Shown here piece by piece: positions 1 through 64,000 of a stretch of 64,000 nucleotides of DNA. The stretch lies in assembly GCA_963664395.2 (NCBI GenBank), contig OY761159.2, forward strand, positions 2,752,001 through 2,816,000, written 5' to 3'. This stretch comes from Candidatus Binatia bacterium. GTDB taxonomy: Bacteria > Desulfobacterota > Binatia > Bin18. The number at the start of each line of letters is the position of its first letter. Position 1 is the first letter of the stretch. The notes under the pieces are model-generated. The model was not told the DNA's origin. It did no database searches and saw nothing but the letters and a program-made list of their open reading frames with translations. Made by a program: the position numbers and the translations under genes.

Positions 1-60
1 AGGCTCAGGCAACAGACGAGCAGCAGCGCTTTCAGAATAAGGTGAGACATGCAAACCTCC

Positions 61-552
61 TCACGCGGTGCTTTTTTGAATGGACCGGGCTAACAAATCG
101 AGGGCCGTGTGAGTGAACGCCCACATGTTCGCTTCCCGATCCGGGCTTCCGGTCTCTAATGTCAACGTTTCTTCAACTGGCCCTGTTACCGCAAAACAGG
201 CATGTCCGGCAGCGTCACCATAGCTGTTACCGGTTGGTCCGGTGGCTCCTGTTTCACTCAGTCCCCAGGTCGTCTCAAAACGCTCCCGCACCTGACGAGC
301 AAGACGCAGCGCATACTCCTCAGTACTCGCTCGCACGCCCTCAAGCGCTTCGTCAGGCATCGCCAGAAGTGACCGCCGCGCCTCATGGGTATAGATCACC
401 CCGCCGCCCAGGAAATACGCCGACGCTCCGGGCACTGTCAAGAGTGCCGCCGAAATCAAACCTCCGGCTGAGGATTCGGCCACCGCAATCGTGTGTGTAT
501 GTGTCTTGAGAAGCTCGCCAACCGTACGGCCTAATGTCGTTAAATTTTTCAT
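61..552 (-). CDS. CinA C-terminal/PncC family (NMN deamidase-like) protein
   Basis: AVAESSAGGLI, PGASAYF and SETGATGP motifs typical of CinA_C. Confidence 0.85.
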   Translation of the reverse strand: MKNLTTLGRTVGELLKTHTHTIAVAESSAGGLISAALLTVPGASAYFLGGGVIYTHEARRSLLAMPDEALEGVRASTEEYALRLARQVRERFETTWGLSETGATGPTGNSYGDAAGHACFAVTGPVEETLTLETGSPDREANMWAFTHTALDLLARSIQKSTA

Positions 553-609
553 AGCGCCCTTTTACTGTGAGTAGAGAGGAATAAAAAGCCCAGGAGGGCA
601 AAGGTATAT

Positions 610-1575
610 TCAGGCAGTGGGCGTTGTCTTTCTTGCGCTTTTCTTTGCCGCTCGGTCCAACCACGTCAACGCCGCGTCAATAAACGGCGGCAGGCTTTTG
701 TACAGCCGTACTGGCAACGGAAGGGCGCGCAGGGCGGCGGCAAGCTGGGCGGCGCGGTCTGGCTGGGTGGCAATGTGAGCGAGGGGTGTGACGTAGACGC
801 GGATGGTGAACAGGATGTCTTTTGTTTGCGGCAGACGGCGGAGGGTCTGGCGTTCCATTCGCAGCCAGAGGGTGTCCCCGGCATTCTCTGGCGTGATGGC
901 AGCGTTGACCCCTTTTCGACCATGCCCGGTCGGCTGAAAAAGGGTCGGGTCGTCCATGAGGCTCCAATTGAGCCGCCAGACTGGCTTATCGACTTTCAGC
1001 CGCTCAAAAAACTTGTCCATAGTTGGGGCGAGCTGGTCTGCATAGCCGGGAATCGGGGCGTGAATCGTATTGAGTGGCTTGCCAATTTTGTCCGTCAAGC
1101 GCCAGCGTGTCGGAAAGCATAAAGACGCGCCGACCAGGTGGTAGACCTGGGTGTGCGCCTGCCACTGCATGAGACACATATCCTCTTGGACAAGCCGGCC
1201 GGCCAGGTCGAGTGGATGCAGGCTCGTGGTGTGAATCTCCCACTGCTGGCCTGTGGCAAGATTCTCGATCCGGTCTCCACTTCTTCCACTTCTTCCACTT
1301 CTTTTGTACATCTCCGGAAATCGAGTCGGGAGATGCTCAACGAGCAACGCCAAAACTTCGGCTGAACTCGGCGCTGCCTCAGGCAGGGCGGCAAAGACCT
1401 CGCCGTAACGTTCGGTCAGGAGGCGTTCTTTCTCTTTGAGTTCTCCGGCGAAATGTGTATCAGATTCGATCCAGTCGTTGAGGTCGAGCGGCATGAGCCC
1501 CATTGAGAGCCGAAACGGTCCGGCCTTGAATGGGGCGTAGTCAGGTGGAGACACATGTGAGGCTGGAGTTGTCAT
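610..1575 (-). CDS. DUF3445 family (heme-dependent oxidative N-demethylase alpha-like) protein
   Basis: LVQEDMC, CFPTRW, IHAPIP, WRLNW and RMERQTLRRLP motifs. Confidence 0.8.
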   Translation of the reverse strand: MTTPASHVSPPDYAPFKAGPFRLSMGLMPLDLNDWIESDTHFAGELKEKERLLTERYGEVFAALPEAAPSSAEVLALLVEHLPTRFPEMYKRSGRSGRSGDRIENLATGQQWEIHTTSLHPLDLAGRLVQEDMCLMQWQAHTQVYHLVGASLCFPTRWRLTDKIGKPLNTIHAPIPGYADQLAPTMDKFFERLKVDKPVWRLNWSLMDDPTLFQPTGHGRKGVNAAITPENAGDTLWLRMERQTLRRLPQTKDILFTIRVYVTPLAHIATQPDRAAQLAAALRALPLPVRLYKSLPPFIDAALTWLDRAAKKSARKTTPTA

Positions 1576-2966
1576 CAGTCTGCTACCGGAGCTGCTGCCT
1601 GCTCTTTTTTCTTACGCTGCGCCGCGAAAATATCAATCTCCTGCCATATGTCCCGGGAGAATCGCCACCACAGGCCAAAGCCAAACAGGGAGACGTTGAT
1701 GGTGCCGGCCATCCACGGTCCCAGGGATTCGAGATGGGTAAAGAGCACGGAACCAAGGCTGAGCGGCGTGAATACACACAATAAAAGCGTGACAGTCAGG
1801 CCGGCAATCCAATGCGTGTCTCCCGCACCACGCAGGGCTCCGGCAAAGGTAATGCCCATACCATCAAAAACTTGAAGCAGGGCGGCGCATATCAGTAAGG
1901 TGCTGCCGATCTGGATGACGGTCGGATCTTGGCTGAAAAAACCGATGAAAGAGAAGCGAAACAGGAAATAGCACATGCCCATCAGAGCCATATAGGACAT
2001 GGCCAAAAAGAAGGCTTCATACACGCGTTGTACGGCCAGCTCAGGCTTTCCTTCTCCAATATAGCGGCCAACCAGCGCGGTCAGCGCTTGGCCGAGTCCA
2101 AGCGCCGGCATGAATGAGACCGTCATGTATTGAATAGCGATATTACTGGCGGCCAAGTGCTGCTTGCCAAACTGGCCAACCATTAAGATGATTAATACGC
2201 CCCAGCCCAAGACATCCAGGGCCATTTGCGTCCCAGCCGGCCAGCCAATGTGCAGTAACTGGCGGGCGGATGTCCAGCACGGCTTCCAGCCCGCTCGCGT
2301 GGTAAACCGGGCTGCGTAAGACTGGGAGAGGAACACCCAGAAGAGCACCGTAAATTGCACGATAAAGCTCAACACCATAGCCAGGGCTGCCCCCCTGAGA
2401 CCCAGGGCCGGCACACCGAATTTTCCAAAGATCAAAGTATAGGCGAAAATGATGTTGGCGATATTGGCAATAACAGCGGCGCCTAGTGGGACCTTGGGCC
2501 TGTGCAGCCCGTAGAAGAATCCACTCAGCGCGCCGATGGCAACCGAAAAGCCGATACCCCAGAGCCGGACGCGGAAGTAGACGACTTCAAGCACAACAAT
2601 GTCCGGCTCATGTCCGAACAGGGAAAAGAAGTAGGGCGCCGCCGGCCACAAGGCAAAGACCACGAGGCCAACAAAGACACTCAAATACAGAGCCTGCCAG
2701 GCGACGACTGAACCTTCGTCCGGCGCACCCCGACCCAACGCCTGGGCGACAAAAGTACTGACACACTGCGTAATACCAAGTGGGAAGGCGGTGAGGGTAT
2801 AGGCGATCACTCCAGCCGGCATGGCTGCGGCGATTTCAGCCGTACCGACCTGGGCCACCATCCAGGTGTCAACAAAGCCGATCACCGTGAGCGAGGCCAT
2901 CGACATAATAATCGGGAAGGCAAATTGCAGGATTTCGTTGAGCCCGGTTCGGGTGGGAATAAACAT
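1575..2966 (-). CDS. MATE family efflux transporter
   Basis: ~12 TM pattern, FVDTWMVAQVG, ALRGAGDT; start moved to ATG 2966 (MFIPTRTG). Confidence 0.85.
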   Translation of the reverse strand: MFIPTRTGLNEILQFAFPIIMSMASLTVIGFVDTWMVAQVGTAEIAAAMPAGVIAYTLTAFPLGITQCVSTFVAQALGRGAPDEGSVVAWQALYLSVFVGLVVFALWPAAPYFFSLFGHEPDIVVLEVVYFRVRLWGIGFSVAIGALSGFFYGLHRPKVPLGAAVIANIANIIFAYTLIFGKFGVPALGLRGAALAMVLSFIVQFTVLFWVFLSQSYAARFTTRAGWKPCWTSARQLLHIGWPAGTQMALDVLGWGVLIILMVGQFGKQHLAASNIAIQYMTVSFMPALGLGQALTALVGRYIGEGKPELAVQRVYEAFFLAMSYMALMGMCYFLFRFSFIGFFSQDPTVIQIGSTLLICAALLQVFDGMGITFAGALRGAGDTHWIAGLTVTLLLCVFTPLSLGSVLFTHLESLGPWMAGTINVSLFGFGLWWRFSRDIWQEIDIFAAQRKKKEQAAAPVAD

Positions 2967-3027
2967 AACGGTTTGCAGTGAGAGAGGGTTTTGTATAGGC
3001 AGATGACAGTGTAATTTCCAGGTGTGT

Positions 3028-4251
3028 ATGGCAGACCAGTTTGACCTTATCATCATTGGCGGTGGAATCCTTGGCCTGGCCACTGCCCTGGACGTGACCC
3101 GCCAATACCCCAGGATCAAACTTGGGGTCCTCGAAAAAGAGGCTCGCCTGGCGGTGCATCAAACCGGGCATAACAGCGGGGTTATCCACTCCGGGATTTA
3201 TTATAAACCCGGCTCTCTCAAGGCCCGGACCTGCGTGATCGGCGGAAAGCTGTTGACCGAATTTTGTGAGCAACACGATATTCCTCATGAACGGTGTGGG
3301 AAAGTCGTTGTGGCAACGTCACAAGACGAACTCCCCCGGCTTGAGGAACTGCACCGGCGCGGCACGGCCAACGGGGTTGAGGGCCTGGAAATGATCGGAC
3401 CCGAGCGGCTGCGCGAACTCGAACCACATGCCGCCGGCATCCGCGCCTTATATGTCCCCCAAACAGGTATTATTGATTATGTGCGGGTAGCTGAGCAGTA
3501 TGCCGCTCTGGTTCAAGAAGCTGGGGGCGAGATTCAGTGTGCGCGACAGGTGCAGAACATTGTCTCGACTGATGGTCACCTGGTGGTGGAGACTTCCACG
3601 GGAGCTGTCCATACGCGGGCAGTCATTAACTGTGGCGGTCTCCAATGTGACCGGATTGCGCAGATGGCAGGCGCAGAGCCGGCACTGCAAATTGTTCCAT
3701 TCCGAGGTGAGTATTATACGATTGCACCACCCAAACACTCTTTGGTGAACAATCTCATCTATCCGGTTCCAGACCCGGCCTTTCCTTTTCTTGGCGTGCA
3801 TTTCACACGGACCATGGCTGGTGAAAGGGAAGCTGGTCCGAATGCGGTGTTGGCATTTGCCCGAGAGGGCTATCAGTGGGCAGACCTGGTCCCGCAAGAG
3901 TTATGGGAAACGTTGCGCTTCTCGGGTTTTCGGACGATAGCGCGCAAATATTGGCAGACTGGTCTTGGAGAAATATACCGCTCTTTGAATAAAGCCGCTT
4001 TTCTGCATGCCCTCCAGCGCCTTCTGCCGGAGCTTCAGGCACAAGACTTACTGCCGGGCGGCAGTGGCGTGCGTGCCCAAGCTATTTCAGCCGACGGTGC
4101 CTTGGTGGACGATTTTGTCATCACCAGCTCGCCGCATGCCGTCCATGTGCTGAATGCTCCCTCGCCAGGCGCAACCGCTTCGCTTGCCATCGGGCAGCAG
4201 ATTGTGAGGCAGGCTGCACAGGTGTTCTCGTGGAGGACGGAGCCGTCTTGA
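3028..4251 (+). CDS. lhgO: L-2-hydroxyglutarate oxidase
   Basis: IGGGILG FAD motif, HQTGHNSGVIHSGIYY, PFRGEYY, NAPSPGATASL. Confidence 0.9.
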   Translation: MADQFDLIIIGGGILGLATALDVTRQYPRIKLGVLEKEARLAVHQTGHNSGVIHSGIYYKPGSLKARTCVIGGKLLTEFCEQHDIPHERCGKVVVATSQDELPRLEELHRRGTANGVEGLEMIGPERLRELEPHAAGIRALYVPQTGIIDYVRVAEQYAALVQEAGGEIQCARQVQNIVSTDGHLVVETSTGAVHTRAVINCGGLQCDRIAQMAGAEPALQIVPFRGEYYTIAPPKHSLVNNLIYPVPDPAFPFLGVHFTRTMAGEREAGPNAVLAFAREGYQWADLVPQELWETLRFSGFRTIARKYWQTGLGEIYRSLNKAAFLHALQRLLPELQAQDLLPGGSGVRAQAISADGALVDDFVITSSPHAVHVLNAPSPGATASLAIGQQIVRQAAQVFSWRTEPS

Positions 4252-4320
4252 GAGGGGAGGGGAATACGAGCGGCGCACGTTCCATTGGTCTTGCACGTAT
4301 TCATGTATCAAGGTGGGGGG

Positions 4321-4824
4321 ATGTTGAGTCGAGTTTTTGTTGGTATCGGGTCCAATCTTGGCAACCGCCGGGCGTACTATCAAAAGGCGCTCGACATGAT
4401 TGCCGACCTGCCTCAGACGTCCATTGTGAAATGCTCTTCGTTGTATGAGAGCGAGCCTCTCGGGGATGCAAAGAACTGGTATATCAATGGCGTGATTGCA
4501 TTGGAGACCGAGTGTACCCCCCCGCAGCTCTTGAGTCGCCTGCAAAAAATCGAGTTGGCGCTAGGACGCAAGCGGACGGCTCAGACAAAAAAATGGGCGT
4601 CACGCACCATTGATCTCGATATCTTACTTTTTGACAATGACGTTGTGGATGAAAAGAAATTGAAGATCCCGCATCCCGAAATGCACCGGCGTCGGTTTGT
4701 CCTTTTACCCCTCTCTGAACTGGCTCCGCAGTGTGTTCACCCCCACCTCGGTTCGACCGTGACCGAACTCCTGGTCGGTCTTGTGGACGACAAACAGGTC
4801 CTGCGCTTGGCTTCAAACGGTTGA
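4321..4824 (+). CDS. folK: 2-amino-4-hydroxy-6-hydroxymethyldihydropteridine pyrophosphokinase
   Basis: GIGSNLG, RTIDLDILLF, IPHPEMHRRRFVLLPL. Confidence 0.95.
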   Translation: MLSRVFVGIGSNLGNRRAYYQKALDMIADLPQTSIVKCSSLYESEPLGDAKNWYINGVIALETECTPPQLLSRLQKIELALGRKRTAQTKKWASRTIDLDILLFDNDVVDEKKLKIPHPEMHRRRFVLLPLSELAPQCVHPHLGSTVTELLVGLVDDKQVLRLASNG

Positions 4825-4876
4825 GCGAGAAAGGGCGGCAGATTGCTGGCAGAGGCCGCGTGTGACTGGAACCTGC

Positions 4877-5338
4877 TTATTCGGCAGCCAGGAGCGTCTC
4901 GACTCGCGCTGCCTGGTCTCGGACCGCCTGGGTCTGAGACCGAAAATGATCGAGGCTGCCAGGCTGAACGCGGAGTCGATCAGCCTCGGTGACGAGGCTT
5001 TCATACACATCCAGGAGCTGGTTAAAAGCGGTCAGCGAGGGCCGGTCGGCGTAGCGCTGGGCCACAATGCGGGAAAAGTCCCGCGCCCGTTCGAGCGGAT
5101 ACAAGAACTCGTTCATCATGACTGGGGCCAGCGTGTCGTTGTCTTCCAGGATCCGGTTCATTTTGTCGGTCATCGCACACATGAGTTCGATATGCGTGTG
5201 TACGAGTTTTTCGTACTTGAGCCAGTAGCATCCTCCCAGACTGCACGGCAGAATAAGACACAGCAGGATGCTGACTCGAACCAGCCGTTGGGGGGCGAGA
5301 GGCCGGGCTTGACGATTAGGAAACCAGCGGCCTAACAT
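4877..5338 (-). CDS. hypothetical, putative lipoprotein
   Basis: hydrophobic stretch ending in LGGC lipobox-like motif; helical body; start uncertain. Confidence 0.5.
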   Translation of the reverse strand: MLGRWFPNRQARPLAPQRLVRVSILLCLILPCSLGGCYWLKYEKLVHTHIELMCAMTDKMNRILEDNDTLAPVMMNEFLYPLERARDFSRIVAQRYADRPSLTAFNQLLDVYESLVTEADRLRVQPGSLDHFRSQTQAVRDQAARVETLLAAE

Positions 5339-5474
5339 AGTAGAAAAAGAATACTCCTGAGCATCACTCGAAGAATGATGCTCAGCTCTCGGTGTAGAGT
5401 GAAAATGAGGAAACGTACCAACATCTGCATGTCTGTTGATGGCACATTTACTCATTTCAAGTAAGTGGTCTTCC

Positions 5475-6959
5475 ATGTTCCAACTTCCTTCCATTTATTT
5501 TGAACGGCTCCTTGAAAGTTCTCTCGACACCGTGATTGCCGTTGATCATCGAGGTCAAATCATCTTTTACAACGACGGGGCGAGCAAGACCCTTGGCTAT
5601 ACCCGAGAGGAGGTCAAAGGGAAACGTGTCAAGCTCTATCCCAGCATCGAAGAAGCCCGGCGGGTGCTGGAGGTGATGCGCAGCGAGGAGATTGGGGAGA
5701 AGGGCAAGGTCAAGAGCTTTGAAACCGCCCTGGTCGCAAAAAGTGGAGAGCGTATCCCAGTCTCTTTCTCGGGCTCGATTATTTACGACGAAAACGGAGC
5801 AGAAATCGGTTCGATCGGCTTTCACCGCGACCTGCGTGAGATCCGTTTGCCGCCGGGGTATTTTGAGCGGCTGCTTGAAAATTCACTCGATATCGTGATT
5901 GCGCTCGACCACAAGGGCCAGATTATTTTTTACAACGATGGGGCGCATCAGACTCTCGGCTATACCTCACAAGAGATCCATGGCAAGCGCGTCTGGACCT
6001 CCGTCTACCCGAGCCTTGACGAGGCGCGACGTGTCATGGAGGCAATGCGGGGCGAAGAGATCGGCGCGAAGGGAAAAGTGAAGAATTTCGAGACCGCGCT
6101 CGTGACAAAGAGCGGCGAGTACATCCCAGCCGCGCTTTCCGCGTCGATTATTTATGATGACGACGGGAAAGAGGCGGGCTCAATCGGCTTTTTGAAAGAC
6201 CTGCGAGAGATCCGTCAGCGAGATCAGTTAGCCACCCTGGGTGAATTAGCCGTTGGTCTGGGACATCGGATCAACAACCCGCTTGAGGTCATCTTCAATA
6301 ATCTGGACATTCTGACCAAACACATGGCACAGAGCTTTTCGGACGAAGAATACGTTGTCCAAGAAGAACGCGTGGAATCCATCCAGCGGGAGCTGGCGAA
6401 GATCCTCGGGATTGTCTCCCGTATTGACGATATGGCCCACGGTGAGCGCTATGATACGACTGAGTACCTGCACGGCTCTCGGATGGCAGACCTCGGTCGG
6501 GATGAAGTGGTTACTCCCCATGCCATTGGTGTCCGGCCGGCAACGCAGATACTGGCCGGCCTGCGCCTCTTGGTGGTCGATGATGATCTTGGCGTGTGCT
6601 ACTCGTTGCGTGATTTATTGACCGAAGACGGCTGTAGCGTTGAGGTCGCGACCAACGGGATTGAGGCGCTGAAGATCCTTGATCGGAATTTTCTGGGCCA
6701 GAACCCTTTCCACCTGGTGCTGAGTGACGTGGTGATGCCTGACTTAGACGGATACGATCTCTACATGGAGGCAAAGGAGCGTTACCCAGAACTGCCTGTT
6801 GTCCTGATGACGGCCTATTTTTACGACAAAGACCACGTGATCAAACGGAGCCGTCTGGAAGGATTGGAGGACGTCTTATTCAAGAAGCCGGTTGATCCGG
6901 ACCGGCTGAAAGAAATGATCCTCAAGCTGTGTAAACCCGAAGAAGCGAGTCAAGTATAG
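5475..6959 (+). CDS. PAS-PAS-HisKA-receiver signalling protein (no HATPase domain apparent)
   Basis: two near-duplicate PAS repeats, H-box GHRINNPL, REC domain (VVDDD, DVVMP, KKP). Confidence 0.8.
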   Translation: MFQLPSIYFERLLESSLDTVIAVDHRGQIIFYNDGASKTLGYTREEVKGKRVKLYPSIEEARRVLEVMRSEEIGEKGKVKSFETALVAKSGERIPVSFSGSIIYDENGAEIGSIGFHRDLREIRLPPGYFERLLENSLDIVIALDHKGQIIFYNDGAHQTLGYTSQEIHGKRVWTSVYPSLDEARRVMEAMRGEEIGAKGKVKNFETALVTKSGEYIPAALSASIIYDDDGKEAGSIGFLKDLREIRQRDQLATLGELAVGLGHRINNPLEVIFNNLDILTKHMAQSFSDEEYVVQEERVESIQRELAKILGIVSRIDDMAHGERYDTTEYLHGSRMADLGRDEVVTPHAIGVRPATQILAGLRLLVVDDDLGVCYSLRDLLTEDGCSVEVATNGIEALKILDRNFLGQNPFHLVLSDVVMPDLDGYDLYMEAKERYPELPVVLMTAYFYDKDHVIKRSRLEGLEDVLFKKPVDPDRLKEMILKLCKPEEASQV

Positions 6960-7078
6960 CCTCTTGCGGCGATACTCCTCCCGGTGGCAACGAACCGTCC
7001 TCCCCGCGGTTCAATCTTTTCCTTCTCAATACTGGACGGAACTGCCTGAAAAATCTATTCTTTAAGCTGGAAACATTC

Positions 7079-7107
7079 TTGACGCTCCACCAGGGTCGAG
7101 GTATAAA
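7079..7107 (+). promoter_or_regulatory. sigma70-type promoter of pckG
   Basis: TTGACG-17 nt-TATAAA, ~60 bp upstream of the start codon. Confidence 0.6.
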
Positions 7108-7166
7108 GAAATCTTATCGTTTTCTGTCATAAGTATTAGAATCTACCCTTATCCAGAGGAGACCAA

Positions 7167-8912
7167 ATGCCAACCCCACTCGAACAATGGGTCGAAGAGA
7201 CCGCCCAACTCACGCGGCCAGAGAACGTCCACTGGTGTGACGGCTCGGAAGAAGAAAATCAACGCCTGATTGAGGGCATGCTCGATGACGGGACCCTGAT
7301 GGCGTTGAACCAAGAGCAATATCCGAACTGTTATTTACACCGGAGTGATCCCAAAGATGTCGCGCGCACCGAGCACCTGACCTTTGTGTGTACACGGGAA
7401 AAAGCAGACGCCGGTCCGAATAATAACTGGATGGTCCCAGCGGAGGCCAAGGAAAAAGTCGGCGGACTCTTTAAGGGTGCAATGAAAGGCCGGACCTTAT
7501 ACGTCGTGCCGTATATCATGGGGCCGGTGACGTCTCCCTATAGTCAGGTTGGCGTAGAAATCACGGATAGCCCCTACGTCGCAGCCAGTATGCGCATCAT
7601 GACCCGCATGGGCAAGGCTGCACTTGAGCGGCTGGGTTCGTCAGAGAATTATGTCCAGGGCCTCCATTCTCTAGGAGACCTCAGCCCTGACCGCCGGTTT
7701 ATCATGCACTACCCTGAAGACCGTGCGATTTGGTCCATCGGTTCCGGCTACGGTGGGAACGCGCTGCTTGGGAAAAAGTGCTTCGCTCTACGGCTCGGGA
7801 GCTATATGGCGCGTGAGGAAGGCTGGCTGGCCGAGCATATGCTGATCATTGGCGTTGAAGAGCCGAGCGGCCGCACGACGTATATTGCGGCCGCATTCCC
7901 CAGCGCCTGCGGAAAAACGAATCTGGCCATGCTGATCCCACCGGAGAGCCAAAAGGGCTACAAAGTCTGGACGGTGGGCGATGATATTGCCTGGATGCAT
8001 CCCGGTCCGGATGGACGGCTGTGGGCGATTAATCCGGAGGCCGGGTTTTTTGGCGTTGCGCCGGGAACAAACTCTCACACAAATCCGAACGTCATGACGA
8101 CCGTCGCCAAGAACTCGATTTTTACGAATGTCGCACTCACTCCGGACCGCACTCCGTACTGGGAAGGCATGGACGGCGGTCCGCCGGCCGAGGCAATCGA
8201 TTGGCAGGGCCAGCCATGGACACCACAGTCTGAGGGCAAAGCCGCCCACCCCAACTCTCGCTTCACCACGCCGGCCCGACAGTGTCCGGTCATGTCTTCA
8301 GAGTGGGAATCTCCCCAAGGGGTGCCGATTTCGGCCTTCCTCTTTGGTGGCCGCCGCGCGGGTTTGATCCCCCTCGTCTATCAGTCTTTCAACTGGCAGC
8401 ACGGGGTGTCGCTTGGCACGACGATGGCCTCTGAAACAACGGCGGCGGCGACCGGAAAAGTCGGTAAGGTCCGGCGTGATCCCATGGCCATGTTACCCTT
8501 CTGTGGCTACAACATGGGCGACTATTTCGGCCATTGGCTCAACATGGGTAAAAAGATCGCAAATCCACCCAAAATTTTTCGGGTAAACTGGTTCCGGACG
8601 AATCAAGAAGGCAAACTTCTCTGGCCCGGCTTTGGAGAAAACCTGCGGGCGCTGCGTTGGGTTATTGCCCGGGTGCACGGTGAGGTTGGAGCTCGCGAGA
8701 CCGAAATCGGCTATCTGCCGCATATCAACGATATTGATACGACCGGTATTGATGTCTCGCCGGCAGTGCTCGACGAACTCCTCAGCGTGGACCGTCCGGG
8801 CTGGGTAAAAGCGGCAGAGAGTCAGCGCGAATTCTTTGAACAGTTCGGGGACCGACTCCCGCAGGAGCTGTGGCAAGAAAACGCGGCGCTGGATAAACGG
8901 CTGCAAGCCTGA
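7167..8912 (+). CDS. pckG: phosphoenolpyruvate carboxykinase (GTP)
   Basis: GSGYGGNALLGKKC, FPSACGKTNLAM, VGDDIAW, RRDPMAMLPFCGY. Confidence 0.97.
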   Translation: MPTPLEQWVEETAQLTRPENVHWCDGSEEENQRLIEGMLDDGTLMALNQEQYPNCYLHRSDPKDVARTEHLTFVCTREKADAGPNNNWMVPAEAKEKVGGLFKGAMKGRTLYVVPYIMGPVTSPYSQVGVEITDSPYVAASMRIMTRMGKAALERLGSSENYVQGLHSLGDLSPDRRFIMHYPEDRAIWSIGSGYGGNALLGKKCFALRLGSYMAREEGWLAEHMLIIGVEEPSGRTTYIAAAFPSACGKTNLAMLIPPESQKGYKVWTVGDDIAWMHPGPDGRLWAINPEAGFFGVAPGTNSHTNPNVMTTVAKNSIFTNVALTPDRTPYWEGMDGGPPAEAIDWQGQPWTPQSEGKAAHPNSRFTTPARQCPVMSSEWESPQGVPISAFLFGGRRAGLIPLVYQSFNWQHGVSLGTTMASETTAAATGKVGKVRRDPMAMLPFCGYNMGDYFGHWLNMGKKIANPPKIFRVNWFRTNQEGKLLWPGFGENLRALRWVIARVHGEVGARETEIGYLPHINDIDTTGIDVSPAVLDELLSVDRPGWVKAAESQREFFEQFGDRLPQELWQENAALDKRLQA

Positions 8913-8937
8913 AGAGGGACCTCAGCCCCAAGTCACC

Positions 8938-9624
8938 ATGGTCCGCATTACAAAAGTTTATACCCGGACGGGTGATACAGGTTCGACCCGACTCGTCGGG
9001 GGCAAAAAGGTCGCCAAGGATGCGGCCCGTATCGCTGCCTATGGGACGATAGACGAACTCAACTCTGTTGTGGGCCTGGCCCGGGTGTTCAACGACGACC
9101 TGAAGCAAGAACTGCCGGCCGCCAAACAGTTAGACGATATTTTCCGCCAACTTCAAAATGAGCTGTTCGACCTGGGGAGTGAACTTGCCACGCCGTCGGA
9201 CTTTTCCTACGAGGGCATGTTTCGAGTCAGTGAGCAGGAGGTGAAGAGCCTCGAACGCCTCATCGATTCGTGCCAGAAAGACCTGGAGCCACTCAACTCT
9301 TTTATCCTGCCCGGTGGCGGCAAAGTGGGCGGTTTCCTGCATCAGGCCCGAACCGTCTGTCGGCGGGCCGAACGCGATATCCTGCGACTCTCGCGCGAAG
9401 AAGAGGTCAGCCCCTGGCCGCTCACCTATGTCAATCGACTCAGCGATCTGCTGTTCGTCCTGTCCCGCTGGGTGAGCCACAAGCTGGGCGAGCCGGAATA
9501 TCTCTGGGAGCGTGGCCTGCGCAGCAGTGAGCGAAAAGCTGCTCGGTCCGGCAAAGCAAAAACGGCAAAACCCACCCGCAGAGCCAAAAAAGCCGTGAAA
9601 AAACGCGCACAAAAGGGGACGTGA
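8938..9624 (+). CDS. pduO: cob(I)alamin adenosyltransferase, PduO type, with basic C-terminal tail
   Basis: KVYTRTGDTG, YGTIDELNS, RTVCRRAER, NRLSDLLF. Confidence 0.9.
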   Translation: MVRITKVYTRTGDTGSTRLVGGKKVAKDAARIAAYGTIDELNSVVGLARVFNDDLKQELPAAKQLDDIFRQLQNELFDLGSELATPSDFSYEGMFRVSEQEVKSLERLIDSCQKDLEPLNSFILPGGGKVGGFLHQARTVCRRAERDILRLSREEEVSPWPLTYVNRLSDLLFVLSRWVSHKLGEPEYLWERGLRSSERKAARSGKAKTAKPTRRAKKAVKKRAQKGT

Positions 9625-10307
9625 TGGCCGAGTCTTCCCTGTATTTCAAACAAATTGAAATTGGCCCGATGCAGAACTTTGCCTACCTGATTGGGGATAC
9701 GGCCACACGGGAGGCGGTCGTTATCGACGCCGCCTGGGACATTCCCGCCATTATCCGGACCGCGGAACACGACGGCTTCAGCATTACCCAAGCGCTGGTG
9801 ACCCACTATCACCAGGATCACCTGGGCGGCGATTTGTTCGGCACCCACATCCAGGGAGTGGTTGAACTGCTCGAACAGGTGAAAGCCAAGGTGTATATCC
9901 ACAAGGCCGAGTCCGAATTTTTGGGCCGCCTGGTCGGCCTGTCCGATTCCGACATCGTTCAGGTCGAGGGCGGTGATACGACCGCTGTGGGCGCTCTCAG
10001 CATCAAGTTCATTCACACCCCCGGACATACGCCCGGCTCACAATGTTTTCTGATTGAGAATCGCCTGGTGGCCGGTGACACGCTGTTTATTAACTCGTGC
10101 GGCCGGGTGGACCTGCCGGGCAGCAGCCCGGAAGATATGTATTCGAGTCTGCAAACGCTCTCGCAACTGGCGGACGAGACCGTTCTCTATCCCGGCCATA
10201 ATTATGCTTCTCAGCCCTGGGATAGCCTGGGTGCCCAAAAACGTCACAATATGTATCTGCGTCTCAGCGCCAGGGGACGCCAGGAATTTCTGGCCGCCCT
10301 GAGATAA
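9624..10307 (+). CDS. MBL-fold hydrolase (glyoxalase II-like)
   Basis: THYHQDH, HTPGHTPG, GDTLF, YPGH. Confidence 0.85.
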   Translation: MAESSLYFKQIEIGPMQNFAYLIGDTATREAVVIDAAWDIPAIIRTAEHDGFSITQALVTHYHQDHLGGDLFGTHIQGVVELLEQVKAKVYIHKAESEFLGRLVGLSDSDIVQVEGGDTTAVGALSIKFIHTPGHTPGSQCFLIENRLVAGDTLFINSCGRVDLPGSSPEDMYSSLQTLSQLADETVLYPGHNYASQPWDSLGAQKRHNMYLRLSARGRQEFLAALR

Positions 10308-10327
10308 ACGGACACAAAGGAGCACGG

Positions 10328-11386
10328 GTGCGTATCCGGAAAAAGCGCGGTAATTTTCTCGAAGACTTCTCTGTTGGTCAGTTGTTTCGGCACAAGGTCG
10401 GGAAAACCGTAACCGAAGGCTTGTTTAACGCCTTTACGGAGTTCGGCATGACCACCAATCCGCTGTCGAAAAACTTGCGCTATGCCGAACAGTACGGTTT
10501 CCGTGGTCTGATTGCCCCGCCCGGTTTGGTGATGAATATCGTTTTCAGCCAAAGCGTTGAAGATATTTCGGAAAACGCGCGGGCCAATCTCGAATACCGC
10601 GATATGCGCTTTGGCGCCCCGGTGTATATCGGCGATACGATAGAGGTTGAGACGACCATCCTCGGCATCAAGCCCTCCTCGCGGGACCACGATCGAGGCG
10701 TTGTGCACGTCCAGACGACCGGCCGCAACCAGCATGGCGAAATCGTGCTGACCCTGCAACGCAAGGTCCAAATCTGGAAAGATAATACGGACACTCGGAT
10801 CGAAGAGGCAGCCCTGGCCGAAATACCAGATATTCCCTGCGATCTCGTCGTACCGGAATATGACAAGAGTCGGCAGTACAAAGACCTGGCTCACCTGGCC
10901 AATGCCGATACCTATTTCGAGGACTTTCAGCCCGGCGACACGCTCGAACATTCCCGTGGACGGACGGTGACTACTGCCCACATGGAATGGACCGCCCTAT
11001 TGGACAACACCTCTCAGGTCCACTCCAATCAATACCTGATAGACCAGAATCCGGAGCGCTATATTGGCGGTCAGCTGATCGTCTATGGCGGGATTCCGTT
11101 TAATCTCTGCCTCGGTTTGTCCTGTCCCGACGTTGGCGATAATGCCGTCGGAGACGTGCGCTATGTGACCGGCCGCCACACGGGCCCGGTTTTTGTGGGT
11201 GATACCGTCTTCGCCTCGATTGAAATAACCGGCAGCCGTGAGTATCCCGGTCGGCCCGACCTGGGTATTGTCGAGACCACCTTGCACGGTCATAAATTTA
11301 TCCGAAAAGACGAGGATTGGGAAAAGACCGAGATTTTCTATCTCGAACGTGAACTGGCCGTAAAACGGCGCAGCCATTACGCCTGA
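10328..11386 (+). CDS. double MaoC-fold hydratase, mesaconyl-CoA hydratase-like
   Basis: two hotdog repeats (GNFLEDF / TYFEDF), EDISENARANL; ethylmalonyl-CoA pathway neighbourhood. Confidence 0.75.
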   Translation: MRIRKKRGNFLEDFSVGQLFRHKVGKTVTEGLFNAFTEFGMTTNPLSKNLRYAEQYGFRGLIAPPGLVMNIVFSQSVEDISENARANLEYRDMRFGAPVYIGDTIEVETTILGIKPSSRDHDRGVVHVQTTGRNQHGEIVLTLQRKVQIWKDNTDTRIEEAALAEIPDIPCDLVVPEYDKSRQYKDLAHLANADTYFEDFQPGDTLEHSRGRTVTTAHMEWTALLDNTSQVHSNQYLIDQNPERYIGGQLIVYGGIPFNLCLGLSCPDVGDNAVGDVRYVTGRHTGPVFVGDTVFASIEITGSREYPGRPDLGIVETTLHGHKFIRKDEDWEKTEIFYLERELAVKRRSHYA

Positions 11387-11456
11387 GCGTACAATCAAAG
11401 AGCCCTCAAAGAACCGCATTGCTTTTCACCCGGACGGCTGACAAAGCGCCAACACG

Positions 11457-12629
11457 ATGACATTCCGCCGGATCGTCTGGCCATTGGCGATTGCAGAAAC
11501 GCTGGTATGGGCGGCGCTCTACTATTCGTTTCCTGCCCTGCTGCTTGAGTGGGAACGCGACCTGGGGTGGTCGAAAACCGAGCTTGCCGGGGCGCTGACG
11601 CTGGCTTTGGTTACCTCGGCGCTGCTCGGGCCCATGACCGGGCGCTTGATAGACCGTGGTTTCGGACGGGTCGTCTTCAGCGGCAGTGCGGCTCTGGGGG
11701 CCGTGCTATTGGCCGGCCTCTCGTGGGTTGAACATCTGTGGCAATTCTACTGTGTGTGGTTCGGCATTGGCGTGGCGATGGCCGGCACGTTATACGACGC
11801 GTGCTTTTCCCTGCTGACACATGCCCTGGGCGACGAGGCCCGCAAGGCCATTACCCTCGTCACCCTGGTGGCCGGTTTTGCCGGGACACTCGCCTTTCCG
11901 AGTATCCATGTATTAGTCGGCTGGGTTGGCTGGAGAGACGCCGTTGTCATTGTCGCCGGCGTTGAGCTACTGATTGCCGTTCCCCTCATCTGGAAGGCGT
12001 GTCAGCGTGCCGACCACTATCAGGCCGACCGCCGCCCGGCAACGAGTGACCATACCGGAGCGGCAGTGCTCAGGGCTCCCGTCTTCTGGCTGCTCGCCGT
12101 GGCGTTTGGCTTGGCGAATTTGGAACATTTCAGCCTGCTGACCCATCTCCTGCCTTTGCTTGCTGAACGGGGTCTGTCGGCTGAAGCCGCGGTGCTGACG
12201 GCCTCTTCGATCGGACCCATGCAGGTGGCGGGCCGCCTGGCTATGTTGGCAGTGGAGAAATACGTGTCAACGTTGTGGATTGCGGTTGCCTGTTTCCTGG
12301 CCATGACCGCCGCCGCCACCGCTCTCTTTTTCGCTCAGAGCGTGGCGGTACTGCTCCCCTTCTTCGTCATTCTCCAAGGTGCGGGGATGGGAATGACCAG
12401 CATACTCCGCCCGGTGATGACCGCCGAACTGTTGGGCAGAGCCAATTTCGGGATCGTGTCCGGATTCTTGGCTATCCCGTCGATCCTGGCCGCAGCCCTC
12501 GCCCCAACCCTTGCCGCGATTGTGTGGCGAGTGGGGGGATATGAAACGGTCATCTTGATAGCAGCAGCTACGACAGTGGTCGGGCTGGGCTGTGTCAGCA
12601 GCATACCGCTGCTGGCGTTCCGGCGTTGA
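11457..12629 (+). CDS. MFS transporter
   Basis: 12 TM pattern, GRLIDRGFGR motif A. Confidence 0.85.
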   Translation: MTFRRIVWPLAIAETLVWAALYYSFPALLLEWERDLGWSKTELAGALTLALVTSALLGPMTGRLIDRGFGRVVFSGSAALGAVLLAGLSWVEHLWQFYCVWFGIGVAMAGTLYDACFSLLTHALGDEARKAITLVTLVAGFAGTLAFPSIHVLVGWVGWRDAVVIVAGVELLIAVPLIWKACQRADHYQADRRPATSDHTGAAVLRAPVFWLLAVAFGLANLEHFSLLTHLLPLLAERGLSAEAAVLTASSIGPMQVAGRLAMLAVEKYVSTLWIAVACFLAMTAAATALFFAQSVAVLLPFFVILQGAGMGMTSILRPVMTAELLGRANFGIVSGFLAIPSILAAALAPTLAAIVWRVGGYETVILIAAATTVVGLGCVSSIPLLAFRR

Positions 12630-12785
12630 TGGGTGCTGCAAAATCTGAAGGTTCGGAGGGTCAAGAGAGCGGAGTGAAAGCGGTCCGACCTCACCTCTAT
12701 TCCGTGTTGCTCCTCCTATCTCGGTTCGTTATGATACCCTTCTTGTCGGAAATGCGGATACGCCTGGCACGGGAGGGAACATCGT

Positions 12786-14303
12786 ATGGCACTCTTGGAC
12801 CGAGCCGAATGGTATGACATCGCCCGCGACACCAATTGGACTCCAAAGTATGTCACTGAAGACGAGCTTTTCCCCGAAGCACAGAGTGGCACGATGGGCT
12901 TACCGCTTGAGGTGTGGGAGAGTTACGATGAGCCCTATAAAGTAACCTATCGTGAGTACGTTCGGACTCAACGTGAGAAGGACGCCGGGGTGTATTCGGT
13001 CAAAGCCGCGCTCCAGCGGGCCAATTTTTTGGACAAGGCCGCGCCGGGCTGGGTGAGTATCCTCAAGCTGCACTACGGCGCGTTTGCCACGCTGGAGGCC
13101 ATGGCGTCGAGCGCGGAGTCTCGCATGGCCCGCTTTGGCAAGGCCGGTGGTCTGCGCAACATGGCGACCTTTGGCTCGCTGGACGAGAATCGCCACGGTC
13201 AGATTCAACTGTATTTCCCGCACGAACACGTCCACCGCAGTCGGCAGTTTGACTGGGCTACCAAGTCGATGCACACCAACGAGTGGGCTGTGATTGCTGC
13301 CCGCCATCTATTCGATGACATTATGGCTGGCCGCGACGCAGTTGGTGTAGCGCTGATGCTGACCTTTGCGTTTGAGACCGGATTTTCCAATGTACAATTT
13401 CTTGGTCTTGCGGCCGATGCCGCTCAGGCGGGCGATATTTCCTTTTCCAATCTCGCCTCGAGTATTCAAACCGACGAAGCGCGGCACGCCCAAATTGGTG
13501 GCCCGGCTGTGAAAATCCTGATTGCAAACGGGAAGAAGAACGAAGCCCAGCGACTAGTTGATATTGCCATCTGGCGGGCTTGGACCTTGTTCGCCACAGT
13601 GACCGGTCCATCCATGGATTATTACACCCCGCTCGACCGCCGCGAGAAATCCTTCAAAGAGTTCATGCAGGAGTGGGTCTTTGGCCAGTTCGAACGGACG
13701 CTCATCGACATTGGTCTGGAACGCCCCTGGTATTGGGCCACCATGCTGGCAGACCTCGATACCCGCCATCACGGTATGCACGCGGGCATCTGGACCTTTC
13801 ATAAATCGGTCTGGTGGGATGTGCCGCCCGGCATCAGCCGGGCCGAACGCGCCTGGTTGGAGGAGAAATATCCCGGCTGGGAAGAGACCTGGGGGGCGCA
13901 TTTCTGGGACCCGATCATTGCCCGCTTCCTGAAAGACGGCCCGGTCGATACGGTGCTGCCAACAATGGTGCAACTGTGCAATATGGCTCAAGTGCCGATC
14001 ACCGGCACGCCAGGCTGGACCCCGGGTAAGACCGGTCGGCCCTTGCAGGATTTTCCGCTCGAACACGAAGGACGCTTGTATCATTTCGGCTCGGAGGTGG
14101 ACCGCTGGATTTTTCAGCAAGATCCGGACCGCTACAAAGATCACCTGAGCGTTGCCGACCGGATGGTGGCCGGGATGATCCAGCCGCCGACCCTCGAAGG
14201 GCTGCTTGACTACTTTTCTCTCAAAGAGGGAGAACAGGGGGAAGACGCCCTCGGGCACAGCTGGTTGGAAGAGTATCGCCAAGACCAGGTCCAGGCCGCC
14301 TAG
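12786..14303 (+). CDS. tmoA: soluble di-iron aromatic/alkene monooxygenase alpha subunit (T4MO family)
   Basis: ligands E104, E134xxH137, E197, E231xxH234 at T4MO numbering; C-terminal YHS-like segment. Confidence 0.9.
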   Translation: MALLDRAEWYDIARDTNWTPKYVTEDELFPEAQSGTMGLPLEVWESYDEPYKVTYREYVRTQREKDAGVYSVKAALQRANFLDKAAPGWVSILKLHYGAFATLEAMASSAESRMARFGKAGGLRNMATFGSLDENRHGQIQLYFPHEHVHRSRQFDWATKSMHTNEWAVIAARHLFDDIMAGRDAVGVALMLTFAFETGFSNVQFLGLAADAAQAGDISFSNLASSIQTDEARHAQIGGPAVKILIANGKKNEAQRLVDIAIWRAWTLFATVTGPSMDYYTPLDRREKSFKEFMQEWVFGQFERTLIDIGLERPWYWATMLADLDTRHHGMHAGIWTFHKSVWWDVPPGISRAERAWLEEKYPGWEETWGAHFWDPIIARFLKDGPVDTVLPTMVQLCNMAQVPITGTPGWTPGKTGRPLQDFPLEHEGRLYHFGSEVDRWIFQQDPDRYKDHLSVADRMVAGMIQPPTLEGLLDYFSLKEGEQGEDALGHSWLEEYRQDQVQAA

Positions 14304-14322
14304 CAGGGGTTGTAAGGCCCGT

Positions 14323-14610
14323 ATGGCACAGATTCCCATTGTCCATAATCTGCATCAAGAGTTTGTCCTGTATGTCTCCATCGTCGATACAGAGAATACG
14401 ATGGACGAAGTGTGCCAGACGGCAGCCCGGTTGAGCATTGGTTTTGAGAAAAACCAGCAGCCGGATGCGCCCCTCCGCGTGCGGAAAGTAGGTGCTGAAA
14501 AACCGTTTCCCCGCGACATGACGGTTGAGGAGGCCGGCATCACGCCGATGACGAGCCTCGAACTCTTTTATGAAGCAGCCGAGTCGGCTTCGCCCGAGCC
14601 TACACCATGA
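14323..14610 (+). CDS. tmoB: monooxygenase gamma subunit
   Basis: follows alpha subunit; TMDEV...PFPRDMTVEEAGI motif; start ATG 14323. Confidence 0.8.
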   Translation: MAQIPIVHNLHQEFVLYVSIVDTENTMDEVCQTAARLSIGFEKNQQPDAPLRVRKVGAEKPFPRDMTVEEAGITPMTSLELFYEAAESASPEPTP

Positions 14611-15599
14611 GTACCGAATCCGAACCTCTCAAGCCACTGCGGACCTGGAGTCATCTCGTCGGTCGCCGCCGTCGCCCGAGCGAATATGAGATTGTCTCGA
14701 CCAATCTCATGTACGACGCCAAGAATGCGGAGTCTCCGTTTGAGCTGGGGCCGAATATCCCGCTCTCCAAGTGGTTCAAAAAATACCGCCACGGCTCGCC
14801 TCTCACCGGTCGTGATTGGGAGGAGTTCCGCGACCCTGACGAACTGACCTACCGCGCCTACAATATTCTGCAAGACGGCCAGGAGACCTATATTGAAGGG
14901 CTGTTCGACGAACATAACGAGCTCCAGTACGATGCCGGACTGGATGCCGCCTGGGCTGATGTCCTGCAGCGCTTGTATACGCCGGCCCGCTATCTGTTCC
15001 ACACCGTGCAGATGACCTCGCATTATCTGGTCCAGATTGTGCCATCGAGTACGATTCGGAACTGCGCAACCTATCAGGCTGCAGATGCGCTCCGGTGTGT
15101 GTCCCATATTGCGTATCGGACCGCCGAGCTTAAAAAGACCTATCCGGACAGAGGATTTGGTACGACTGAGCAAGAGGCGTGGGAAAACGCCGCAGTCTGG
15201 CAAGGCTTCCGTGCGCTGATGGAAAAGGTCTTGATCGCCTATGATTGGGGCGAGAGTTTTGTCGTCCTGAATCTAGTGGCAAAGCCGGCAATTGATGAAG
15301 TACTCCTGCGCCAACTTGTGGCCACAGGCCGTCGGCAGGGTGACAGCTTGCTCGGCCTCATTGCCGATTCCGAATATCGTGATGTCCGGCGCTCCAGAAC
15401 CTGGAGTACAGCCCTCGTCCGCTTTGCGGTTGAACGACCCGAAAACGTGGCTGTAATACGTGGCTGGGTGGAGAAGTGGCTCCCTCTGGCCGAACAGGCT
15501 ATCGACTTATACTGTCACGCGTTACCCGACAGTCCGCAGGCCGCGGCCGCGGCCAAAGAGGCCGTTCATGATTTTTTACGATCTCTCGATTTAGACTGA
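14607..15599 (+). CDS. tmoE: monooxygenase beta subunit
   Basis: LRTWSHL, RRPSEYEIVS, FRDPDELTY, DWGESF. Confidence 0.9.
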   Translation: MSTESEPLKPLRTWSHLVGRRRRPSEYEIVSTNLMYDAKNAESPFELGPNIPLSKWFKKYRHGSPLTGRDWEEFRDPDELTYRAYNILQDGQETYIEGLFDEHNELQYDAGLDAAWADVLQRLYTPARYLFHTVQMTSHYLVQIVPSSTIRNCATYQAADALRCVSHIAYRTAELKKTYPDRGFGTTEQEAWENAAVWQGFRALMEKVLIAYDWGESFVVLNLVAKPAIDEVLLRQLVATGRRQGDSLLGLIADSEYRDVRRSRTWSTALVRFAVERPENVAVIRGWVEKWLPLAEQAIDLYCHALPDSPQAAAAAKEAVHDFLRSLDLD

Positions 15600-15613
15600 C
15601 TTCACCCCAGAGC

Positions 15614-15952
15614 ATGGCGTTCACCCGAGTCTGTAGCCTCGACGATGTATGGGAGGGCGATATGGCCGCGTATGAGGTTGACGGGCAAGCCATCATCTTA
15701 GTCTATCCCATCGATGGTGAGGTCGCCGCCCTTCAGGGCTTCTGTCCGCATCAACAGTCCTCCTTAGCTGAGGGCGATTTCGATGGTCACACGCGGCTGA
15801 CATGCAGCGCCCATGAGTGGCAGTTCGATGTCACGACGGGCAAAGGGATCAATCCGGCAGACTGCGAACTGGCCCGCTATCCCGTCAAAATCGAGCATGA
15901 CGAAATCTATGTGGACGTCGTTGGCATCGCGCCAAGGCGCGTCGGGGTGTGA
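15614..15952 (+). CDS. tmoC: Rieske ferredoxin
   Basis: CPH...CSAH Rieske motif, GKGINP. Confidence 0.9.
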   Translation: MAFTRVCSLDDVWEGDMAAYEVDGQAIILVYPIDGEVAALQGFCPHQQSSLAEGDFDGHTRLTCSAHEWQFDVTTGKGINPADCELARYPVKIEHDEIYVDVVGIAPRRVGV

Positions 15953-15967
15953 GTTGCGAGGACAGAT

Positions 15968-16267
15968 ATGGGTGAAAAGACAGGCAATAACAAAGTCGGC
16001 CCGGTGCTCAGCGCCGGGGACATTGCGGACGCGGCAATTGACGCCATCTACCAAGACAACCCGGACAAAGACGTGCGGGTTGAAAACCACCACGCCTACA
16101 TTCGGGTCGAGACCGATACCGAGTGCATCATCCGGCGCGAGACCATGGAGGCCACCCTCGGCCGTCCGTTCCACATGCAGGAACTCGAAACCGTCCTGAG
16201 TTCTTTTGCCGGACAGATCGAAACCAGCGCTCACTATATGCGCTTCTATCTGACGAAGAAGCTCTAG
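15968..16267 (+). CDS. tmoD: MmoB/DmpM family effector
   Basis: NKVGPVL, DNPDK, SSFAGQI. Confidence 0.9.
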   Translation: MGEKTGNNKVGPVLSAGDIADAAIDAIYQDNPDKDVRVENHHAYIRVETDTECIIRRETMEATLGRPFHMQELETVLSSFAGQIETSAHYMRFYLTKKL

Positions 16268-16291
16268 GGTCTTTGTACGAGCAGGATCACA

Positions 16292-16330
16292 TCCCCTCTT
16301 GGGAGGGGTGGCGCGTAGCGCCGGGGTGGG
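16292..16330. repeat. REP-like palindromic repeat (related copies at 30070-30106 and 48741-48802)
   Basis: CCCCTCTTGGGAGGGG...CCGGGGTGGG; reverse-oriented copy at 30070. Confidence 0.65.
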
Positions 16331-16444
16331 TTTCGGGCCGCAGCTTTCCGCGTTGGGAAAGAGAAGGCGGCTCAAGCGGACAAAGTTGGGGTGTGGGCGC
16401 CAGTTTGTTGCGCTGTGGCAATGGCGTAAGGGCGAAAGCGGATT

Positions 16445-17224
16445 ATGCAGGCTAAAGAGATGTTAAGTGAGGAGCAAAAACAGTTTTACCGCGACCAACT
16501 CCGGTCGGCCCGAAACGTTGCCCTGGCGGACGCCGAGGGGTTCATGGCTGTCGTTTACACGCTTGAGTTGATGGGCCAACAACTGGTGGGCAAGATATGT
16601 ATGGGCCTTGGTGAATACAAAAAGAAGTTGAAAGGCGTGGCCAGTTTATCTTCCCTGGCCCATAAGGTCGATCCAACGTACCACGTCAAATTTTCTACCC
16701 TATTCGATGAATTGAAGGATGCAAGGAATGATGCCGTGCATCAAGGTGCTTACGCACGGATACTTACCGATCATGCTGTGGATATTACAATCATACTTGA
16801 GGACGCGCTTATGTCAGGATTCTCCCAGGTTTCGCAGTTCATGGTCCGAGATGTAGTCGAAGCCAAGCCGTGGCAACCCATCAGTTACGTACGACAACAA
16901 ATGTTGAAATATAGCTTCTCTTATCTCCCCATTCAGCATGAGGAGACTTGGAAACTGATCCCTGAATACTCGGTTGCGAAATATCTTCGTGGTTGTTCCC
17001 CAAAAGAACGAGAAATACGGCTCGTCACCATAATTGAAGACGCCATCAAAGAAAGCAAGGGGAACGATAGGCTCCGCGTTCTATCGGCGAAGACCGTATG
17101 CCAGGAAAAGAAAATCGATGGCAGCGACATATTGAAGTGTGTAGGTACGAAACCGATCCTTGTCGTTGATCCCGACCGTGAAGATGAACTGGTAGGAATT
17201 TTAACCGCCGCCGATATCCTATAG
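16445..17224 (+). CDS. CBS-domain-containing hypothetical protein
   Basis: VSQFMVRDV...LVGILTAADIL CBS pair; visibly lower GC than flanks. Confidence 0.7.
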   Translation: MQAKEMLSEEQKQFYRDQLRSARNVALADAEGFMAVVYTLELMGQQLVGKICMGLGEYKKKLKGVASLSSLAHKVDPTYHVKFSTLFDELKDARNDAVHQGAYARILTDHAVDITIILEDALMSGFSQVSQFMVRDVVEAKPWQPISYVRQQMLKYSFSYLPIQHEETWKLIPEYSVAKYLRGCSPKEREIRLVTIIEDAIKESKGNDRLRVLSAKTVCQEKKIDGSDILKCVGTKPILVVDPDREDELVGILTAADIL

Positions 17225-17457
17225 AAAAAAGCGACCGACTCTCCTTGATCCAGTAGTCCGCCGCGCGGGGCGACCAGGGGGAGGGTTGGGCCGCCGCCGT
17301 TCCGTGGTGCAGCCTTATGCCGGCTCAATCAGTTGAAGAATTGTTTCCCTCCCTGCAATCCTTCCCTTTTTTATTACTCTCTTGAGTATTTTTACTCGGG
17401 AGAGTAAATGCAACCGCTAAAATCCTTCCAACCCTGTGCGTGGCTCTTGCTAGAGGG

Positions 17458-17489
17458 AGGTCGGATTACGCTGCGCTAATCCGACCTGC
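17458..17489. repeat. GTAG-type REP (related copy at 30027-30056)
   Basis: AGGTCGGATTA...TAATCCGACCT hairpin between convergent genes. Confidence 0.6.
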
Positions 17490-17500
17490 GGGGCTGACCG

Positions 17501-19147
17501 CTACGCCAACAAGGTGCGCGCAATCACCTTGAGTTCCAGAATAGGTTTGACGCCCTCAAAAATGGGCAGCACCAGGGCGTCCACGACATAGCGCGAGATG
17601 GCGTACTCTTCGCCATAGCCCCAGCCGCCGTGAATGAGCTGGCCTTCCTGGGTGACCCACACCGCCACATCGCAGGCCAGCAGTTTGGCCATGGCCGCGG
17701 TTAGTGTGGCCGCCTCGTCTTTATCCATGGCTGGTGCGGCGGCATAGGTAATTTGGCGCGCCGCGCTAATATGGGCGGCCATGCGGCCCAGCTTGTACTG
17801 GGTGAGCTGGAAGTCGCCCAGCGATTTCTTAAACTGCTTGCGCTCGGCCGCGTAGGCTGCGCTGACCTCCAGCGCGGCTTGGGCGAGCCCGGTTGCCCGC
17901 CCTCCGGTCTGGAGCCGTCCCGCGGCAAAGCCGGCCATCTGCAAATAAAAACCTTTATTCAGCCCAGCCTCTCCACCAACGAGGTTTTCGGCCGGGACGA
18001 AATATTTATCGAGGTTCAACACATAGGAATGCATCCCCCGGTAGCCCAGGGTCGGAATGGCGTCCCCCTGGAGCACACCGCCGGTCTCCTGTTGCATCTC
18101 AAACGAATGGCCCGCAAAAGCGTCTTTTTCAACAATGAATAATGACAGCCCGCGTGCACCGGAGCTGGTGTCCGGGTTGGTGCGGGCCAGTAGGGCAATG
18201 ATGTCGGCCCGTCCGGCAAACGTGCACCACGCCTTGGCCCCGTCGATCACAAAACCGCTTTGCCCGTTGAGCGTGGCCGGCTCGGCGCGGCATTTGACCG
18301 AGGCGACGTCGGAGCCGGTGTCCGGCTCGGTTACGGAAATGGCGACCATTAACTCTCCGCTGGCAATCGGTGGCAGCCATTTCTTCTTCTGGTCTTCGGT
18401 GCCGCCGCGTAATAGGGCCTTGGTCAGAATTTCCGGTCGGGTGATCAGACTGCCGGCCACGCCGAGCGAGGCCGCGGAGAGTTCCTCGGTGGTGATAATC
18501 ATGGCCAGATTGCCCATGCCGCCGCCGCCGTACTCTTCGGGCACCGACATGCCGAAATAGCCCAACTCGGACATGTTTTTGATCACGGATTCCGGAATCA
18601 GCTCGTCGTTGCGATGGACACGCTCCGCAATGGGCGCGACCTCGCTCTTGGCAAACTGACGCACCGAATCCCGCGTCATTGCCGCGATATCACTCTCCAA
18701 CCACGAGTGATTCACGCCTTTTGTCGCCAAAACGGTCTGACCGATCGCGCGGAAGCGACTCTCACGCGCGCCGTCCCGGATGGCGGCCCTGACCTGGGAC
18801 TGTCCGAGCGTGTCGTTCAGAAAAGATTCATCGAATCCGAAATCTTCAATATGGGTGCTGACTTGTGCGGCCAAGCGCTGGCCGACTTCGGCGGCAAACC
18901 CCAGAGCCATACTGGCCGTATGGCCGTTTTCGTCGGCGCGGTTTTCTCCGGCGGCCTGGGCATAGTGCAGGCAGGAGCGGGCGGCCTCGACCTCGGTCGC
19001 CAGATAGGCCAGCCGCTCGGCGTGAACCTGATGGTCATCGATGCCCTTGCCGTTGTCGGTCAGGCTGCGGCCGTGCTGGAGCGCCTCGTCGCGGACTTTT
19101 TGGAGCGCGTCAACGATCAGGCCGGTCTGTTGGAGTGTGTCGGACAT
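17501..19147 (-). CDS. acyl-CoA dehydrogenase, (2S)-methylsuccinyl-CoA dehydrogenase-like
   Basis: SLITRPEI, TEPDTGSD, LGYRGM, IHGGWGY; N-terminal extension; start ATG 19147 (MSDTLQQ). Confidence 0.8.
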   Translation of the reverse strand: MSDTLQQTGLIVDALQKVRDEALQHGRSLTDNGKGIDDHQVHAERLAYLATEVEAARSCLHYAQAAGENRADENGHTASMALGFAAEVGQRLAAQVSTHIEDFGFDESFLNDTLGQSQVRAAIRDGARESRFRAIGQTVLATKGVNHSWLESDIAAMTRDSVRQFAKSEVAPIAERVHRNDELIPESVIKNMSELGYFGMSVPEEYGGGGMGNLAMIITTEELSAASLGVAGSLITRPEILTKALLRGGTEDQKKKWLPPIASGELMVAISVTEPDTGSDVASVKCRAEPATLNGQSGFVIDGAKAWCTFAGRADIIALLARTNPDTSSGARGLSLFIVEKDAFAGHSFEMQQETGGVLQGDAIPTLGYRGMHSYVLNLDKYFVPAENLVGGEAGLNKGFYLQMAGFAAGRLQTGGRATGLAQAALEVSAAYAAERKQFKKSLGDFQLTQYKLGRMAAHISAARQITYAAAPAMDKDEAATLTAAMAKLLACDVAVWVTQEGQLIHGGWGYGEEYAISRYVVDALVLPIFEGVKPILELKVIARTLLA

Positions 19148-19315
19148 GCAGTTCTCCTTAATGAAAGCAGAAGAGTGCCGAGAAAATATCACTCGGACAC
19201 ACATCCGCCTAGGGAGGTTGGGCGAGTGGCATGAATCTGATAGAGGAGGAGCCTTCTGTTTTCGTGACCCTGACAGACCGCCGACAAGAAAGAGACTGCC
19301 ATAGAGGAGGACCGT

Positions 19316-20353
19316 ATGTTCGTACTTGATGGGGGAAAACGTTTCGTCATTCCCCGCACTGAGATGACTTATCCCGGCCATAGCATGAAGCTCCACCGCA
19401 ACGCGGCCGACCCGGTTAAAGCACCGGTTGACCATGTGATGATGGATTTTGAAGACGCCTGCCCGTACGAGTTCAAAGGGCCGCAAAGTCGGCAGTGCGT
19501 GGTCGAAGCGCTCAATACTCTGGATTTTGGCAAGAAGGTCATTACCGTGCGGCCCAATAATATCCGCTCTGAGTTTTTCCTGGGCGACCTGGAAGCCATC
19601 GTGAAAGGCGCGCCGGATAAATTTCACGGCATTATCCTGCCCAAGACGCACGGGCCGGACGATATCAAATACGTTTCCAACCTGCTCGATACGTTTGAAA
19701 AGGAAGCCGGCTGGAAATCGCGGGTGCAGATCGAATCCCTGATCGAAATCCCCCAGGCCATTCTGAACGCCTACGCTATTGCGACCGCTTCGGATCGCAT
19801 GGCGGGTTTAATTTTCGGGATAGCCGACTTTGCCGCCACCCTCGGCATTCGTGAAGTGGTCAAAGACCAGAACATTAATTTCCTGTACTCCAAGCAAGCC
19901 GTGGTGGTAGCGGCCAAGGCCGCCGGGTTGCATGCGGTTGATAATGTTTATCTGCCGTTGTGGCGGAAAAACGACCCCGAGGAAAAAATCAAGGAAATCG
20001 AGGCGGGCCTGCGGGACAAAAACATTGGCGCGGCCAATCTCGGCATGGACGGCACCTGGGTCATCCACCCGCAGCAGGCCGCCATCGCCAACGCCTGCTA
20101 CACGCCCAACGACGCGCAGGTCAAATATGCCTCCCGCGTCCTCGACCTCTACCACGAGAAGGGCGGCGGCTCGATGCCCGACCCGGAAACCGGCGAGATG
20201 ATCGACGAGGCGACCATCAAGATCGCGCTGATGGACCTGGCCAAGGCCGTTCAGGCCGAGGCCGTCGAGCCGGCCTACTTGGCCGAACAGGCCGCCAAGA
20301 GCAAGACCATCACCGGCTACGATATTCTGGAACAGATGCGACGGGTGGGATAA
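19316..20353 (+). CDS. CoA-ester lyase (CitE / malyl-CoA lyase family)
   Basis: MMDFEDA, LPKT, LIE, FGIADF, WVIHPQQ; GAGGAGG RBS. Confidence 0.85.
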   Translation: MFVLDGGKRFVIPRTEMTYPGHSMKLHRNAADPVKAPVDHVMMDFEDACPYEFKGPQSRQCVVEALNTLDFGKKVITVRPNNIRSEFFLGDLEAIVKGAPDKFHGIILPKTHGPDDIKYVSNLLDTFEKEAGWKSRVQIESLIEIPQAILNAYAIATASDRMAGLIFGIADFAATLGIREVVKDQNINFLYSKQAVVVAAKAAGLHAVDNVYLPLWRKNDPEEKIKEIEAGLRDKNIGAANLGMDGTWVIHPQQAAIANACYTPNDAQVKYASRVLDLYHEKGGGSMPDPETGEMIDEATIKIALMDLAKAVQAEAVEPAYLAEQAAKSKTITGYDILEQMRRVG

Positions 20354-20396
20354 AAGTCTGAAAGTCATAAAACCTGCGCACGATTAAGGACGCCAC

Positions 20397-22370
20397 ATGG
20401 AAAAAGATCGGCCTTGGGTCATGCGAACCTATTCCGGCCACTCGACCGCACAGGCGAGTAATGAACTCTATCGGCTCAATTTGAGTAAAGGCCAGACCGG
20501 CCTGTCGGTTGCCTTCGACCTGCCGACGCAGACCGGCTACGACAGCGATCACGCCCTGGCGCGCGGGGAGGTTGGAAAAGTCGGCGTCCCGATTTGTCAT
20601 ATCGGCGATATGGAAACCCTGTTTGCTGATATTCCGCTCGGCCAGATGAATACCTCCATGACGATTAACGGCACGGCGGCCTGGCTGCTGGCGCTGTATC
20701 TTGCTGCGGCTGAGCGACAAGGGGTGGAGCCCCAGGCCCTCCAGGGTACGACGCAGAACGATATTGTGAAAGAATACCTGTCGCGGGGCACGTATATCTT
20801 TCCGCCCGAGCCGAGCCTGCGTCTTATGAGCGACGTGATCACCTATACGGTCAAAAATATTCCCAAATGGAACCCGGTCAACGTGTGCTCCTACCATCTC
20901 CAGGAAGCCGGTGCCACGCCGGTTCAGGAAGTCGCCTACGCACTGTGTACGGCTATTGCTGTGCTCGACACGGTGCTCGCTTCCGGGCGGCTCGACGCTG
21001 CCGAGTTTGCCGCTGCGGTCGGGCGGCTCAGCTTCTTTGTGAATTCCGGCGTCCGCTTTATCGAGGAGGTGTGTAAGCTGCGCGCCTTTGGTCAGCTTTG
21101 GGAGGAGCTGACGCGTGAACGCTACGGCGTCGAGAATCCAAAGTTGCGCCGTTTTCGGTATGGCGTACAGGTCAATTCTCTGGGGCTGACCGAAGCACAG
21201 CCGGAGAACAATATCCCTCGGATTGTCCTGGAGACTTTGGGCGTAACGCTCAGTAAGGATGCCCGTTGTCGGGCCATGCAGCTCCCGGCCTGGAACGAAG
21301 CGCTGGGATTGCCGCGCCCGTGGGACCAGCAGTGGAGCCTGCGGATTCAGCAGATCCTGGCCTTTGAAACCGACATTTTGGAGTACGGAGATATTTTTGA
21401 CGGGAGCAAGGTTGTTGAGACAAAAACGAACGCGATTAAAAACGCAGCCTGGGCAGAGGTCGAGCGTGTGACGGAAATGGGCGGAGTGATTTCCGCCCTG
21501 GGCTATATCAAAGAGCAGCTCGTGGCGAGTCATACCGAACGGGTGCGCAATATCATTGCCGGGGACCACGTTGTTGTCGGTGTCAACCAGTTTACCGAGA
21601 CCGCGGACTCTCCCCTCTACCGCGGTGATTCGTCGGCTATTCTTAAAGTAGACGAGGCGGCCGAGCGCGACCAACTCGCGCGCCTGGAAGCGTTTCGCAC
21701 TACGCGCAATCAGGCTGAGGTGGCTACGGCTGTCTCCGGTCTGCGCGCTGCGGTCCTCAATGGTGAGAATATCATGCCGGCTTCCATTCACTGCGCGCTG
21801 GTTGGTGTGACGACGGGCGAGTGGACGCAGACCTTGCGCCAGATTTTTGGAGAATTCCGAGCGCCAACCGGTATTGGTGGAGCTGCGGCCGTGCGAACGG
21901 TCAATGGAGAGGCCGCGGGGGCACTTGAGGAACTGCGGGCGAGAGTCCGCAAAAGTGCCGCTACGCTCGGACGTCCGCTCAAGGTTCTGATCGGTAAGCC
22001 GGGCTTGGATGGACACTCTAACGGTGCCGAGCAAATCGCCGTCTGGTGTCGCGACGCGGGCATGGAAGTCGTGTACGAGGGCATACGTCTGTCGCCTGAA
22101 CAGATCGTGACGAGTGCGCGGGATGAAGGCGTCCATCTGGTCGGTCTGAGCATCCTGTCCGGCTCTCACCTCCGACTTGTCCCCGAGGTGCTTACCGGCC
22201 TGCGGGACCAAGGACTGGCCGATGTCCCCGTTGTCGTTGGCGGTATTATTCCCGAGGACGATGCGGAAAACCTGCGGCAGGCCGGCGTCGCGCGGGTCTA
22301 CACCCCCAAAGATTTTGAAATGCTGCGCATTCTGTCTGATATGGTCGAGGTGGCTGAGGCGGCGGCATAA
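20397..22370 (+). CDS. ecm: ethylmalonyl-CoA mutase (MeaA)
   Basis: PWVMRTYSGHST, AFDLPTQTG, B12-binding DGHSNGAEQI. Confidence 0.9.
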   Translation: MEKDRPWVMRTYSGHSTAQASNELYRLNLSKGQTGLSVAFDLPTQTGYDSDHALARGEVGKVGVPICHIGDMETLFADIPLGQMNTSMTINGTAAWLLALYLAAAERQGVEPQALQGTTQNDIVKEYLSRGTYIFPPEPSLRLMSDVITYTVKNIPKWNPVNVCSYHLQEAGATPVQEVAYALCTAIAVLDTVLASGRLDAAEFAAAVGRLSFFVNSGVRFIEEVCKLRAFGQLWEELTRERYGVENPKLRRFRYGVQVNSLGLTEAQPENNIPRIVLETLGVTLSKDARCRAMQLPAWNEALGLPRPWDQQWSLRIQQILAFETDILEYGDIFDGSKVVETKTNAIKNAAWAEVERVTEMGGVISALGYIKEQLVASHTERVRNIIAGDHVVVGVNQFTETADSPLYRGDSSAILKVDEAAERDQLARLEAFRTTRNQAEVATAVSGLRAAVLNGENIMPASIHCALVGVTTGEWTQTLRQIFGEFRAPTGIGGAAAVRTVNGEAAGALEELRARVRKSAATLGRPLKVLIGKPGLDGHSNGAEQIAVWCRDAGMEVVYEGIRLSPEQIVTSARDEGVHLVGLSILSGSHLRLVPEVLTGLRDQGLADVPVVVGGIIPEDDAENLRQAGVARVYTPKDFEMLRILSDMVEVAEAAA

Positions 22371-22449
22371 CGGCCGCTCAGCCAGCGTACTGAACAATCC
22401 ACAGGAGCGGCCCGATCTGCTCCGCATCCCTTATCCGTCGCCTCTGTTT

Positions 22450-23424
22450 GTGACACAGCCATCCCACAGCACTGTTGCCGCTCTGGTCGATTTTAATCGC
22501 CGGGCTATTGCGCGGGTGCTCAACCTCCTCGAAGACCGGCGTCCAAACCGTCAAGCCCAAGCGCTGACGCTGCTGGATACCCTCTCGGCCCTGCCCGTAT
22601 CGGCCCATGTCGTTGGGCTGACCGGTCCGCCCGGCGTGGGCAAAAGCTCGCTCATCTCCCGGCTGATTGAGTCGCAGGCCGGCCGCCGGGTCGCCATTAT
22701 TGCGGTCGATCCGTCGAGTAAGGTGTCGGGCGGAGCGCTATTGGGTGATCGTGGCCGGATGCAGTTATCGGCCGAGGTGTATGCCCGTAGTTACGCGGCG
22801 CGGGACCGGCTGGGGGGCCTGAGTCGGGAGGCGTGGGCGGCTGTTTTTCTGCTGCGACATTGCTGTGATCTGATTCTCGTCGAGACGGTTGGGGTCGGCC
22901 AAAGCGAGACCGATATTGCTACCCTTGCCGATACCACCGTCCTGGTCGTCCAGCCATTTGCCGGTGACCTGCTCCAGTTCATCAAGGCCGGGGTGATGGA
23001 GATCCCGGACATTCTGGCCGTGAATAAGGCGGATAATCAGGCGCTGGCTCAAAAGGCGTTGTCCGATACCCAGGCGGCGCTCGCCTTGGCACGGCGTCCG
23101 ACCCCTCCTGAGCCTGAAGCATGGGACAGTCCGGTACTGGCCGTCAGTGCGGCAACCAATCTGAATATTGACGTACTCAATCAAGCCATCAGCTCGCACC
23201 ATCAGCATCTGCAATCGACAACTGACATGGAGAAGAAACGCGCTGCTCAACACCTGGAGTGGGGGATTGGAGAAATACGCCACGAGGTCGGGCAACGCGG
23301 CCTGGCCGCCCTGGGCGGCGTTGAGGGTGTGCGCGCGGCCTGGAATCGGCAACCCGCGCACTGGAGTGTGGTCCGCAAGCTCGCCGCTCTGCTTGAGCGC
23401 GTTCAATATCGGACCTCATGGTAG
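22450..23424 (+). CDS. meaB: MeaB/ArgK mutase chaperone GTPase
   Basis: GPPGVGKS, AVDPSS, ETVGVGQSE, NKAD; start approximate (GTG). Confidence 0.85.
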   Translation: MTQPSHSTVAALVDFNRRAIARVLNLLEDRRPNRQAQALTLLDTLSALPVSAHVVGLTGPPGVGKSSLISRLIESQAGRRVAIIAVDPSSKVSGGALLGDRGRMQLSAEVYARSYAARDRLGGLSREAWAAVFLLRHCCDLILVETVGVGQSETDIATLADTTVLVVQPFAGDLLQFIKAGVMEIPDILAVNKADNQALAQKALSDTQAALALARRPTPPEPEAWDSPVLAVSAATNLNIDVLNQAISSHHQHLQSTTDMEKKRAAQHLEWGIGEIRHEVGQRGLAALGGVEGVRAAWNRQPAHWSVVRKLAALLERVQYRTSW

Positions 23425-23447
23425 GGGCAACCCCCTGTGGTTGCCCC
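23421..23447. repeat. GTAG-type REP (copies at 27245-27270 and 28620-28646)
   Basis: GTAGGGGCAACCCCCTGTGGTTGCCC and its reverse complement elsewhere. Confidence 0.75.
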
Positions 23448-23475
23448 TTGTGAGGAAAAGGATCAGGAGAGGGAA

Positions 23476-24648
23476 ATGTATCAAGCGTCTCTGTATATAA
23501 TACGCGCCGGGCTCGTCTGTATGGTCAGTCTGGCGCTGTGCGCGACGCCGAGCTCTGCTCAGGACACTGAGGCCGAGCAACTCTGGGGGCAGTGCGGTGG
23601 GCAGCAACACCAGCCCAAAAAGCGGCAGTGTTACCACGCCGGGCTGGAAAAAATCCTGCGCACCCAGGGCACTGAACACGCGCTGGCCACGCTGGACAAG
23701 CTGACACAGCGGGACCCTGACGTGTTGCGTGACGCTCACCCCTATACCCATCATCTCGGCCGGGCATCATTCGCATATTATCAGGATGTGGCCGAGGCAT
23801 TTGCCCGCTGCCGGGAGACCTTCTGGTCGGGCTGTTATCACGGCGTGCTGGAAGGCTATCTGCGCAGTCTGCCCGAGGTGCGGGCTGACACCATAGCCGC
23901 GGTGTGTACCCAGGAGATTGATGCCTGGCAGTCCACGTTTTTGCAGTATCAATGTCTGCACGGCCTGGGGCACGGCCTGACCTTATATTTTGATTACCAA
24001 CTCCCCGCCGCACTTGAAGGCTGCGATGCCTTAGCCTCGCCCTGGGAGCGCGAGTCGTGCTACAGCGGCGTCTTTATGGAGAATGTCGTGGCCTTTCTGC
24101 AGCCCCATCACACGCATCAGGAGGGACATCAGAGCCACGCCGACCGTCCCAGAAGCTTACTCCGGCCGGAAGACCCCTTGTATCCCTGTACGGCGGTGGA
24201 CGAAGCCTACCAACGGGCCTGTTACCGGATGCAGTCTTCAGCCATCCTGGCCTTTTCGCAGTACGATTTCACAAAGGCTTTTCAAGTGTGCGCCGGCGCG
24301 CCGGCCGCATTTGTGACTGTCTGCTATGAAAGCCTGGGTCGCGATGTGAGCGGGTTCACGATGCGTGATGCTGAGAAGACTATGGGCCTGTGCCAGCAGG
24401 GCAGCCCGGAACAGGCCACCGCCTGTCTTGTTGGTGCGGTGAAAGATTTTATCTTGACCCACGCCGACCCGCAGCGTGGACTCGCATTTTGTCGGCGGCT
24501 TGACGACGCTTCAAAAGAAGCGTGTTACGCAGCGACCGGTGAGGTCCTCTTGTCGCTATATCCGGACAACCAACAACGAGCCCAGTCCTGTGCCCAAGCG
24601 GAGCAGGACTATATTGAAGCCTGCAAAGCTGCTGCGGCCGCCTTGTAA
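23476..24648 (+). CDS. secreted Cys/His-rich helical-repeat protein
   Basis: signal peptide; CYHGVLEG, CLHGLGHG, CYSGVFME repeats. Confidence 0.65.
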   Translation: MYQASLYIIRAGLVCMVSLALCATPSSAQDTEAEQLWGQCGGQQHQPKKRQCYHAGLEKILRTQGTEHALATLDKLTQRDPDVLRDAHPYTHHLGRASFAYYQDVAEAFARCRETFWSGCYHGVLEGYLRSLPEVRADTIAAVCTQEIDAWQSTFLQYQCLHGLGHGLTLYFDYQLPAALEGCDALASPWERESCYSGVFMENVVAFLQPHHTHQEGHQSHADRPRSLLRPEDPLYPCTAVDEAYQRACYRMQSSAILAFSQYDFTKAFQVCAGAPAAFVTVCYESLGRDVSGFTMRDAEKTMGLCQQGSPEQATACLVGAVKDFILTHADPQRGLAFCRRLDDASKEACYAATGEVLLSLYPDNQQRAQSCAQAEQDYIEACKAAAAAL

Positions 24649-24675
24649 CAATTCCCAATCCCGAGCCCCCAATCC

Positions 24676-25533
24676 CTACCCATACTCATAAAACCCCTTG
24701 CCCGTTTTTTTCCCTAAATAATGCGCCGCGACATAATTGCGTAGCAACGGGCAGGGGCGGTATTTGTCGTCACCCAGGCCGTGATGCAGGCGTTCCAAGA
24801 CCGCCAGGCAGGTGTCCAGCCCGATGAGGTCGGCCAGGGCGAGGGGCCCCATGGGCTGGTTGGTGCCGAGCTTCATCCCCTGGTCAATATCCTCCACACC
24901 GCCCACCCCTTCGTATAAGGCATAGATCGCCTCGTTGATCATGGGCAGCAGGATGCGGTTGACCACAAAGCCGGCGTAGTCCTTGGCCTGAATCGTGGTT
25001 TTGCCCATTTTCCTGGCCAACCCATTAATGGCGGTATAGGTCTCGTCAGCGGTGGCCAGGCCGCGCACAATCTCGACCAGTTGCATGACGACCGGTGGGT
25101 TCATGAAGTGCATGCCAATGACTTTTTCCGGTCGGTTGGTGACCGCCCCGAGCTGGGTCAGTGAGATGGACGAGGTGTTGCTGGCCAGGATCACCTCTGG
25201 CCGGGCGATGTGGTCGAGCTTCCGAAAGATATCCTCCTTGATTGCGGAGTCTTCCGGGGCGGCCTCGATAATGACGTCGGCAACCCCCAGGTCTTCGAGG
25301 ACGGCTGTACCAGCCAGCCGACCGAGAATGGCGCGTTGCTCATCGAGCGACAACTTGCCCCGGTCGGTCAGGCGCGCGAGTCCCTTCTGGATGTTCCCCA
25401 GCGCGCGGTCAACGATCTCCTGGTTGACGTCGTACAGCAACACCGCCATGCCCGCTTGAGCGGCAACCTGACCGATCCCGCTCCCCATTTGTCCTGTGCC
25501 AACAATCCCGACCGTTCGAATATCCATGGTCAT
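24676..25533 (-). CDS. hbd: 3-hydroxybutyryl-CoA dehydrogenase
   Basis: GTGQMGSG, SNTSS, GMHFMNP, PMGPL. Confidence 0.9.
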   Translation of the reverse strand: MTMDIRTVGIVGTGQMGSGIGQVAAQAGMAVLLYDVNQEIVDRALGNIQKGLARLTDRGKLSLDEQRAILGRLAGTAVLEDLGVADVIIEAAPEDSAIKEDIFRKLDHIARPEVILASNTSSISLTQLGAVTNRPEKVIGMHFMNPPVVMQLVEIVRGLATADETYTAINGLARKMGKTTIQAKDYAGFVVNRILLPMINEAIYALYEGVGGVEDIDQGMKLGTNQPMGPLALADLIGLDTCLAVLERLHHGLGDDKYRPCPLLRNYVAAHYLGKKTGKGFYEYG

Positions 25534-25549
25534 ATTCCGCTGAGGTGAA

Positions 25550-26266
25550 TCACTGCTCGGTGCCGCCGCCGGGGTGGAGGGTACCGTTTTTTCCCGTCTG
25601 CGAGCCTATCCACACCTCGCCTCCCTCGTACAGTTCTTTCTTCCAGATCGGGACCGTTTCCTTGAGCTGATTGATCGCGTAATGACACGCCTCAAACGCG
25701 GCGTGGCGGTGACTGGAAGACACGGCTATGGCCACACTGGCCTGTCCAATATCGACCCGGCCGAGCCGATGTATCATGGCGACTTTTTTCACCGGCCAGC
25801 GCTCCAGGACCTCGTGTCCAATCTTGCCCATCTCTTTCTCTGCCATGCCGGGATAACACTCGTATTCCAGCCGGATGACCCGCCGACCGTCATTGCTGTC
25901 TCGGGTCGTACCGACAAAGGTTGCCATGGCGCCCGCACCGGGGTCGGCCACAAAGGCGGTCAACTCGTCCAGGCGAATCGGGTCCTGGGTGAGCGTACAG
26001 GACAGACGACTGTCTGCCCCAACGCCCCCACTCACGGGTGGGATAAAGGCCAGCTCATCGTTATCGTGCAGGGGATGATCGCCATCGACGTATTCCTGGG
26101 CGACGGCAAAGGCGAGCGAACGCTCAACTTCTGCTAGCGCCGGCTGCTCGTGTTTGAGCGCCTCCCAGACCGTCCTGACCGTTGCGCCTTCAGGCACTTC
26201 ACGGCTGTCTTCACTGCGGCCCAGCCGCTCTCGGAGCGAAGCAAAAAAGCGTAACCTAATGTGCAT
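25550..26266 (-). CDS. MoaD-MoaE fusion molybdopterin synthase
   Basis: FFASLRE...PPVSGG followed by FVGTTR, HRLG, VPIWKKE. Confidence 0.9.
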   Translation of the reverse strand: MHIRLRFFASLRERLGRSEDSREVPEGATVRTVWEALKHEQPALAEVERSLAFAVAQEYVDGDHPLHDNDELAFIPPVSGGVGADSRLSCTLTQDPIRLDELTAFVADPGAGAMATFVGTTRDSNDGRRVIRLEYECYPGMAEKEMGKIGHEVLERWPVKKVAMIHRLGRVDIGQASVAIAVSSSHRHAAFEACHYAINQLKETVPIWKKELYEGGEVWIGSQTGKNGTLHPGGGTEQ

Positions 26267-26774
26267 GGCGTTCCCCCCGGAGCAGGAACATCATATGGCC
26301 GAGCTCGGGCAGGACGAGTTTGGTCATGCCCAGTTCGACCGCGCCGGTTGAGCCGGGCAAGGAAATAATGACCTTGCCGTTCGCAACCCCCGCGGTGGCG
26401 CGGGTCAACATGGCCGAAGCGCCAATATCTGCGTAACTCAGCATACGGAACATCTCGCCAAAGCCGCTGATTTCTTTTTCGAGCAGGCTCTGGATCGCCT
26501 CGAACGTCGTATCGCGCGGCGCAATACCGGTCCCGCCATTGGTGATAATGGCGTCAACCTCGGGCTGGGCCAGGAGGGCCTGCACCACCGTCGTAATCTG
26601 CTCCGGTTCGTCTTTAAGAATCTGATACGAGACAACCGGCTGACCCTGCTCGGCCAGGAGTTCTTTGATGCGTCTGCCGCTCGTATCCGTCTCTTCGGTG
26701 CGGGTGTCGCTCAGGGTGATAATTGCGCACCGAACCGTTCGGTGGGCTTTGCCTTTATGCTCTGTCACAGCCAT
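26256..26774 (-). CDS. moaB: molybdenum cofactor biosynthesis protein B
   Basis: TLSDTR, NGGTGIAPRD, SLPGS. Confidence 0.9.
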   Translation of the reverse strand: MAVTEHKGKAHRTVRCAIITLSDTRTEETDTSGRRIKELLAEQGQPVVSYQILKDEPEQITTVVQALLAQPEVDAIITNGGTGIAPRDTTFEAIQSLLEKEISGFGEMFRMLSYADIGASAMLTRATAGVANGKVIISLPGSTGAVELGMTKLVLPELGHMMFLLRGERHAH

Positions 26775-26855
26775 AGCTCCTGTGTATATACTAGTTGAAG
26801 CCAAGATTGTGAACGACTCGGGGAACGAGACGCGGACGCAAAGAGAGGGATATCC

Positions 26856-27203
26856 ATGCCTGAAAAAATAAAAAAACTGGATCAACAGCGCCACGAACTC
26901 AAGGCGCTCCGGTATCTCTTGGAGAACCATCCGGCAAGTATGCAAAGCCGCGACGGTCTGCCCAGCCGTGAGGATTTCCAGATAGGGGAAAATCGATGGA
27001 TTTTTGACGTCCTACTCACAGCAACAAGCCAGGAGGAAGCCGTCCGCGCAATTGAAAACCTTGATCTTGAAGAGACTGAAGTGGAGTCCTTCCTGCGTCT
27101 CGGCGGGCAGTTCTACCACAGTTATCCCGACATGGTGAAAGAACGGGGCCAGGATTTTCGAGAGGGAAAAATTGAGGTTGTTGACCCCAGCGAGTGGGAA
27201 TAG
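26856..27203 (+). CDS. hypothetical protein
   Basis: 115-aa ORF with GAGAGG RBS filling the intergenic space. Confidence 0.6.
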   Translation: MPEKIKKLDQQRHELKALRYLLENHPASMQSRDGLPSREDFQIGENRWIFDVLLTATSQEEAVRAIENLDLEETEVESFLRLGGQFYHSYPDMVKERGQDFREGKIEVVDPSEWE

Positions 27204-27276
27204 CACAAGGACACGCCAGGCCATATCCTTCCCTCTGAGGAGCCGGGCAACCACAGGGGGTTGCCCCTACGTTTAT

Positions 27277-27337
27277 TCCCTCGCCCCTTGGGGGAGGGCC
27301 TGTCCTGAGCAGAGTCGAAGGGGGCCAGGGTGAGGGG
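27277..27337. repeat. CCCTCACCC-type REP with nested CCTGTCCTGAGC hairpin (uninterrupted copy at 28659-28696)
   Basis: direct comparison of the two copies. Confidence 0.6.
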
Positions 27338-27351
27338 TATCCGCGTCCCGC

Positions 27352-28266
27352 TCAGACCCGAACATACGAGCCCGGCAGCGCCATGCCGGCGCATTCTTCC
27401 GGATGCAGCATCTCAGCAAGAATTTCCGCACTCTCCACAATACGTGGCCCAGGCCGGTTATAATAGGCATTGCCGTCTGCCACATATACCCGGTTGTGTT
27501 GTACTGCCGGGAGCGTCTGCCAGTGTAGATGCGCCGTCAGCTGGGGTAGGTCTGTTTGCGATTGTGGAATTTTGAAACCGCACGGGGTGATAACGATAAC
27601 CTCGGGTTGATAGGCGACGAGGGCCTCCCAGGTCACCGTTGGTGTATGCGCGCCTGCCTCAACAAGGCCATATTCTCCACCCGCAATATCGACCAGTTCC
27701 GGAATCCAGTTGCCTGCGGCCATGAGTGGGTCGAGCCATTCCAGACAGGCCACGCGCGGACGGGGAAAATGCTGCGTCTTTTGTTCGACTTTCCCGAGAC
27801 GTTCTTTTGAATCCTGAATCAGCGCTGCCGCATTTTCCTCTCGACCTGTGGCCAGGGCGACATGACGGATATCTGTCCAGATATCACTGAGTTTCTCCGG
27901 TCTGAGTGAAACGACAGTCACGTCCGGAGTCAGAAAACACTGCACGGCGTTTTCAACCTCGGGCAGGGAAACGGCGCACACTTCGCATTGATCTTGTGTC
28001 ACGATGACATCGGGCTTCAACCCTTGCAATACTTCAGTCTTCAGACGATAGACGCTCAGCCCCTCCTGCACAATCTCACGGACCCGGGTATCGATATCGC
28101 TACTCGTCCCACGGGGATCGAGTTTGGGTTCGGTTAAGATGGGGAGACCTGCGACGTCTGAAGGGTAGTCGCATTCATGGGAGACGCCGACCAGGTGCTC
28201 GCGCAGACCAAGCGCGCATATAATTTCCGTACTACTTGGCAGGAGTGAGATAATGCGTTCGACCAT
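27352..28266 (-). CDS. cobalamin/iron-siderophore ABC substrate-binding protein (BtuF-like)
   Basis: RIISLLPSSTEI, SHECDYP, QDQCEVCA, NRPGPRI. Confidence 0.85.
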   Translation of the reverse strand: MVERIISLLPSSTEIICALGLREHLVGVSHECDYPSDVAGLPILTEPKLDPRGTSSDIDTRVREIVQEGLSVYRLKTEVLQGLKPDVIVTQDQCEVCAVSLPEVENAVQCFLTPDVTVVSLRPEKLSDIWTDIRHVALATGREENAAALIQDSKERLGKVEQKTQHFPRPRVACLEWLDPLMAAGNWIPELVDIAGGEYGLVEAGAHTPTVTWEALVAYQPEVIVITPCGFKIPQSQTDLPQLTAHLHWQTLPAVQHNRVYVADGNAYYNRPGPRIVESAEILAEMLHPEECAGMALPGSYVRV

Positions 28267-28286
28267 AAATTTCCAGTTGCTCTCTT

Positions 28287-28469
28287 TTACATGAAAGTAC
28301 GCGACTCAGGGGCCTCGTCCGGTTCCACCTTTTCGCCACAGGCTGAAGCGCACGCAGTGCATACATAAGCAAATGTATTTCCTTCAGGCTGGATACTGTG
28401 TAACTTCTTGTGGACCGGCATGGCTCGGCGACATTGCGCACAGTACAACAAAGATGCCTCAAGCTGCAT
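28287..28469 (-). CDS. small zinc-ribbon protein
   Basis: CAQC...CTAC, 60 aa from ATG 28469. Confidence 0.65.
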   Translation of the reverse strand: MQLEASLLYCAQCRRAMPVHKKLHSIQPEGNTFAYVCTACASACGEKVEPDEAPESRTFM

Positions 28470-28716
28470 CCCATTTTCTTTTGCCAAGACTGTTCTCCTC
28501 GGACAATACTGGGGCCGAGCAGGTCTGCCGCCGGCTGCCTCGACCCGCCTACCCGACACCGAGGGCTCCACTATAGCCGTTGCGTTGCGGCTGGGGAACG
28601 GCTACAAAAATTCTCGGACGGGCAACCACAGGGGGATTGCCCCTACATTTACATTTATTCCCTCTCCCCTTGGGGGAGAGGGCCAGGGTGAGGGGGGCTC
28701 GACTCGGACATCACGT

Positions 28717-30030
<1,314 letters not shown>

Positions 30031-30119
30031 GTCGGATGAGCGCAGCATAAGCCGACACCTCTCCTAATACCCACCCCGGCCTACGGCCACCCCTCCAAGG
30101 AGGGGAAAAGCACGGAGGG

Positions 30120-30473
30120 CTAATCCAGCAACTCCAGCACCTTTTCAGACGGCCGGGCGATAACTGCCTTTTGATCCTTGATTATAACCGGGCGTTGCAT
30201 CAGCTCAGGATGCCGGAGTAAGACCTCGACCACGGCTTCGCGCGTCACATAGTCGTCCGCGTTCAGACCGAGTTCCTTGAATTTTTTGTCCTTACGGACC
30301 AGTTCCGCGGGTTCATCCGGCAACAGGTCCAGAAAATGTTCAAAGTCTCCTCTGCTGAGGGGGTTCTTGAGATACTCAATCACGTCGAACTCGACGTCGC
30401 GCTCCTGTAAAATATCGAGCGCTCCGCGTGACTTGCCTCAACCGGGATTGTGATACACAGCCAGCTTTGCCAT
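30120..30473 (-). CDS. arsC: ArsC family arsenate reductase with in-frame UGA at the catalytic Cys (putative selenoprotein)
   Basis: GGAGG RBS then MAKLAVYHNPG[UGA]GKSRGAL, continuing in frame into IEYLK...LMQRPV...IARP. Confidence 0.85.
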
Positions 30474-30579
30474 AGCGTCAACCTCCTTCATACTCGTCGC
30501 GCTTGCCAGCTTACCGAGTTGGAGAGCGGACGGCTAGACCGGATTGGCAACGGACCCGACAGCCGGCTACAATTCTCGT

Positions 30580-31995
30580 ATGGATACCCAAAAAACCCGG
30601 CAATTTGTCGAAGCCACCTGGGAGAACAGTATCATCCCAACCCTGACGGAATACCTGGCCATTCCCAACCAATCCCCGGCCTACGACCCGGACTGGCAGA
30701 CGAACGGCTATCTGGACCAGGCGGTTGACCTCATCGCCGGCTGGATTCGCAGCCAGGCGGTTCCTGGTCTGAGCCTTGAGGTGGTCCGGCTTGCAGGCCG
30801 CACGCCCCTCCTCTTTATCGAGGTGCCGGGCGATTCGTCCGAAACCGTACTGCTCTACGGCCACCTGGATAAGCAGCCGCCCATGGACGGCTGGCATGAC
30901 GGGCTCGGCCCGTGGCAACCGGTTCTGAAAGACGGCAAACTGTATGGGCGTGGGGGCGCCGACGATGGCTATGCTGCCTTTGCCTCTCTGACCGCCATTG
31001 CGGCGCTTAAACGCCAAGGCGTTCCGGTTGCCCGCTGTGTGGTCATTATCGAAGCCTGCGAGGAGAGTGGCAGTGGAGATCTGCCCTACTATATGGACGC
31101 CCTGGCCGAGCGCATCGGCACGCCGAGCTTCGTTGTCTGTCTCGACTCGGGCTGTGGCAACTACGACCAGCTCTGGGTTACGACTTCTTTACGCGGTCTG
31201 GTGTCGGGTAATCTATCCGTTTCCACCCTCACCGAAGGGGTCCACTCGGGCGCGGCCAGCGGCATCGTCCCTTCAACCTTTCGTATCTTACGCCAACTCC
31301 TGAGCCGCCTTGAAGACGAGCGGACGGGGGAAATCCTGTCGTCCGAATTTCAGGTTGAAATACCGGCCGAACGGCTCCAACAGGCCCGGACAACCGCGAC
31401 CGTTCTGGGACAGAGCGTCTCGGCAGAATTTCCGTTTCAGCCCGGAGCCCAGGCGGTGACGGCCGATATCCGTCAGCTCTTACTCAACCGGACCTGGCGA
31501 CCCCAACTCGAAATTACGGGCGCGGCCGGCTTGCCGGCGCTTGATCAAGCCGGCAATGTGCTGCGGCCCGTTACTGCGGCCAAGGTGTCGCTGCGGATTC
31601 CGCCGACCCTGGACGCGAACGCGGCTTCAGCCGCTTTACGGCAGCTCTTGGAGCATGATCAGCCCTATGGCGCGCGGGTTTCCTTTGCGCCTGAATGGAG
31701 CGCGTCCGGCTGGAACGCCCCGCCGCTCGCTCCTTGGCTGGAGAATGCCTTGAATAGCGCCTCGCAGGAATTTTTTGGCAAAGACGCGTGCGCCATAGGT
31801 GAGGGAGGGACGATTCCCTTTATGGCCATGCTGGGTGAAAAATTCCCCGAGGCCCAATTCATGATCACCGGGGTGCTTGGGCCCCACTCGAACGCCCACG
31901 GGCCGAATGAGTTTCTGGAACTCTCGATGGGCAAACGGCTGACCGCGTGTGTGGCCCGCGTGCTGGCGGAACACTACACGGCCCTGGGCAGGTAA
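30580..31995 (+). CDS. M20 family metallopeptidase
   Basis: YGHLDKQP, GRGGADDG, EESGS, AHGPNE. Confidence 0.9.
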   Translation: MDTQKTRQFVEATWENSIIPTLTEYLAIPNQSPAYDPDWQTNGYLDQAVDLIAGWIRSQAVPGLSLEVVRLAGRTPLLFIEVPGDSSETVLLYGHLDKQPPMDGWHDGLGPWQPVLKDGKLYGRGGADDGYAAFASLTAIAALKRQGVPVARCVVIIEACEESGSGDLPYYMDALAERIGTPSFVVCLDSGCGNYDQLWVTTSLRGLVSGNLSVSTLTEGVHSGAASGIVPSTFRILRQLLSRLEDERTGEILSSEFQVEIPAERLQQARTTATVLGQSVSAEFPFQPGAQAVTADIRQLLLNRTWRPQLEITGAAGLPALDQAGNVLRPVTAAKVSLRIPPTLDANAASAALRQLLEHDQPYGARVSFAPEWSASGWNAPPLAPWLENALNSASQEFFGKDACAIGEGGTIPFMAMLGEKFPEAQFMITGVLGPHSNAHGPNEFLELSMGKRLTACVARVLAEHYTALGR

Positions 31996-32006
31996 GGGGC
32001 AAAGCC

Positions 32007-35000
32007 ATGTCCTTTTATGCCGACCTGCATATTCATTCCAAATACTCGCGCGCTACCAGCAAAAACTGCGACTTGAAACACCTCGCCTATTGGGCCAGGA
32101 AAAAGGGCATTGCAGTCGTCGGAACCGGGGACTTCACCCATCCGGTCTGGAGGGCTGAACTCAAAGAGCAGTTGATCCCGGCCGAGCCGGGCCTGTTCCG
32201 CTTAAAGCCCGACCTGGAAAAAGAAGTCACCGCGATGCTGCCGCCGGCGTGTCAGGGCACGACGCGCTTTATGCTCTCGGTTGAAATATCAACGATCTAC
32301 AAGAAGGGCGACAAGACCCGCAAGATTCACCATTTGTTATACGCCCCGGACTTTCTCGCCGCTGATCGTATTACCGAGAGTTTGTCCAGGATCGGAAATG
32401 TAAAGTCCGATGGAAGACCCATCCTGGGATTGGATTCACGCCATTTATTGGAAATAACGCTGGAGTCGGACCCCGGTTCGTATCTCGTCCCGGCCCATAT
32501 TTGGACACCGTGGTTTGCCGCGTTAGGCTCAAAGTCAGGCTTTGATGCCATAGACGACTGTTACGCTGACCTTGCCCCTCATATTTTTGCCGTGGAAACG
32601 GGCCTGTCGTCAGACCCGGAGATGAATTGGCGGGTGTCGTCCCTGGACCGCTTCCGGCTGGTATCAAATTCCGACGCGCATTCGCCCGAGAAGCTCGGGC
32701 GCGAAGCGTGTGTGTTTGATACTGAGCGTGATTATTTTTCGATGCGCCACGCCTTGGAGACCGGACAGGGGTATCGAGGCACAGTCGAGTTTTTTCCCGA
32801 AGAGGGGAAATACCACCTGGACGGGCATCGGAATTGTCATATCCGTCTCCTGCCGCACGAGACCAGACAACTTGATGGCCGTTGCCCCGAGTGTGGCAGG
32901 CCGCTGACGATTGGCGTGATGCACCGGGTGGACGATTTAGCCGACCGTGAAGACGAAATGCAGCCCGCGACGGCCGGTGCGGTCCAGAGCCTTGTCCCCC
33001 TCCCCGAGATGTTATCCGAGATTTTGCATGTGGGTCCGAAGAGTAAAAAGGTGGGCCAACACTACGAGGGCTTACTCAACCAACTTGGACCCGAGTTGCA
33101 GTTGCTGAACGATATTCCATTGGAAGACATTCGGAAAAGTGGAGACACGCTTATTGCGGAAGCCATATCCCGCCTACGCAAACAAGAAGTGATCCGCGAT
33201 GCCGGTTATGACGGCGTGTATGGAACAATCCGGCTGTTTCGGGATGAAGAGCTCCGCCAAAAGACGAGCGGCGCGTCGTTGTTCAAAGAGGAACACAAGC
33301 CCCAAGACAAACAGACCAATTTGCAGAACGATGCGCAGAACAATTTGCCTGTGGAGGACCGCCACAAGCAGCGAAAGGCGACTCAGCGAAAAGCGGCCGC
33401 AGCCCATACTCCCGGCCCATCTCCCGTGACTGCGGAAGACACACCGGCAGCGGCAGATATCTTATCCGGACTTGATAGTGACCAGCGTCAGGCAGCGGAG
33501 ATTACAGCAGGTCCGCTGCTGATTGTTGCCGGGCCGGGTTCCGGAAAAACACGCACTCTCACGCATCGCATTGCGCATCTCATTCGCAATCACGGTGTCC
33601 GTCCCGAACACTGCTTGGCCATCACGTTTACCCGCCGGGCCGCGGACGAAATGCGAGAACGTTTACACACGCTCCTGCCCGATGTTGCAGAGAATATCCC
33701 ACTTTTTACGTTTCACGCTTTGGGCATGTCCATTCTCCAGGAGCATTGGAACGCAGCTGGTCTCCAGCGTGGCTTTCGGGTGGCCTCAGACGCGGAACGT
33801 CAACAACTGTTGCGCGAAACACTCGGCGTTTCGGCCCGCCGGACGCGCAGCCTGCTGTCAGCCATTGCGGTGGCGAAACGAACCGGGCAGGCGCCGGCTG
33901 AGGCCAAGCCGGCCACAGCCTACCGCCTCTACCAGCAGGAATTAGAAGCACAGAACCTGGTTGATTTCGATGACCTGATTGGCCGCGTGATCCACGCTTT
34001 CGAAGCCGACGAAGGGCTGCGGGCTGCGTATCGTGCGCAATACCAATGGGTGTGCATTGACGAATACCAGGATGTGGACGAGCAGCAGGTCCGTCTCATC
34101 AAGCTGCTCGTTCCGCCCGACGGAAACATCTGTGCGATTGGCGACCCGGACCAGGCCATCTATCGTTTCCGCGGGGCAGATGTCCGCTTCTTCGCCCAGT
34201 TCACGACAGACTTCCCCGGTGCGCACGTGGTACGACTCACGCGGAATTATCGGTCTGACCGCAATATCGTCCAGCTCTCTTCCCAGGTCATTGCGCCGTC
34301 CGGGTCCGAGCAGAAATCCACTCCGGTCCTTGCAGACCCACCAAGTTTAATCACTATCCATGAGGCGCGGACAGAGAAGGCCGAGGCCGAGTTCATCGTG
34401 CAATCACTCGAAACGCTGCTGGGTGGCCACAGCTTCTTTTCGATCGATAGCGGTCGATCCCGAGACGCTGAAGGCCAGGACATCTCCTTTGCTGACGTCG
34501 CTGTTCTGTACCGGACAGAAGCCCAATCGGAGGCAGTTGTTGAAGCCCTCCAACGTTCGGGTATGCCGTTTCAGAAACACGCCCATACGCGGCTGCTCGA
34601 CCATCCTGGGGTGGCGCTCCTGATTGATGCCCTGCGTGGACAGCACAGCGCCGGACCTCTCGTTGCACGGCTTACAGCAGCTTTTGAAAAAACCGAAGCC
34701 GATGAAGCAAGAGATGAGGCAGCAGAAGCCTTTGCACTCTTACAACCTGTTGCTCGGGAGTGCGGGGATGATCTGGATCGCTTTCTTTCTACCCTGACGC
34801 TGGAAACGCAGGTCGATACCTGGGACCCGCGCGCCGACCGGATTTCCTTACTCACCCTGCATGCCGCCAAAGGCTTGGAATTCCCCGTTGTCTTTATTGT
34901 GGGCTGTGAAGATGGCATTCTGCCGCTGAGCTGGGGCAAAGCCGAAGCTGCCGACCTTGACGAAGAGCGCCGCCTGTTTTACGTCGGCGTCACACGGGCA

Positions 35001-35171
35001 CAGACCAAACTCTATCTGTGTCACGCCCAGAAACGCCGCTGGCGCGGGGCGGTGCAATCCATGTCACCTTCCCCGTATTTAGCCGATATTGAGGAACGGC
35101 TGCTCGAACGTCGTCGGAGTCAGATGCCTGCCGGGAGGAAGAAGCCGGCGAATCAGTTGGAGCTGTTTTGA
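32007..35171 (+). CDS. PHP/EndoQ-like nuclease fused to UvrD-like helicase
   Basis: DLHIHS, SDAH, Zn finger CPEC; AGPGSGKT, DEYQD, GDPDQAIY, NYRS, HAAKGLEF, EERRLFYV. Confidence 0.9.
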   Translation: MSFYADLHIHSKYSRATSKNCDLKHLAYWARKKGIAVVGTGDFTHPVWRAELKEQLIPAEPGLFRLKPDLEKEVTAMLPPACQGTTRFMLSVEISTIYKKGDKTRKIHHLLYAPDFLAADRITESLSRIGNVKSDGRPILGLDSRHLLEITLESDPGSYLVPAHIWTPWFAALGSKSGFDAIDDCYADLAPHIFAVETGLSSDPEMNWRVSSLDRFRLVSNSDAHSPEKLGREACVFDTERDYFSMRHALETGQGYRGTVEFFPEEGKYHLDGHRNCHIRLLPHETRQLDGRCPECGRPLTIGVMHRVDDLADREDEMQPATAGAVQSLVPLPEMLSEILHVGPKSKKVGQHYEGLLNQLGPELQLLNDIPLEDIRKSGDTLIAEAISRLRKQEVIRDAGYDGVYGTIRLFRDEELRQKTSGASLFKEEHKPQDKQTNLQNDAQNNLPVEDRHKQRKATQRKAAAAHTPGPSPVTAEDTPAAADILSGLDSDQRQAAEITAGPLLIVAGPGSGKTRTLTHRIAHLIRNHGVRPEHCLAITFTRRAADEMRERLHTLLPDVAENIPLFTFHALGMSILQEHWNAAGLQRGFRVASDAERQQLLRETLGVSARRTRSLLSAIAVAKRTGQAPAEAKPATAYRLYQQELEAQNLVDFDDLIGRVIHAFEADEGLRAAYRAQYQWVCIDEYQDVDEQQVRLIKLLVPPDGNICAIGDPDQAIYRFRGADVRFFAQFTTDFPGAHVVRLTRNYRSDRNIVQLSSQVIAPSGSEQKSTPVLADPPSLITIHEARTEKAEAEFIVQSLETLLGGHSFFSIDSGRSRDAEGQDISFADVAVLYRTEAQSEAVVEALQRSGMPFQKHAHTRLLDHPGVALLIDALRGQHSAGPLVARLTAAFEKTEADEARDEAAEAFALLQPVARECGDDLDRFLSTLTLETQVDTWDPRADRISLLTLHAAKGLEFPVVFIVGCEDGILPLSWGKAEAADLDEERRLFYVGVTRAQTKLYLCHAQKRRWRGAVQSMSPSPYLADIEERLLERRRSQMPAGRKKPANQLELF

Positions 35172-35250
35172 GGGGGGTGTACCTGGACCAAAAAGGCCGG
35201 GCGCTTGAGCACTCCTTGAGGTCGAGCTCAAATCTGATAATCTGATTTAT

Positions 35251-35517
35251 ATGAAGTCGCATATTTCGGCAACGCAGGCCGCCCGTACCTTTTCTGCTCT
35301 CCTCAACCGCGTACACTATCGGGGCGAAGAGTTTGTTATTGAGCGGAGTGGGGAGCCGGTCTGTCGTATCATCCCAGTCCAGCCAGCCACTCGCACCCTT
35401 GCCGATCTCGTACAACTCCTGCGTTCAATTCCAAAACCTGACCCCGGCTATTGGGATACCGTGGAAGCGTTAACGGTACAGCAAGCTGTGTTGTCAGAGT
35501 CACCGTGGGAATACTGA
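35251..35517 (+). CDS. vapB: Phd/YefM family antitoxin
   Basis: ISATQAARTFSALLNRV...GEEFVIER; overlaps the PIN toxin gene. Confidence 0.8.
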   Translation: MKSHISATQAARTFSALLNRVHYRGEEFVIERSGEPVCRIIPVQPATRTLADLVQLLRSIPKPDPGYWDTVEALTVQQAVLSESPWEY

Positions 35518-35906
35518 TCGACACGAGTGTCCTGATTGCTATCGAGCGAGGGCAGTGCGAGCTGGACGCCTTGCTCGTGGAGCAGGCAGAGGAGGATATT
35601 GCTCTGGCGGCGATTACTGCCTCGGAATTGTTGCACGGTGTACACCGGGCGGGGAAGGCTGCGTATCGGGCACGGCGTGAGGCGTTTGTTGAGCACCTGC
35701 TCGCCCGGCTCACTGTCATTCCATTTGACCTTGTCGTCGCCCGGATTCATGCCCGTATCTGGGCGAGGCTAGCCGCCAAAGGGGTGACAGTCGGAACACA
35801 CGATTTACTCATTGCCGCTACCGCTCTGGCATCTGATTTCAGGGTTGCTACCCGTGACGAGCGAAGCTTCTCCCGTATTCCTGGGCTTTCCATCGTGCGG
35901 TGGTAG
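35505..35906 (+). CDS. vapC: PIN-domain toxin
   Basis: LIDTSVLI, SELLHG, DLLIAATA, TRDERSF. Confidence 0.9.
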   Translation: MGILIDTSVLIAIERGQCELDALLVEQAEEDIALAAITASELLHGVHRAGKAAYRARREAFVEHLLARLTVIPFDLVVARIHARIWARLAAKGVTVGTHDLLIAATALASDFRVATRDERSFSRIPGLSIVRW

Positions 35907-36051
35907 CAAGAAACGCCGCTGGCGTGGCACAGTGCAATCCAGGTCGCCCTCTCCTTTATTTAGCCGATATTGAGGAACACCTGCTCGACCGTCGTCGGAG
36001 TCAGGCCCAGGCCCGGAGGAAGAAGCCGGCGAATCAGTTGGAGCTGTGGTG

Positions 36052-36426
36052 TTAACCAAACAGGAGTTGTCGAATATGTTCGGGCCGGGTTACCAGGCCC
36101 GCCAGCTTGTGAAGTGAGGCATCAATAGCCTGGGTGAAAGCGGCCGGCCCGCCGAATCGCTCCACCGTATCCGGTGGCATAAACTTGAACAGGAAATCGG
36201 CTGTACCGGGTGGCAGAGCGGCGAAGTGGACCGCCAGAATGCCATAATCCTGCAAGAGCATAGCCAATGCGGCAGCCGCCTCATACGGAACAATCGGTGC
36301 CTGCGGGGCCGCGCTCAGACCGGCCCGCTCCAGGATCAGTTCGAGTATATCGTCTGCCGGCAGCTCGGCGAGACGAACCCTCCCCTCTCGTTTTGAATAG
36401 TAGTGCTGTCTTGGCGAAAATGCCAA
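36052..36426 (-). CDS. hypothetical protein
   Basis: 124-aa ORF divergent from the dehydrogenase gene. Confidence 0.5.
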   Translation of the reverse strand: MAFSPRQHYYSKREGRVRLAELPADDILELILERAGLSAAPQAPIVPYEAAAALAMLLQDYGILAVHFAALPPGTADFLFKFMPPDTVERFGGPAAFTQAIDASLHKLAGLVTRPEHIRQLLFG

Positions 36427-36467
36427 CGCGGCGTAGGATACTCAGGCGTATAAGGAGGAGCCTCCAG

Positions 36468-37568
36468 ATGAAAGCCGCAGTCCTGTCGGAAGTTGGTGGC
36501 CGGTTGGTTATTGAGGATATTCCGCAGCCCCGTCCCAAGGCTGGTGAAGTATTGGTCAAAGTCGCTGCGTGTGGGGTGTGTCATACCGACCTGCATGTGA
36601 TGAAGGGTGAAGTGAAGTTCCCGGTGCCGTGTGTGCTGGGCCACGAGATCTCTGGCAGTGTTGAGGAAGTCGGTCCTGAGGTGAAGACGACCCGGCCCGG
36701 AGAGAAGGTGGTGTGTAGCTTTATCATGCCGTGCGGGGTGTGCTCGTACTGTGTGCGGGGGCGGGACGATCTGTGTGAAACCTTCTTCGCGCTGAACCGT
36801 CTGAAGGGGACGCTCTACGATGGGGAGAGTCGTCTCTCTCGTTCTGATGGTTCGACCCTGGCTATGTATAGTATGGGCGGCCTGGCTGAGTATGCGGTTG
36901 TTCCAGCCAGTGATGTCTTTCCCGCTCCTGCTAATGTGTCCCTGACCGATGCGTGTATTCTCGGCTGTGCCATGATGACAGCCTATGGCGCGGTGAAGAA
37001 TCAGGCGCGAGTCCAACCGAGCGATAGCGTGGCCGTCGTCGGCACAGGTGGTGTGGGCTCAAACGTCGTTCAGGTCGCCAAGGCGTTTGGGGCCGGCCAG
37101 ATTATTGCGGTTGATGTGCGCGACGATAAACTGGAAGCGGCCAAGGCCCTTGGCGCAACCCATAGCGTGAATGCCAGTCAGGAAGAGCCCGTCGCAGCAG
37201 TGAACGCCTGCACCAACGGTCAGGGCGTAGACGTGGCCATTGAAGCCTTGGGACGACCGGAAACAGTGGTGAACGCGTTCATGATGACGCGCGATGGGGG
37301 GCGGGTGGTGGTGATCGGTATTGCCCCAGGCACGACAACCGCAGGCATTGAGATTACACGTCTGGTCCGCCGCGGCATTCAGCTTATGGGCTCCTACGGC
37401 AGTCGTGTCCGCACCGACCTGCCTGAGGTATTGGCATTGGCAGCCCGGGGGCAGGTTAATGTGTCCCAACCCATTACTCGGCGTTACAGCCTGGAACAGG
37501 CGGATGAAGCGTATGCGGCCTTGAGTCGTGGCGAGATTATTGGACGAGCGATTGTTCGTATGGCTTAG
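36468..37568 (+). CDS. zinc-dependent alcohol dehydrogenase family protein
   Basis: GVCHTD, GHE, structural CxxCxxC...C, GTGGVG; strong RBS. Confidence 0.9.
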   Translation: MKAAVLSEVGGRLVIEDIPQPRPKAGEVLVKVAACGVCHTDLHVMKGEVKFPVPCVLGHEISGSVEEVGPEVKTTRPGEKVVCSFIMPCGVCSYCVRGRDDLCETFFALNRLKGTLYDGESRLSRSDGSTLAMYSMGGLAEYAVVPASDVFPAPANVSLTDACILGCAMMTAYGAVKNQARVQPSDSVAVVGTGGVGSNVVQVAKAFGAGQIIAVDVRDDKLEAAKALGATHSVNASQEEPVAAVNACTNGQGVDVAIEALGRPETVVNAFMMTRDGGRVVVIGIAPGTTTAGIEITRLVRRGIQLMGSYGSRVRTDLPEVLALAARGQVNVSQPITRRYSLEQADEAYAALSRGEIIGRAIVRMA

Positions 37569-37619
37569 TACTGCGCATCTTTTCCCTCGGAGAGAAGCGT
37601 GTCTCTTGGAAAGTGATGG

Positions 37620-39140
37620 TCAGCCAGCGGCTTGCTCCGGTAGCGTGGCATCGCCTGTCGCAGAGTCCTGGTGTCGTCCAGCTGGCCGCCGAGTGAACGC
37701 CAGCGCGTCGTCGGTCAGCGAACCATAGGCTGCTGTCCAGACATCAAGCAGATAATTATGGTAGGCCCTCCAGGGCATCTTTACGCCTTGCTTGGGGAAG
37801 ATATCGATTGCTCTCTGGATGTAACCCGAGGTGAAATCAAAGAGTGGCTCCCGCTTCATAGCCGGGTCGTGGGGGCGCGGGCAGCACTGATCGTAACCGT
37901 TCGCCTCCATATGGTTGAGCAGTCGGCAGATATAGGTGCACGTGAGGTCACATTTGAGCGTCCACGACGCATTCGTATAGCCAATGGTCAGAGCCAGGTT
38001 CGGCACATTACTGAACATTATACTCTTGTAGGTCAGGGTCTCCGAGAACTCGACGGGCTCGCCATCGACCGTCACATCGAGACCGCCAAGGAGCTGCAAA
38101 TTAAGACCCGTGGCCGTCACGATGAGGTCGGCTTCAAGCTCCGTACCCGAACGCAGGCGGATACCGCGCTCGGTGAAGGTCTCGATATGGTCGGTGACAA
38201 GCGAGACCTGGCCGGCCTTGATCGCTTTGAAAAGATCGCTGTCCGGCACCAGGCACAGGCGCTGCTGCCACGGGTTGTAGTGGGGCGTGAAATGCTGCTC
38301 GATGTCATAGTCAGGCCCCAGGGCCGCGCGGACCTGGCGCAAGAGAAACGCCTTGGCCCGCTCCGGGGAGTGGCGACAGAACCAAAAGACATAGGCTCCG
38401 ATAAGCACGTTCTTCCACCGGATCATACGATAGACGAGGCTGTTCGGGAGAAAACGTCGCAGCGTATTGGCGAGATGATCCTCCGACGGCAAGGAGATCA
38501 TATAGGTAGGCGAACGTTGCAGCATGGTGACCTGGGCGGCCTGCTTGGCCATTTCAGGCACGAGCGTCACCGCGGTCGCTCCGCTCCCGATCACAATGAC
38601 GCGCTTGTCCACATAGTCGATATCAGCGGTCCACTGCTGCGGATGTACGATCCGGCCCTGAAATTTCTCGGTCCCGGCAAACTCCGGGGTGTAGCCTTGG
38701 TCGTAGTTGTAGTACCCGCTGCACATGAAGAGGAAGTTGCAGGTGAAGCGGCAGAGTTCGGCCGTGTCGGCCCGCTCGGTTTCTACCGTCCAACTCGCGT
38801 CCGCTGTAGACCATGCGGCCCGCTTCACGTGGTGGCCAAAACGAATCTTGCTATCGATGCCGAACTCTGTGGCTGTCTCGTGTACGTAGCGGAGGATGGA
38901 AGGCCCATCAGCGATTGCCTTCGGGTCGGTCCAGGGCCGGAACGAGTAGCCCAGCGTATACATGTCCGAATCCGAGCGGATACCAGGGTAGCGGAAAAGA
39001 TCCCAGGTGCCGCCGAGTGTGTCGCGTCGTTCGAGAATGGCATACGTCCGGCCCGGACAGTGTGCCTGCAAATGATAGCCGGCGGCAATCCCGGAGATTC
39101 CCGCGCCGACGATCAGGACATCGAAATGTTCCGTACTCAT
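37620..39140 (-). CDS. Baeyer-Villiger/FMO monooxygenase, EthA-like
   Basis: GAGISG, GGTWDLFRYPGIRSDS, FxGxxxHxxxW, GSGATA. Confidence 0.9.
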   Translation of the reverse strand: MSTEHFDVLIVGAGISGIAAGYHLQAHCPGRTYAILERRDTLGGTWDLFRYPGIRSDSDMYTLGYSFRPWTDPKAIADGPSILRYVHETATEFGIDSKIRFGHHVKRAAWSTADASWTVETERADTAELCRFTCNFLFMCSGYYNYDQGYTPEFAGTEKFQGRIVHPQQWTADIDYVDKRVIVIGSGATAVTLVPEMAKQAAQVTMLQRSPTYMISLPSEDHLANTLRRFLPNSLVYRMIRWKNVLIGAYVFWFCRHSPERAKAFLLRQVRAALGPDYDIEQHFTPHYNPWQQRLCLVPDSDLFKAIKAGQVSLVTDHIETFTERGIRLRSGTELEADLIVTATGLNLQLLGGLDVTVDGEPVEFSETLTYKSIMFSNVPNLALTIGYTNASWTLKCDLTCTYICRLLNHMEANGYDQCCPRPHDPAMKREPLFDFTSGYIQRAIDIFPKQGVKMPWRAYHNYLLDVWTAAYGSLTDDALAFTRRPAGRHQDSATGDATLPEQAAG

Positions 39141-39344
39141 AACTCCAGCATCTCAATTCGGGTATTGGCTCAGGATGGACATTACAGCCTTTGTGGTGAA
39201 AGGTGCCTATCAGCTCCGGCTTGAGCGGCACCCAGAAGCTCTCAATCGGCTGCGTGTGGACTCGGCCCCGGACATATCCACTGCCCGCCTCTGAGTACAG
39301 AAGGCAAGCCGTTCTTCGTTGTAGGCCCTCCGCCCGGAACCGTG

Positions 39345-40202
39345 TTAGCTGGCGCCGGCAAATTCGGCCACCGGGTCGCCCGCTATTCTGGCGTGGTACA
39401 TCACCCGCGCTTCGGTCATATCCCACGGGCAGGCCCGGTGCAGCAGGCGACGGTTATCCCACAGCACGGCGTCGCCGGCGGTCCAACGGTGGTGATAGAC
39501 GCGTGGGGCCTGGCAGGTATGGTCCACCAGCGCCTGGAGTAATTGTTCGGATTCAGCCGGGTCCAGCCCCGGAATGCCGTACGCATGGCGACCAACTAGC
39601 AGAGACTGCCGCCCGGTCTCGGGATGCGTTTTCACCAGGGGTCTCAGCGGCGGGTCCTGGACATCTAAGCCATAGCCATTATAATCGCCGCCCTTTTTGG
39701 CTGAAAACCCAATCTTTTTCTGTGAATGCCGGAGGGAATGGTAGGCCGACAGATTAGCAATTCTCTCTTTCGTGGCGGCATCAAGCGCGTCATACCCGGC
39801 GCGTAAATCCGCCCAGCCGGTTTCCCCGCGAGAAGGAGGAACAATGTGGGCTGTGAACACCGCACCCTTGGCTTGCACGGGCATATAGGTGCTGTCACAA
39901 TGCCAACCCATATTCCCTTTGAGCACCTGAATCATCTCGTCTGCATCGTCTTCGACGCGAACGCTGCCGTCTTTTTTGACGTTGCTGATCGGCACCAGAT
40001 CAAATTCCAGTTTACCGAAGCGTTTGGTAAATTCGACCTGCTGGTCGTTGGAGAGATGCTGGTCCGGGAAGATGAGCAGCGCATACTCAAGCCAGGTGTC
40101 GTACAGCCGGCTGAAGGTTGTCTCGTCAATTGCGGCCAGCTTGAGTCCGGTTACGGTCGCCCCAAAGCTCGCATTGAGCGGCTTAACCTGAAAATCTGTC
40201 AT
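39345..40202 (-). CDS. TauD/TfdA family 2-oxoglutarate dioxygenase
   Basis: WHCDS, WDNRRLLHRA. Confidence 0.9.
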   Translation of the reverse strand: MTDFQVKPLNASFGATVTGLKLAAIDETTFSRLYDTWLEYALLIFPDQHLSNDQQVEFTKRFGKLEFDLVPISNVKKDGSVRVEDDADEMIQVLKGNMGWHCDSTYMPVQAKGAVFTAHIVPPSRGETGWADLRAGYDALDAATKERIANLSAYHSLRHSQKKIGFSAKKGGDYNGYGLDVQDPPLRPLVKTHPETGRQSLLVGRHAYGIPGLDPAESEQLLQALVDHTCQAPRVYHHRWTAGDAVLWDNRRLLHRACPWDMTEARVMYHARIAGDPVAEFAGAS

Positions 40203-40354
40203 GGGTGTGCTTCCTCCTGGGTTGCCTCAGAATGACGCGCGAAAGGAAAACTGTCAATCCATGATCCGGTTCAGCGACGGACAGTTAGATGATACTGCAA
40301 TGCTCTTCCGACGGTGCAAAATAGCGCCAATCATATACGAAAGGTTGCTGGAAT

Positions 40355-40834
40355 ATGGAAATTTTGCTTTTCGCCCTACTTTTTGCCATATTTTCTGCCC
40401 TCATCGCCAGCCATAAAAACCGCTCTGTTCTTGGCTGGTTTTTCGTAGGAGCCTTTTTCGGTCCGTTTGGACTACTTGTCGCCGCCTTCCCAAAACTCGA
40501 CCCGGCCAAAAACACGGCTCGAAAAGCACCCCAATCACGAAGTCAGGGTCGTCTTGAACAACATAACGCCCAGTTCCGCGCCTGTCCTCACTGCACCAAA
40601 CAAATCCCCAAAACCACCGACCAATGCCTGTTCTGTCACCAATCTGTCGAGCCCGAACCGATCAATCTTCCAAAGCCAGAAGCAGTAGTAGAACCTGAGA
40701 CAGAAGAACCAACCACCAAAGAAACCGTCCCAGCCGCTGCCCGCCTACGTGAGCTCGAGTCCTTGCACACCGACGACCTCATCACGGACGAAGAATACGA
40801 ATCTAAGCGTGCCGAGATCATGAAGGAACTCTAA
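40355..40834 (+). CDS. membrane protein with zinc ribbon and SHOCT domain
   Basis: 2 TM, CPHC..CLFC, LITDEEYESKRAEI. Confidence 0.75.
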   Translation: MEILLFALLFAIFSALIASHKNRSVLGWFFVGAFFGPFGLLVAAFPKLDPAKNTARKAPQSRSQGRLEQHNAQFRACPHCTKQIPKTTDQCLFCHQSVEPEPINLPKPEAVVEPETEEPTTKETVPAAARLRELESLHTDDLITDEEYESKRAEIMKEL

Positions 40835-40926
40835 CCATGCGTCCCTTTATCAGTTGAGTTGGTCCAGTGGCGGTGACTGCTCACGGTCAATAAACAACTA
40901 GAGGATAAAAGGCAGGCCAGCAGCAA

Positions 40927-40955
40927 GAAAAAAGCCCTTGCAGAAACAAGGGCTT
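40927..40955 (-). terminator. rho-independent terminator downstream of the tRNA 3' end
   Basis: AAGCCCTTG/CAAGGGCTT stem followed by a U-run on the minus strand. Confidence 0.75.
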
Positions 40956-41007
40956 GGTGAGAGCCACCCATCGGAGTCGAACCGACGACCTACTGATTAC
41001 GAATCAG
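40955..41007 (-). tRNA. 3' half of tRNA-Thr(CGT), att site remnant (not a full tRNA)
   Basis: minus strand CTGA-TTCGTAA-TCAG anticodon arm, GGTTCGACTCC T-arm, GGTGGC acceptor half; no D-arm or 5' half upstream. Confidence 0.85.
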
Positions 41008-41134
41008 TATGGAACGCATTTCGCGCACTTTCCTTATTTTGCTGATAGTTGTCATAGGTAGTTGAATATACTAGGTAAATACGAATATAGCCTTGCGCTT
41101 GCTTGCGTTGATTTGCGGTGGTATTCTGTCTCTG

Positions 41135-41154
41135 TGGTGACTTATTGGTGACTT
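41135..41154 (+). promoter_or_regulatory. putative integrase arm-type binding sites
   Basis: TGGTGACTT direct repeat x2 between att core and integrase. Confidence 0.5.
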
Positions 41155-41190
41155 TTCGACTCACTGACAGACACTGATTTGGAGGCGGAC

Positions 41191-42372
41191 ATGCTGACAG
41201 AACGACGTATCCGGGACGCGAAGTCGGCACCGAAGCCAGTCACCTTGTGGGACTCGCAGGTGACTGGCCTAGGTTGCAGGGTGTTCCCGAGCGGGCGCAA
41301 GGCGTTCGTCTTGTCCTACCGGGTCGCCGGCCGGAAGCGGTTGGCGACATTGGGACGGCCCTCGGAAATGAGTTTGCAGACGGCTCGGGAGATGGCGGCC
41401 GAGGAGGTCGTGCGTATCCGCGCCGGTGAGGCGGACCCGTTGGAACGGCGGCGGCAGATGCGGGAGGCTCCGACGGTGGCCGACGCGCTGGCACGATTCT
41501 TCGACGAAGTCGCACCGGCACGGATTGAAGCGGGTCGTATGACGCGGCGCACCGTAGACGAGTATCGGCGGCAAGCGCGACGGTACGTCGAACCTGTGCT
41601 TGGGTCCCTCCAGGTGGCGCGCGTGACCCGCGGCGACATTGAGAGAGTCGCGGCGACATTAGCCAAGACGCGGGTGTTGCGTAACCGGGTACTGGCGTTC
41701 CTGTCGAGGGTCTTCACCCTGGCCGAGCTTTGGGAATGGCGGCCGCAACAGACAAATCCGGTTCGGGGGGTCGAACGGGCAAGAGAGGAGGCCCGTGATC
41801 GTGTACTCGCGACATCCGAACTGTACGCCTTAAGTGCAGCCCTCAAGGCGCTGGAAAAGGTGAACCCGTTTCCGGTTGCCGCGATCCGGGTGGCGGCCAT
41901 GACCGGACTCCGGATTTCGGAAATCCTTTTGATGAAATGGGAAAACATCGATTTCGAGACCGGCCGCGTGGTGCTGCCGGCGACGAAAACCGGGAGGCGC
42001 ATTGCGCCGCTCGCTGCTCCGGTTCTTGAGCTGCTGGAGCGGCTCCCGCGCATCAACGGAAACCCGTGGGTATTCGCCGCAGGGCGGGGAGCGGCTACGA
42101 CGTACCGGACGGCGCGGGCTGTCTTCGCTGAGGCGGCCACGGCTGCGGGGCTCCCGGACGTGCGGCTGCACGATCTGCGGCGCTCGCTGGCCACTCGTCT
42201 GGCTGGAGCCGGAGTCAACGCCTACGTGCTGAGGGACGTGCTCGGCCACAAAACCTTGACGATGGCCAACAGGTATGTCCAGGTGGCCAGCGATGCCCTG
42301 ACCAATGCCACCGAGAAGGCTGCCGCGCTCACGGCCGCCGCGATGGCCGGGGAACAGCCAGCCAAAACATAA
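41191..42372 (+). CDS. tyrosine integrase with arm-binding domain
   Basis: GLRISE, HDLRR, LGH, NRY catalytic residues; N-terminal WD...GLG.RV arm domain. Confidence 0.95.
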   Translation: MLTERRIRDAKSAPKPVTLWDSQVTGLGCRVFPSGRKAFVLSYRVAGRKRLATLGRPSEMSLQTAREMAAEEVVRIRAGEADPLERRRQMREAPTVADALARFFDEVAPARIEAGRMTRRTVDEYRRQARRYVEPVLGSLQVARVTRGDIERVAATLAKTRVLRNRVLAFLSRVFTLAELWEWRPQQTNPVRGVERAREEARDRVLATSELYALSAALKALEKVNPFPVAAIRVAAMTGLRISEILLMKWENIDFETGRVVLPATKTGRRIAPLAAPVLELLERLPRINGNPWVFAAGRGAATTYRTARAVFAEAATAAGLPDVRLHDLRRSLATRLAGAGVNAYVLRDVLGHKTLTMANRYVQVASDALTNATEKAAALTAAAMAGEQPAKT

Positions 42373-42475
42373 GGGAGGACCGTCATGGATAAGAAGACTC
42401 CGCTATGGCAATTGACTGAGGCCGAAGGTACGGCGATCTGGCTTGAAATGATTTGGGCTCCAGATGCACTCGAAC

Positions 42476-42770
42476 ATGAGCGCTCCCCAATTGGAAGGAG
42501 CGCCTTCGAGGCTCCCGTTTAAAGGTTTGGCGGAAAGCGCGGAGAGCCGCATCACCCATATAGAGACACAGATTGAGTCTCGTGCCACTAAGGAAGACCT
42601 TAACTCAAAGTGTGGATTCTGGGTGGAGTAGCGGCAGCAGGATTGGCAATTGTCGTGGTGGCTCTCGGAGCGTTCTTCAGGGAAAGATTTAGAGGGGACG
42701 GAGCCCTTAACCTCAGAAGAGATACAATGGATTCGGGAATTTCGACAGGGGTGGGGAGATTATAAAAGAG
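42476..42770 (+). pseudogene. frameshifted small coiled-coil/TM protein
   Basis: ...ETQIESRATKEDL, then a shifted frame KVWILGGVAAAGLAIVVVALGAFF; boundaries approximate. Confidence 0.35.
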
Positions 42771-42986
42771 AGTCGGCTGAGTCGGCTGAGTCGGCTGCAC
42801 GGCGGCTGGCTCTTAGGCGTAAGGTTGGCGCTTTCATTAGCGGGGATTTGGCGAAATGCTCTTGATAATCTCGTTTATGCCGTCCTCAAATCCTTCGCTG
42901 TACAACGGACTGTATGTGGAATCCAGAAATCGTCGAGGCATTGCGGGAACGGGACATCTTCGTGGAAGAGAACTGCGCCCGACTAC

Positions 42987-43137
42987 GAGAAGCGTTAGAG
43001 CGCTCGGCATAGCGAACGCGCTTTTCTCTTCCCCAATCGTCAATTACGCCTTTCCCCCCAAAATTTACTATATCCAGGTATGAATAGAAAAAATGCAGGC
43101 TCCCTGTGGCCTGCGGATAGCGTGGTAAATAATTCCC
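42987..43137 (-). mobile_element. orphan 'long' end of TIR element (copy A), TIR at 43107-43137
   Basis: reverse complement GGGAATTATTTACCACGCTATCCGCAGGCCA plus ~120 bp similar to 44520-44642. Confidence 0.85.
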
Positions 43138-43364
43138 ACGAAAAACAGGGATGGGCCATATTCGACGAAAACAAACTCTACCTGACCGATGATCCGGCGC
43201 TAGCGGCGCTCGGACCATACAGCACGCTGGCGCATTGGCGGTCGGAAGGCCGAGGGCCGGCGTTCATCAAGCTCGGCAGCCGTGTTGCCTATTCGGGCCG
43301 AGATCTCAATGAGTGGCTTGAGACGCGAACCGTGCGGCCCATGAGCGAAGGGCGGCAGGGATGA
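43080..43364 (+). CDS. AlpA/excisionase-like HTH protein (N-terminus supplied by the TIR end)
   Basis: STLAHWRSEGRGPAFIKLGSRVAYSGRDLNEWL. Confidence 0.75.
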   Translation: MNRKNAGSLWPADSVVNNSHEKQGWAIFDENKLYLTDDPALAALGPYSTLAHWRSEGRGPAFIKLGSRVAYSGRDLNEWLETRTVRPMSEGRQG

Positions 43365-44675
43365 CCGCGCTCCGGGCCTTGGAGCAACGCGGGGGTCACT
43401 TTGTGTTGGCCGCTTCTGACAAGTCTCCAGTTTCCAAGGGATGGCAACGCAACCGTCCATCGTTCGAGGAAGTCGAACGCCATGCTACGGGCGGCGGGCT
43501 TGTGGGCGTGATACCGGTCTCTCTGGGTACTCTGGTGGTCGATGTTGACCAGGGCGGTGATGCTGGCGTGGCCGAAGCGGTCAAGGTTCTCGGTCAACCG
43601 ATTGTACAAACCAGGACCCGGCGCGATGGCGGCGCTCACCTGTGGTACCGTGCGGCCGGCGAGGTGCCGAACCGGAAGTGGGAACGCGGCGACGTGCGCG
43701 GCAGTGCGGGTTACGTGATCCTGTGGGAACCGGATCGGGTTCTAGCCGGGCTTGAAGCGGCCTACGCTTCGGCGGCACCGGTTAGTGCGGCTGACCTGAA
43801 TCGACTGGCTAGGACACCAGCCGGGCCGATTGGACCGCAGACGGTTAGGGCGGCAGCTCCCGGTACGCGAAATGACACGCTCAACCGCGTTGTCTACCAC
43901 GCGTCAAAGCGTGGTGAGAGGGACCTTGAACCGTACCGGGAAGCCTCTCTTGCCACCGGCCTTGCGTCGCGTGAGGTAGACGCCACGGTTGCGAGTGCGG
44001 CGCAAGCTGGCAAGGCGGGGGCGGCCGATGACGCACTATCTGAAGGAGCTTTTGCCCGAGAATGGGCGGCTAGCAACGGGCCAGACAAGTACCTCTACGC
44101 GGCTGGCGAAGGCTGGCTCTGCTTCGAGGACGGTTGCTGGCGTGAGGGTGAATGCGCGGCTCGTGCGTCGATGGCCAAGCACATCCGTGCGAGAGTCGAA
44201 GGAACAAAAGGGGCAAAGCGTTTTGATTGTCATCGTGTGGTTACGGGCGCACTCGCGATGGCGACATACGAGCGGACGGTCGCCGGAGATTCCTTTGATG
44301 CGAACTCACTCTTCGTCCCCTTCCCGAACGGAACGATCCTCGACGTGAAACCTTGGCTACAGATTGAGATGAGACCCGAGCATCGGGTCCGCAAGACACT
44401 CGACGTGGTGCCGCACACAGAGCCGTCGAAAGTCTGGATTCGATTCATCAACGAAACGCTATCTCACTACCAGCCGGGCGACCGCGAGGGGAATTATATA
44501 CCACGTTACCCGCAGGCCACAGGCAGCAGACATTCTTCTTGCACATACTCTCTATATAGTAAAAATTGGGCGAAGATAGTAATTGACGGTGTGGGAAAGA
44601 TAGAAAGCGAGTCCGCTATGCCGAGCGCTCTAACGCCTCTCGAAGACGAGCACTCTGTTCCTGCAATCCTTATGT

Positions 44676-44704
44676 GAGGAGGGCCGCTAAGACCCTCCTT
44701 TTTT
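44676..44704 (+). terminator. hairpin plus U-tract inside the long end of the cassette
   Basis: GGAGGG...CCCTCC followed by TTTTTT. Confidence 0.55.
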
Positions 44705-44706
44705 AT

Positions 44707-44946
44707 TCAAGCTGCTGCCTTACGCCAGCGGCGTTGTATGGTGTAGAGCGGAATTCCGCCTGGAGACAGAGGAGACTGGTCGAACAACTCTCGGTTCTTC
44801 TCAATATAAGCTTGCACTGTTCCAAGCGTCAAATTGGCCTCCCTAGAAATGCCGCCTAGGGAACGCCATTGAAAATTCGTGTGCTCGATGGCAGCAAAAA
44901 TTTGTCCCCCAATCGGGTCCCCAATGAACAGAGGTGGTGCACTCAT
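44707..44946 (-). CDS. small hypothetical, wHTH-like cargo protein
   Basis: WRSLGGISREANL; translationally coupled to the upstream gene. Confidence 0.55.
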   Translation of the reverse strand: MSAPPLFIGDPIGGQIFAAIEHTNFQWRSLGGISREANLTLGTVQAYIEKNRELFDQSPLSPGGIPLYTIQRRWRKAAA

Positions 44947-45293
44947 AAATCTCCCTCCTGTACGCCAGAAGGAGGCGCTGAGGCCGACGCTAATGTGTCC
45001 AAAACTAAATCCTCAACGGCATCCTTGAATCCAGCGCTTGTAAGGATATCCTGAAGGGTTGTAACATCTTTCTGAAGATTATCGGGTCGAGAGAAGGTGA
45101 TCCAGGCCACCAGACCTACGACCACCAAAAACACGAACACCATCATCCCAATCGCAATCAACCTATGGAGTGAGTCTAGCTCGTTGGTGACAGTAATTAC
45201 CCCAATACTCGACTCGACAATCAACAGGGCTAACGCAAAAAATTTTAGGGGCGAACTGACTCCTCTGAGGATGTCAACAATGCGACGCTCCAC
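44943..45293 (-). CDS. 2-TM hypothetical cargo protein
   Basis: PLKFFALALLIVE TM pair; upstream TTGACT-18-TATACA promoter-like sequence. Confidence 0.6.
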   Translation of the reverse strand: MERRIVDILRGVSSPLKFFALALLIVESSIGVITVTNELDSLHRLIAIGMMVFVFLVVVGLVAWITFSRPDNLQKDVTTLQDILTSAGFKDAVEDLVLDTLASASAPPSGVQEGDL

Positions 45294-45387
45294 TCATCCC
45301 CCTTATTAGCTCAATGTATAGAAGAGGTTCAGCAAAAAAGTCAAGGATGGTCTCTTGACCCGCCGCCCACAGCCAACGAACACCATG

Positions 45388-46596
45388 TCACCTGACATCA
45401 GTAATCACAAAGTTCTGGATCGTCTCCAGCCACTCCAGCGTGACCGTCTCGCCCGGACTCGGAAAGTCCCCCACAACACAACTCCCAGCCGTGTCCTCCA
45501 AAAACTCCTCCCCCAAGGTCGTCACCCGCACCGTGGCCCGGCCTAACTCCATGTCGTCCACATAGGCTACGACGGTATGGACCCCATCGCCTATCTGGTT
45601 CCAGTTGACTAAGAACCCAAAGCCGTTGTCCGTATCGCCACACATCGCCTCCGTGTCGGCCCGCTCCGTGCCATACGCGGCCTCCTGACTGATCGTTCTC
45701 CCATCTGCGGTTTCTATGACAATTTCGACCACCTCGGCCTCGCACGCCCAGCCCGAGATGACCCCAATCCCACTCTGAAACGAGTTGGGGCTCGGGTTCT
45801 CCATATATCCCACTACTGCCCCCGACGTGCCATTGATTCCCACCGGGGCGGCCCCGCTTGCAATCACGAAATTCTGACTGCTCCGCTGCCACACCAGTGT
45901 CGTCGTCAGGCCCAGCTGCGGAAAGTCTGCCAACCGACACTCCCCGGCCACGCCTCGCACAAACCCTTCGCCCAACGTGGTCACCGTTACGGTCGCTCGA
46001 CCAAACTCTACCCCATCGGCTAGTGCTACAACCGTGTGCCCCCCATCCCCCAACAGACTCCAGTTGAAGAGGACGCTAAAGGCATTGTTCGTGTCCTCAC
46101 ACGCCTCTATGGTGCTCAATAGCTCGGTCCCATACGCCGCCCTGAGCCGCTGCCCATCTATCTCGATCTCCACTCGTTCGATCTCTCCGTTGCCGGTCCG
46201 ACAGACCCAGCCCCAAATCGGTCCAATCCCGCTCTGGAAGGAGGCCGGGCCAGGATTCTCTAGGGACCCCACCACGGTTTCGATCACCACGGTCACCGTC
46301 ACGGTCGCTCGATCAAACTCTACCCCATCGGCCAGTGCCACCACCGTGTGCTCCCCGTCCCCCAACTGATTCCAGTTGAAGGAGAGGCTAAAGCCATTAT
46401 GCGTGCCCTCACACGCCTCTGTGCTCAAGAGCGAGGGTATCATCCCATACGTCGCTATGTACCGCTGCCCGTCTATCTCGATCTCCACGCGCTCGATCTC
46501 TCCGTGGTCGGTCCGACAGACCCAGCCGAAAATGGGTCCGGTCCCGCTCTGGAATGTATCTGGACTCGGGCTCTCCAGGGACCCAACCACTACCAT
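45388..46596 (-). CDS. stand-alone protein built only of the LENP-FQSG-FNWN module
   Basis: three module copies (first incomplete); no signal peptide or passenger domain. Confidence 0.75.
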   Translation of the reverse strand: MVVVGSLESPSPDTFQSGTGPIFGWVCRTDHGEIERVEIEIDGQRYIATYGMIPSLLSTEACEGTHNGFSLSFNWNQLGDGEHTVVALADGVEFDRATVTVTVVIETVVGSLENPGPASFQSGIGPIWGWVCRTGNGEIERVEIEIDGQRLRAAYGTELLSTIEACEDTNNAFSVLFNWSLLGDGGHTVVALADGVEFGRATVTVTTLGEGFVRGVAGECRLADFPQLGLTTTLVWQRSSQNFVIASGAAPVGINGTSGAVVGYMENPSPNSFQSGIGVISGWACEAEVVEIVIETADGRTISQEAAYGTERADTEAMCGDTDNGFGFLVNWNQIGDGVHTVVAYVDDMELGRATVRVTTLGEEFLEDTAGSCVVGDFPSPGETVTLEWLETIQNFVITDVR

Positions 46597-46709
46597 AAGA
46601 ATAATAAATCGTCCGTAAGGGACCGCCTACAGGAGGAAAGTGACATCATCGGGGGGAACCCCGAGTGCAAAGCCTCCCGTGGCGGCTGTAATGGAACGGA
46701 CCCCTAGGC

Positions 46710-46919
46710 TTACTCCCACTTCTTTGCAGGGATCGGCTTGATTTGTCCACGTTCCACAAGGGCGTCGTGGAACTTTATCAGCCGACCTGTAATGAGGCAA
46801 TTAACCTCGGATCGTGTCATGTGCAGGCTGCTCTCCTTCGGTTCTTCGTGAGGCTCCGTACCGTTGTCAATCCTCTCTTGTACCAAATCTCTCATTTCCT
46901 GTAGCTTTTTTTCTTCCAT
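46710..46919 (-). CDS. small hypothetical cargo protein
   Basis: 69 aa with GGAG RBS next to the right TIR. Confidence 0.5.
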   Translation of the reverse strand: MEEKKLQEMRDLVQERIDNGTEPHEEPKESSLHMTRSEVNCLITGRLIKFHDALVERGQIKPIPAKKWE

Positions 46920-48187
46920 TCTTTACTCCCTTAGCACTGTAAGCGTCTGGTTCTTGCGGCTTTTTGATAAGAAATAACGCTGCGCTACGGGGGGTGAAAG
47001 ATTTCTTTTGTATTTTGGCCTGCGGGTAAATTGGTATATAATTCCCACCGCGAGGCAGTAGCGGGCTACTTACAGGAATGGTGCGGGGTAGCGCTCACCG
47101 GCGATTGCCGGGACGAGGCATGCATCTTCGCGTGGGGCGATCCGGGTTCTGGCAAATCAACATTTTCCGAGACGCTGTTGGCAGTAGCCGGGACGTTCGG
47201 GACGACCATCGGCAATGGCTCGCCGGTCTCCAAGGCAAACGCCTCGTTGTCGTCAACGAGCTTCCAGAACGCGGCCGGTGGCATTCGGACGATCTCAATC
47301 TGCTGATCGACGGAGGGCTAATCGAGGCTAACCGGATGCGCCAGAACTCCGCCGTCTTTGCATCACGAGCACACCTGCTTATAGCCAGTAACCATCGACC
47401 TTCTGCTCCGGCCGCGTCCGGCCTGTGGCGCCGGCTACGAATAGTTGAATTCCGCAACCGACCGACCGTGGTGGATAGGGGGCTCAAGCGTCGGTTAAAG
47501 GAAGACCTTCCGGGCGTGCTCGCATGGATGCTGCAAGGGCTACGGAGATGGAAGGAGCGTGGTCGGTTGCCAGACGTACCCGCGCTGATGGCGTGAGGCG
47601 TTGAGCGATACCGGCAGGCGGCAGACCCGATCTCGCGGTTCGTGGTTGAACGCACCGAGCCGGACGCCAAGGCGTCGATTGAGGTCGCCACGCTATACAA
47701 TGCCTTTAATTCGTGGTGGCGGGCGGAAGTCGATGACAGGGTGCCAAGCAAGAAAGCGCTTGGGCAGGCTCTCGACGAGATGGGGTGGCTGCCAGCGGTC
47801 GTACGACGGGGGAGTAGGCATCGGGTCGGCCACCGCTTGCGATGTGCAACGTGACAACGCGTGTTACGCGTTGTCCGGTATAGACGACTCACGCGCGTGC
47901 GTGAGGGACGGAAACAGGGGAAATACGTAACATACGTTGTCACGTTGCGAATGAACAAACCTAGGGAGGCTGGGCGCGCGGGGCTAGAGCAGTTTTCATG
48001 GTGGTGTAGCGAGGCGATAGCCGGCGTGGCGGAAGTAGTTGGCGCACTCGGCGGGGGAGAAGACCGGGAGGGCATGGCCGATGTCGTTATGGAAGCACTC
48101 GCTGAAAAATACGAGCTAGAGGTTGTAGCGTACGAGCCGTGATCCCTATTCCCCGGCTGGCGAAAGTCAAAAATAACCGGGGATACG

Positions 48188-48463
48188 TTGCCCGAAGGAA
48201 TACTCAAAGACTCGCCAGAAAAAGCAACCCAGGTCGCCGAAGAACTAACAAACGTCGCCAATCAGAAAGCACATGCACGACGTATTCATGCCCAAGACCT
48301 GAAAAACATGGGATTGGTCATCAAGGACCTTAAAGAGAACGATGACCTTCAAGAAGCAGTTTTATCCGTTCACCACGCTTTCATGATTGCTCTCTCCAAT
48401 TTCTGTCGGGTGCATGAGTCACTGCGCGTGACACCAGCACTGGAACCAAGTCCCGCCGATTGA
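48188..48463 (+). pseudogene. chimeric remnant: Clp-fold (SDH/S49) protease C-terminus fused to IS1-like transposase tail
   Basis: HARRIH...LQEAVLSVHHAFM followed by NFCRVHESLRVTPALE. Confidence 0.5.
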
Positions 48464-48810
48464 TCCGTTCCCACAGTTACGGGAGACCCACCGTCTGCAT
48501 AAACTCAACGTCCTGCGCGGCAGTGGACGTATCCGGTAAGGCTGACCAAATGAGGAGAATACTATATTTGACTCACCAAGCGAGACCCGCGCTTCCTTCA
48601 ATGAGGCCGTTCGCTTTGAAATTAAGCGGTTTGGCTTCCAATGCGGACAGGGCCAGCTCCTCAAGATGGCGGGAGCCCTCTACCGTTAGCTGGTAGGTTC
48701 TGAAATTCTCAACTTTGGTCCAGGCAAGTACAGTATATAACTCCCCCTTGGGAGGGATTGTCCGCAGGGTCTGTCCTGAGCGTGTCGCAGGGCCGGGGTG
48801 GGCAGGTCCT

Positions 48811-51800
48811 CTACTCCACGTCCGTAATCACAAAGTTCTGACTATTCTGGTGCCATTCCAGGGTAACGGTCCTGCCCAGCGTCGGAAAATCCTCAACAAT
48901 ACATTCGCCTTCAACGCCCCGTAGAAACTCTTCTCCCAGGGTCGTCACCCGCACCGTGGCCTGGCCTAACTCTACGTCATCCACATAGGCCACGACTTCA
49001 TGCTCCCCATCCCCCAACAGGTTCCAGTTGAACAAGAGGCCGAACCCATTATCCGTATCCCCACACGCCGACTCCGTATCCAGCCGCTCCGTGCCATACG
49101 CCGCCGGCTGTGGCACCCCGTTCAGCGCAATCAGGACCGCGTCCCCCTCACACACTCAGCCAGAGATCACCCCAATGCCGCTCTGAAAGGAGTTGGGGCC
49201 GGGGTTCTCCAGATACCCCACATCAATCGCTCCGGCTCGGTCCGCCCCGGTCGGGGCCGTGCCGCGGGCAATCACAAAATTCTGCTGCCTCTGTTGCCAC
49301 TCCAGCGTCGCCGTCTCGCCGAGCAGGGGGAAGTCCTCCACCACACATTCGCCCGCAACGCCCCGCACGAACTCCTCGCCCAGCGTCGTCACCGTCACCG
49401 TCGTCCGGCTCAACTCCACCCCATCGACCAGGGCCACGACTTCATGCTCCCCGTCGCCCAACAGGTTCCAGTTGAACAGCAAGCCAAAGCCGTTGTCCGT
49501 ATCCCCACAGGTTTCTTCCGTGTCCGACCGCTCGGTCCCATACGCCGCCGCCTGCGGCATCCCGTTCAGCTCTATCTCCACCTCGTCGGCGGCACATACC
49601 CAGCCCGAGATGACGCCGAGGCCACTTTGAAAGGAATCGGCGCCGGGGTTCTCCAGATTGCCGATGAGTTCCGGTTCTTCTTCGGTGGTGGCGGGGCCGC
49701 CGCCCCCGCCGCCCCCGCCCCTACCGCCGGTACTGGTGCCTGTCCCCGTGCCGGTACCCGTCCCACCGCCGGTACTGGTGCCACCACCACCGCCTGGAGG
49801 GGTGGGCGGCGGTTGGGACCCCTGGCTGGTGCCGCTGCACCCCGCGACCGAAGTCTCAGGCGAGACATATGTGTAGCTGCCGTCTGAGTCCGCCTCGATC
49901 CTGTTACCCGCGAGGTCCCGGAGACCCCTGCCCACAGCCACATAGCTGATATGAAGGCTGTGGTCGAAGGACTTCGCGAGCGTCAGCGTCACCTTCGTCC
50001 CGCAGAGCTGGACCCGGTCAAAGACGATAGGCAACCGGTCAGCAGAGGTGGTTACCACAGTGAAGTTTGTCGGCAGGGGCACCCATTCGGGGTCGAGCTC
50101 CTCGTCCCAGGTGGCCACCAGCGTGTAGCCGGCGACCTCCGCTGCGACCAACTTCGGCGGGGTGACGTCCAACCCGGCCTCCTGGCCGGTGACGTTCACG
50201 ACCGGATGGTCGTCAAAAGCAGCAGCGGCATTATATGCCACATCATCGATTCCTCCGCTGCCCGTATAGTTCAGCGTCACCGTGTCGCCCGCCATCACTG
50301 CCGTGTCCAGCGTCAGGATGACCCGCGCGCCGGTGACCCGCGCTTCGGTGACCGTACCCGAGATCCCGGTGAAGCTGGTCAGGTTCAACATCCCCGATGC
50401 CAAATCCTCGTTGTAGTCCAGCGCCAGCATGTTACCGTCCACGGTCGCCCGCACCAGCTGCGGCGGTGTCCCGTCCGTCATCACGGTCGCCTTTGCGACC
50501 GCGCCTTCGTTGTGGGGCGCTGTGTCGTCGTTGATGGCCCGGACCTCGACCGTATAGGGCTGACCAGTCATGAGGTCGTGGGTGGTATGGTTTGTCGTCT
50601 GCGGAGGGACCTCCGTCCAACTCGTCCCGTCCGGTACTGTCGAGCCCTGCGCGTAGCGGTATTCGTAGCGGATAAGATCGGCATAACCGGGAGATTCCGG
50701 CGCAAGCCACTCCAGGTGCAGGGAGGTCTGGCCAGCTACTCCCCGCAAGTACCGCACGGCCGTCGGCGCGCGCCGCTGGGGTGTGGCCGTAATACGGGAC
50801 GTATTCCACGGCCCCTGATCGCTCTGCGGGCGCACGTCGAAGTAATACAGGCGGTTGTATACCGAGAAGTCGGTGATCCCAACCGAGCACGGGCACGTAC
50901 GCCTTCCCAGGGCGGTGTACGGCTTGGAATCGAGCTCGCTCTCCGAGCGGGCGTAGCGGTACTCGTAACTAGTGACCGTCGCGCCGGCGATGTTCGCCGG
51001 CGTGTCCCAACCGAGCGTGATCCCATCGCCCATCCGTTCAGCCGTCAGCTTTCGCACCACGGGGCGGAGGCGGCCGTCCACCTTGTGGTCGGCCTGCGTC
51101 CCGCGTCCAGGGTGGATGAGGTCGGCGTCCACCCCGCCCGCCTTGATCGTCCCGCCGTTCAGTTGCAACCCACGACCGGTGTCGCGCCGGTCGTAGATGA
51201 AGAGGCCGTCGGTGTCCAGGTCGATAGCCGTGACGATGTAGAGCAGGAACAGTTCCGCGCCGCTACTGTCCGCCGCGCTGTACTCGGCCTGGCGCTCCTC
51301 GTCGTCGATGCCGAACACCAGCACCGGCGCTCCGGTGACGGTCACCGCCTCGCTGAACGTCGCAGTGAACCGGATCGTCACGCCGGCGGAGTAGATGTTG
51401 CCCTCCTGGTTCGGCGTGGACATGACGGCCAGCGACTTTACCCACGGCCCGGTCCGGCTGCCGTCCACCTTGTGGCCCGATTGATTGTTTACCGCGGAGT
51501 GGGTGATAAGGGCTGCGGCGCTGTCATCGGCCGCAAGGATGGTCCCGCCATTGAGTTCCAGGGCGTCCTGAGCAATGTTGATCCCGTCGGTGTCGGCGTC
51601 GCCCGCCTGGACCGTGTAGGTGAATTTGAGTGTGCTCGTGTCACTACCGCTCTGGTAGTTGGCGTACTGCATGTTGAGGAGCGGGAGCCGCGGCGTGCCG
51701 GTGACGGTCACCGCCTCGTTGAACGTCACCGTGAACTCAATCACCCCGCCCGCCCCGTAGACGTCTTTGAGCGCCTGACTGTTGTTCGGGGGAATGCTCC

Positions 51801-52437
51801 AGCGTTGCGGCGACGACGTGACTGCGATGCCCTGAGCCACGGGGAAGGTGTTCACGAACCCCTCTATCTTCAGCGTATAGGATTTGTCGTTGCCGATCGT
51901 CCATTGCGTAGGCGTAGCCCCAGTATCATACCAGCGGTGCTTATTGTGGATGGACCAGCCGGTCATGCTCCCGCTGTCCTCGGCGTCGGTTTCGGTGGTA
52001 TCAATCCTTGGCTTGTTGCTCTGGTCGATGGTACTGGTGACGCGGATACTCACGGCGTACGTGGTGCTCGGCGCGACGTTCATTCCGCTGTGCGTGAACG
52101 TCTTGAGACCAATGGCCGAGAAGCCGTCGGTCGGCGCCGTAAACGCGGTGCAGGTCGCGTTCGGCACATCCGTCACACCATCGGCAGTTTGGACGCCGCA
52201 GACCTTCAGCTCGAAAACGTCGGTCACTTTTTCCGTCTCGATCGTGATGGCGGTGATCGAGAAGCCGGCCGTGGACGCGGTGCCCGTTGTGAACGGTTGC
52301 GCCGAGTGGGGGACCCCGATGTCCTGGGAGCCGTCGGGCACCTGATCGACATTGGACACCAGGACGCTGGCTGTCTGCGCCGCCGCCCCGGCCCACAAGA
52401 CGCATATTGCCACAGTCATCACTATCAGTCGCTTCAT
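48811..52437 (-). CDS. large secreted adhesin-like protein (Ig-like, 2xFN3, 2xSwmB-like, Gly linker, 2x module) with internal TGA at 49156-49158
   Basis: signal peptide MKRLIVMTVAICVLWAGAAA; frame continues past a TGA at a position that is TGG (Trp) in paralogs. Confidence 0.8.
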
Positions 52438-52559
52438 GACGTTCACTCCTCTCATAAAGGCCCAATCCGCCCAGGCCGCCCCAGGACCAGCAGGGCACTC
52501 GCGCAGAGCAGAAATCGCTCCCACCTGTCGGCACCTGGATGAAGGCCCCTAGTCTAATG

Positions 52560-52605
52560 CAATGCCGTGCTCCCCGTCACCTATCAAATGATAGAAAAAT
52601 AACCC
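52560..52605 (-). promoter_or_regulatory. conserved upstream motif with CTATCA-AA-TGATAG palindrome (second copy at 60961-61006)
   Basis: 39/46 identity between copies, each upstream of a module-family gene. Confidence 0.65.
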
Positions 52606-52798
52606 TGTTTGGGGATCATGGACGGTCTGTGTCACTTCTCCCCGTAGACGCCGGGAATTTGATCCAAGCGTTCCTCGATGAGGGGTAGGAGCGCTTGAAC
52701 AAAACGGTCTGCCAGGAGACGATCTCTTGCCGGTACCGATAATCCACCGGCCATAAACGTGCTCTGCCTTTGCGGGCATGAGAGGGTGGGCAAGTTCC

Positions 52799-54460
52799 CT
52801 ACTCCACATCCGTCATCACAAAGTTCTGACTATTCTGTTGCCATTCCAGGGTGACGGTCTGCCCCAGAGCCGGGAAGTCCTCGACCATACAGTCCCCCTC
52901 AACGCCCCGCAGAAACTCCACGCCCAACGTCGTCACCCGTACCGTCGCCCGGCCCAGCTCTTCGCCGTCCACCCAGGCGACCACCGCATGCTCCCCATCG
53001 TCCAGCAGATTCCAGTTGAACAAGAGGCCAAAGCCATTGTCCGTATCCCCACACGCTTCTGCGGTATCCAGCCGCTCTGTGCCATACGTGGCCACGTGGC
53101 GCGCGACCTCTCCCCCCTCGCACACCCAGCCCGACAGCACCCGGACCCCACTCTGAAAGGAGTTGGGGCCGGGGTTCTCCAGATAGCCCACCCCGGCTGA
53201 CCCGGCCCGGTTCATTCCTGTCGGGGCCGGACCGGCTCGGATCACAAAGTTCTGCTGCGTCTCCTGCCATACCAGCGTCACGGTCTCCCCCAGAGCTGGG
53301 AAGTCCGGCACCGGACAGGTGCCGGCTACGTCTCGCAGAAACTCGCTCCCCAAGGTTGTCACCGTCACGGTAGCGCGGTCCAACTCGACGTCATTCACTC
53401 GGATGATCACCGTATGTTCCCCGGCCCCCAGCAGATTCCAGTTGAACAACAACCCAAAGCCGTTGTCCGTGTCGCCGCAGGTGTCTGCCGTGTCCAAGCG
53501 CGCCGTGCCATACGCGGCCTCCTGCCGCACGGTGGTCCCCCTCGCGGTCGCAATCTCGATCTCCACCGCCTCGGCCTCGCACACCCAGCCCGAGATAAGC
53601 CCGATGCCGCTCTGAAAGGACGCCGCGCCGGGGTTATCCAGATAGCCCTCAGGCTCAAAGGGCGGGGCCGACCGGCGCCCGCCACCACCACCCCCACTGC
53701 GCCCGCCACCGGTGGAGACCTCGGGGGGGACCTCGGTGGGGGGATCCGTGCCGCCACCGCCGGCGGCGACGGTGATGTCGAAGTCGTCGCTGACCGTCCC
53801 GCCCTTGCCGTCGCTGGCGGTCACCTGCACGGACACCGTCCCCACATCCGCCTCCGCCGGCGTGCCCGCGAAGGTCCGCGTGCCGGCGTCGAAGCTCAGC
53901 CATGTCGGCAGGTTCGTGCCGTCACCCTGCGTCGCCGTGTAGCTCAGCGTGTCGCTGTCCACGTCGCTGAACGTGGTCGTCGGGAAGGCGTAGCTGAACG
54001 CCGTGCCCGCCGTCGCCGTCTGGTCCGAAAGCGCGTTCGCCACCGTCGGCGCGGTGTTGGCGGCGGTGCCGGTGGTGGCGCTGGCGACGTTGGAGGGAAG
54101 GCCGGTGCCGATCGAGTTGATGGCCGAGACGCGGTAGTGGCGGGTGGTGCTGGCGGCCAGCTCGGTGTGCGCGGAGATGGTGGTGGTGCTGTTGGTGTTG
54201 GCGACCTGGTCGGTCCAGGTGGTGCCGCTATCGGAGGAGATCTCGATCTTGTAGCCGGTGATGACGCGGCCGCCGTTGTCGACCGGGGCGGTCCACGAGA
54301 GGTTGATCGTGGTGCTCCCGCTGGCGGTGGCCGTGAGGCCCGTCGGGGCGTCCGGGGCCGTCGGGGCGTTGGCCGGCCGGGTGGAGTTGTTGGTGACGGC
54401 GGGGACGCCGCCGGCGCCGGTGGTGAAGGACGCGGCGTCGTTGCCGGCGGTGTCCTGGAT
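52799..54460 (-). pseudogene. 5'-truncated adhesin-like gene (SwmB tail, FN3, putative Ig/He_PIG, 2x module)
   Basis: open frame from 54460 (IQDTAGN...) cut exactly at the TIR starting 54461. Confidence 0.8.
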
Positions 54461-54565
54461 GGGAATTATATATCACGTTACCCGTAGGCCACACGTAGCC
54501 TGCATTCTTCCTACACATACAGCTATATAACAAAAATGGGGCTGGGATAGTAATCGACGGATATG
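54461..54565 (+). mobile_element. 'long' end of TIR element (copy C); partner end not in window
   Basis: GGGAATTATATATCACGTTACCCGTAGGCCA plus conserved subterminal region. Confidence 0.85.
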
Positions 54566-54594
54566 GGGGAGAGGAGGCACTGCTCCCCCATGCT

Positions 54595-54867
54595 TTAGGC
54601 TGCGGGTTGATTGCGCTCTAGTAACCGCTCGATGCCCGCGCCCATCTTTGCGAGGGCCGCACTTTGATCTCGAATGCCCGCGCCGATGTCTTCAAGCACC
54701 TTGCCTTGCCGCTCCAATGCGGTGCCTTGCCGCTCCATTGATTTGTTGAGCACCATCGTCTGTTCCGCCCGACCCTCACTGCTCTTCTTCATCCAGCCAA
54801 TGCCCCAAAGAATGACGCCGAGCTGTGTGCCATACAAAAGAAGAGAGAAACTCTCGAATAATGTCAT
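54595..54867 (-). CDS. small TM plus coiled-coil hypothetical protein
   Basis: N-terminal TM, heptad repeats ERQGTAL/ERQGKVL. Confidence 0.6.
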   Translation of the reverse strand: MTLFESFSLLLYGTQLGVILWGIGWMKKSSEGRAEQTMVLNKSMERQGTALERQGKVLEDIGAGIRDQSAALAKMGAGIERLLERNQPAA

Positions 54868-55042
54868 AATTGCACCATCCTGAATATATCCTTCATAACA
54901 AAATCAGGCCGCGCTGTCTGGAGCCTCATTCCCTCCGCGCCCGCTCACTTTTCCTATCCACATTCTCTATATAACAAAAATGGGGATAAGAGAGTAAGTG
55001 ACTGTTAGAGGACCGTATCAATGAGTCAGGAAGGATGTTCTT

Positions 55043-55489
55043 CTAGTGGAGCGTGGCGGCAACAACGAGAGAATGATCTTCCTCAGCAATATACACCTCA
55101 TATGTGACGCGATTCAGACGGGACCCCTCTTCCCGCAGCCGATGCGTTCCCCCATCTCCCTCCGATCTTGACGCTAAACGGCGTCCACTGACTTGCGCCT
55201 CACATCTCCGCAGGCCAATGTCTTTGTCCCACTCGGTCATGTGGATATAGTAAAGCGTAAACGGCTGATTGCGGAACACATCCATGCCCTCTTTATCTGT
55301 ATAAGAAAGATGTCTCGTATTGTGGGCGACAAGATTCTCTTGCACTATGTCGAGAGCCAGTGCTTGTACGTCCGCATCACCGCACATAGGCGAAACAAGC
55401 GCATTGGGAAGCGTCTGCCCCTCACTACATCCCACACCACAGACCGTAAGACTACAGAGTAGGAACACCCGCAGAAAGGGATTCATCAT
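55043..55489 (-). CDS. hypothetical lipoprotein-like protein
   Basis: signal with GVGC lipobox-like motif; AGGAGG RBS. Confidence 0.6.
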   Translation of the reverse strand: MMNPFLRVFLLCSLTVCGVGCSEGQTLPNALVSPMCGDADVQALALDIVQENLVAHNTRHLSYTDKEGMDVFRNQPFTLYYIHMTEWDKDIGLRRCEAQVSGRRLASRSEGDGGTHRLREEGSRLNRVTYEVYIAEEDHSLVVAATLH

Positions 55490-55532
55490 GCCCTCCTTTT
55501 ACGCCGCCATCTTCCGCTTGATATACCCCTTG

Positions 55533-55826
55533 CTAGCGCTGCCTCAGCGAGTTCGCGCGGCTTGTTGGTCTCGGCACACAATCAGCATCGCAAGAATAGA
55601 TAATTCTAGCGCTTCCACTCTTCCCAACTCCCTTAAGACGGAGCCGGTCTTTAACTACTGAGTATTCGCCTAACTTAGGTATTTGGTGACTTGTATAGGG
55701 GGTCCCAGATGTACTGCATTTGTCTAGGTACTTTTTAACAGTATCTTGTAAATCCGGGTGTTTCCTTATGAGCAGCTTAAGACTTTTAGAAAAGCCCTCG
55801 GTGTAGATAACTTTACGGGACTTCAT
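55533..55826 (-). CDS. RelE/HigB-like toxin, C-terminus probably truncated
   Basis: YTEGFSKSLKLL...GKSGSARIIY. Confidence 0.65.
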   Translation of the reverse strand: MKSRKVIYTEGFSKSLKLLIRKHPDLQDTVKKYLDKCSTSGTPYTSHQIPKLGEYSVVKDRLRLKGVGKSGSARIIYSCDADCVPRPTSRANSLRQR

Positions 55827-56252
55827 TTACCGCCAAGCTTTTTTCAAGCAAGTTCTTAAATTCCAAGCTTGCCGCTAATGAGAGCGATTCCGACGCATCT
55901 TCTGCAAAGCATGCCGCATCATCAAGAAGTCGTTGGGTAGCAGAAGAAAATGCTATGCGTGCAGATTTTTTTTAGCCTCATCTATCCTTTCTGAAAGCCC
56001 AAGCAATTGCTCAGACCTATCTTCGCACCACGAACGATCTTCATCTGTTTCAATAACGAGAAACCCAATCATTTTAACAATACGCGCCAGTTGCCAGCGA
56101 ACTTGAAGCGCCATAACCAGAATCAAAAAACTACAAGACACAGCCTCGAAGATTTTCACATGTTCTCGATAAAGTCGCTCCAATATTTTCCTAGTGCGGT
56201 TATTTGACTCTGTTGTAACCGTCTCCAGCACCGAGAAACTGGTTGTTACCAT
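55813..56252 (-). pseudogene. putative antitoxin partner, frameshifted at an A8 tract
   Basis: adding one A at 55966-55973 extends the ORF to overlap the toxin start. Confidence 0.55.
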
Positions 56253-56307
56253 GTGTAGTCTCCTTTTATTTATCGCAGCGCGGTGGCGTCTCTTTCAAGA
56301 GTAGGTT

Positions 56308-57129
56308 TCAGCAGGATAAGAGGCTACCGGGTCCGTTTCTCAAGTTTGGTAGTACCCCCTCCTCTATCTCGGAAGTATATACCAGCTTACCCATAGCCGA
56401 AAATACCGCTGCATCAAAAAGGCATGGGGGAGTCTCGGCCTTCTCACATAACTCCTGAATGCCGTCCAACACAAATTCATAAAACTCTTGGTTAGTAAGC
56501 ATGCCGGCATGAAGTTTCGCATGACCCTGGGGTAGGGACTGATTCAGCCATTTGATAACCCGACTGTCGAGGGGAATTTCGTACCGAGTCAGCCCAAGCA
56601 ACTGAAGCAGGTTACGGGATTGTTTCGGACCGAACCCCTTGAATACCTGGGCGATCTCCTGCGCGACCCTACGCTCCTCCTTAGCCGAGACAAGTCTGGT
56701 CAACTGATTGCATTTGGGGAGGACGTTCTGCCACCCCTTTTCCTTCTCAAGATACTGCAAATTGTACGTGAGGTCCCGCGCACTCTGCTTGTACTTTCCA
56801 ATCCCATGCGTACGAACAGTCTCTCGAATAAATCCCTCTTTCCCTCTTTTGGGGCGCACGATTTCATAGGCGAGAGGGAAGGGGCTCTCTCTTCCTAGTT
56901 TATCTACTGGACTCCCTGGCCCCACTTTGTTCTGCATGGTAAGGCGAGCCAGGACCATTTCACGCCAAAAGTCCTCTTTCCTTACGTCTGGCTTTTTTGC
57001 GGCAAGGTTCTTCGCCCGCTCTGTGGCCAGTTGCTGGAACAGGGGCGCTTGCGCCTGGCTCTCAAGAACCTCCTGAACGCGGGCTATGTCACGACCCTGA
57101 GTTTTCCACTGAATCTCCAACATTCTCAA
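56308..57129 (-). CDS. HhH-superfamily (8-oxoG glycosylase-like) protein
   Basis: FKGFGPKQSRNLLQ...IPLDSR HhH-K...D pattern. Confidence 0.55.
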   Translation of the reverse strand: MRMLEIQWKTQGRDIARVQEVLESQAQAPLFQQLATERAKNLAAKKPDVRKEDFWREMVLARLTMQNKVGPGSPVDKLGRESPFPLAYEIVRPKRGKEGFIRETVRTHGIGKYKQSARDLTYNLQYLEKEKGWQNVLPKCNQLTRLVSAKEERRVAQEIAQVFKGFGPKQSRNLLQLLGLTRYEIPLDSRVIKWLNQSLPQGHAKLHAGMLTNQEFYEFVLDGIQELCEKAETPPCLFDAAVFSAMGKLVYTSEIEEGVLPNLRNGPGSLLSC

Positions 57130-57326
57130 TCTCCGTTCTTCTCGATGCGCGCCACTCCCCGTTCATCAATGCAGTAGGCCACTTCCCTCATAAAAGTGGA
57201 ATAAGCATCCAGGACTCGTAGTTCCTGCAAAACCCCAGGGGCCAACCGAGTATAGACGAAATCATTGGTATAGTGACCAATTACAGACGGACGCTTGACG
57301 CCAATTGGACCCCGCCCGGGGGTCAT
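57126..57326 (-). pseudogene. P63C-domain remnant
   Basis: KRPSVIGHYTNDFVYTRLAPGVLQEL. Confidence 0.6.
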
Positions 57327-57442
57327 CAGTAAAATAAATTAGTTACATGCTTGCAGACAGTATGTATCGACGACACTCTGGCTGTCCGGAGTCCGAGCCG
57401 GGTGTAGTCAGATGCTGACCCCCCGCTTGGTCTCCGCCTGCG

Positions 57443-60400
57443 CTAGCGGTGTTCTACCTCCACCGCGTTGCTACTGCAGTTGTTGGTGGTATCCGTCTCG
57501 CCCCGCGCCGCGACCACACAAGCCCAGTAGTAGTAGGTCCCCGGCTCTGGCTGAGGATCGGGGAAGGTGTACGTCAACTCACGATAATAAGTCGTATTGG
57601 GCTGGACAACATGAACCCTCCACCCCGAGTCTAACCTCTTGTCGTTGGATGCCGATATCGCCGCATCGCTCGACCGATAGAACCAGAGCCTGGTAGGAAA
57701 TGACTCCCCGGTTCCGTCATTCCGCACGCGCGCGACGAGCGTACCTCCCCCAGCTCTCATCTCGCTGACAACAAGGTCCGATGCCCCCGCTATTGCGGTC
57801 CGCACGGACGTGAACGGCCCCCCGCTCGAACAGGCGATGGTGGAATCCGGATCGCTCGTCGCCGCATCGACGCACGCCCCGTAATACCATTCGCCGGTGG
57901 TCCCGGGCGCCGTCAGCGTAATCGATTCCCGTCTCCAAGCCGACCTGGAAGACGAGAACGCCTCCATCGCGATTGTGCCCACCTCCGTGTCCGATCTCGT
58001 AATCGTCCTGTCCGGCGAGCGGTAGAGGCGCAGCGTCGTCGCCGGCAAAGCCACATACCCAGGGCTCAATGTCACCGACATCGAGAATGTCTCGCCCGGC
58101 GTTACGGTGGCGGACACAACTACCTTCACCCCTACGTTGGCCCAAGGGTTATTTTCGGGTTGCGTCTGCTCTACCCCTACCTGCACGCGTACCCCGCTCG
58201 AACAGTTGTTCGTCGTGTCCCCTTCCTTATGCACCGCGTCCACGCAGGCGCCGTAGTAGTAGGTTCTGACGCTCGTCGGCGCGGTTATCAAGCCCGTCGC
58301 GTGGTAGGTCATCCCGACGAGAAGATCGCGAACCGAATACGTGCCCAGCTCCGTGTCCCACGTCGTGATCGTCGCGTCCGTCGAGCGGTAGAACCGCAGC
58401 GTCGTACGCGTTGCCCAGTAGCCGCCCGCGTTGCGCACCGTCGCCGAGAAGGTGAAGGCCGTTCCGGCGGCCGGGCTGTCGTTGCTCACCCCGGGTGAAA
58501 GCACCACTAGGTCCGGTGGCGTTCCCCGAACCGGACCCGGACCCGGACCCTGACTCGTGATCGGAACCGGAACCGGACCCGCGACCCTGACCGTGACCGT
58601 CACGGCCGGGGAGCAGTTGTTGGTCGTGTCCGACTCATCCGTCACCGCATCGACGCACGCCCCGTAGTAGTACGTGCCGGGGCTCGAGGGCGCCGTCACC
58701 GGAGTCGCCATGCGGGGGCTGCCCGCCGCCGCGAGCGCGCGCACCGCGTCCGTCCCCACCTCCGTGTCCTCCGTCGTGATCGTCGCGTCCGGCGAGCGGT
58801 AGTAGCGCAGCGTCGTGGCCGCCGACTCTCCGTCGCCCGTGTTCGTTACCGTAGCAAACAAGTAATCGCTCTCTCCGGTCTCGGGAGTGTTGTTGGTTAT
58901 CCTCAGCGCCCCTACCACCAGGTCCGGTTGGCTCTGAATTTGCTGCTGCGTTACCAGAACCGTTACCTCTCTAGAGGACGAGCAGTTGTTGGTCGTGTCG
59001 GACTCGTCCGCCACCGCGTCCACGCACGCGCCGTAGTAGTATGCGCCGGGGCTCGAGGGCGCCGTCAGCGCAATCGACTCGCTGCTGGTCCCCGAAGCGG
59101 CCAGCCCCGCCACCGCGGCCGTGCCCACCGCCGTGTCCGTTGCCGTGATCGTCGCGTCCGTTGACCGGTAGAACCGCAGCGTTGTAGCGGCAGCGGCGCC
59201 GTCCCCCTCGTTCCGTACCGTGGCCGACAGCGTGAACGGCGCACCCGCCTCCAGGGTATCCTCGCTCACCGACGGCGCCGTCACCGCCAAGTCCCCGCCC
59301 GCCGGCTCCCGCCGGTTCTGCGGCGCGGTGGGGGTGGACCGCCCGCCCGCCGATGTCCCCCGGCTCCCGCCCGCCGATGTCCCCTGGCTCCCGCCCGCGG
59401 CACGCGCCGCCGGCGGCGCAGTGACCGCGCCCGCCGTATAGTCCACTATCACAAAGTTCTGACTGGTCTGGTGCCATGCCAGCGTGACCGTCTGGGCCAG
59501 AGCCGGGAAGTCCTCCACCACACACTCGCCCTCAGCCCCCCGCACAAACTCCTCGCCCAGGGTCGTCACCCGCACCGTGGCCCGGCCTAACTCCATGTCG
59601 TCCACATAGGCCACGACCTCGTGCTCCCCCTCGCCCAGCAGGTTCCAGTTGAACAACAACCCAAACCCGTTGTCCGTGTCCCCACACGCCTGCAGCGTGT
59701 CCTGCCGCTCCGTGCCATACGCGGCCGGCTGTGGCACCCCGTTCAGCGCAATCAGGACCACATCCCCCTCACACACCCAGCCCGAGATGACCCCAATGCC
59801 ACTCTGAAAGGAGTCGGGGCCCGGATTCTCCAGATACCCCACCCCCGGCACCCCCGCCCGGTTCTCCCCGCTCGGGGCCATGCCGCTGGCGAGGACAAAG
59901 TTCTGCTGCGTCTCCTGCCACACCAGCGCACCCGTCTCGCCCACCATGGGGAAGTCGGGTGCTGCACATGTCCCCGTCACGCCCCGCACAAACTCCGCCC
60001 CCAGGGTGGTGACCGTCACCGTGGCGCGACCCAATTCAACGTCATCCACAAACGCCACGACTTCGTGCTCCCCGTCGCCCAACAGGTTCCAGTTGACCAA
60101 GAGCCCAAAGCCGTTGTCCGTATCCCCACACGCGGCTGCCGTGTCGCGCCGCTCCGTGCCATACCCGGCTTCCTGACTGATCGTTCTCCCATCTGCGGTT
60201 TCTATGACAATTTCGACCGCGTCGGCCGCACATACCCAACCCGAAATCACCCCGATGCCGCTCTGAAACGCATGCAGCCCCGGATTCTCCAGAGAGCCGC
60301 TGGACTCCGCAGACATCTCGCTGCCACCGCCCTTGCGGCCGCTGCTCCCAGAAGCGGTCCCAGTGCCCCCGGTAGTGCCCCCGGTAGTGCCCCCACCAGT

Positions 60401-60838
60401 GCCCCCGGTAGTGCCCCCACCAGTGCCCCCGGTGGCGGCACTGGCCATCGTATCGAGGTCAACATACTTAACCTCAGGCAGACCCTCGATGGCGCGCTGC
60501 TCAGCCTTGAGTTCGGCCAGCGTCAGGGTGTCAGGCACGTGTTCGGCAATGAGCTGCTTGAGGCCGTCCAGCCGGCGCGCGACCGTCCAGCCCGCGCGCT
60601 GCTCCACTGCCGCGGCGGCCTGATCTACGGTGGAGCCCTGCGCTACTGCTATGAGGAGGGTGTCCAGGATCACACAGGCGTCACCATCACGGGCGACGCG
60701 GCCAAAGCCGCGCGTCTCGTCACAGGGGGCCGCGTCGCCCTGGGCTGCGACCGGCGGGCTGGCCGCCAGACCCACGATAAGCAATACCGCGGCCAGGACG
60801 AGGCCAGCTCTCAGTCTTCTACCTTCAGTCTTTCTCAT
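57443..60838 (-). CDS. large secreted protein: propeptide-like domain, Gly linker, 2x module, ~5 CARDB-like repeats
   Basis: signal peptide; repeated LRFYRS.D.TIT...YYYGACVDAV..ESDTTNNCS. Confidence 0.8.
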   Translation of the reverse strand: MRKTEGRRLRAGLVLAAVLLIVGLAASPPVAAQGDAAPCDETRGFGRVARDGDACVILDTLLIAVAQGSTVDQAAAAVEQRAGWTVARRLDGLKQLIAEHVPDTLTLAELKAEQRAIEGLPEVKYVDLDTMASAATGGTGGGTTGGTGGGTTGGTTGGTGTASGSSGRKGGGSEMSAESSGSLENPGLHAFQSGIGVISGWVCAADAVEIVIETADGRTISQEAGYGTERRDTAAACGDTDNGFGLLVNWNLLGDGEHEVVAFVDDVELGRATVTVTTLGAEFVRGVTGTCAAPDFPMVGETGALVWQETQQNFVLASGMAPSGENRAGVPGVGYLENPGPDSFQSGIGVISGWVCEGDVVLIALNGVPQPAAYGTERQDTLQACGDTDNGFGLLFNWNLLGEGEHEVVAYVDDMELGRATVRVTTLGEEFVRGAEGECVVEDFPALAQTVTLAWHQTSQNFVIVDYTAGAVTAPPAARAAGGSQGTSAGGSRGTSAGGRSTPTAPQNRREPAGGDLAVTAPSVSEDTLEAGAPFTLSATVRNEGDGAAAATTLRFYRSTDATITATDTAVGTAAVAGLAASGTSSESIALTAPSSPGAYYYGACVDAVADESDTTNNCSSSREVTVLVTQQQIQSQPDLVVGALRITNNTPETGESDYLFATVTNTGDGESAATTLRYYRSPDATITTEDTEVGTDAVRALAAAGSPRMATPVTAPSSPGTYYYGACVDAVTDESDTTNNCSPAVTVTVRVAGPVPVPITSQGPGPGPVRGTPPDLVVLSPGVSNDSPAAGTAFTFSATVRNAGGYWATRTTLRFYRSTDATITTWDTELGTYSVRDLLVGMTYHATGLITAPTSVRTYYYGACVDAVHKEGDTTNNCSSGVRVQVGVEQTQPENNPWANVGVKVVVSATVTPGETFSMSVTLSPGYVALPATTLRLYRSPDRTITRSDTEVGTIAMEAFSSSRSAWRRESITLTAPGTTGEWYYGACVDAATSDPDSTIACSSGGPFTSVRTAIAGASDLVVSEMRAGGGTLVARVRNDGTGESFPTRLWFYRSSDAAISASNDKRLDSGWRVHVVQPNTTYYRELTYTFPDPQPEPGTYYYWACVVAARGETDTTNNCSSNAVEVEHR

Positions 60839-61050
60839 CTCCCACCCTTCCTGTTCTTGCTCGGGCCTTCCCTGCCTCGCCATCTTCTCTTGCCGGGCAG
60901 TGGCACGGCGGCGGGGGGGATAGTGCGGTTACCGACCCCCAGAGAAGGTCCCTTATAATTCAATGCCGTAGCCCCTGTCCCCTATCAAATGGTAGAAAAA
61001 TGACCCCGCCCGGGCCTGCGCATGTCACCGGGCCGGGATGAGCAGAGCCG

Positions 61051-64000
61051 CTACTCCACGTCCGTAATCACAAAGTTCTGACTGGTCTGCTGCCATTCCA
61101 GCGTGACGGTCTGGGCCAGGCCGGGGAAGTCCTCGATGACACACTCCCCCTCGACCCCGCGTAGAAACTCTTCTCCCAGGGTCGTCACCCGCACCGTGGC
61201 CCGGCCTAACTCTACCCCATCCACGAACGCTACGACTTCATGCTCCCCCTCCCCCAATAGATTCCAGTTGAACAAGAGGCCAAAGCCGTTGTCCGTATCC
61301 CCACACGCTTCCGCGGTATCCACCCGCTCCGTGCCATACGCTGCCACGTGGCGCCTGACCGCTCCCCCCTCGGTCGTGATCTCGATCTCCACCTCGTCTC
61401 CCTCGCACACCCAGCCCGACAGCACCCCGATGCCACTCTGAAACGAGTTGGGGCCGGGGTTCTCCAGATAGCCCACCTCGGCTGACCCGGCCCGGTTCAT
61501 TCCTGTCGGGGCCGGACCGGCTCGGATCGCAAAGTTCTGACTGTTCTGCTGCCAGACTAAGCGCACCCGCTCGCCTGCATGTGGAAAGTCTTCGACTAGA
61601 CACTCGCCCGCGGCGGCGCGGAGAAACTCCTCCCCGAAGGTCGTCACGGTCACCATGGCCCGTCCGAGTTCGACCCCGTCAACGCGGGCCACGACCTCAT
61701 GCTCGCCATCGCCCAGCAGGTTCCAGTTGAACAGGAGGCCAAAGCCATTGTCCGTGTCCCCACACACCCCGGCTGTGTCTAACCGCTCCGTCCCATACGC
61801 CGCCTCCTGCGGGGTCCCGTTCAACTGGATCTCGACCGTCTCCGCCTCGCAGACCCACCCGGAGAGAACCCCGATGCCACTCTGAAACGAATCGGCGCCG
61901 GGGTTCTCTAAGAACCCTACCACCAGATACGTCTCCACGGTGTACGTCCCGGTCTGCCGCCCGTTGCCCGCCACGGCCACCACCACCAGCCCCGCTGCCA
62001 CCGGCACGCTCAGCCGAAAGTTCCGCCGGGCGCCCCCGCTGTCCGCCATCCCCAACTCGACATCGTTCAGCCACACAGTCCCCACCGTATCGGTCGAGCC
62101 CGTGGTCTCCACCACCAACACGCCGGCGTGGGGCACGCTGAGCGTGAAGTAGTCCACATCGTCCGCACTGTTGGCTTGCCCCGGCGTGGAGGACGTCCAC
62201 GGCGCGGTGCCGCCAAGGGAGACCGCGGTCGCCTGCCCCGGGCTGTCCCCGTGCCGGTCCTGGGGGCCGCTGCCCCCGCCACCCCCGCCCGTACCGCCGG
62301 TGTTACCCGGTGGGGGCGGCGGGGGCGGGCGGTCGTCATCCAGAATCGTACCAAGCGCGCCATCCGTACCGACATTGACTATTCTGACCCCGAACGGCAG
62401 GCTGTTTGTCGTTACGAACAAGAGCAAGGTCTCGTTGGGCTCAATCGCCGTATCGTCTGTTGTTTGCACCGTAATCGTGCGGGTGCTCTCGCCCGCCGGG
62501 ATCGTTACGGACCCGGACTGGTTCGCCGGATAGTCCACACCGGCCGTCGCCGTTCCAACCCGGATATCGCTCATATGCCAGTCAAGGATTATGTCCGCCG
62601 GCACCGGCGCCGACAACTGCACTGTGAAGCGGATGGGCGTGCCCTCCGCCGCTGCGCTGTTATTGACGGTGATCTCGACGAACTCGACGGCGACCTCCAC
62701 CTCGTACAGCCCGGTTTGCTGGTCCGTGGCCCCCCGGACCTTCAGGTAATACACACCCGCCTCAAGGCGTCGTTGGAGCAGAAAATCCTTGCTGGCGAAC
62801 GACACGGCCTCGCTGGTCGCAATCGACATGCTATTGCTGTCCAACAGCTCGCCGACGAGCCGGAGTTGGGGAGCAAGAGTCAAAGCAGCAATACCGCGAA
62901 TGACCAGGTCGGTCGCGGCGGGCAGTTCAATTCTGAAGTAATCGACGTCGCCGGCGGGAGCGATCAGGCCCCCTGCGGTATCGCGGTGCACCTGGGGGGT
63001 GATGGTCAACTCCGCGGCATCGGCCGGGCCTGCCGTATCCTGCCCCGTCCCGGTTTTCAGAGAATAGAATCCTGTCGCACCCGCATGCCCACTGACCTTG
63101 ATGGAGTATATTCCTGCGGGGAGCGAGCGGGCGAGGAAAAAATTATTCCGGCCGATCACGTCATAATTATTTTCCGCAATCAGGTGGCCATTGCTGTCCA
63201 GCACCTGCCCGACGGTATCAAGCCCACCGGTGGTGCGGATGGTGATATCGGTCGTGGCGGACAGGTCGATCGTGAAGTAATCGACGTCGGAGCTGGAGGT
63301 GATGGCTCCTTTCACCGTGCGATTCAGCGGCAGGTCCGCTGCCGTGGCCCGGTCGTTGCCGTGGTCAGGCGTCGTCTCGGTTTGCAGCGTATAGAATCCT
63401 GTCGCGCTCCCGCGAGCGCTGACCTTGAGGTAGTACGTCGTGCCTGCGGCAAGCGCGTAGACGAGGGAAAAATCTTTCGGATTGCGGAAGAAATCAATAT
63501 TGCCGTCGTTGTTTTGCGTCAGCACATTGCCATTGCTGTCCAATAACTGCCCCACGGTATCAATTCCACTATAGGTGCGGACATGGATCTCGGTCGCGGC
63601 GGCCGGTTCGATCGTGAAGTAATCGACGTCGGAGCCGGAGCTGATATATCCCAGCACGGTACTATCCAGCGGCAGGGACGCCGCGGTGGGCCGGTCGTCG
63701 CCGTGGTCTGCGGTTCTTGTCGGCGTGACGTCGGACCACGCCCCGGCGCCCGTGGCGTTGTGCGCCCGCACCTGTACCCCGTACCACCAATCGTCCAGGA
63801 GTCCGCTGAGCGTATATTCCAGCACGCCGGCGTCGACCGTCACCGTCCCAGCGTAGTTGTAAGTACTGCTCTGGTAGTGGAGCTCGTAGGCGCTGATGGC
63901 CGAGCCGCCGGTGTCGGAGGGGGCATCCCAAATGATGTGCAGCGAGCCGCTGCCGGGGGTCACGCTCGTGATGGTTGGTGGGGCGGGCGTCTGGGCCCAG
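61051..64000 (-). CDS. large surface protein, 5' end outside window: FN3, PPC-like repeats, Calx-beta, 2x module
   Basis: WDAP/Y.VQVRA FN3; DVDYF PPC repeats; TATAGVDY...DDTAIEPNE Calx-beta. Confidence 0.8.
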   Translation of the reverse strand, partial: WAQTPAPPTITSVTPGSGSLHIIWDAPSDTGGSAISAYELHYQSSTYNYAGTVTVDAGVLEYTLSGLLDDWWYGVQVRAHNATGAGAWSDVTPTRTADHGDDRPTAASLPLDSTVLGYISSGSDVDYFTIEPAAATEIHVRTYSGIDTVGQLLDSNGNVLTQNNDGNIDFFRNPKDFSLVYALAAGTTYYLKVSARGSATGFYTLQTETTPDHGNDRATAADLPLNRTVKGAITSSSDVDYFTIDLSATTDITIRTTGGLDTVGQVLDSNGHLIAENNYDVIGRNNFFLARSLPAGIYSIKVSGHAGATGFYSLKTGTGQDTAGPADAAELTITPQVHRDTAGGLIAPAGDVDYFRIELPAATDLVIRGIAALTLAPQLRLVGELLDSNSMSIATSEAVSFASKDFLLQRRLEAGVYYLKVRGATDQQTGLYEVEVAVEFVEITVNNSAAAEGTPIRFTVQLSAPVPADIILDWHMSDIRVGTATAGVDYPANQSGSVTIPAGESTRTITVQTTDDTAIEPNETLLLFVTTNSLPFGVRIVNVGTDGALGTILDDDRPPPPPPPGNTGGTGGGGGGSGPQDRHGDSPGQATAVSLGGTAPWTSSTPGQANSADDVDYFTLSVPHAGVLVVETTGSTDTVGTVWLNDVELGMADSGGARRNFRLSVPVAAGLVVVAVAGNGRQTGTYTVETYLVVGFLENPGADSFQSGIGVLSGWVCEAETVEIQLNGTPQEAAYGTERLDTAGVCGDTDNGFGLLFNWNLLGDGEHEVVARVDGVELGRAMVTVTTFGEEFLRAAAGECLVEDFPHAGERVRLVWQQNSQNFAIRAGPAPTGMNRAGSAEVGYLENPGPNSFQSGIGVLSGWVCEGDEVEIEITTEGGAVRRHVAAYGTERVDTAEACGDTDNGFGLLFNWNLLGEGEHEVVAFVDGVELGRATVRVTTLGEEFLRGVEGECVIEDFPGLAQTVTLEWQQTSQNFVITDVE

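Follow-up and report, generated by a model that had tools for sequence, protein, structure and literature searches.

The IS1595 family of insertion sequences (ISs) has been described as comprising seven groups, ISNwi among them, with 8-bp target duplications and two transposase domains (PMC8101967), and the ISNwi1 group is given as a row of an ISfinder table (PMC9670130). Transporter ISs are defined in PMC3129680, which also describes mobile insertion cassettes (MICs), in which passenger genes lie between IS ends, a transposase is lacking and movement needs a cognate transposase elsewhere. Described MICs include MIC231 of the Bacillus cereus group (IS231, IS4 family) and the qnr-carrying MICs of Proteeae and Aeromonas. 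Mobilisation in trans has reportedly been demonstrated by experiment for MIC231, and the ISNwi1 group reportedly has passenger-carrying members (ISfinder; Siguier et al. 2009).

We analysed a 64,000-nt stretch of the Candidatus Binatia bacterium assembly GCA_963664395.2 (contig OY761159.2, positions 2,752,001 to 2,816,000; hereafter the window, to which coordinates refer unless given otherwise), which contains a 2558-bp element, element A, at 44489-47046. Like MIC231 and the qnr-carrying MICs, element A holds passengers within IS ends and no transposase, but it differs from them in its family (IS1595 instead of IS4), in the lack of a helper in the same genome and in a cargo without recognisable adaptive function. 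With the passenger-carrying IS1595 elements (transporter ISs) it shares ends that start with GG, an 8-bp duplication and unrelated passenger genes, whereas the transposase of its cognate elements, one in each, has a zinc ribbon at the N-terminus and a DDE_Tnp_IS1595 domain and is lacking from element A. The reading that we favour, with a probability of roughly three in four, is that element A is a non-autonomous, passenger-carrying IS1595 derivative that inserted into a primase gene, most likely with its transposase supplied in trans, and is now stranded. The features of the locus are as follows.

43361-44488, plus strand: upstream part of the primase gene, Prim-Pol and D5_N (profile matches)
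44481-44488, no strand: left copy of the 8-bp target-site duplication, ACCGCGAG, read directly
44489-44519, plus strand: left terminal inverted repeat (TIR), 31 nt, GGGAATTATATACCACGTTACCCGCAGGCCA, opening with GGGAATTAT
44520-44706, no strand: non-coding, transposase-distal end region, similar to other ends
44707-44946, minus strand: cargo ORF, 79 aa (ORF list)
44943-45293, minus strand: cargo ORF, 116 aa, hydrophobic (ORF list)
45388-46596, minus strand: cargo ORF, 402 aa, three tandem beta-sandwich domains of ~130 aa (Pfam Big_7)
46613-46632, minus strand: terminator-like hairpin 3' of the 69-aa ORF, where the homology between elements A and B stops
46710-46919, minus strand: small ORF, 69 aa, common to elements A and B (ORF list)
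47015-47042, outward-facing: putative promoter-like site in the right TIR, TTGGCC-16-TATAAT (consensus match)
47016-47046, minus strand: right TIR, inverted copy of the left TIR, 29 of 31 positions matching
47047-47054, no strand: right copy of the target-site duplication, ACCGCGAG, exact
47055-47596, plus strand: downstream part of the primase gene, Walker-A/DUF5906 region (profile matches)

A sequence-only reading of this DNA had proposed 31-bp TIRs with an exact 8-bp duplication, and both were confirmed, the two mismatches between the TIRs lying at positions 16-17 of 31. With up to three mismatches allowed, the window held 4 occurrences of the 31-nt pattern, for which 100 shuffles gave an expectation of 0.00. 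The TIRs begin with GG and are common to transposase-bearing members of the family. Their tip fits ggnnatTAT, which we take to be the end consensus of the ISNwi1 group, a fit to the consensus and not to ISNwi1 itself. Inside the left TIR, the 44520-44706 region was similar to a solo end at 42977-43137 (79% identity over 164 nt), to the end at 54461 (81% over 101 nt) and to a sister element, element B (87% over 82 nt). This region is closed at about 44677-44706 by a GGAGGG..CCCTCC hairpin followed by a T-run, which was read by eye and, with its loop of 9 nt, is absent from the list of the hairpin scan.

The primase pieces on either side split the NCBIfam model NF011296 cleanly, with model coordinates of 19-181 for the upstream and 188-235 for the downstream piece. 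The frame that starts at 43361 has a codon boundary at 44488 (..GAC CGC GAG) and, without 44489-47054, continues at 47055 with GCA GTA GCG GGC TAC (AVAGY), so that the suggested restoration of the primase frame on excision was borne out by the codon reading and the model split alike. The downstream piece has a second break at 47198-47209, where 37 nt are deleted relative to the X4 and X7 alleles. A related strain retains an uninterrupted primase. A contig of the independent run X4 (record 19, depth 42.5) runs from 44480 straight on to 47047 and omits 2566 nt, which correspond to element A plus one copy of the duplication, leaving a precise empty site with the 8 bp in single copy; nine letters at the junction fit either side. 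The empty primase allele whose search had been proposed was thus found in this bridging contig, which is the whole of the X4 evidence for it, the uncovered interval 44808-45275 not being counted. A left-type end joined to 48796 in X4 is a candidate for another insertion polymorphism.

The host region is a decaying integrase/HTH/primase genomic island, and element A breaks the island's primase. Searching 40 relatives with the DNA of 43361-48200 gave domain-repeat matches alone among the matches listed, and the N-terminal part of the primase had no homologue at E ≤ 1e-10 among 27 congeners. ARAGORN returned no match around the island, and a 96-nt repeat at 47982-48079 folded no better than its shuffles (z = -0.04). 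The junctions also bear on whether element A is a transposon insertion at all. We found no support for an assembly chimera, a site-specific recombination cassette or an intron-like element in its place, beyond the metagenome type of the assembly and its 5.4% contamination, and we consider such an origin extremely improbable: X1 and X3, two runs from different studies, yielded contigs that span the occupied junctions with zero differences, the empty site differs by exactly element A plus 8 bp, 10 of 13 paired copies likewise have TIRs and exact 8-bp duplications, 40500-49000 contained no Rfam RNA family, and no recombinase was found inside element A with Pfam or NCBIfam. Element A entered the island's primase by ordinary DDE transposition with target duplication, after the split from the island lineage sampled in X4, where the site is still empty, and the insertion inactivates the primase.

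Neither a DDE_Tnp_IS1595 transposase nor its Zn ribbon was found in 44489-47046. None of the five PF12762 matches in the whole genome lay inside element A, tblastn with two IS1595 transposases returned nothing within it, and its right 646 nt gave no match to a profile of seven cognate transposases. For the segment common to elements A and B, a longer decayed transposase remnant ('HSGFP..') was considered and was not supported by the same seven-transposase profile. The ORF list, profile searches and tblastn together agreed with the description of element A as four co-oriented cargo ORFs with no recognisable transposase. The only intact IS1595 transposase of the genome (C1 637405-638337, within a 3131-bp element) was 43-47% identical to the cognate transposases, and its host element has a different inner TIR sequence. 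No cognate transposase was present in the assembly, from which the gene may be missing (metagenome-type, 95.9% complete, 5.4% contamination); the related copies in it were all transposase-less elements or solo ends. Because element A has IS1595 ends and no transposase, we file it as a non-autonomous derivative and not as an IS; its IS-type ends surround passenger genes, and the genome offers nothing but solo ends and copies devoid of a transposase, which makes it an IS1595-family mobile insertion cassette.

The cognate transposases were found in other genomes, where the 23-nt tip of element A occurred at 28 loci of the genome collection. Intact 311-aa transposases lay directly within such ends at five loci in Dehalococcoidia (L012, L027, L031, L032 and L034), at four loci in Binatia of the same genus (L045, L049, L055 and L061) and at one locus in the same family (L067), with 87-640 nt between the tip and the start of the transposase gene at these 10 loci. 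They carry Zn_ribbon_IS1595 (PF12760, 34 bits) and DDE_Tnp_IS1595 (PF12762, 118-130 bits) domains and scored 183-188 bits on NF033547 (cut-off 75). The proposed check for an IS1595 DDE transposase bounded by the same ends was thus positive in other genomes, four of the loci being congeneric, and the same enclosed transposases support the earlier assignment of element A as a non-autonomous IS1595-type element. That one end type is common to distant phyla suggests horizontal spread.

Pairing of the ends showed that an 8-bp duplication is the rule, with exact copies in 10 of 13 pairs (8 of 8 in one set, the G005 pair and element A). Element B matched at 6 of 8 positions, and two pairs had no duplication: a 987-bp pair of this genome and the G053 pair, which does contain a transposase. 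Six of the 13 had exact duplications together with a transposase and passenger DNA (2.7-8.2 kb). Exact duplications also flanked a 1042-bp one-gene transposase-less element in a congener and transposase-less mini-elements of 51 bp and 92 bp, whose genomes also hold cognate full elements. A simple autonomous copy of ~1.1 kb was sought around L031, L027 and L034, where no partner end was found. With cognate transposases elsewhere and exact duplications in most pairs, the sequence-only reading held on both points by which it was to be judged, the existence of a transposase with these ends and of 8-bp duplications in other pairs.

Element B (C1 2831462-2834524) has the right module in common with element A and retains the 3'-terminal 54 codons of a cognate transposase gene (profile positions 258-311, E = 3e-26; 79-83% identity to the transposases of congeners). 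The homology between the two elements ends exactly where this remnant starts, at a junction that rests on about 7 nt, which are also part of a hairpin. Such a stop fits an ancestor that was already without a transposase, and hence at least one move since then; the pattern could also stem from modular recombination between elements. Element A might instead have inserted with its own transposase and passengers and lost the transposase in place, never having been mobilised in trans. The pairs that hold both transposase and passenger DNA, the example of element B, which shows that a transposase gene can be largely lost from within an element of this lineage, and the absence of a helper from the genome are in keeping with such a loss; element A, however, has no detectable transposase remnant, the end of the homology at the element B remnant is easier to obtain with a shared transposase-less ancestor, and the mini-elements reside alongside cognate full elements, and on this evidence we hold loss in place to be unlikely.

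Mobilisation in trans, the reading that we prefer, is favoured by the polymorphism of the insertion between strains and by the cognate transposases of four congeners, whereas the lack of a cognate in this genome and the single known site speak against it. Since the cassette was seen at one site only, a transposase-less move was not directly observed. Element A keeps both ends recognised by the DDE transposase of the family; it carries three unrelated cargo ORFs as well as a conserved small ORF that adjoins one end, and the transposase would most likely have come from a cognate element like those in the congeneric genomes. With the cognate transposase now absent from the genome, element A is stranded.

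The 79-aa, 116-aa and 69-aa ORFs had no match in Pfam, NCBIfam or PADLOC. The first two, each present in one copy in this genome by tblastn, overlap by 4 nt at the 116-aa stop and the 79-aa start. In Atlas, the 79-aa ORF corresponded to unnamed clusters (0.94) and to HTH/z-alpha clusters (0.82-0.83), which serve as a lead that it may encode a small winged-helix protein; the 116-aa ORF, probably encoding a membrane protein, corresponded to unnamed clusters alone (0.92-0.94). The 69-aa ORF is conserved in its last ~35 aa (MTRSEV..LIT.RL..FH..LVERGQI.PI), and an alignment of the two 69-aa ORFs, searched against metagenome contigs, gave three loci with small ORFs that have only a motif of 25-30 aa in common. 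No parent element was found by way of this motif, the three metagenome loci being without TIRs or transposase, and the unique parts of element A had no counterpart in 40 relatives among the matches listed.

The 402-aa ORF matched Pfam Big_7 (E = 2.4e-8), and its domain is expanded across the genus, with 234 tblastn HSPs in this genome. A structure model of the repeated domain showed a beta-sandwich at moderate confidence (pLDDT 67), for which Foldseek against the PDB returned no match at E ≤ 0.001, the top-ranking CBM48 and filamin-like entries having E-values no better than 6e-3. Its C-terminus, QNFVITDVR, resembles the natural C-termini of neighbouring surface-protein genes. Because it lacks a signal peptide and its start coincides with a domain boundary, the ORF appears to be a 3' remnant of a larger gene. 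The proposal that the cassette spreads a surface-protein module was therefore weak, given a cassette at one site only and an ORF that is signal-less and 5'-truncated, and the cargo, with its piece of a surface-protein gene cut short at the 5' end, is probably hitch-hiking DNA and not a module under selection.

Most of the REP-targeting ISs named below belong to the IS110 and IS3 families. In the genus studied here, REP-like hairpins were the main target: 16 of 29 IS1595-type ends were found in the loop, around which the 8 duplicated bases are centred. This resembles the REP targets of ISPpu9, ISPpu10, ISPa11, ISPsy8, ISRm19, ISRm22 and IS621. Element A differs from these ISs in that its target ACCGCGAG is inside a gene and not in a REP, and the Dehalococcoidia copies had AT-rich targets, unlike the REP-like hairpin. 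REPs as such have been described as IS targets (PMC1525189); a limited literature search found no open paper on a REP-loop preference for the IS1595 family. It is conceivable, although we think it quite improbable, that this IS1595 lineage has gained a specificity, for structure or for sequence, towards REP-like loops and that its transposase-less cassettes capture and carry 3' fragments of the enormously expanded Ig-like surface-protein genes as silent modules recombinable into resident genes; if true, this would be a transposon-fed cassette system for surface variation.

In sum, element A is an ordinary derivative of a known IS family and leaves the general understanding of insertion sequences unchanged. 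It provides a clean transposase-less cassette of the IS1595 family for which the occupied and the empty allele are both recorded, and the accompanying findings point to a REP-loop target preference. Such a case also helps to annotate the genomes of Binatia and Dehalococcoidia, in which elements of this kind would otherwise be taken for hypothetical genes.

Element A, which lies within a primase gene and encodes no transposase, was 2558 bp long, and the coordinates and sequences that the sequence-only reading had proposed for it were correct, as were its four co-oriented cargo ORFs.

Element A and its surroundings (window positions)
41179-42372: tyrosine integrase, upstream of the primase together with an HTH_17 gene
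43361: start of the ORF forming the upstream primase piece, with Prim-Pol and D5_N domains
44481-44488 and 47047-47054: ACCGCGAG, directly flanking the element on both sides
44489-44519: left terminal inverted repeat (TIR), GGGAATTATATACCACGTTACCCGCAGGCCA
47016-47046: right TIR, inverted, identical to the left TIR at 29/31 positions
Within the element, minus strand: four ORFs of 79, 116, 402 and 69 aa
Past the element: DUF5906 and P4-type primase C-terminal matches

The 31-nt end pattern with up to three mismatches occurred four times in the window, where none was expected from 100 dinucleotide-preserving shuffles. The upstream primase frame completes a codon at 44488 and continues as AVAGYLQEW once 44489-47054 is deleted, which bears out the claim that excision restores the frame. 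On the NCBIfam profile NF011296, the upstream and downstream pieces occupied positions 19-181 and 188-235, respectively, and therefore the insertion alone separates them.

Contigs from sequencing runs X1, which holds 98% of the sampled words and is possibly the source sample, and X3, from a different study, spanned the occupied junctions with zero differences. In run X4, from a third study, a 2321-nt contig (depth 42.5, about 96-98% identical to the window) matched 43780-44480, then 47047-47209 and onward to 48620. Its joint omits 2566 nt (2558 + 8), with nine letters fitting both sides; this contig is an uninterrupted primase carrying one ACCGCGAG copy, the empty allele that the sequence-only reading had suggested looking for. 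At 47198-47209, X4 and a further run, X7, have 25 additional letters plus a repeated 12-mer; compared with these alleles, the window's genome has therefore lost 37 nt between 12-nt direct repeats. By coordinate arithmetic, the X4 allele stays in frame on passing from the 47055 reading frame to that of 47078, in agreement with the frame change seen in the ORF reading and NCBIfam profile matches of the window. Independently of element A, the deletion puts the primase out of frame; the primase of this genome was thus hit twice.

We found the 31-nt end six times in the window's genome, all inside positions 2795107-2834524 of its contig C1; a looser search gave 13 tips and a terminal-motif search a few further solo tips. 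In a collection of one genome per species, a degenerate 23-nt tip was found at 28 loci, mostly in Dehalococcoidia and Candidatus Binatia. From their coordinates, genomes G006, G012 and G016 are three of the Binatia records, which places the window's genome in the same genus. Full-length IS1595-type transposases lay directly within such ends by tblastn in Dehalococcoidia (L012, L027, L031, L032 and L034), in the same genus (L045, L049, L055 and L061) and in the same family (L067), so that the predicted DDE transposase with the same ends was located in other genomes. A domain scan of two of these cognate transposases identified Zn_ribbon_IS1595 and DDE_Tnp_IS1595, with NF033547 scores of 183-188 bits (cut-off 75), and plasmid homologues of at most 45% identity are annotated as 'IS1595 family transposase'. 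Pairing of the ends, also proposed beforehand, yielded exact 8-bp duplications in 10 of 13 pairs.

Flank duplications of paired copies with A-type ends
Eight pairs from the genome collection: exact in every pair; CTCGGAAA, TAAGTTAA, TTTCTTTT, CTAGTATT, CTTACTTT, TCTTGGGA, GTCGGTTT, AAATCTAT
Pair in genome G005, 3.26 kb, holding a transposase: exact, TCCGAGGA
Element A: exact, ACCGCGAG
Element B: TCCAGGGA / TCTCGGGA, 6/8 match
Pair in genome G053: no duplication
987-bp pair in the window's genome: no duplication; the right flank is a repetitive extragenic palindromic (REP)-like repeat with a small deletion

A transposase was present in seven pairs, six of them exactly duplicated; the six without were 51 bp, 92 bp, 987 bp and 1042 bp long or were A and B. 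The two shortest, in Dehalococcoidia records (L019 2001-2051 and L015 1932-2023, respectively), are hardly more than two tips; both elements are flanked by exact 8-bp duplications, and the tip variant of the 51-bp element is common to two transposase-methylase copies of the same genome (L014 and L026).

The ISNwi1 subgroup is characterized by the end consensus ggnnatTAT and by size ranges. The IS1595 family as outlined in PMC8101967 comprises seven groups including ISNwi, with 8-bp duplications and zinc and DDE domains, and PMC3129680 defines MITEs, mobile insertion cassettes, solo ends and transporter IS, citing Siguier et al. 2009 for IS1595. By comparison with these accounts, element A belongs to the mobile insertion cassettes, as an IS1595-family member, and the earlier interpretation stood in this part.

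No cognate helper transposase was found by the PF12762 search of the window's whole genome, which returned a single intact gene, three partial genes and a remnant in element B. The only intact IS1595-family transposase (C1 637405-638337) is held, with a methyltransferase gene, by a 3131-bp element (C1 635254-638384) without flank duplication. Its tips, GGGACTAATATACTTGAC.CAAC, agree with those of A at 11 of the 13 outermost nucleotides and diverge further inward, and its transposase shares 43-47% identity with the cognate ones.

Element B (C1 2831462-2834524, L001 5462-8524; 3063 bp), inserted in a REP-like hairpin, comprises in order a right TIR, a 69-aa ORF, a 54-codon transposase 3' remnant, a 497-aa fusion of an N6/N4 methylase with HNH, a 245-aa ORF and a left end. 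The remnant, which covers profile positions 258-311 of 312 (E 3e-26), corresponds to the final 54 codons of a cognate gene and is 79-83% identical to the transposases of L045 and L055; the transposase-then-methylase order recurs in the Dehalococcoidia copies L014 and L026. In the 1042-bp derivative, which comes from a congener and is exactly duplicated, the only contents are a 32-aa methylase fragment and an ORF homologous to the 245-aa ORF (76% identical). The alignment of A with B begins at the right TIR, covers the 69-aa ORF and reaches a hairpin at 46613-46632, ending where the remnant of B begins. Since the shared junction is short (∼7 nt) and also part of the hairpin, we only infer that both would descend from a common ancestor already without transposase, followed by cargo exchange; on such descent, an element lacking its own transposase would have moved at least once.

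The 402-aa ORF consists of three copies of a ∼130-aa domain with a weak Pfam Big_7 match and a predicted beta-sandwich structure of moderate confidence, for which no significant PDB match was found. The domain gave 234 tblastn HSPs in the window's genome, and 19 of the 24 congeners searched had it. Two neighbouring genes, 49156-52524 and 57443-60883, carry it within large proteins with hydrophobic N-termini, read by eye as signal peptides. Because the 402-aa ORF opens at a domain boundary without signal peptide and its C-terminus (QNFVITDVR) resembles those of two neighbouring frames (QNFVITDVE and QNFVMTDVE), it looks like the 3' part of a large surface-protein-type gene; its closest nucleotide match, at 72%, is too distant for a recent local copy. 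Overlapping by 4 nt, the 116-aa and 79-aa ORFs are both single-copy and matched unnamed protein clusters only. The earlier proposal of a surface module spread by the cassette is weak, with homology as its sole support.

Solo ends were also observed. At 42977-43137 (minus strand), a transposase-distal end is 79% identical over 164 nt to the left end of A, with no partner end found. From an ATG at 43080 within it, a frame reads outward over the tip and continues without a shift into the HTH_17 gene, for which there is no other start codon; A, B, C and the element of genome G006 likewise retain the outward ATG in their ends. A second solo end of this type at 54461-54491 (plus strand), with no right end found, adjoins and truncates a large surface-protein gene (52799-54472, minus strand), the minus-strand frame being open from within the tip to 52799. 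Another, weaker site resembling a tip occurs at 56370-56392 (plus strand). One X4 contig joins a left-type tip (39 nt) in opposite orientation to 48796, a position uninterrupted in the window's genome; this may be a strain-specific insertion, seen in one contig with a short side. A repeat of about 96 nt (47982-48079) recurs in four congeners at 84-91% identity, with three copies in genome G001; its folding was no better than that of shuffles and no Rfam match was found.

Several flanks have the form CCCC-TCCNNGGA, and the repeat tCCCCTCyyGGGAGGGGTGsCsCGnAGsGsCGGGGTGGGtt has at least 34 copies in the window's genome (e.g. C1 300180, 685123 and 2834529). This REP-like repeat of about 45 nt forms two hairpins, the second varying with paired changes (GCCGCGTAGCGGC / GGCCCGAAGGGCC / GGCGCGTAGCGCC), and the loop of the first is the centre of the eight duplicated bases. 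In other genomes of the family, the flank [CT]CTC[CT]NN[GA]GA was found at 16 of 29 distinct ends, against a background of 1.1e-4 per position measured in the window's genome. From these flanks, the REP-like repeat is the apparent preferred target of this IS family in the genus, with element A an exception; targets of the Dehalococcoidia copies are AT-rich. Other IS families are known to target REPs (PMC1525189), and a literature search on titles and abstracts found no description of it for the IS1595 family. The points of interest are the pair of occupied and empty alleles, the sharing of ends across phyla and the preference for REP loops.

Follow-up and report, generated by a model that had tools for sequence, protein, structure and literature searches.

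The C-terminal domain of type IX secretion cargo (TIGR04183, PF18962, Por_Secre_tail) is a single Ig-like β-sandwich of 70 to 100 aa that forms the very C-terminus of numerous unrelated Sec-exported proteins in the Bacteroidota; the genes of such proteins are scattered over the genome, as is usual for the cargo of a sorting tag. Dockerins (two calcium-binding loop-helix repeats of ∼22 aa each) and SLH triplets (repeats of ∼55 aa), both largely helical, form a small constant repeat-built unit at one end of varied exported proteins, often behind a flexible linker. Sorting signals of the PEP-CTERM, LPXTG, MYXO-CTERM, and similar types place a short motif at the C-terminus together with a hydrophobic helix and a basic tail. 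PPC domains (PF04151) are β-sandwiches near the C-terminus of secreted proteins, and choice-of-anchor R is a name given to domains that precede C-terminal anchors of various kinds.

The 64-kb stretch of Candidatus Binatia DNA analyzed here (the window) contains five neighboring genes, G1 to G5, in which unrelated passenger domains are joined to a constant module arranged mostly in tandem pairs. Like the type IX domain, the module has a predicted Ig-like β-sandwich and mostly ends its proteins; unlike it, the unit is a pair of ∼290 aa and the host lineage is Binatia. The likeness to dockerins and SLH triplets is one of principle, as the module is all-β in its model and has no sequence relationship to them. 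Our results are best explained if the module is an extracytoplasmic domain that has not been named before, is restricted to one lineage, and is distantly similar to Big_7 (PF17957).

Eleven module copies in five neighboring genes

A six-frame HMM scan of the window located exactly 11 module copies, all on the minus strand within 45403–61920, and none in positions 1–45000; the initial annotation had counted about 11, roughly two per gene. An independent DNA repeat search returned repeat families of 10 to 11 copies with 60 to 87% identity to the reference copy. G1 has two full copies and one truncated copy (HMM positions 2–99 of 133), and the other genes have two each. The genes and modules, delimited from ORF translations, Pfam matches, and HMM limits, are as follows.

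45388–46596, minus strand: G1, a 402-aa ORF with modules only, ending in ...ITDVR
46273–46587, minus strand: G1a, module truncated to its Ig half
45862–46272, minus strand: G1b, module of G1
45403–45813, minus strand: G1c, module of G1
48811–52524, minus strand: G2, signal peptide, choice-of-anchor R domain, fn3, SWM repeats, Gly/Thr linker, modules a and b
49270–49665, minus strand: G2 module a
48826–49221, minus strand: G2 module b
52799–54460, minus strand: G3, fn3, He_PIG, Gly-rich linker, modules a and b
53240–53650, minus strand: G3 module a
52814–53191, minus strand: G3 module b
57443–60883, minus strand: G4 (1146 aa), signal peptide, ∼100-aa domain, Gly/Thr linker, modules a and b, CARDB repeats
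59891–60301, minus strand: G4 module a
59447–59842, minus strand: G4 module b
61051–64000, minus strand: G5, fn3, PPC-like domains, Calx-beta, modules a and b, ending in ...ITDVE
61525–61920, minus strand: G5 module a
61066–61476, minus strand: G5 module b

The module proper measured 126 to 137 aa, and the ∼150 aa first assigned to it corresponds to the repeat period of 142 to 153 aa, which includes a spacer of 15 to 18 aa. Pairwise comparison of the copies gave identities of 57 to 86% for DNA and 49 to 87% for protein; the DNA is indeed repeated, but because of these values its similarity, originally described as high, is better graded as moderate. The dN/dS ratios of the copies were 0.11 to 0.53, mostly 0.12 to 0.3, at dS values of 0.43 to 2.2, and the module is thus under purifying selection.

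Pfam agreed with the passengers named in the initial annotation (FN3/SwmB, He_PIG, CARDB, and PPC/Calx-beta), with matches to fn3, SWM_repeat, and choice_anch_R in G2, He_PIG in G3, CARDB in G4 (E = 5.4e-37), and fn3, PPC, and Calx-beta in G5. These are typical surface or secreted domains, wholly different between proteins. The module pair of G4 is N-proximal and is followed by the CARDB repeats. A Gly/Pro/Thr linker had been placed before the module in all four large genes; it directly precedes the module in G2, G3, and G4, whereas in G5 it lies one PPC-like domain further upstream. ITDVE-like ends were present, as reported, in four of the five genes (G1, ITDVR; G2, ITDVE; G3, MTDVE; G5, ITDVE), and Sec-type signal peptides were recognized by eye in the translations of G2, G4, and G5.

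Defects are present in three of the five genes. G1 possesses neither a signal peptide nor a passenger, and the CGDTDNGFG loop conserved in the modules is degenerate in G1a and G1b; it is a passenger-less and probably dead copy, and an identical protein is present in the protein database (P0003). G2 is interrupted by a TGA at 49156–49158 that replaces the invariant Trp codon of module b. The frame of G3 is open upstream to 54460, where it runs into a terminal inverted repeat (TIR) arm starting at 54462, and the gene is therefore truncated, with its 5′ end lost. Within the window, only G4 and G5 look intact; the start codon of G5 lies 38 codons past the window edge, and the full protein (database entry P0157) has 1020 aa and a signal peptide. 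With three of its five genes broken, the locus itself is therefore not a working array.

Terminal inverted repeats and recombination between modules

Three features in the window carry the same terminal repeat.

44489–47046, no strand assigned: complete TIR element of 2558 bp with inverted repeats of ∼30 to 37 nt at its ends, carrying G1 and small ORFs
54462–54491, plus strand: solo terminal repeat directly adjoining the 5′ break in G3
43107–43136, minus strand: solo terminal repeat upstream of the primase gene

On either side of the complete element lies one copy of an 8-bp target duplication, ACCGCGAG (44481–44488 and 47047–47054). It is inserted in a P4-type primase gene, the halves of which match D5_N and DUF5906, and the primase frame resumes beyond the far side of the element and reaches a Walker-A motif. 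No transposase was recognized among the small ORFs of the element on inspection by eye. At the solo repeat at 43107–43136, the sequence mirrors the complete element's left end over ∼160 nt; no second arm matching the repeat at 54462–54491 was found downstream. Spread of the module by TIR cassettes, as originally suggested, is not supported: only G1 resides in a complete element, the second arm truncates G3 instead of carrying it, and the TIR pattern was seen in none of 77 related loci (the 12-kb loci kept around module matches). The accompanying idea of diversification by recombination between modules fared better in part, as several modules are mosaics of other modules, which shows past recombination; the mosaic tracts are old (dS of at least 0.43, with longest exact shared runs of 22 to 51 nt) and lie inside the modules.

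Family size, architecture, and taxonomic range

A profile search identified 2689, 2107, and 1073 cluster representatives at E ≤ 1e-3, 1e-10, and 1e-30, respectively. Architecture was counted for the best 150 of the 2689 representatives (E ≤ 0.001). The pair occupied the extreme C-terminus in 124 of these proteins, followed the N-terminus in 16 (starting at residue 21 to 58), and was internal in 10; two copies were present in 144, three in five, and four in one, with a spacer of 15 to 18 aa between the first two copies in 131. The constant-plus-variable architecture proposed for the window is thus real and extends far beyond it. Only four residues lie beyond the profile end in the C-terminal forms, which finish in a conserved ...QNFVITDVE-COOH strand; 31 of the 124 end in TDVE and most in other TxVE-like sequences. 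In 45 of the 124, G, P, T, and S together make up at least 50% of the 40 residues before the pair. A crude hydropathy screen flagged a hydrophobic N-terminus in 91 of the 150. The passengers of relatives include LRR, cadherin, fn3, and SRCR repeats as well as sulfatases, arylsulfotransferases, and proteases. Besides G2, 4 of 47 sampled relatives contain a choice-of-anchor R domain, and searches with Pfam and NCBIfam detected no anchor or sorting domain of known type in the window proteins or the sampled relatives.

The best genome matches were almost all Candidatus Binatia metagenome-assembled genomes. Among the matches listed, 68 of the 77 kept loci came from records titled Candidatus Binatia or Binatota, in agreement with the lineage specificity first proposed, and 21 came from one record. 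No conserved partner or machinery gene was found near the 77 loci, where the recurrent neighbors were generic metabolic paralogues only (e.g., a luciferase-like monooxygenase in 36).

Sequence conservation and predicted fold

Alignment of 128 modules revealed 11 invariant columns and 35 more with at least 90% conservation, a level that, judged from this alignment, is high for an Ig-type spacer. The conserved positions included a group of polar and aromatic residues (Q13, S14, W22, Y47, R51, D53, D60, N70, W71, N72, H79, W128, Q133, and N134). Cys24 was present in all 128 modules, Cys58 in 127, and a third Cys in 75; the near-universal Cys24/Cys58 pair fits a disulfide in an exported protein. 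Structure prediction and a fold search, which the initial annotation had proposed, gave a confident all-β single-module model with one short helix (pLDDT of 94.5; 88–94.5 over five models) and generic Ig folds only in the PDB. The predicted fold is an Ig/filamin-like β-sandwich of ∼97 aa followed by a three-strand extension of ∼40 aa. The best single-domain Foldseek match was a filamin domain of TRIM3 (TMt of 0.54, rmsd of 3.7 over 102 columns), and the pair model yielded TMq values of at most 0.24. The best pair model had a pLDDT of 90.5 and the other four 39 to 67, such that the predicted orientation of the two modules relative to each other is uncertain.

Comparison with named families

The module matched no named family in Pfam, NCBIfam, or PDB sequence searches, as the initial annotation had anticipated. 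Big_7, whose Ig-like β-sandwich is also predicted for the first ∼97 aa of the module, was the only family with a recurrent weak signal. None of the 128 single modules scored below an E value of 0.01 against it, three reached E values of at least 0.017, and one of nine window modules scored 0.017. The whole G1 protein, with its three copies, gave 34.9 bits (E = 2.4e-8, cut-off of 24.1), and no single stretch within it passed. The nearest clusters in a language-model search partly carry Big_7, and the pattern GW.C...V.V.V.G....A.YG..R.D......GF.....L..G.H is one that we take to resemble many Big_7-type domains. Compared with Big_7, the module adds the conserved ∼40-aa extension, the conserved Cys pair, and the fixed pair at the protein end.

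The type IX models matched none of the modules; the sole TIGR04183 match was to a PPC domain of G5 (residues 254–305, E = 0.0026, 17.7 bits, below the cut-off of 23). The strict C-terminal position of that domain is also not shared, given that in 26 of the best 150 proteins the pair is N-terminal or internal, as it is in G4. Neither a Pfam dockerin match nor the loop-helix repeats of dockerins were found in the all-β module, and SLH had no Pfam match in the window proteins or the 128 modules. No Pfam or NCBIfam model of the short transmembrane-helix signals matched the C-termini, which end instead in the β-strand ...QNFVITDVE. True PPC domains adjoin the module in G5; the module itself had no PPC match and comes after the PPC domains, not in place of them.

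Discussion

The observations in the initial annotation are confirmed, and its interpretation is partly supported. The anchoring, sorting, or polymerization function proposed there is putative. We favor, at somewhat short of an even chance, the reading that the pair is an extracytoplasmic tether. Nearly always kept as a fixed pair with a 15- to 18-aa spacer, it would be the constant part of a display system, joined, often via a flexible linker, to varied Sec-exported passengers that include eukaryote-like adhesion repeats and enzymes. The pair may attach these passengers to a single shared ligand (for instance, a glycan or another component of the cell's own envelope or of a host matrix), following the principle of SLH triplets, dockerins, and terminal carbohydrate-binding modules. 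The pair is found at either end of proteins and would work at both, as folded binding modules do. The Foldseek matches were generic Ig folds only, and therefore no lectin or anchor relative backs the tether reading; we know of no cohesin-like or polymer partner for the pair. Strict C-terminal placement with a conserved last strand also fits a C-terminal sorting tag.

Such a tag is the main rival, and an unlikely one in our estimate. The pair would be a lineage-specific sorting or secretion signal that is read after Sec export by dedicated outer-membrane machinery and perhaps then cleaved or modified, which is how the Ig-like C-terminal domain of type IX cargo works. The 124 extreme C-terminal pairs, with only four residues past the profile end and a conserved ...NFVITDVE ending, would suit this role, as would the N-terminal signal peptides, the predicted β-sandwich, and the dozens of cargo genes scattered on one chromosome (the 21 kept loci of one record). 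The tag reading sits poorly with the 26 proteins in which other domains follow the pair, with a size of ∼290 aa in two copies that is much larger than known tags, with the silence of TIGR04183 on the modules, and with the lack of a machinery gene recurring near the 77 loci.

The polymerization idea of the initial annotation, in which the pair links carriers to one another or builds them into a lattice or matrix at the surface, appears improbable. In its favor, homophilic contacts are often made by tandem Ig-like domains, one and the same pair recurs in many different proteins of a cell, and four of five pair models disagree on the packing of the two modules, but the conserved polar and aromatic surface set could as easily be a ligand site. 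The least probable reading is an Ig-like stalk or spacer with no specific partner that was carried along when genes duplicated in a lineage with many repeat proteins. The generic Ig and filamin-type strings seen by Foldseek and the weak Big_7 signals would point to it, but spacers are not normally kept at a fixed end, number, and spacing across unrelated passengers, nor with 46 columns at least 90% conserved even as the Ig-type repeats within the passengers vary without restraint.

Eukaryote-like repeat proteins (LRR, cadherin, fn3) are numerous in sponge and coral symbionts, and to our knowledge little is understood of how they get to the host interface and are retained there. In a recent study, single eukaryotic-like proteins are reported to alter bacteria-sponge interactions (PMC13747020). 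The unnamed domain pair described here is shared by a very large number of such proteins within one lineage. It offers a simple sequence handle by which the full set of proteins exported by these bacteria can be listed, something concrete to test for binding, localization, and cleavage, and a candidate for a new curated domain family. Were it confirmed as a tether or a sorting tag, it could also be used as a display handle in uncultured-symbiont biology. It is conceivable, if unlikely, that the pair is the recognition handle of a new surface-display or secretion route specific to host-associated Binatia. In that case, each cell would use a single constant tag to send dozens of eukaryote-like adhesion proteins and enzymes to the interface between symbiont and host, and the route would rank, as a new system of protein sorting, with the type IX cargo domains or the exosortase tags.

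Module copies and passengers in the window

A six-frame scan of the 64-kb window, using an HMM built from 128 modules, revealed exactly 11 module copies between 45403 and 61920 and zero elsewhere in the window, and independent DNA repeat finding yielded module repeat families of 10-11 copies. The count of about 11 shared modules in five genes in the initial annotation was thus confirmed. The modules were 126-137 aa long and recurred with a period of 142-153 aa, successive modules being separated by a short spacer. Of the five minus-strand genes at 45388-64000 that share the module, G2, G3, G4, and G5 each had a single pair, and G1 held two complete copies plus a truncated one. In pairwise comparison, the window modules were 49-87% identical as proteins and 57-86% identical as DNA, the second modules of G2-G5 being mutually closest within the window (77-87% aa). 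Pfam and NCBIfam assigned unrelated domains to the remaining, variable parts of these proteins (passengers), in accord with the earlier claim that the passengers differ between genes.

Passengers of the module-bearing proteins encoded on the minus strand (Pfam and NCBIfam)
G2: choice-of-anchor R, fn3, SWM repeats
G3: fn3, He_PIG
G4: CARDB repeats
G5: fn3, PPC-like domains, Calx-beta

Sec-type signal peptides were recognized by eye at the start of G2, G4, and the full-length G5 protein (1020 aa, with its start 38 codons outside the window). Of the five genes, G4 and G5 alone seem to be intact. The second module of G2 (G2b) contained a single TGA at 49156-49158 in place of the TGG (Trp) that is invariant in all other copies, the remainder of the gene being open; this stop reflects either a recent nonsense mutation or an error in base calling. 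The G3 frame was open upstream to 54460, where it enters the terminal repeat of a mobile element, so the 5' part of this gene has been lost. G1 consisted of modules alone, without a signal peptide, inside a mobile element, and two of its copies were degenerate. In G4, a domain of ∼100 aa (60460-60740, residues about 48-140) that had no Pfam or NCBIfam match sits between the signal peptide and a Gly/Thr linker, within which a 12-nt unit is repeated six times head-to-tail at 60348-60442; slippage in this tract could alter the linker length.

Sequence searches and predicted fold of the module

Neither Pfam nor NCBIfam models matched the module region in the five window proteins, their 9 single modules, 128 modules of relatives, or 47 sampled full-length relatives. 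With PDB sequences also yielding no match, the module belongs to no named family in these resources, as had been claimed from the DNA. The sole recurrent trace was of Big_7, which summed to 34.9 bits over the three-copy G1; among 128 single modules, 3 gave this trace, at E values of at least 0.017. A language-model similarity search provided a weak Big_7 lead and nothing else. When PDB sequences were searched, profile A1 gave zero matches at E≤10 and profile A2 gave a single chance-level match, to OspA (E 0.38). Database sources named the relatives only as 'hypothetical protein' or 'fibronectin type III domain-containing protein'. A description of the module was not found in the open-access literature searched, nor in passages of PMC9531527.

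Structure prediction from the 128 aligned modules gave five confident single-module models, all with pLDDT of 88-94.5, the best (94.5, pTM 0.82) being all-beta with one short helix. Foldseek comparison of the single module with the PDB returned generic Ig-type matches only, namely a filamin domain (TMt 0.54 over 102 columns) and two-domain chains of antibodies and T-cell receptors (TM 0.3-0.4). We read the predicted module as an Ig/filamin-like sandwich of ∼97 aa with a conserved three-strand extension of ∼40 aa. For the pair, the best model had a pLDDT of 90.5 and matched generic strings of Ig domains in the PDB at TMq≤0.24; how the two modules pack against each other is uncertain because the four other pair models were at pLDDT 39-67.

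Architecture and distribution of the family

A search among 1.84 billion cluster representatives with a profile of the nine full window modules identified 2689 relatives at E≤0.001 and 1073 at E≤1e-30, a family far bigger than was visible from the sequence alone. Among the best 150 relatives, 144 contained exactly two module copies and 131 had a spacer of 15-18 aa. The pair was C-terminal in 124 of these 150, mostly with 4 residues between its end and the stop codon; the C-terminal ends read TDVE in 31 of the 124 and a similar TxVE in most others. In 16 of the best 150 the pair began at residue 21-58, close to the N-terminus, and in 10 it was internal, with CARDB, PPC, LDL-receptor-B, LRR, fn3, or FGE-sulfatase domains following these non-C-terminal pairs. 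LRR families accounted for 22 of the 120 relatives listed (hand count). Other passengers in these 120 included cadherin, fn3, SRCR, Calx-beta, and SWM repeats, along with enzymes (arylsulfotransferase, sulfatase, metalloprotease, subtilase, M14 peptidase, and glucose/sorbosone dehydrogenase). The constant-plus-variable architecture proposed initially therefore extends far beyond the window, the pair standing mostly C-terminal behind unrelated passengers, and the joining of one kind of pair to such different passengers points to domain shuffling. A search for relatives with other anchors, made with the choice-of-anchor R portion of G2, gave 3 matches only.

In species-representative genomes, a single scan gave 334 matching stretches, 313 of which encode a relative, and the best 80 matches corresponded to 77 loci in 18 records. 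Of these best 77 loci, 68 were in 15 records titled Candidatus Binatia or Binatota, 7 were in one record titled Thermodesulfobacteriota, 1 was on an Acidimicrobiia-labelled 1.7 kb contig, and 1 was on a Deltaproteobacteria-labelled contig; as these are the best matches and the search patterns favour close relatives, this taxonomic range is provisional. A single chromosome contributed 21 of the best 77 loci. Two or three module-bearing ORFs occurred within 12 kb in 10 of the best 77 loci (L008, L035, L042, L048, L052, L053, L059, L069, L073, and L075); thus, local clusters like that of the window are common. Clustering of the neighbours revealed no partner gene recurring beside the module in the 77 loci, the recurrent neighbours being common metabolic paralogues (luciferase-like monooxygenase, SDR, hydrolase, CoA-transferase, acyl-CoA dehydrogenase, and amidase).

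Binatota have been reported in marine sponges (PMC9999580; PMC9531527). The gene content outside the module region, which includes a soluble di-iron monooxygenase, methylmalonyl-CoA mutase, and numerous CoA-dependent enzymes, fits a genome of this kind. Genes at 12786-15599 and 17501-24648 encode subunits of a soluble di-iron monooxygenase, methylmalonyl-CoA mutase with MeaB, and acyl-CoA dehydrogenase, in keeping with the metabolism of hydrocarbons and C1 compounds that PMC8262859 describes for Binatota.

Conservation of the modules and exchange between them

The module copies are old and under purifying selection, with dN/dS values among the window modules of 0.11-0.53 (mostly 0.12-0.3) at dS of 0.43-2.2. 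Across 128 modules, 11 columns were invariant and 35 further columns were at least 90% conserved. Cys24 was present in 128/128 modules, Cys58 in 127/128, and a third Cys in 75/128; the retention of Cys24 and Cys58 points to a disulfide bond and, by extension, to export of the protein. A set of polar and aromatic residues, including the loop C-G-D-x-D-N-G-F-G, was retained in both modules of the pair, and we infer that it forms a putative calcium or glycan site.

Sliding-window comparison revealed mosaic modules. Along the third module of G1 (G1c), the closest module changed from G4b to G4a (83-91%) and back to G4b, and G2b switched from G4b-like to G5b-like. In two-breakpoint maximum-chi-square analysis of four triplets, 0, 2, 0, and 6 of 1000 permutations reached the observed value; the triplets had been picked once the profiles were known, and rates that vary along the module could contribute to the result. 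The loop that follows strand three had a long form in G1c, G3a, G4a, and G5b, a short form in G2a, G2b, G4b, and G5a, and a deleted form in G3b. The long and short forms do not follow first versus second position in the pair, in agreement with exchange between modules. The longest exact runs common to different genes were 22-51 nt, so the exchange events are not recent. Recombination, as suggested initially, is partly supported by the mosaics, as old rather than recent events. Separate clades for first and second modules were considered and rejected: the best FastTree split placed 78 of 108 labelled modules on the correct side with support of 0.06, and the two positions were not cleanly separated across species among these 108 labelled modules.

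Mobile elements and the integrative island

Mobile-element features of the window
41179-42372, 43140-44677, 47049-47596: remains of a P4-like integrative island (tyrosine integrase with Arm-DNA-binding domain; primase; short frame upstream of primase)
43107-43136: solo terminal-repeat arm
44489-47046: complete TIR element, 2558 bp, inverted ends of about 30-37 nt, 8-bp target duplication ACCGCGAG
54462-54491: solo terminal-repeat arm, cutting G3

The complete element, bounded by terminal inverted repeats (TIR), interrupts the P4-type primase gene, the frame of which resumes across the element scar into the Walker-A motif; a frame change soon after this motif is additional to the insertion. The short frame upstream of the primase looks, by eye only, like an excisionase-type regulator, and zero tRNA genes that could serve as the integrase target lie within the window. 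No transposase gene was recognized by eye in the TIR element, which looks non-autonomous. Besides its module cargo, the element carries a 116-aa membrane-like ORF (44943-45293) and small ORFs. The solo arms are copies of the terminal repeat of the complete element, and the similarity reaches into subterminal sequence for about 70-160 nt (inverted pairs I1 and I2; repeat families D16 and D17); a second arm was found for neither. Behind the second solo arm, 54462-57440 is low in GC, and its ORFs, including a lipoprotein-like one at 55043-55489, had no Pfam match. The initial annotation had TIR cassettes spreading the module; this proposal found no support, since the passenger-less G1 is the only module cargo of the complete element, a solo arm cuts G3, and the TIR pattern occurred in 0/77 related loci.

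Possible role of the module pair

We tentatively favour the pair as a tether, a reading of appreciable probability in which one constant unit would hold passengers of adhesion-repeat and enzyme type. It is favoured because the unit, a folded pair with a set geometry, is used at either protein end, often has a flexible linker ahead of it (45 of the 124 C-terminal forms, and also G2, G3, and G4), is far better conserved than the passengers, and joins adhesion-type repeats and enzymes alike, as anchoring or binding modules do. A sorting tag would account for the marked preference of the pair for the C-terminus and for its conserved end, but seems rather unlikely, fitting poorly with the size of the unit and with the non-C-terminal forms (26 of the best 150). 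Self-association of the pair is a more doubtful possibility. A passive stalk, which would agree with the generic fold, is improbable, being at odds with the conservation and the fixed architecture. The module represents a hitherto undescribed family of Ig-like domains, which one bacterial lineage uses as a constant terminal pair with a putative, well-motivated role as a tether or sorting handle.
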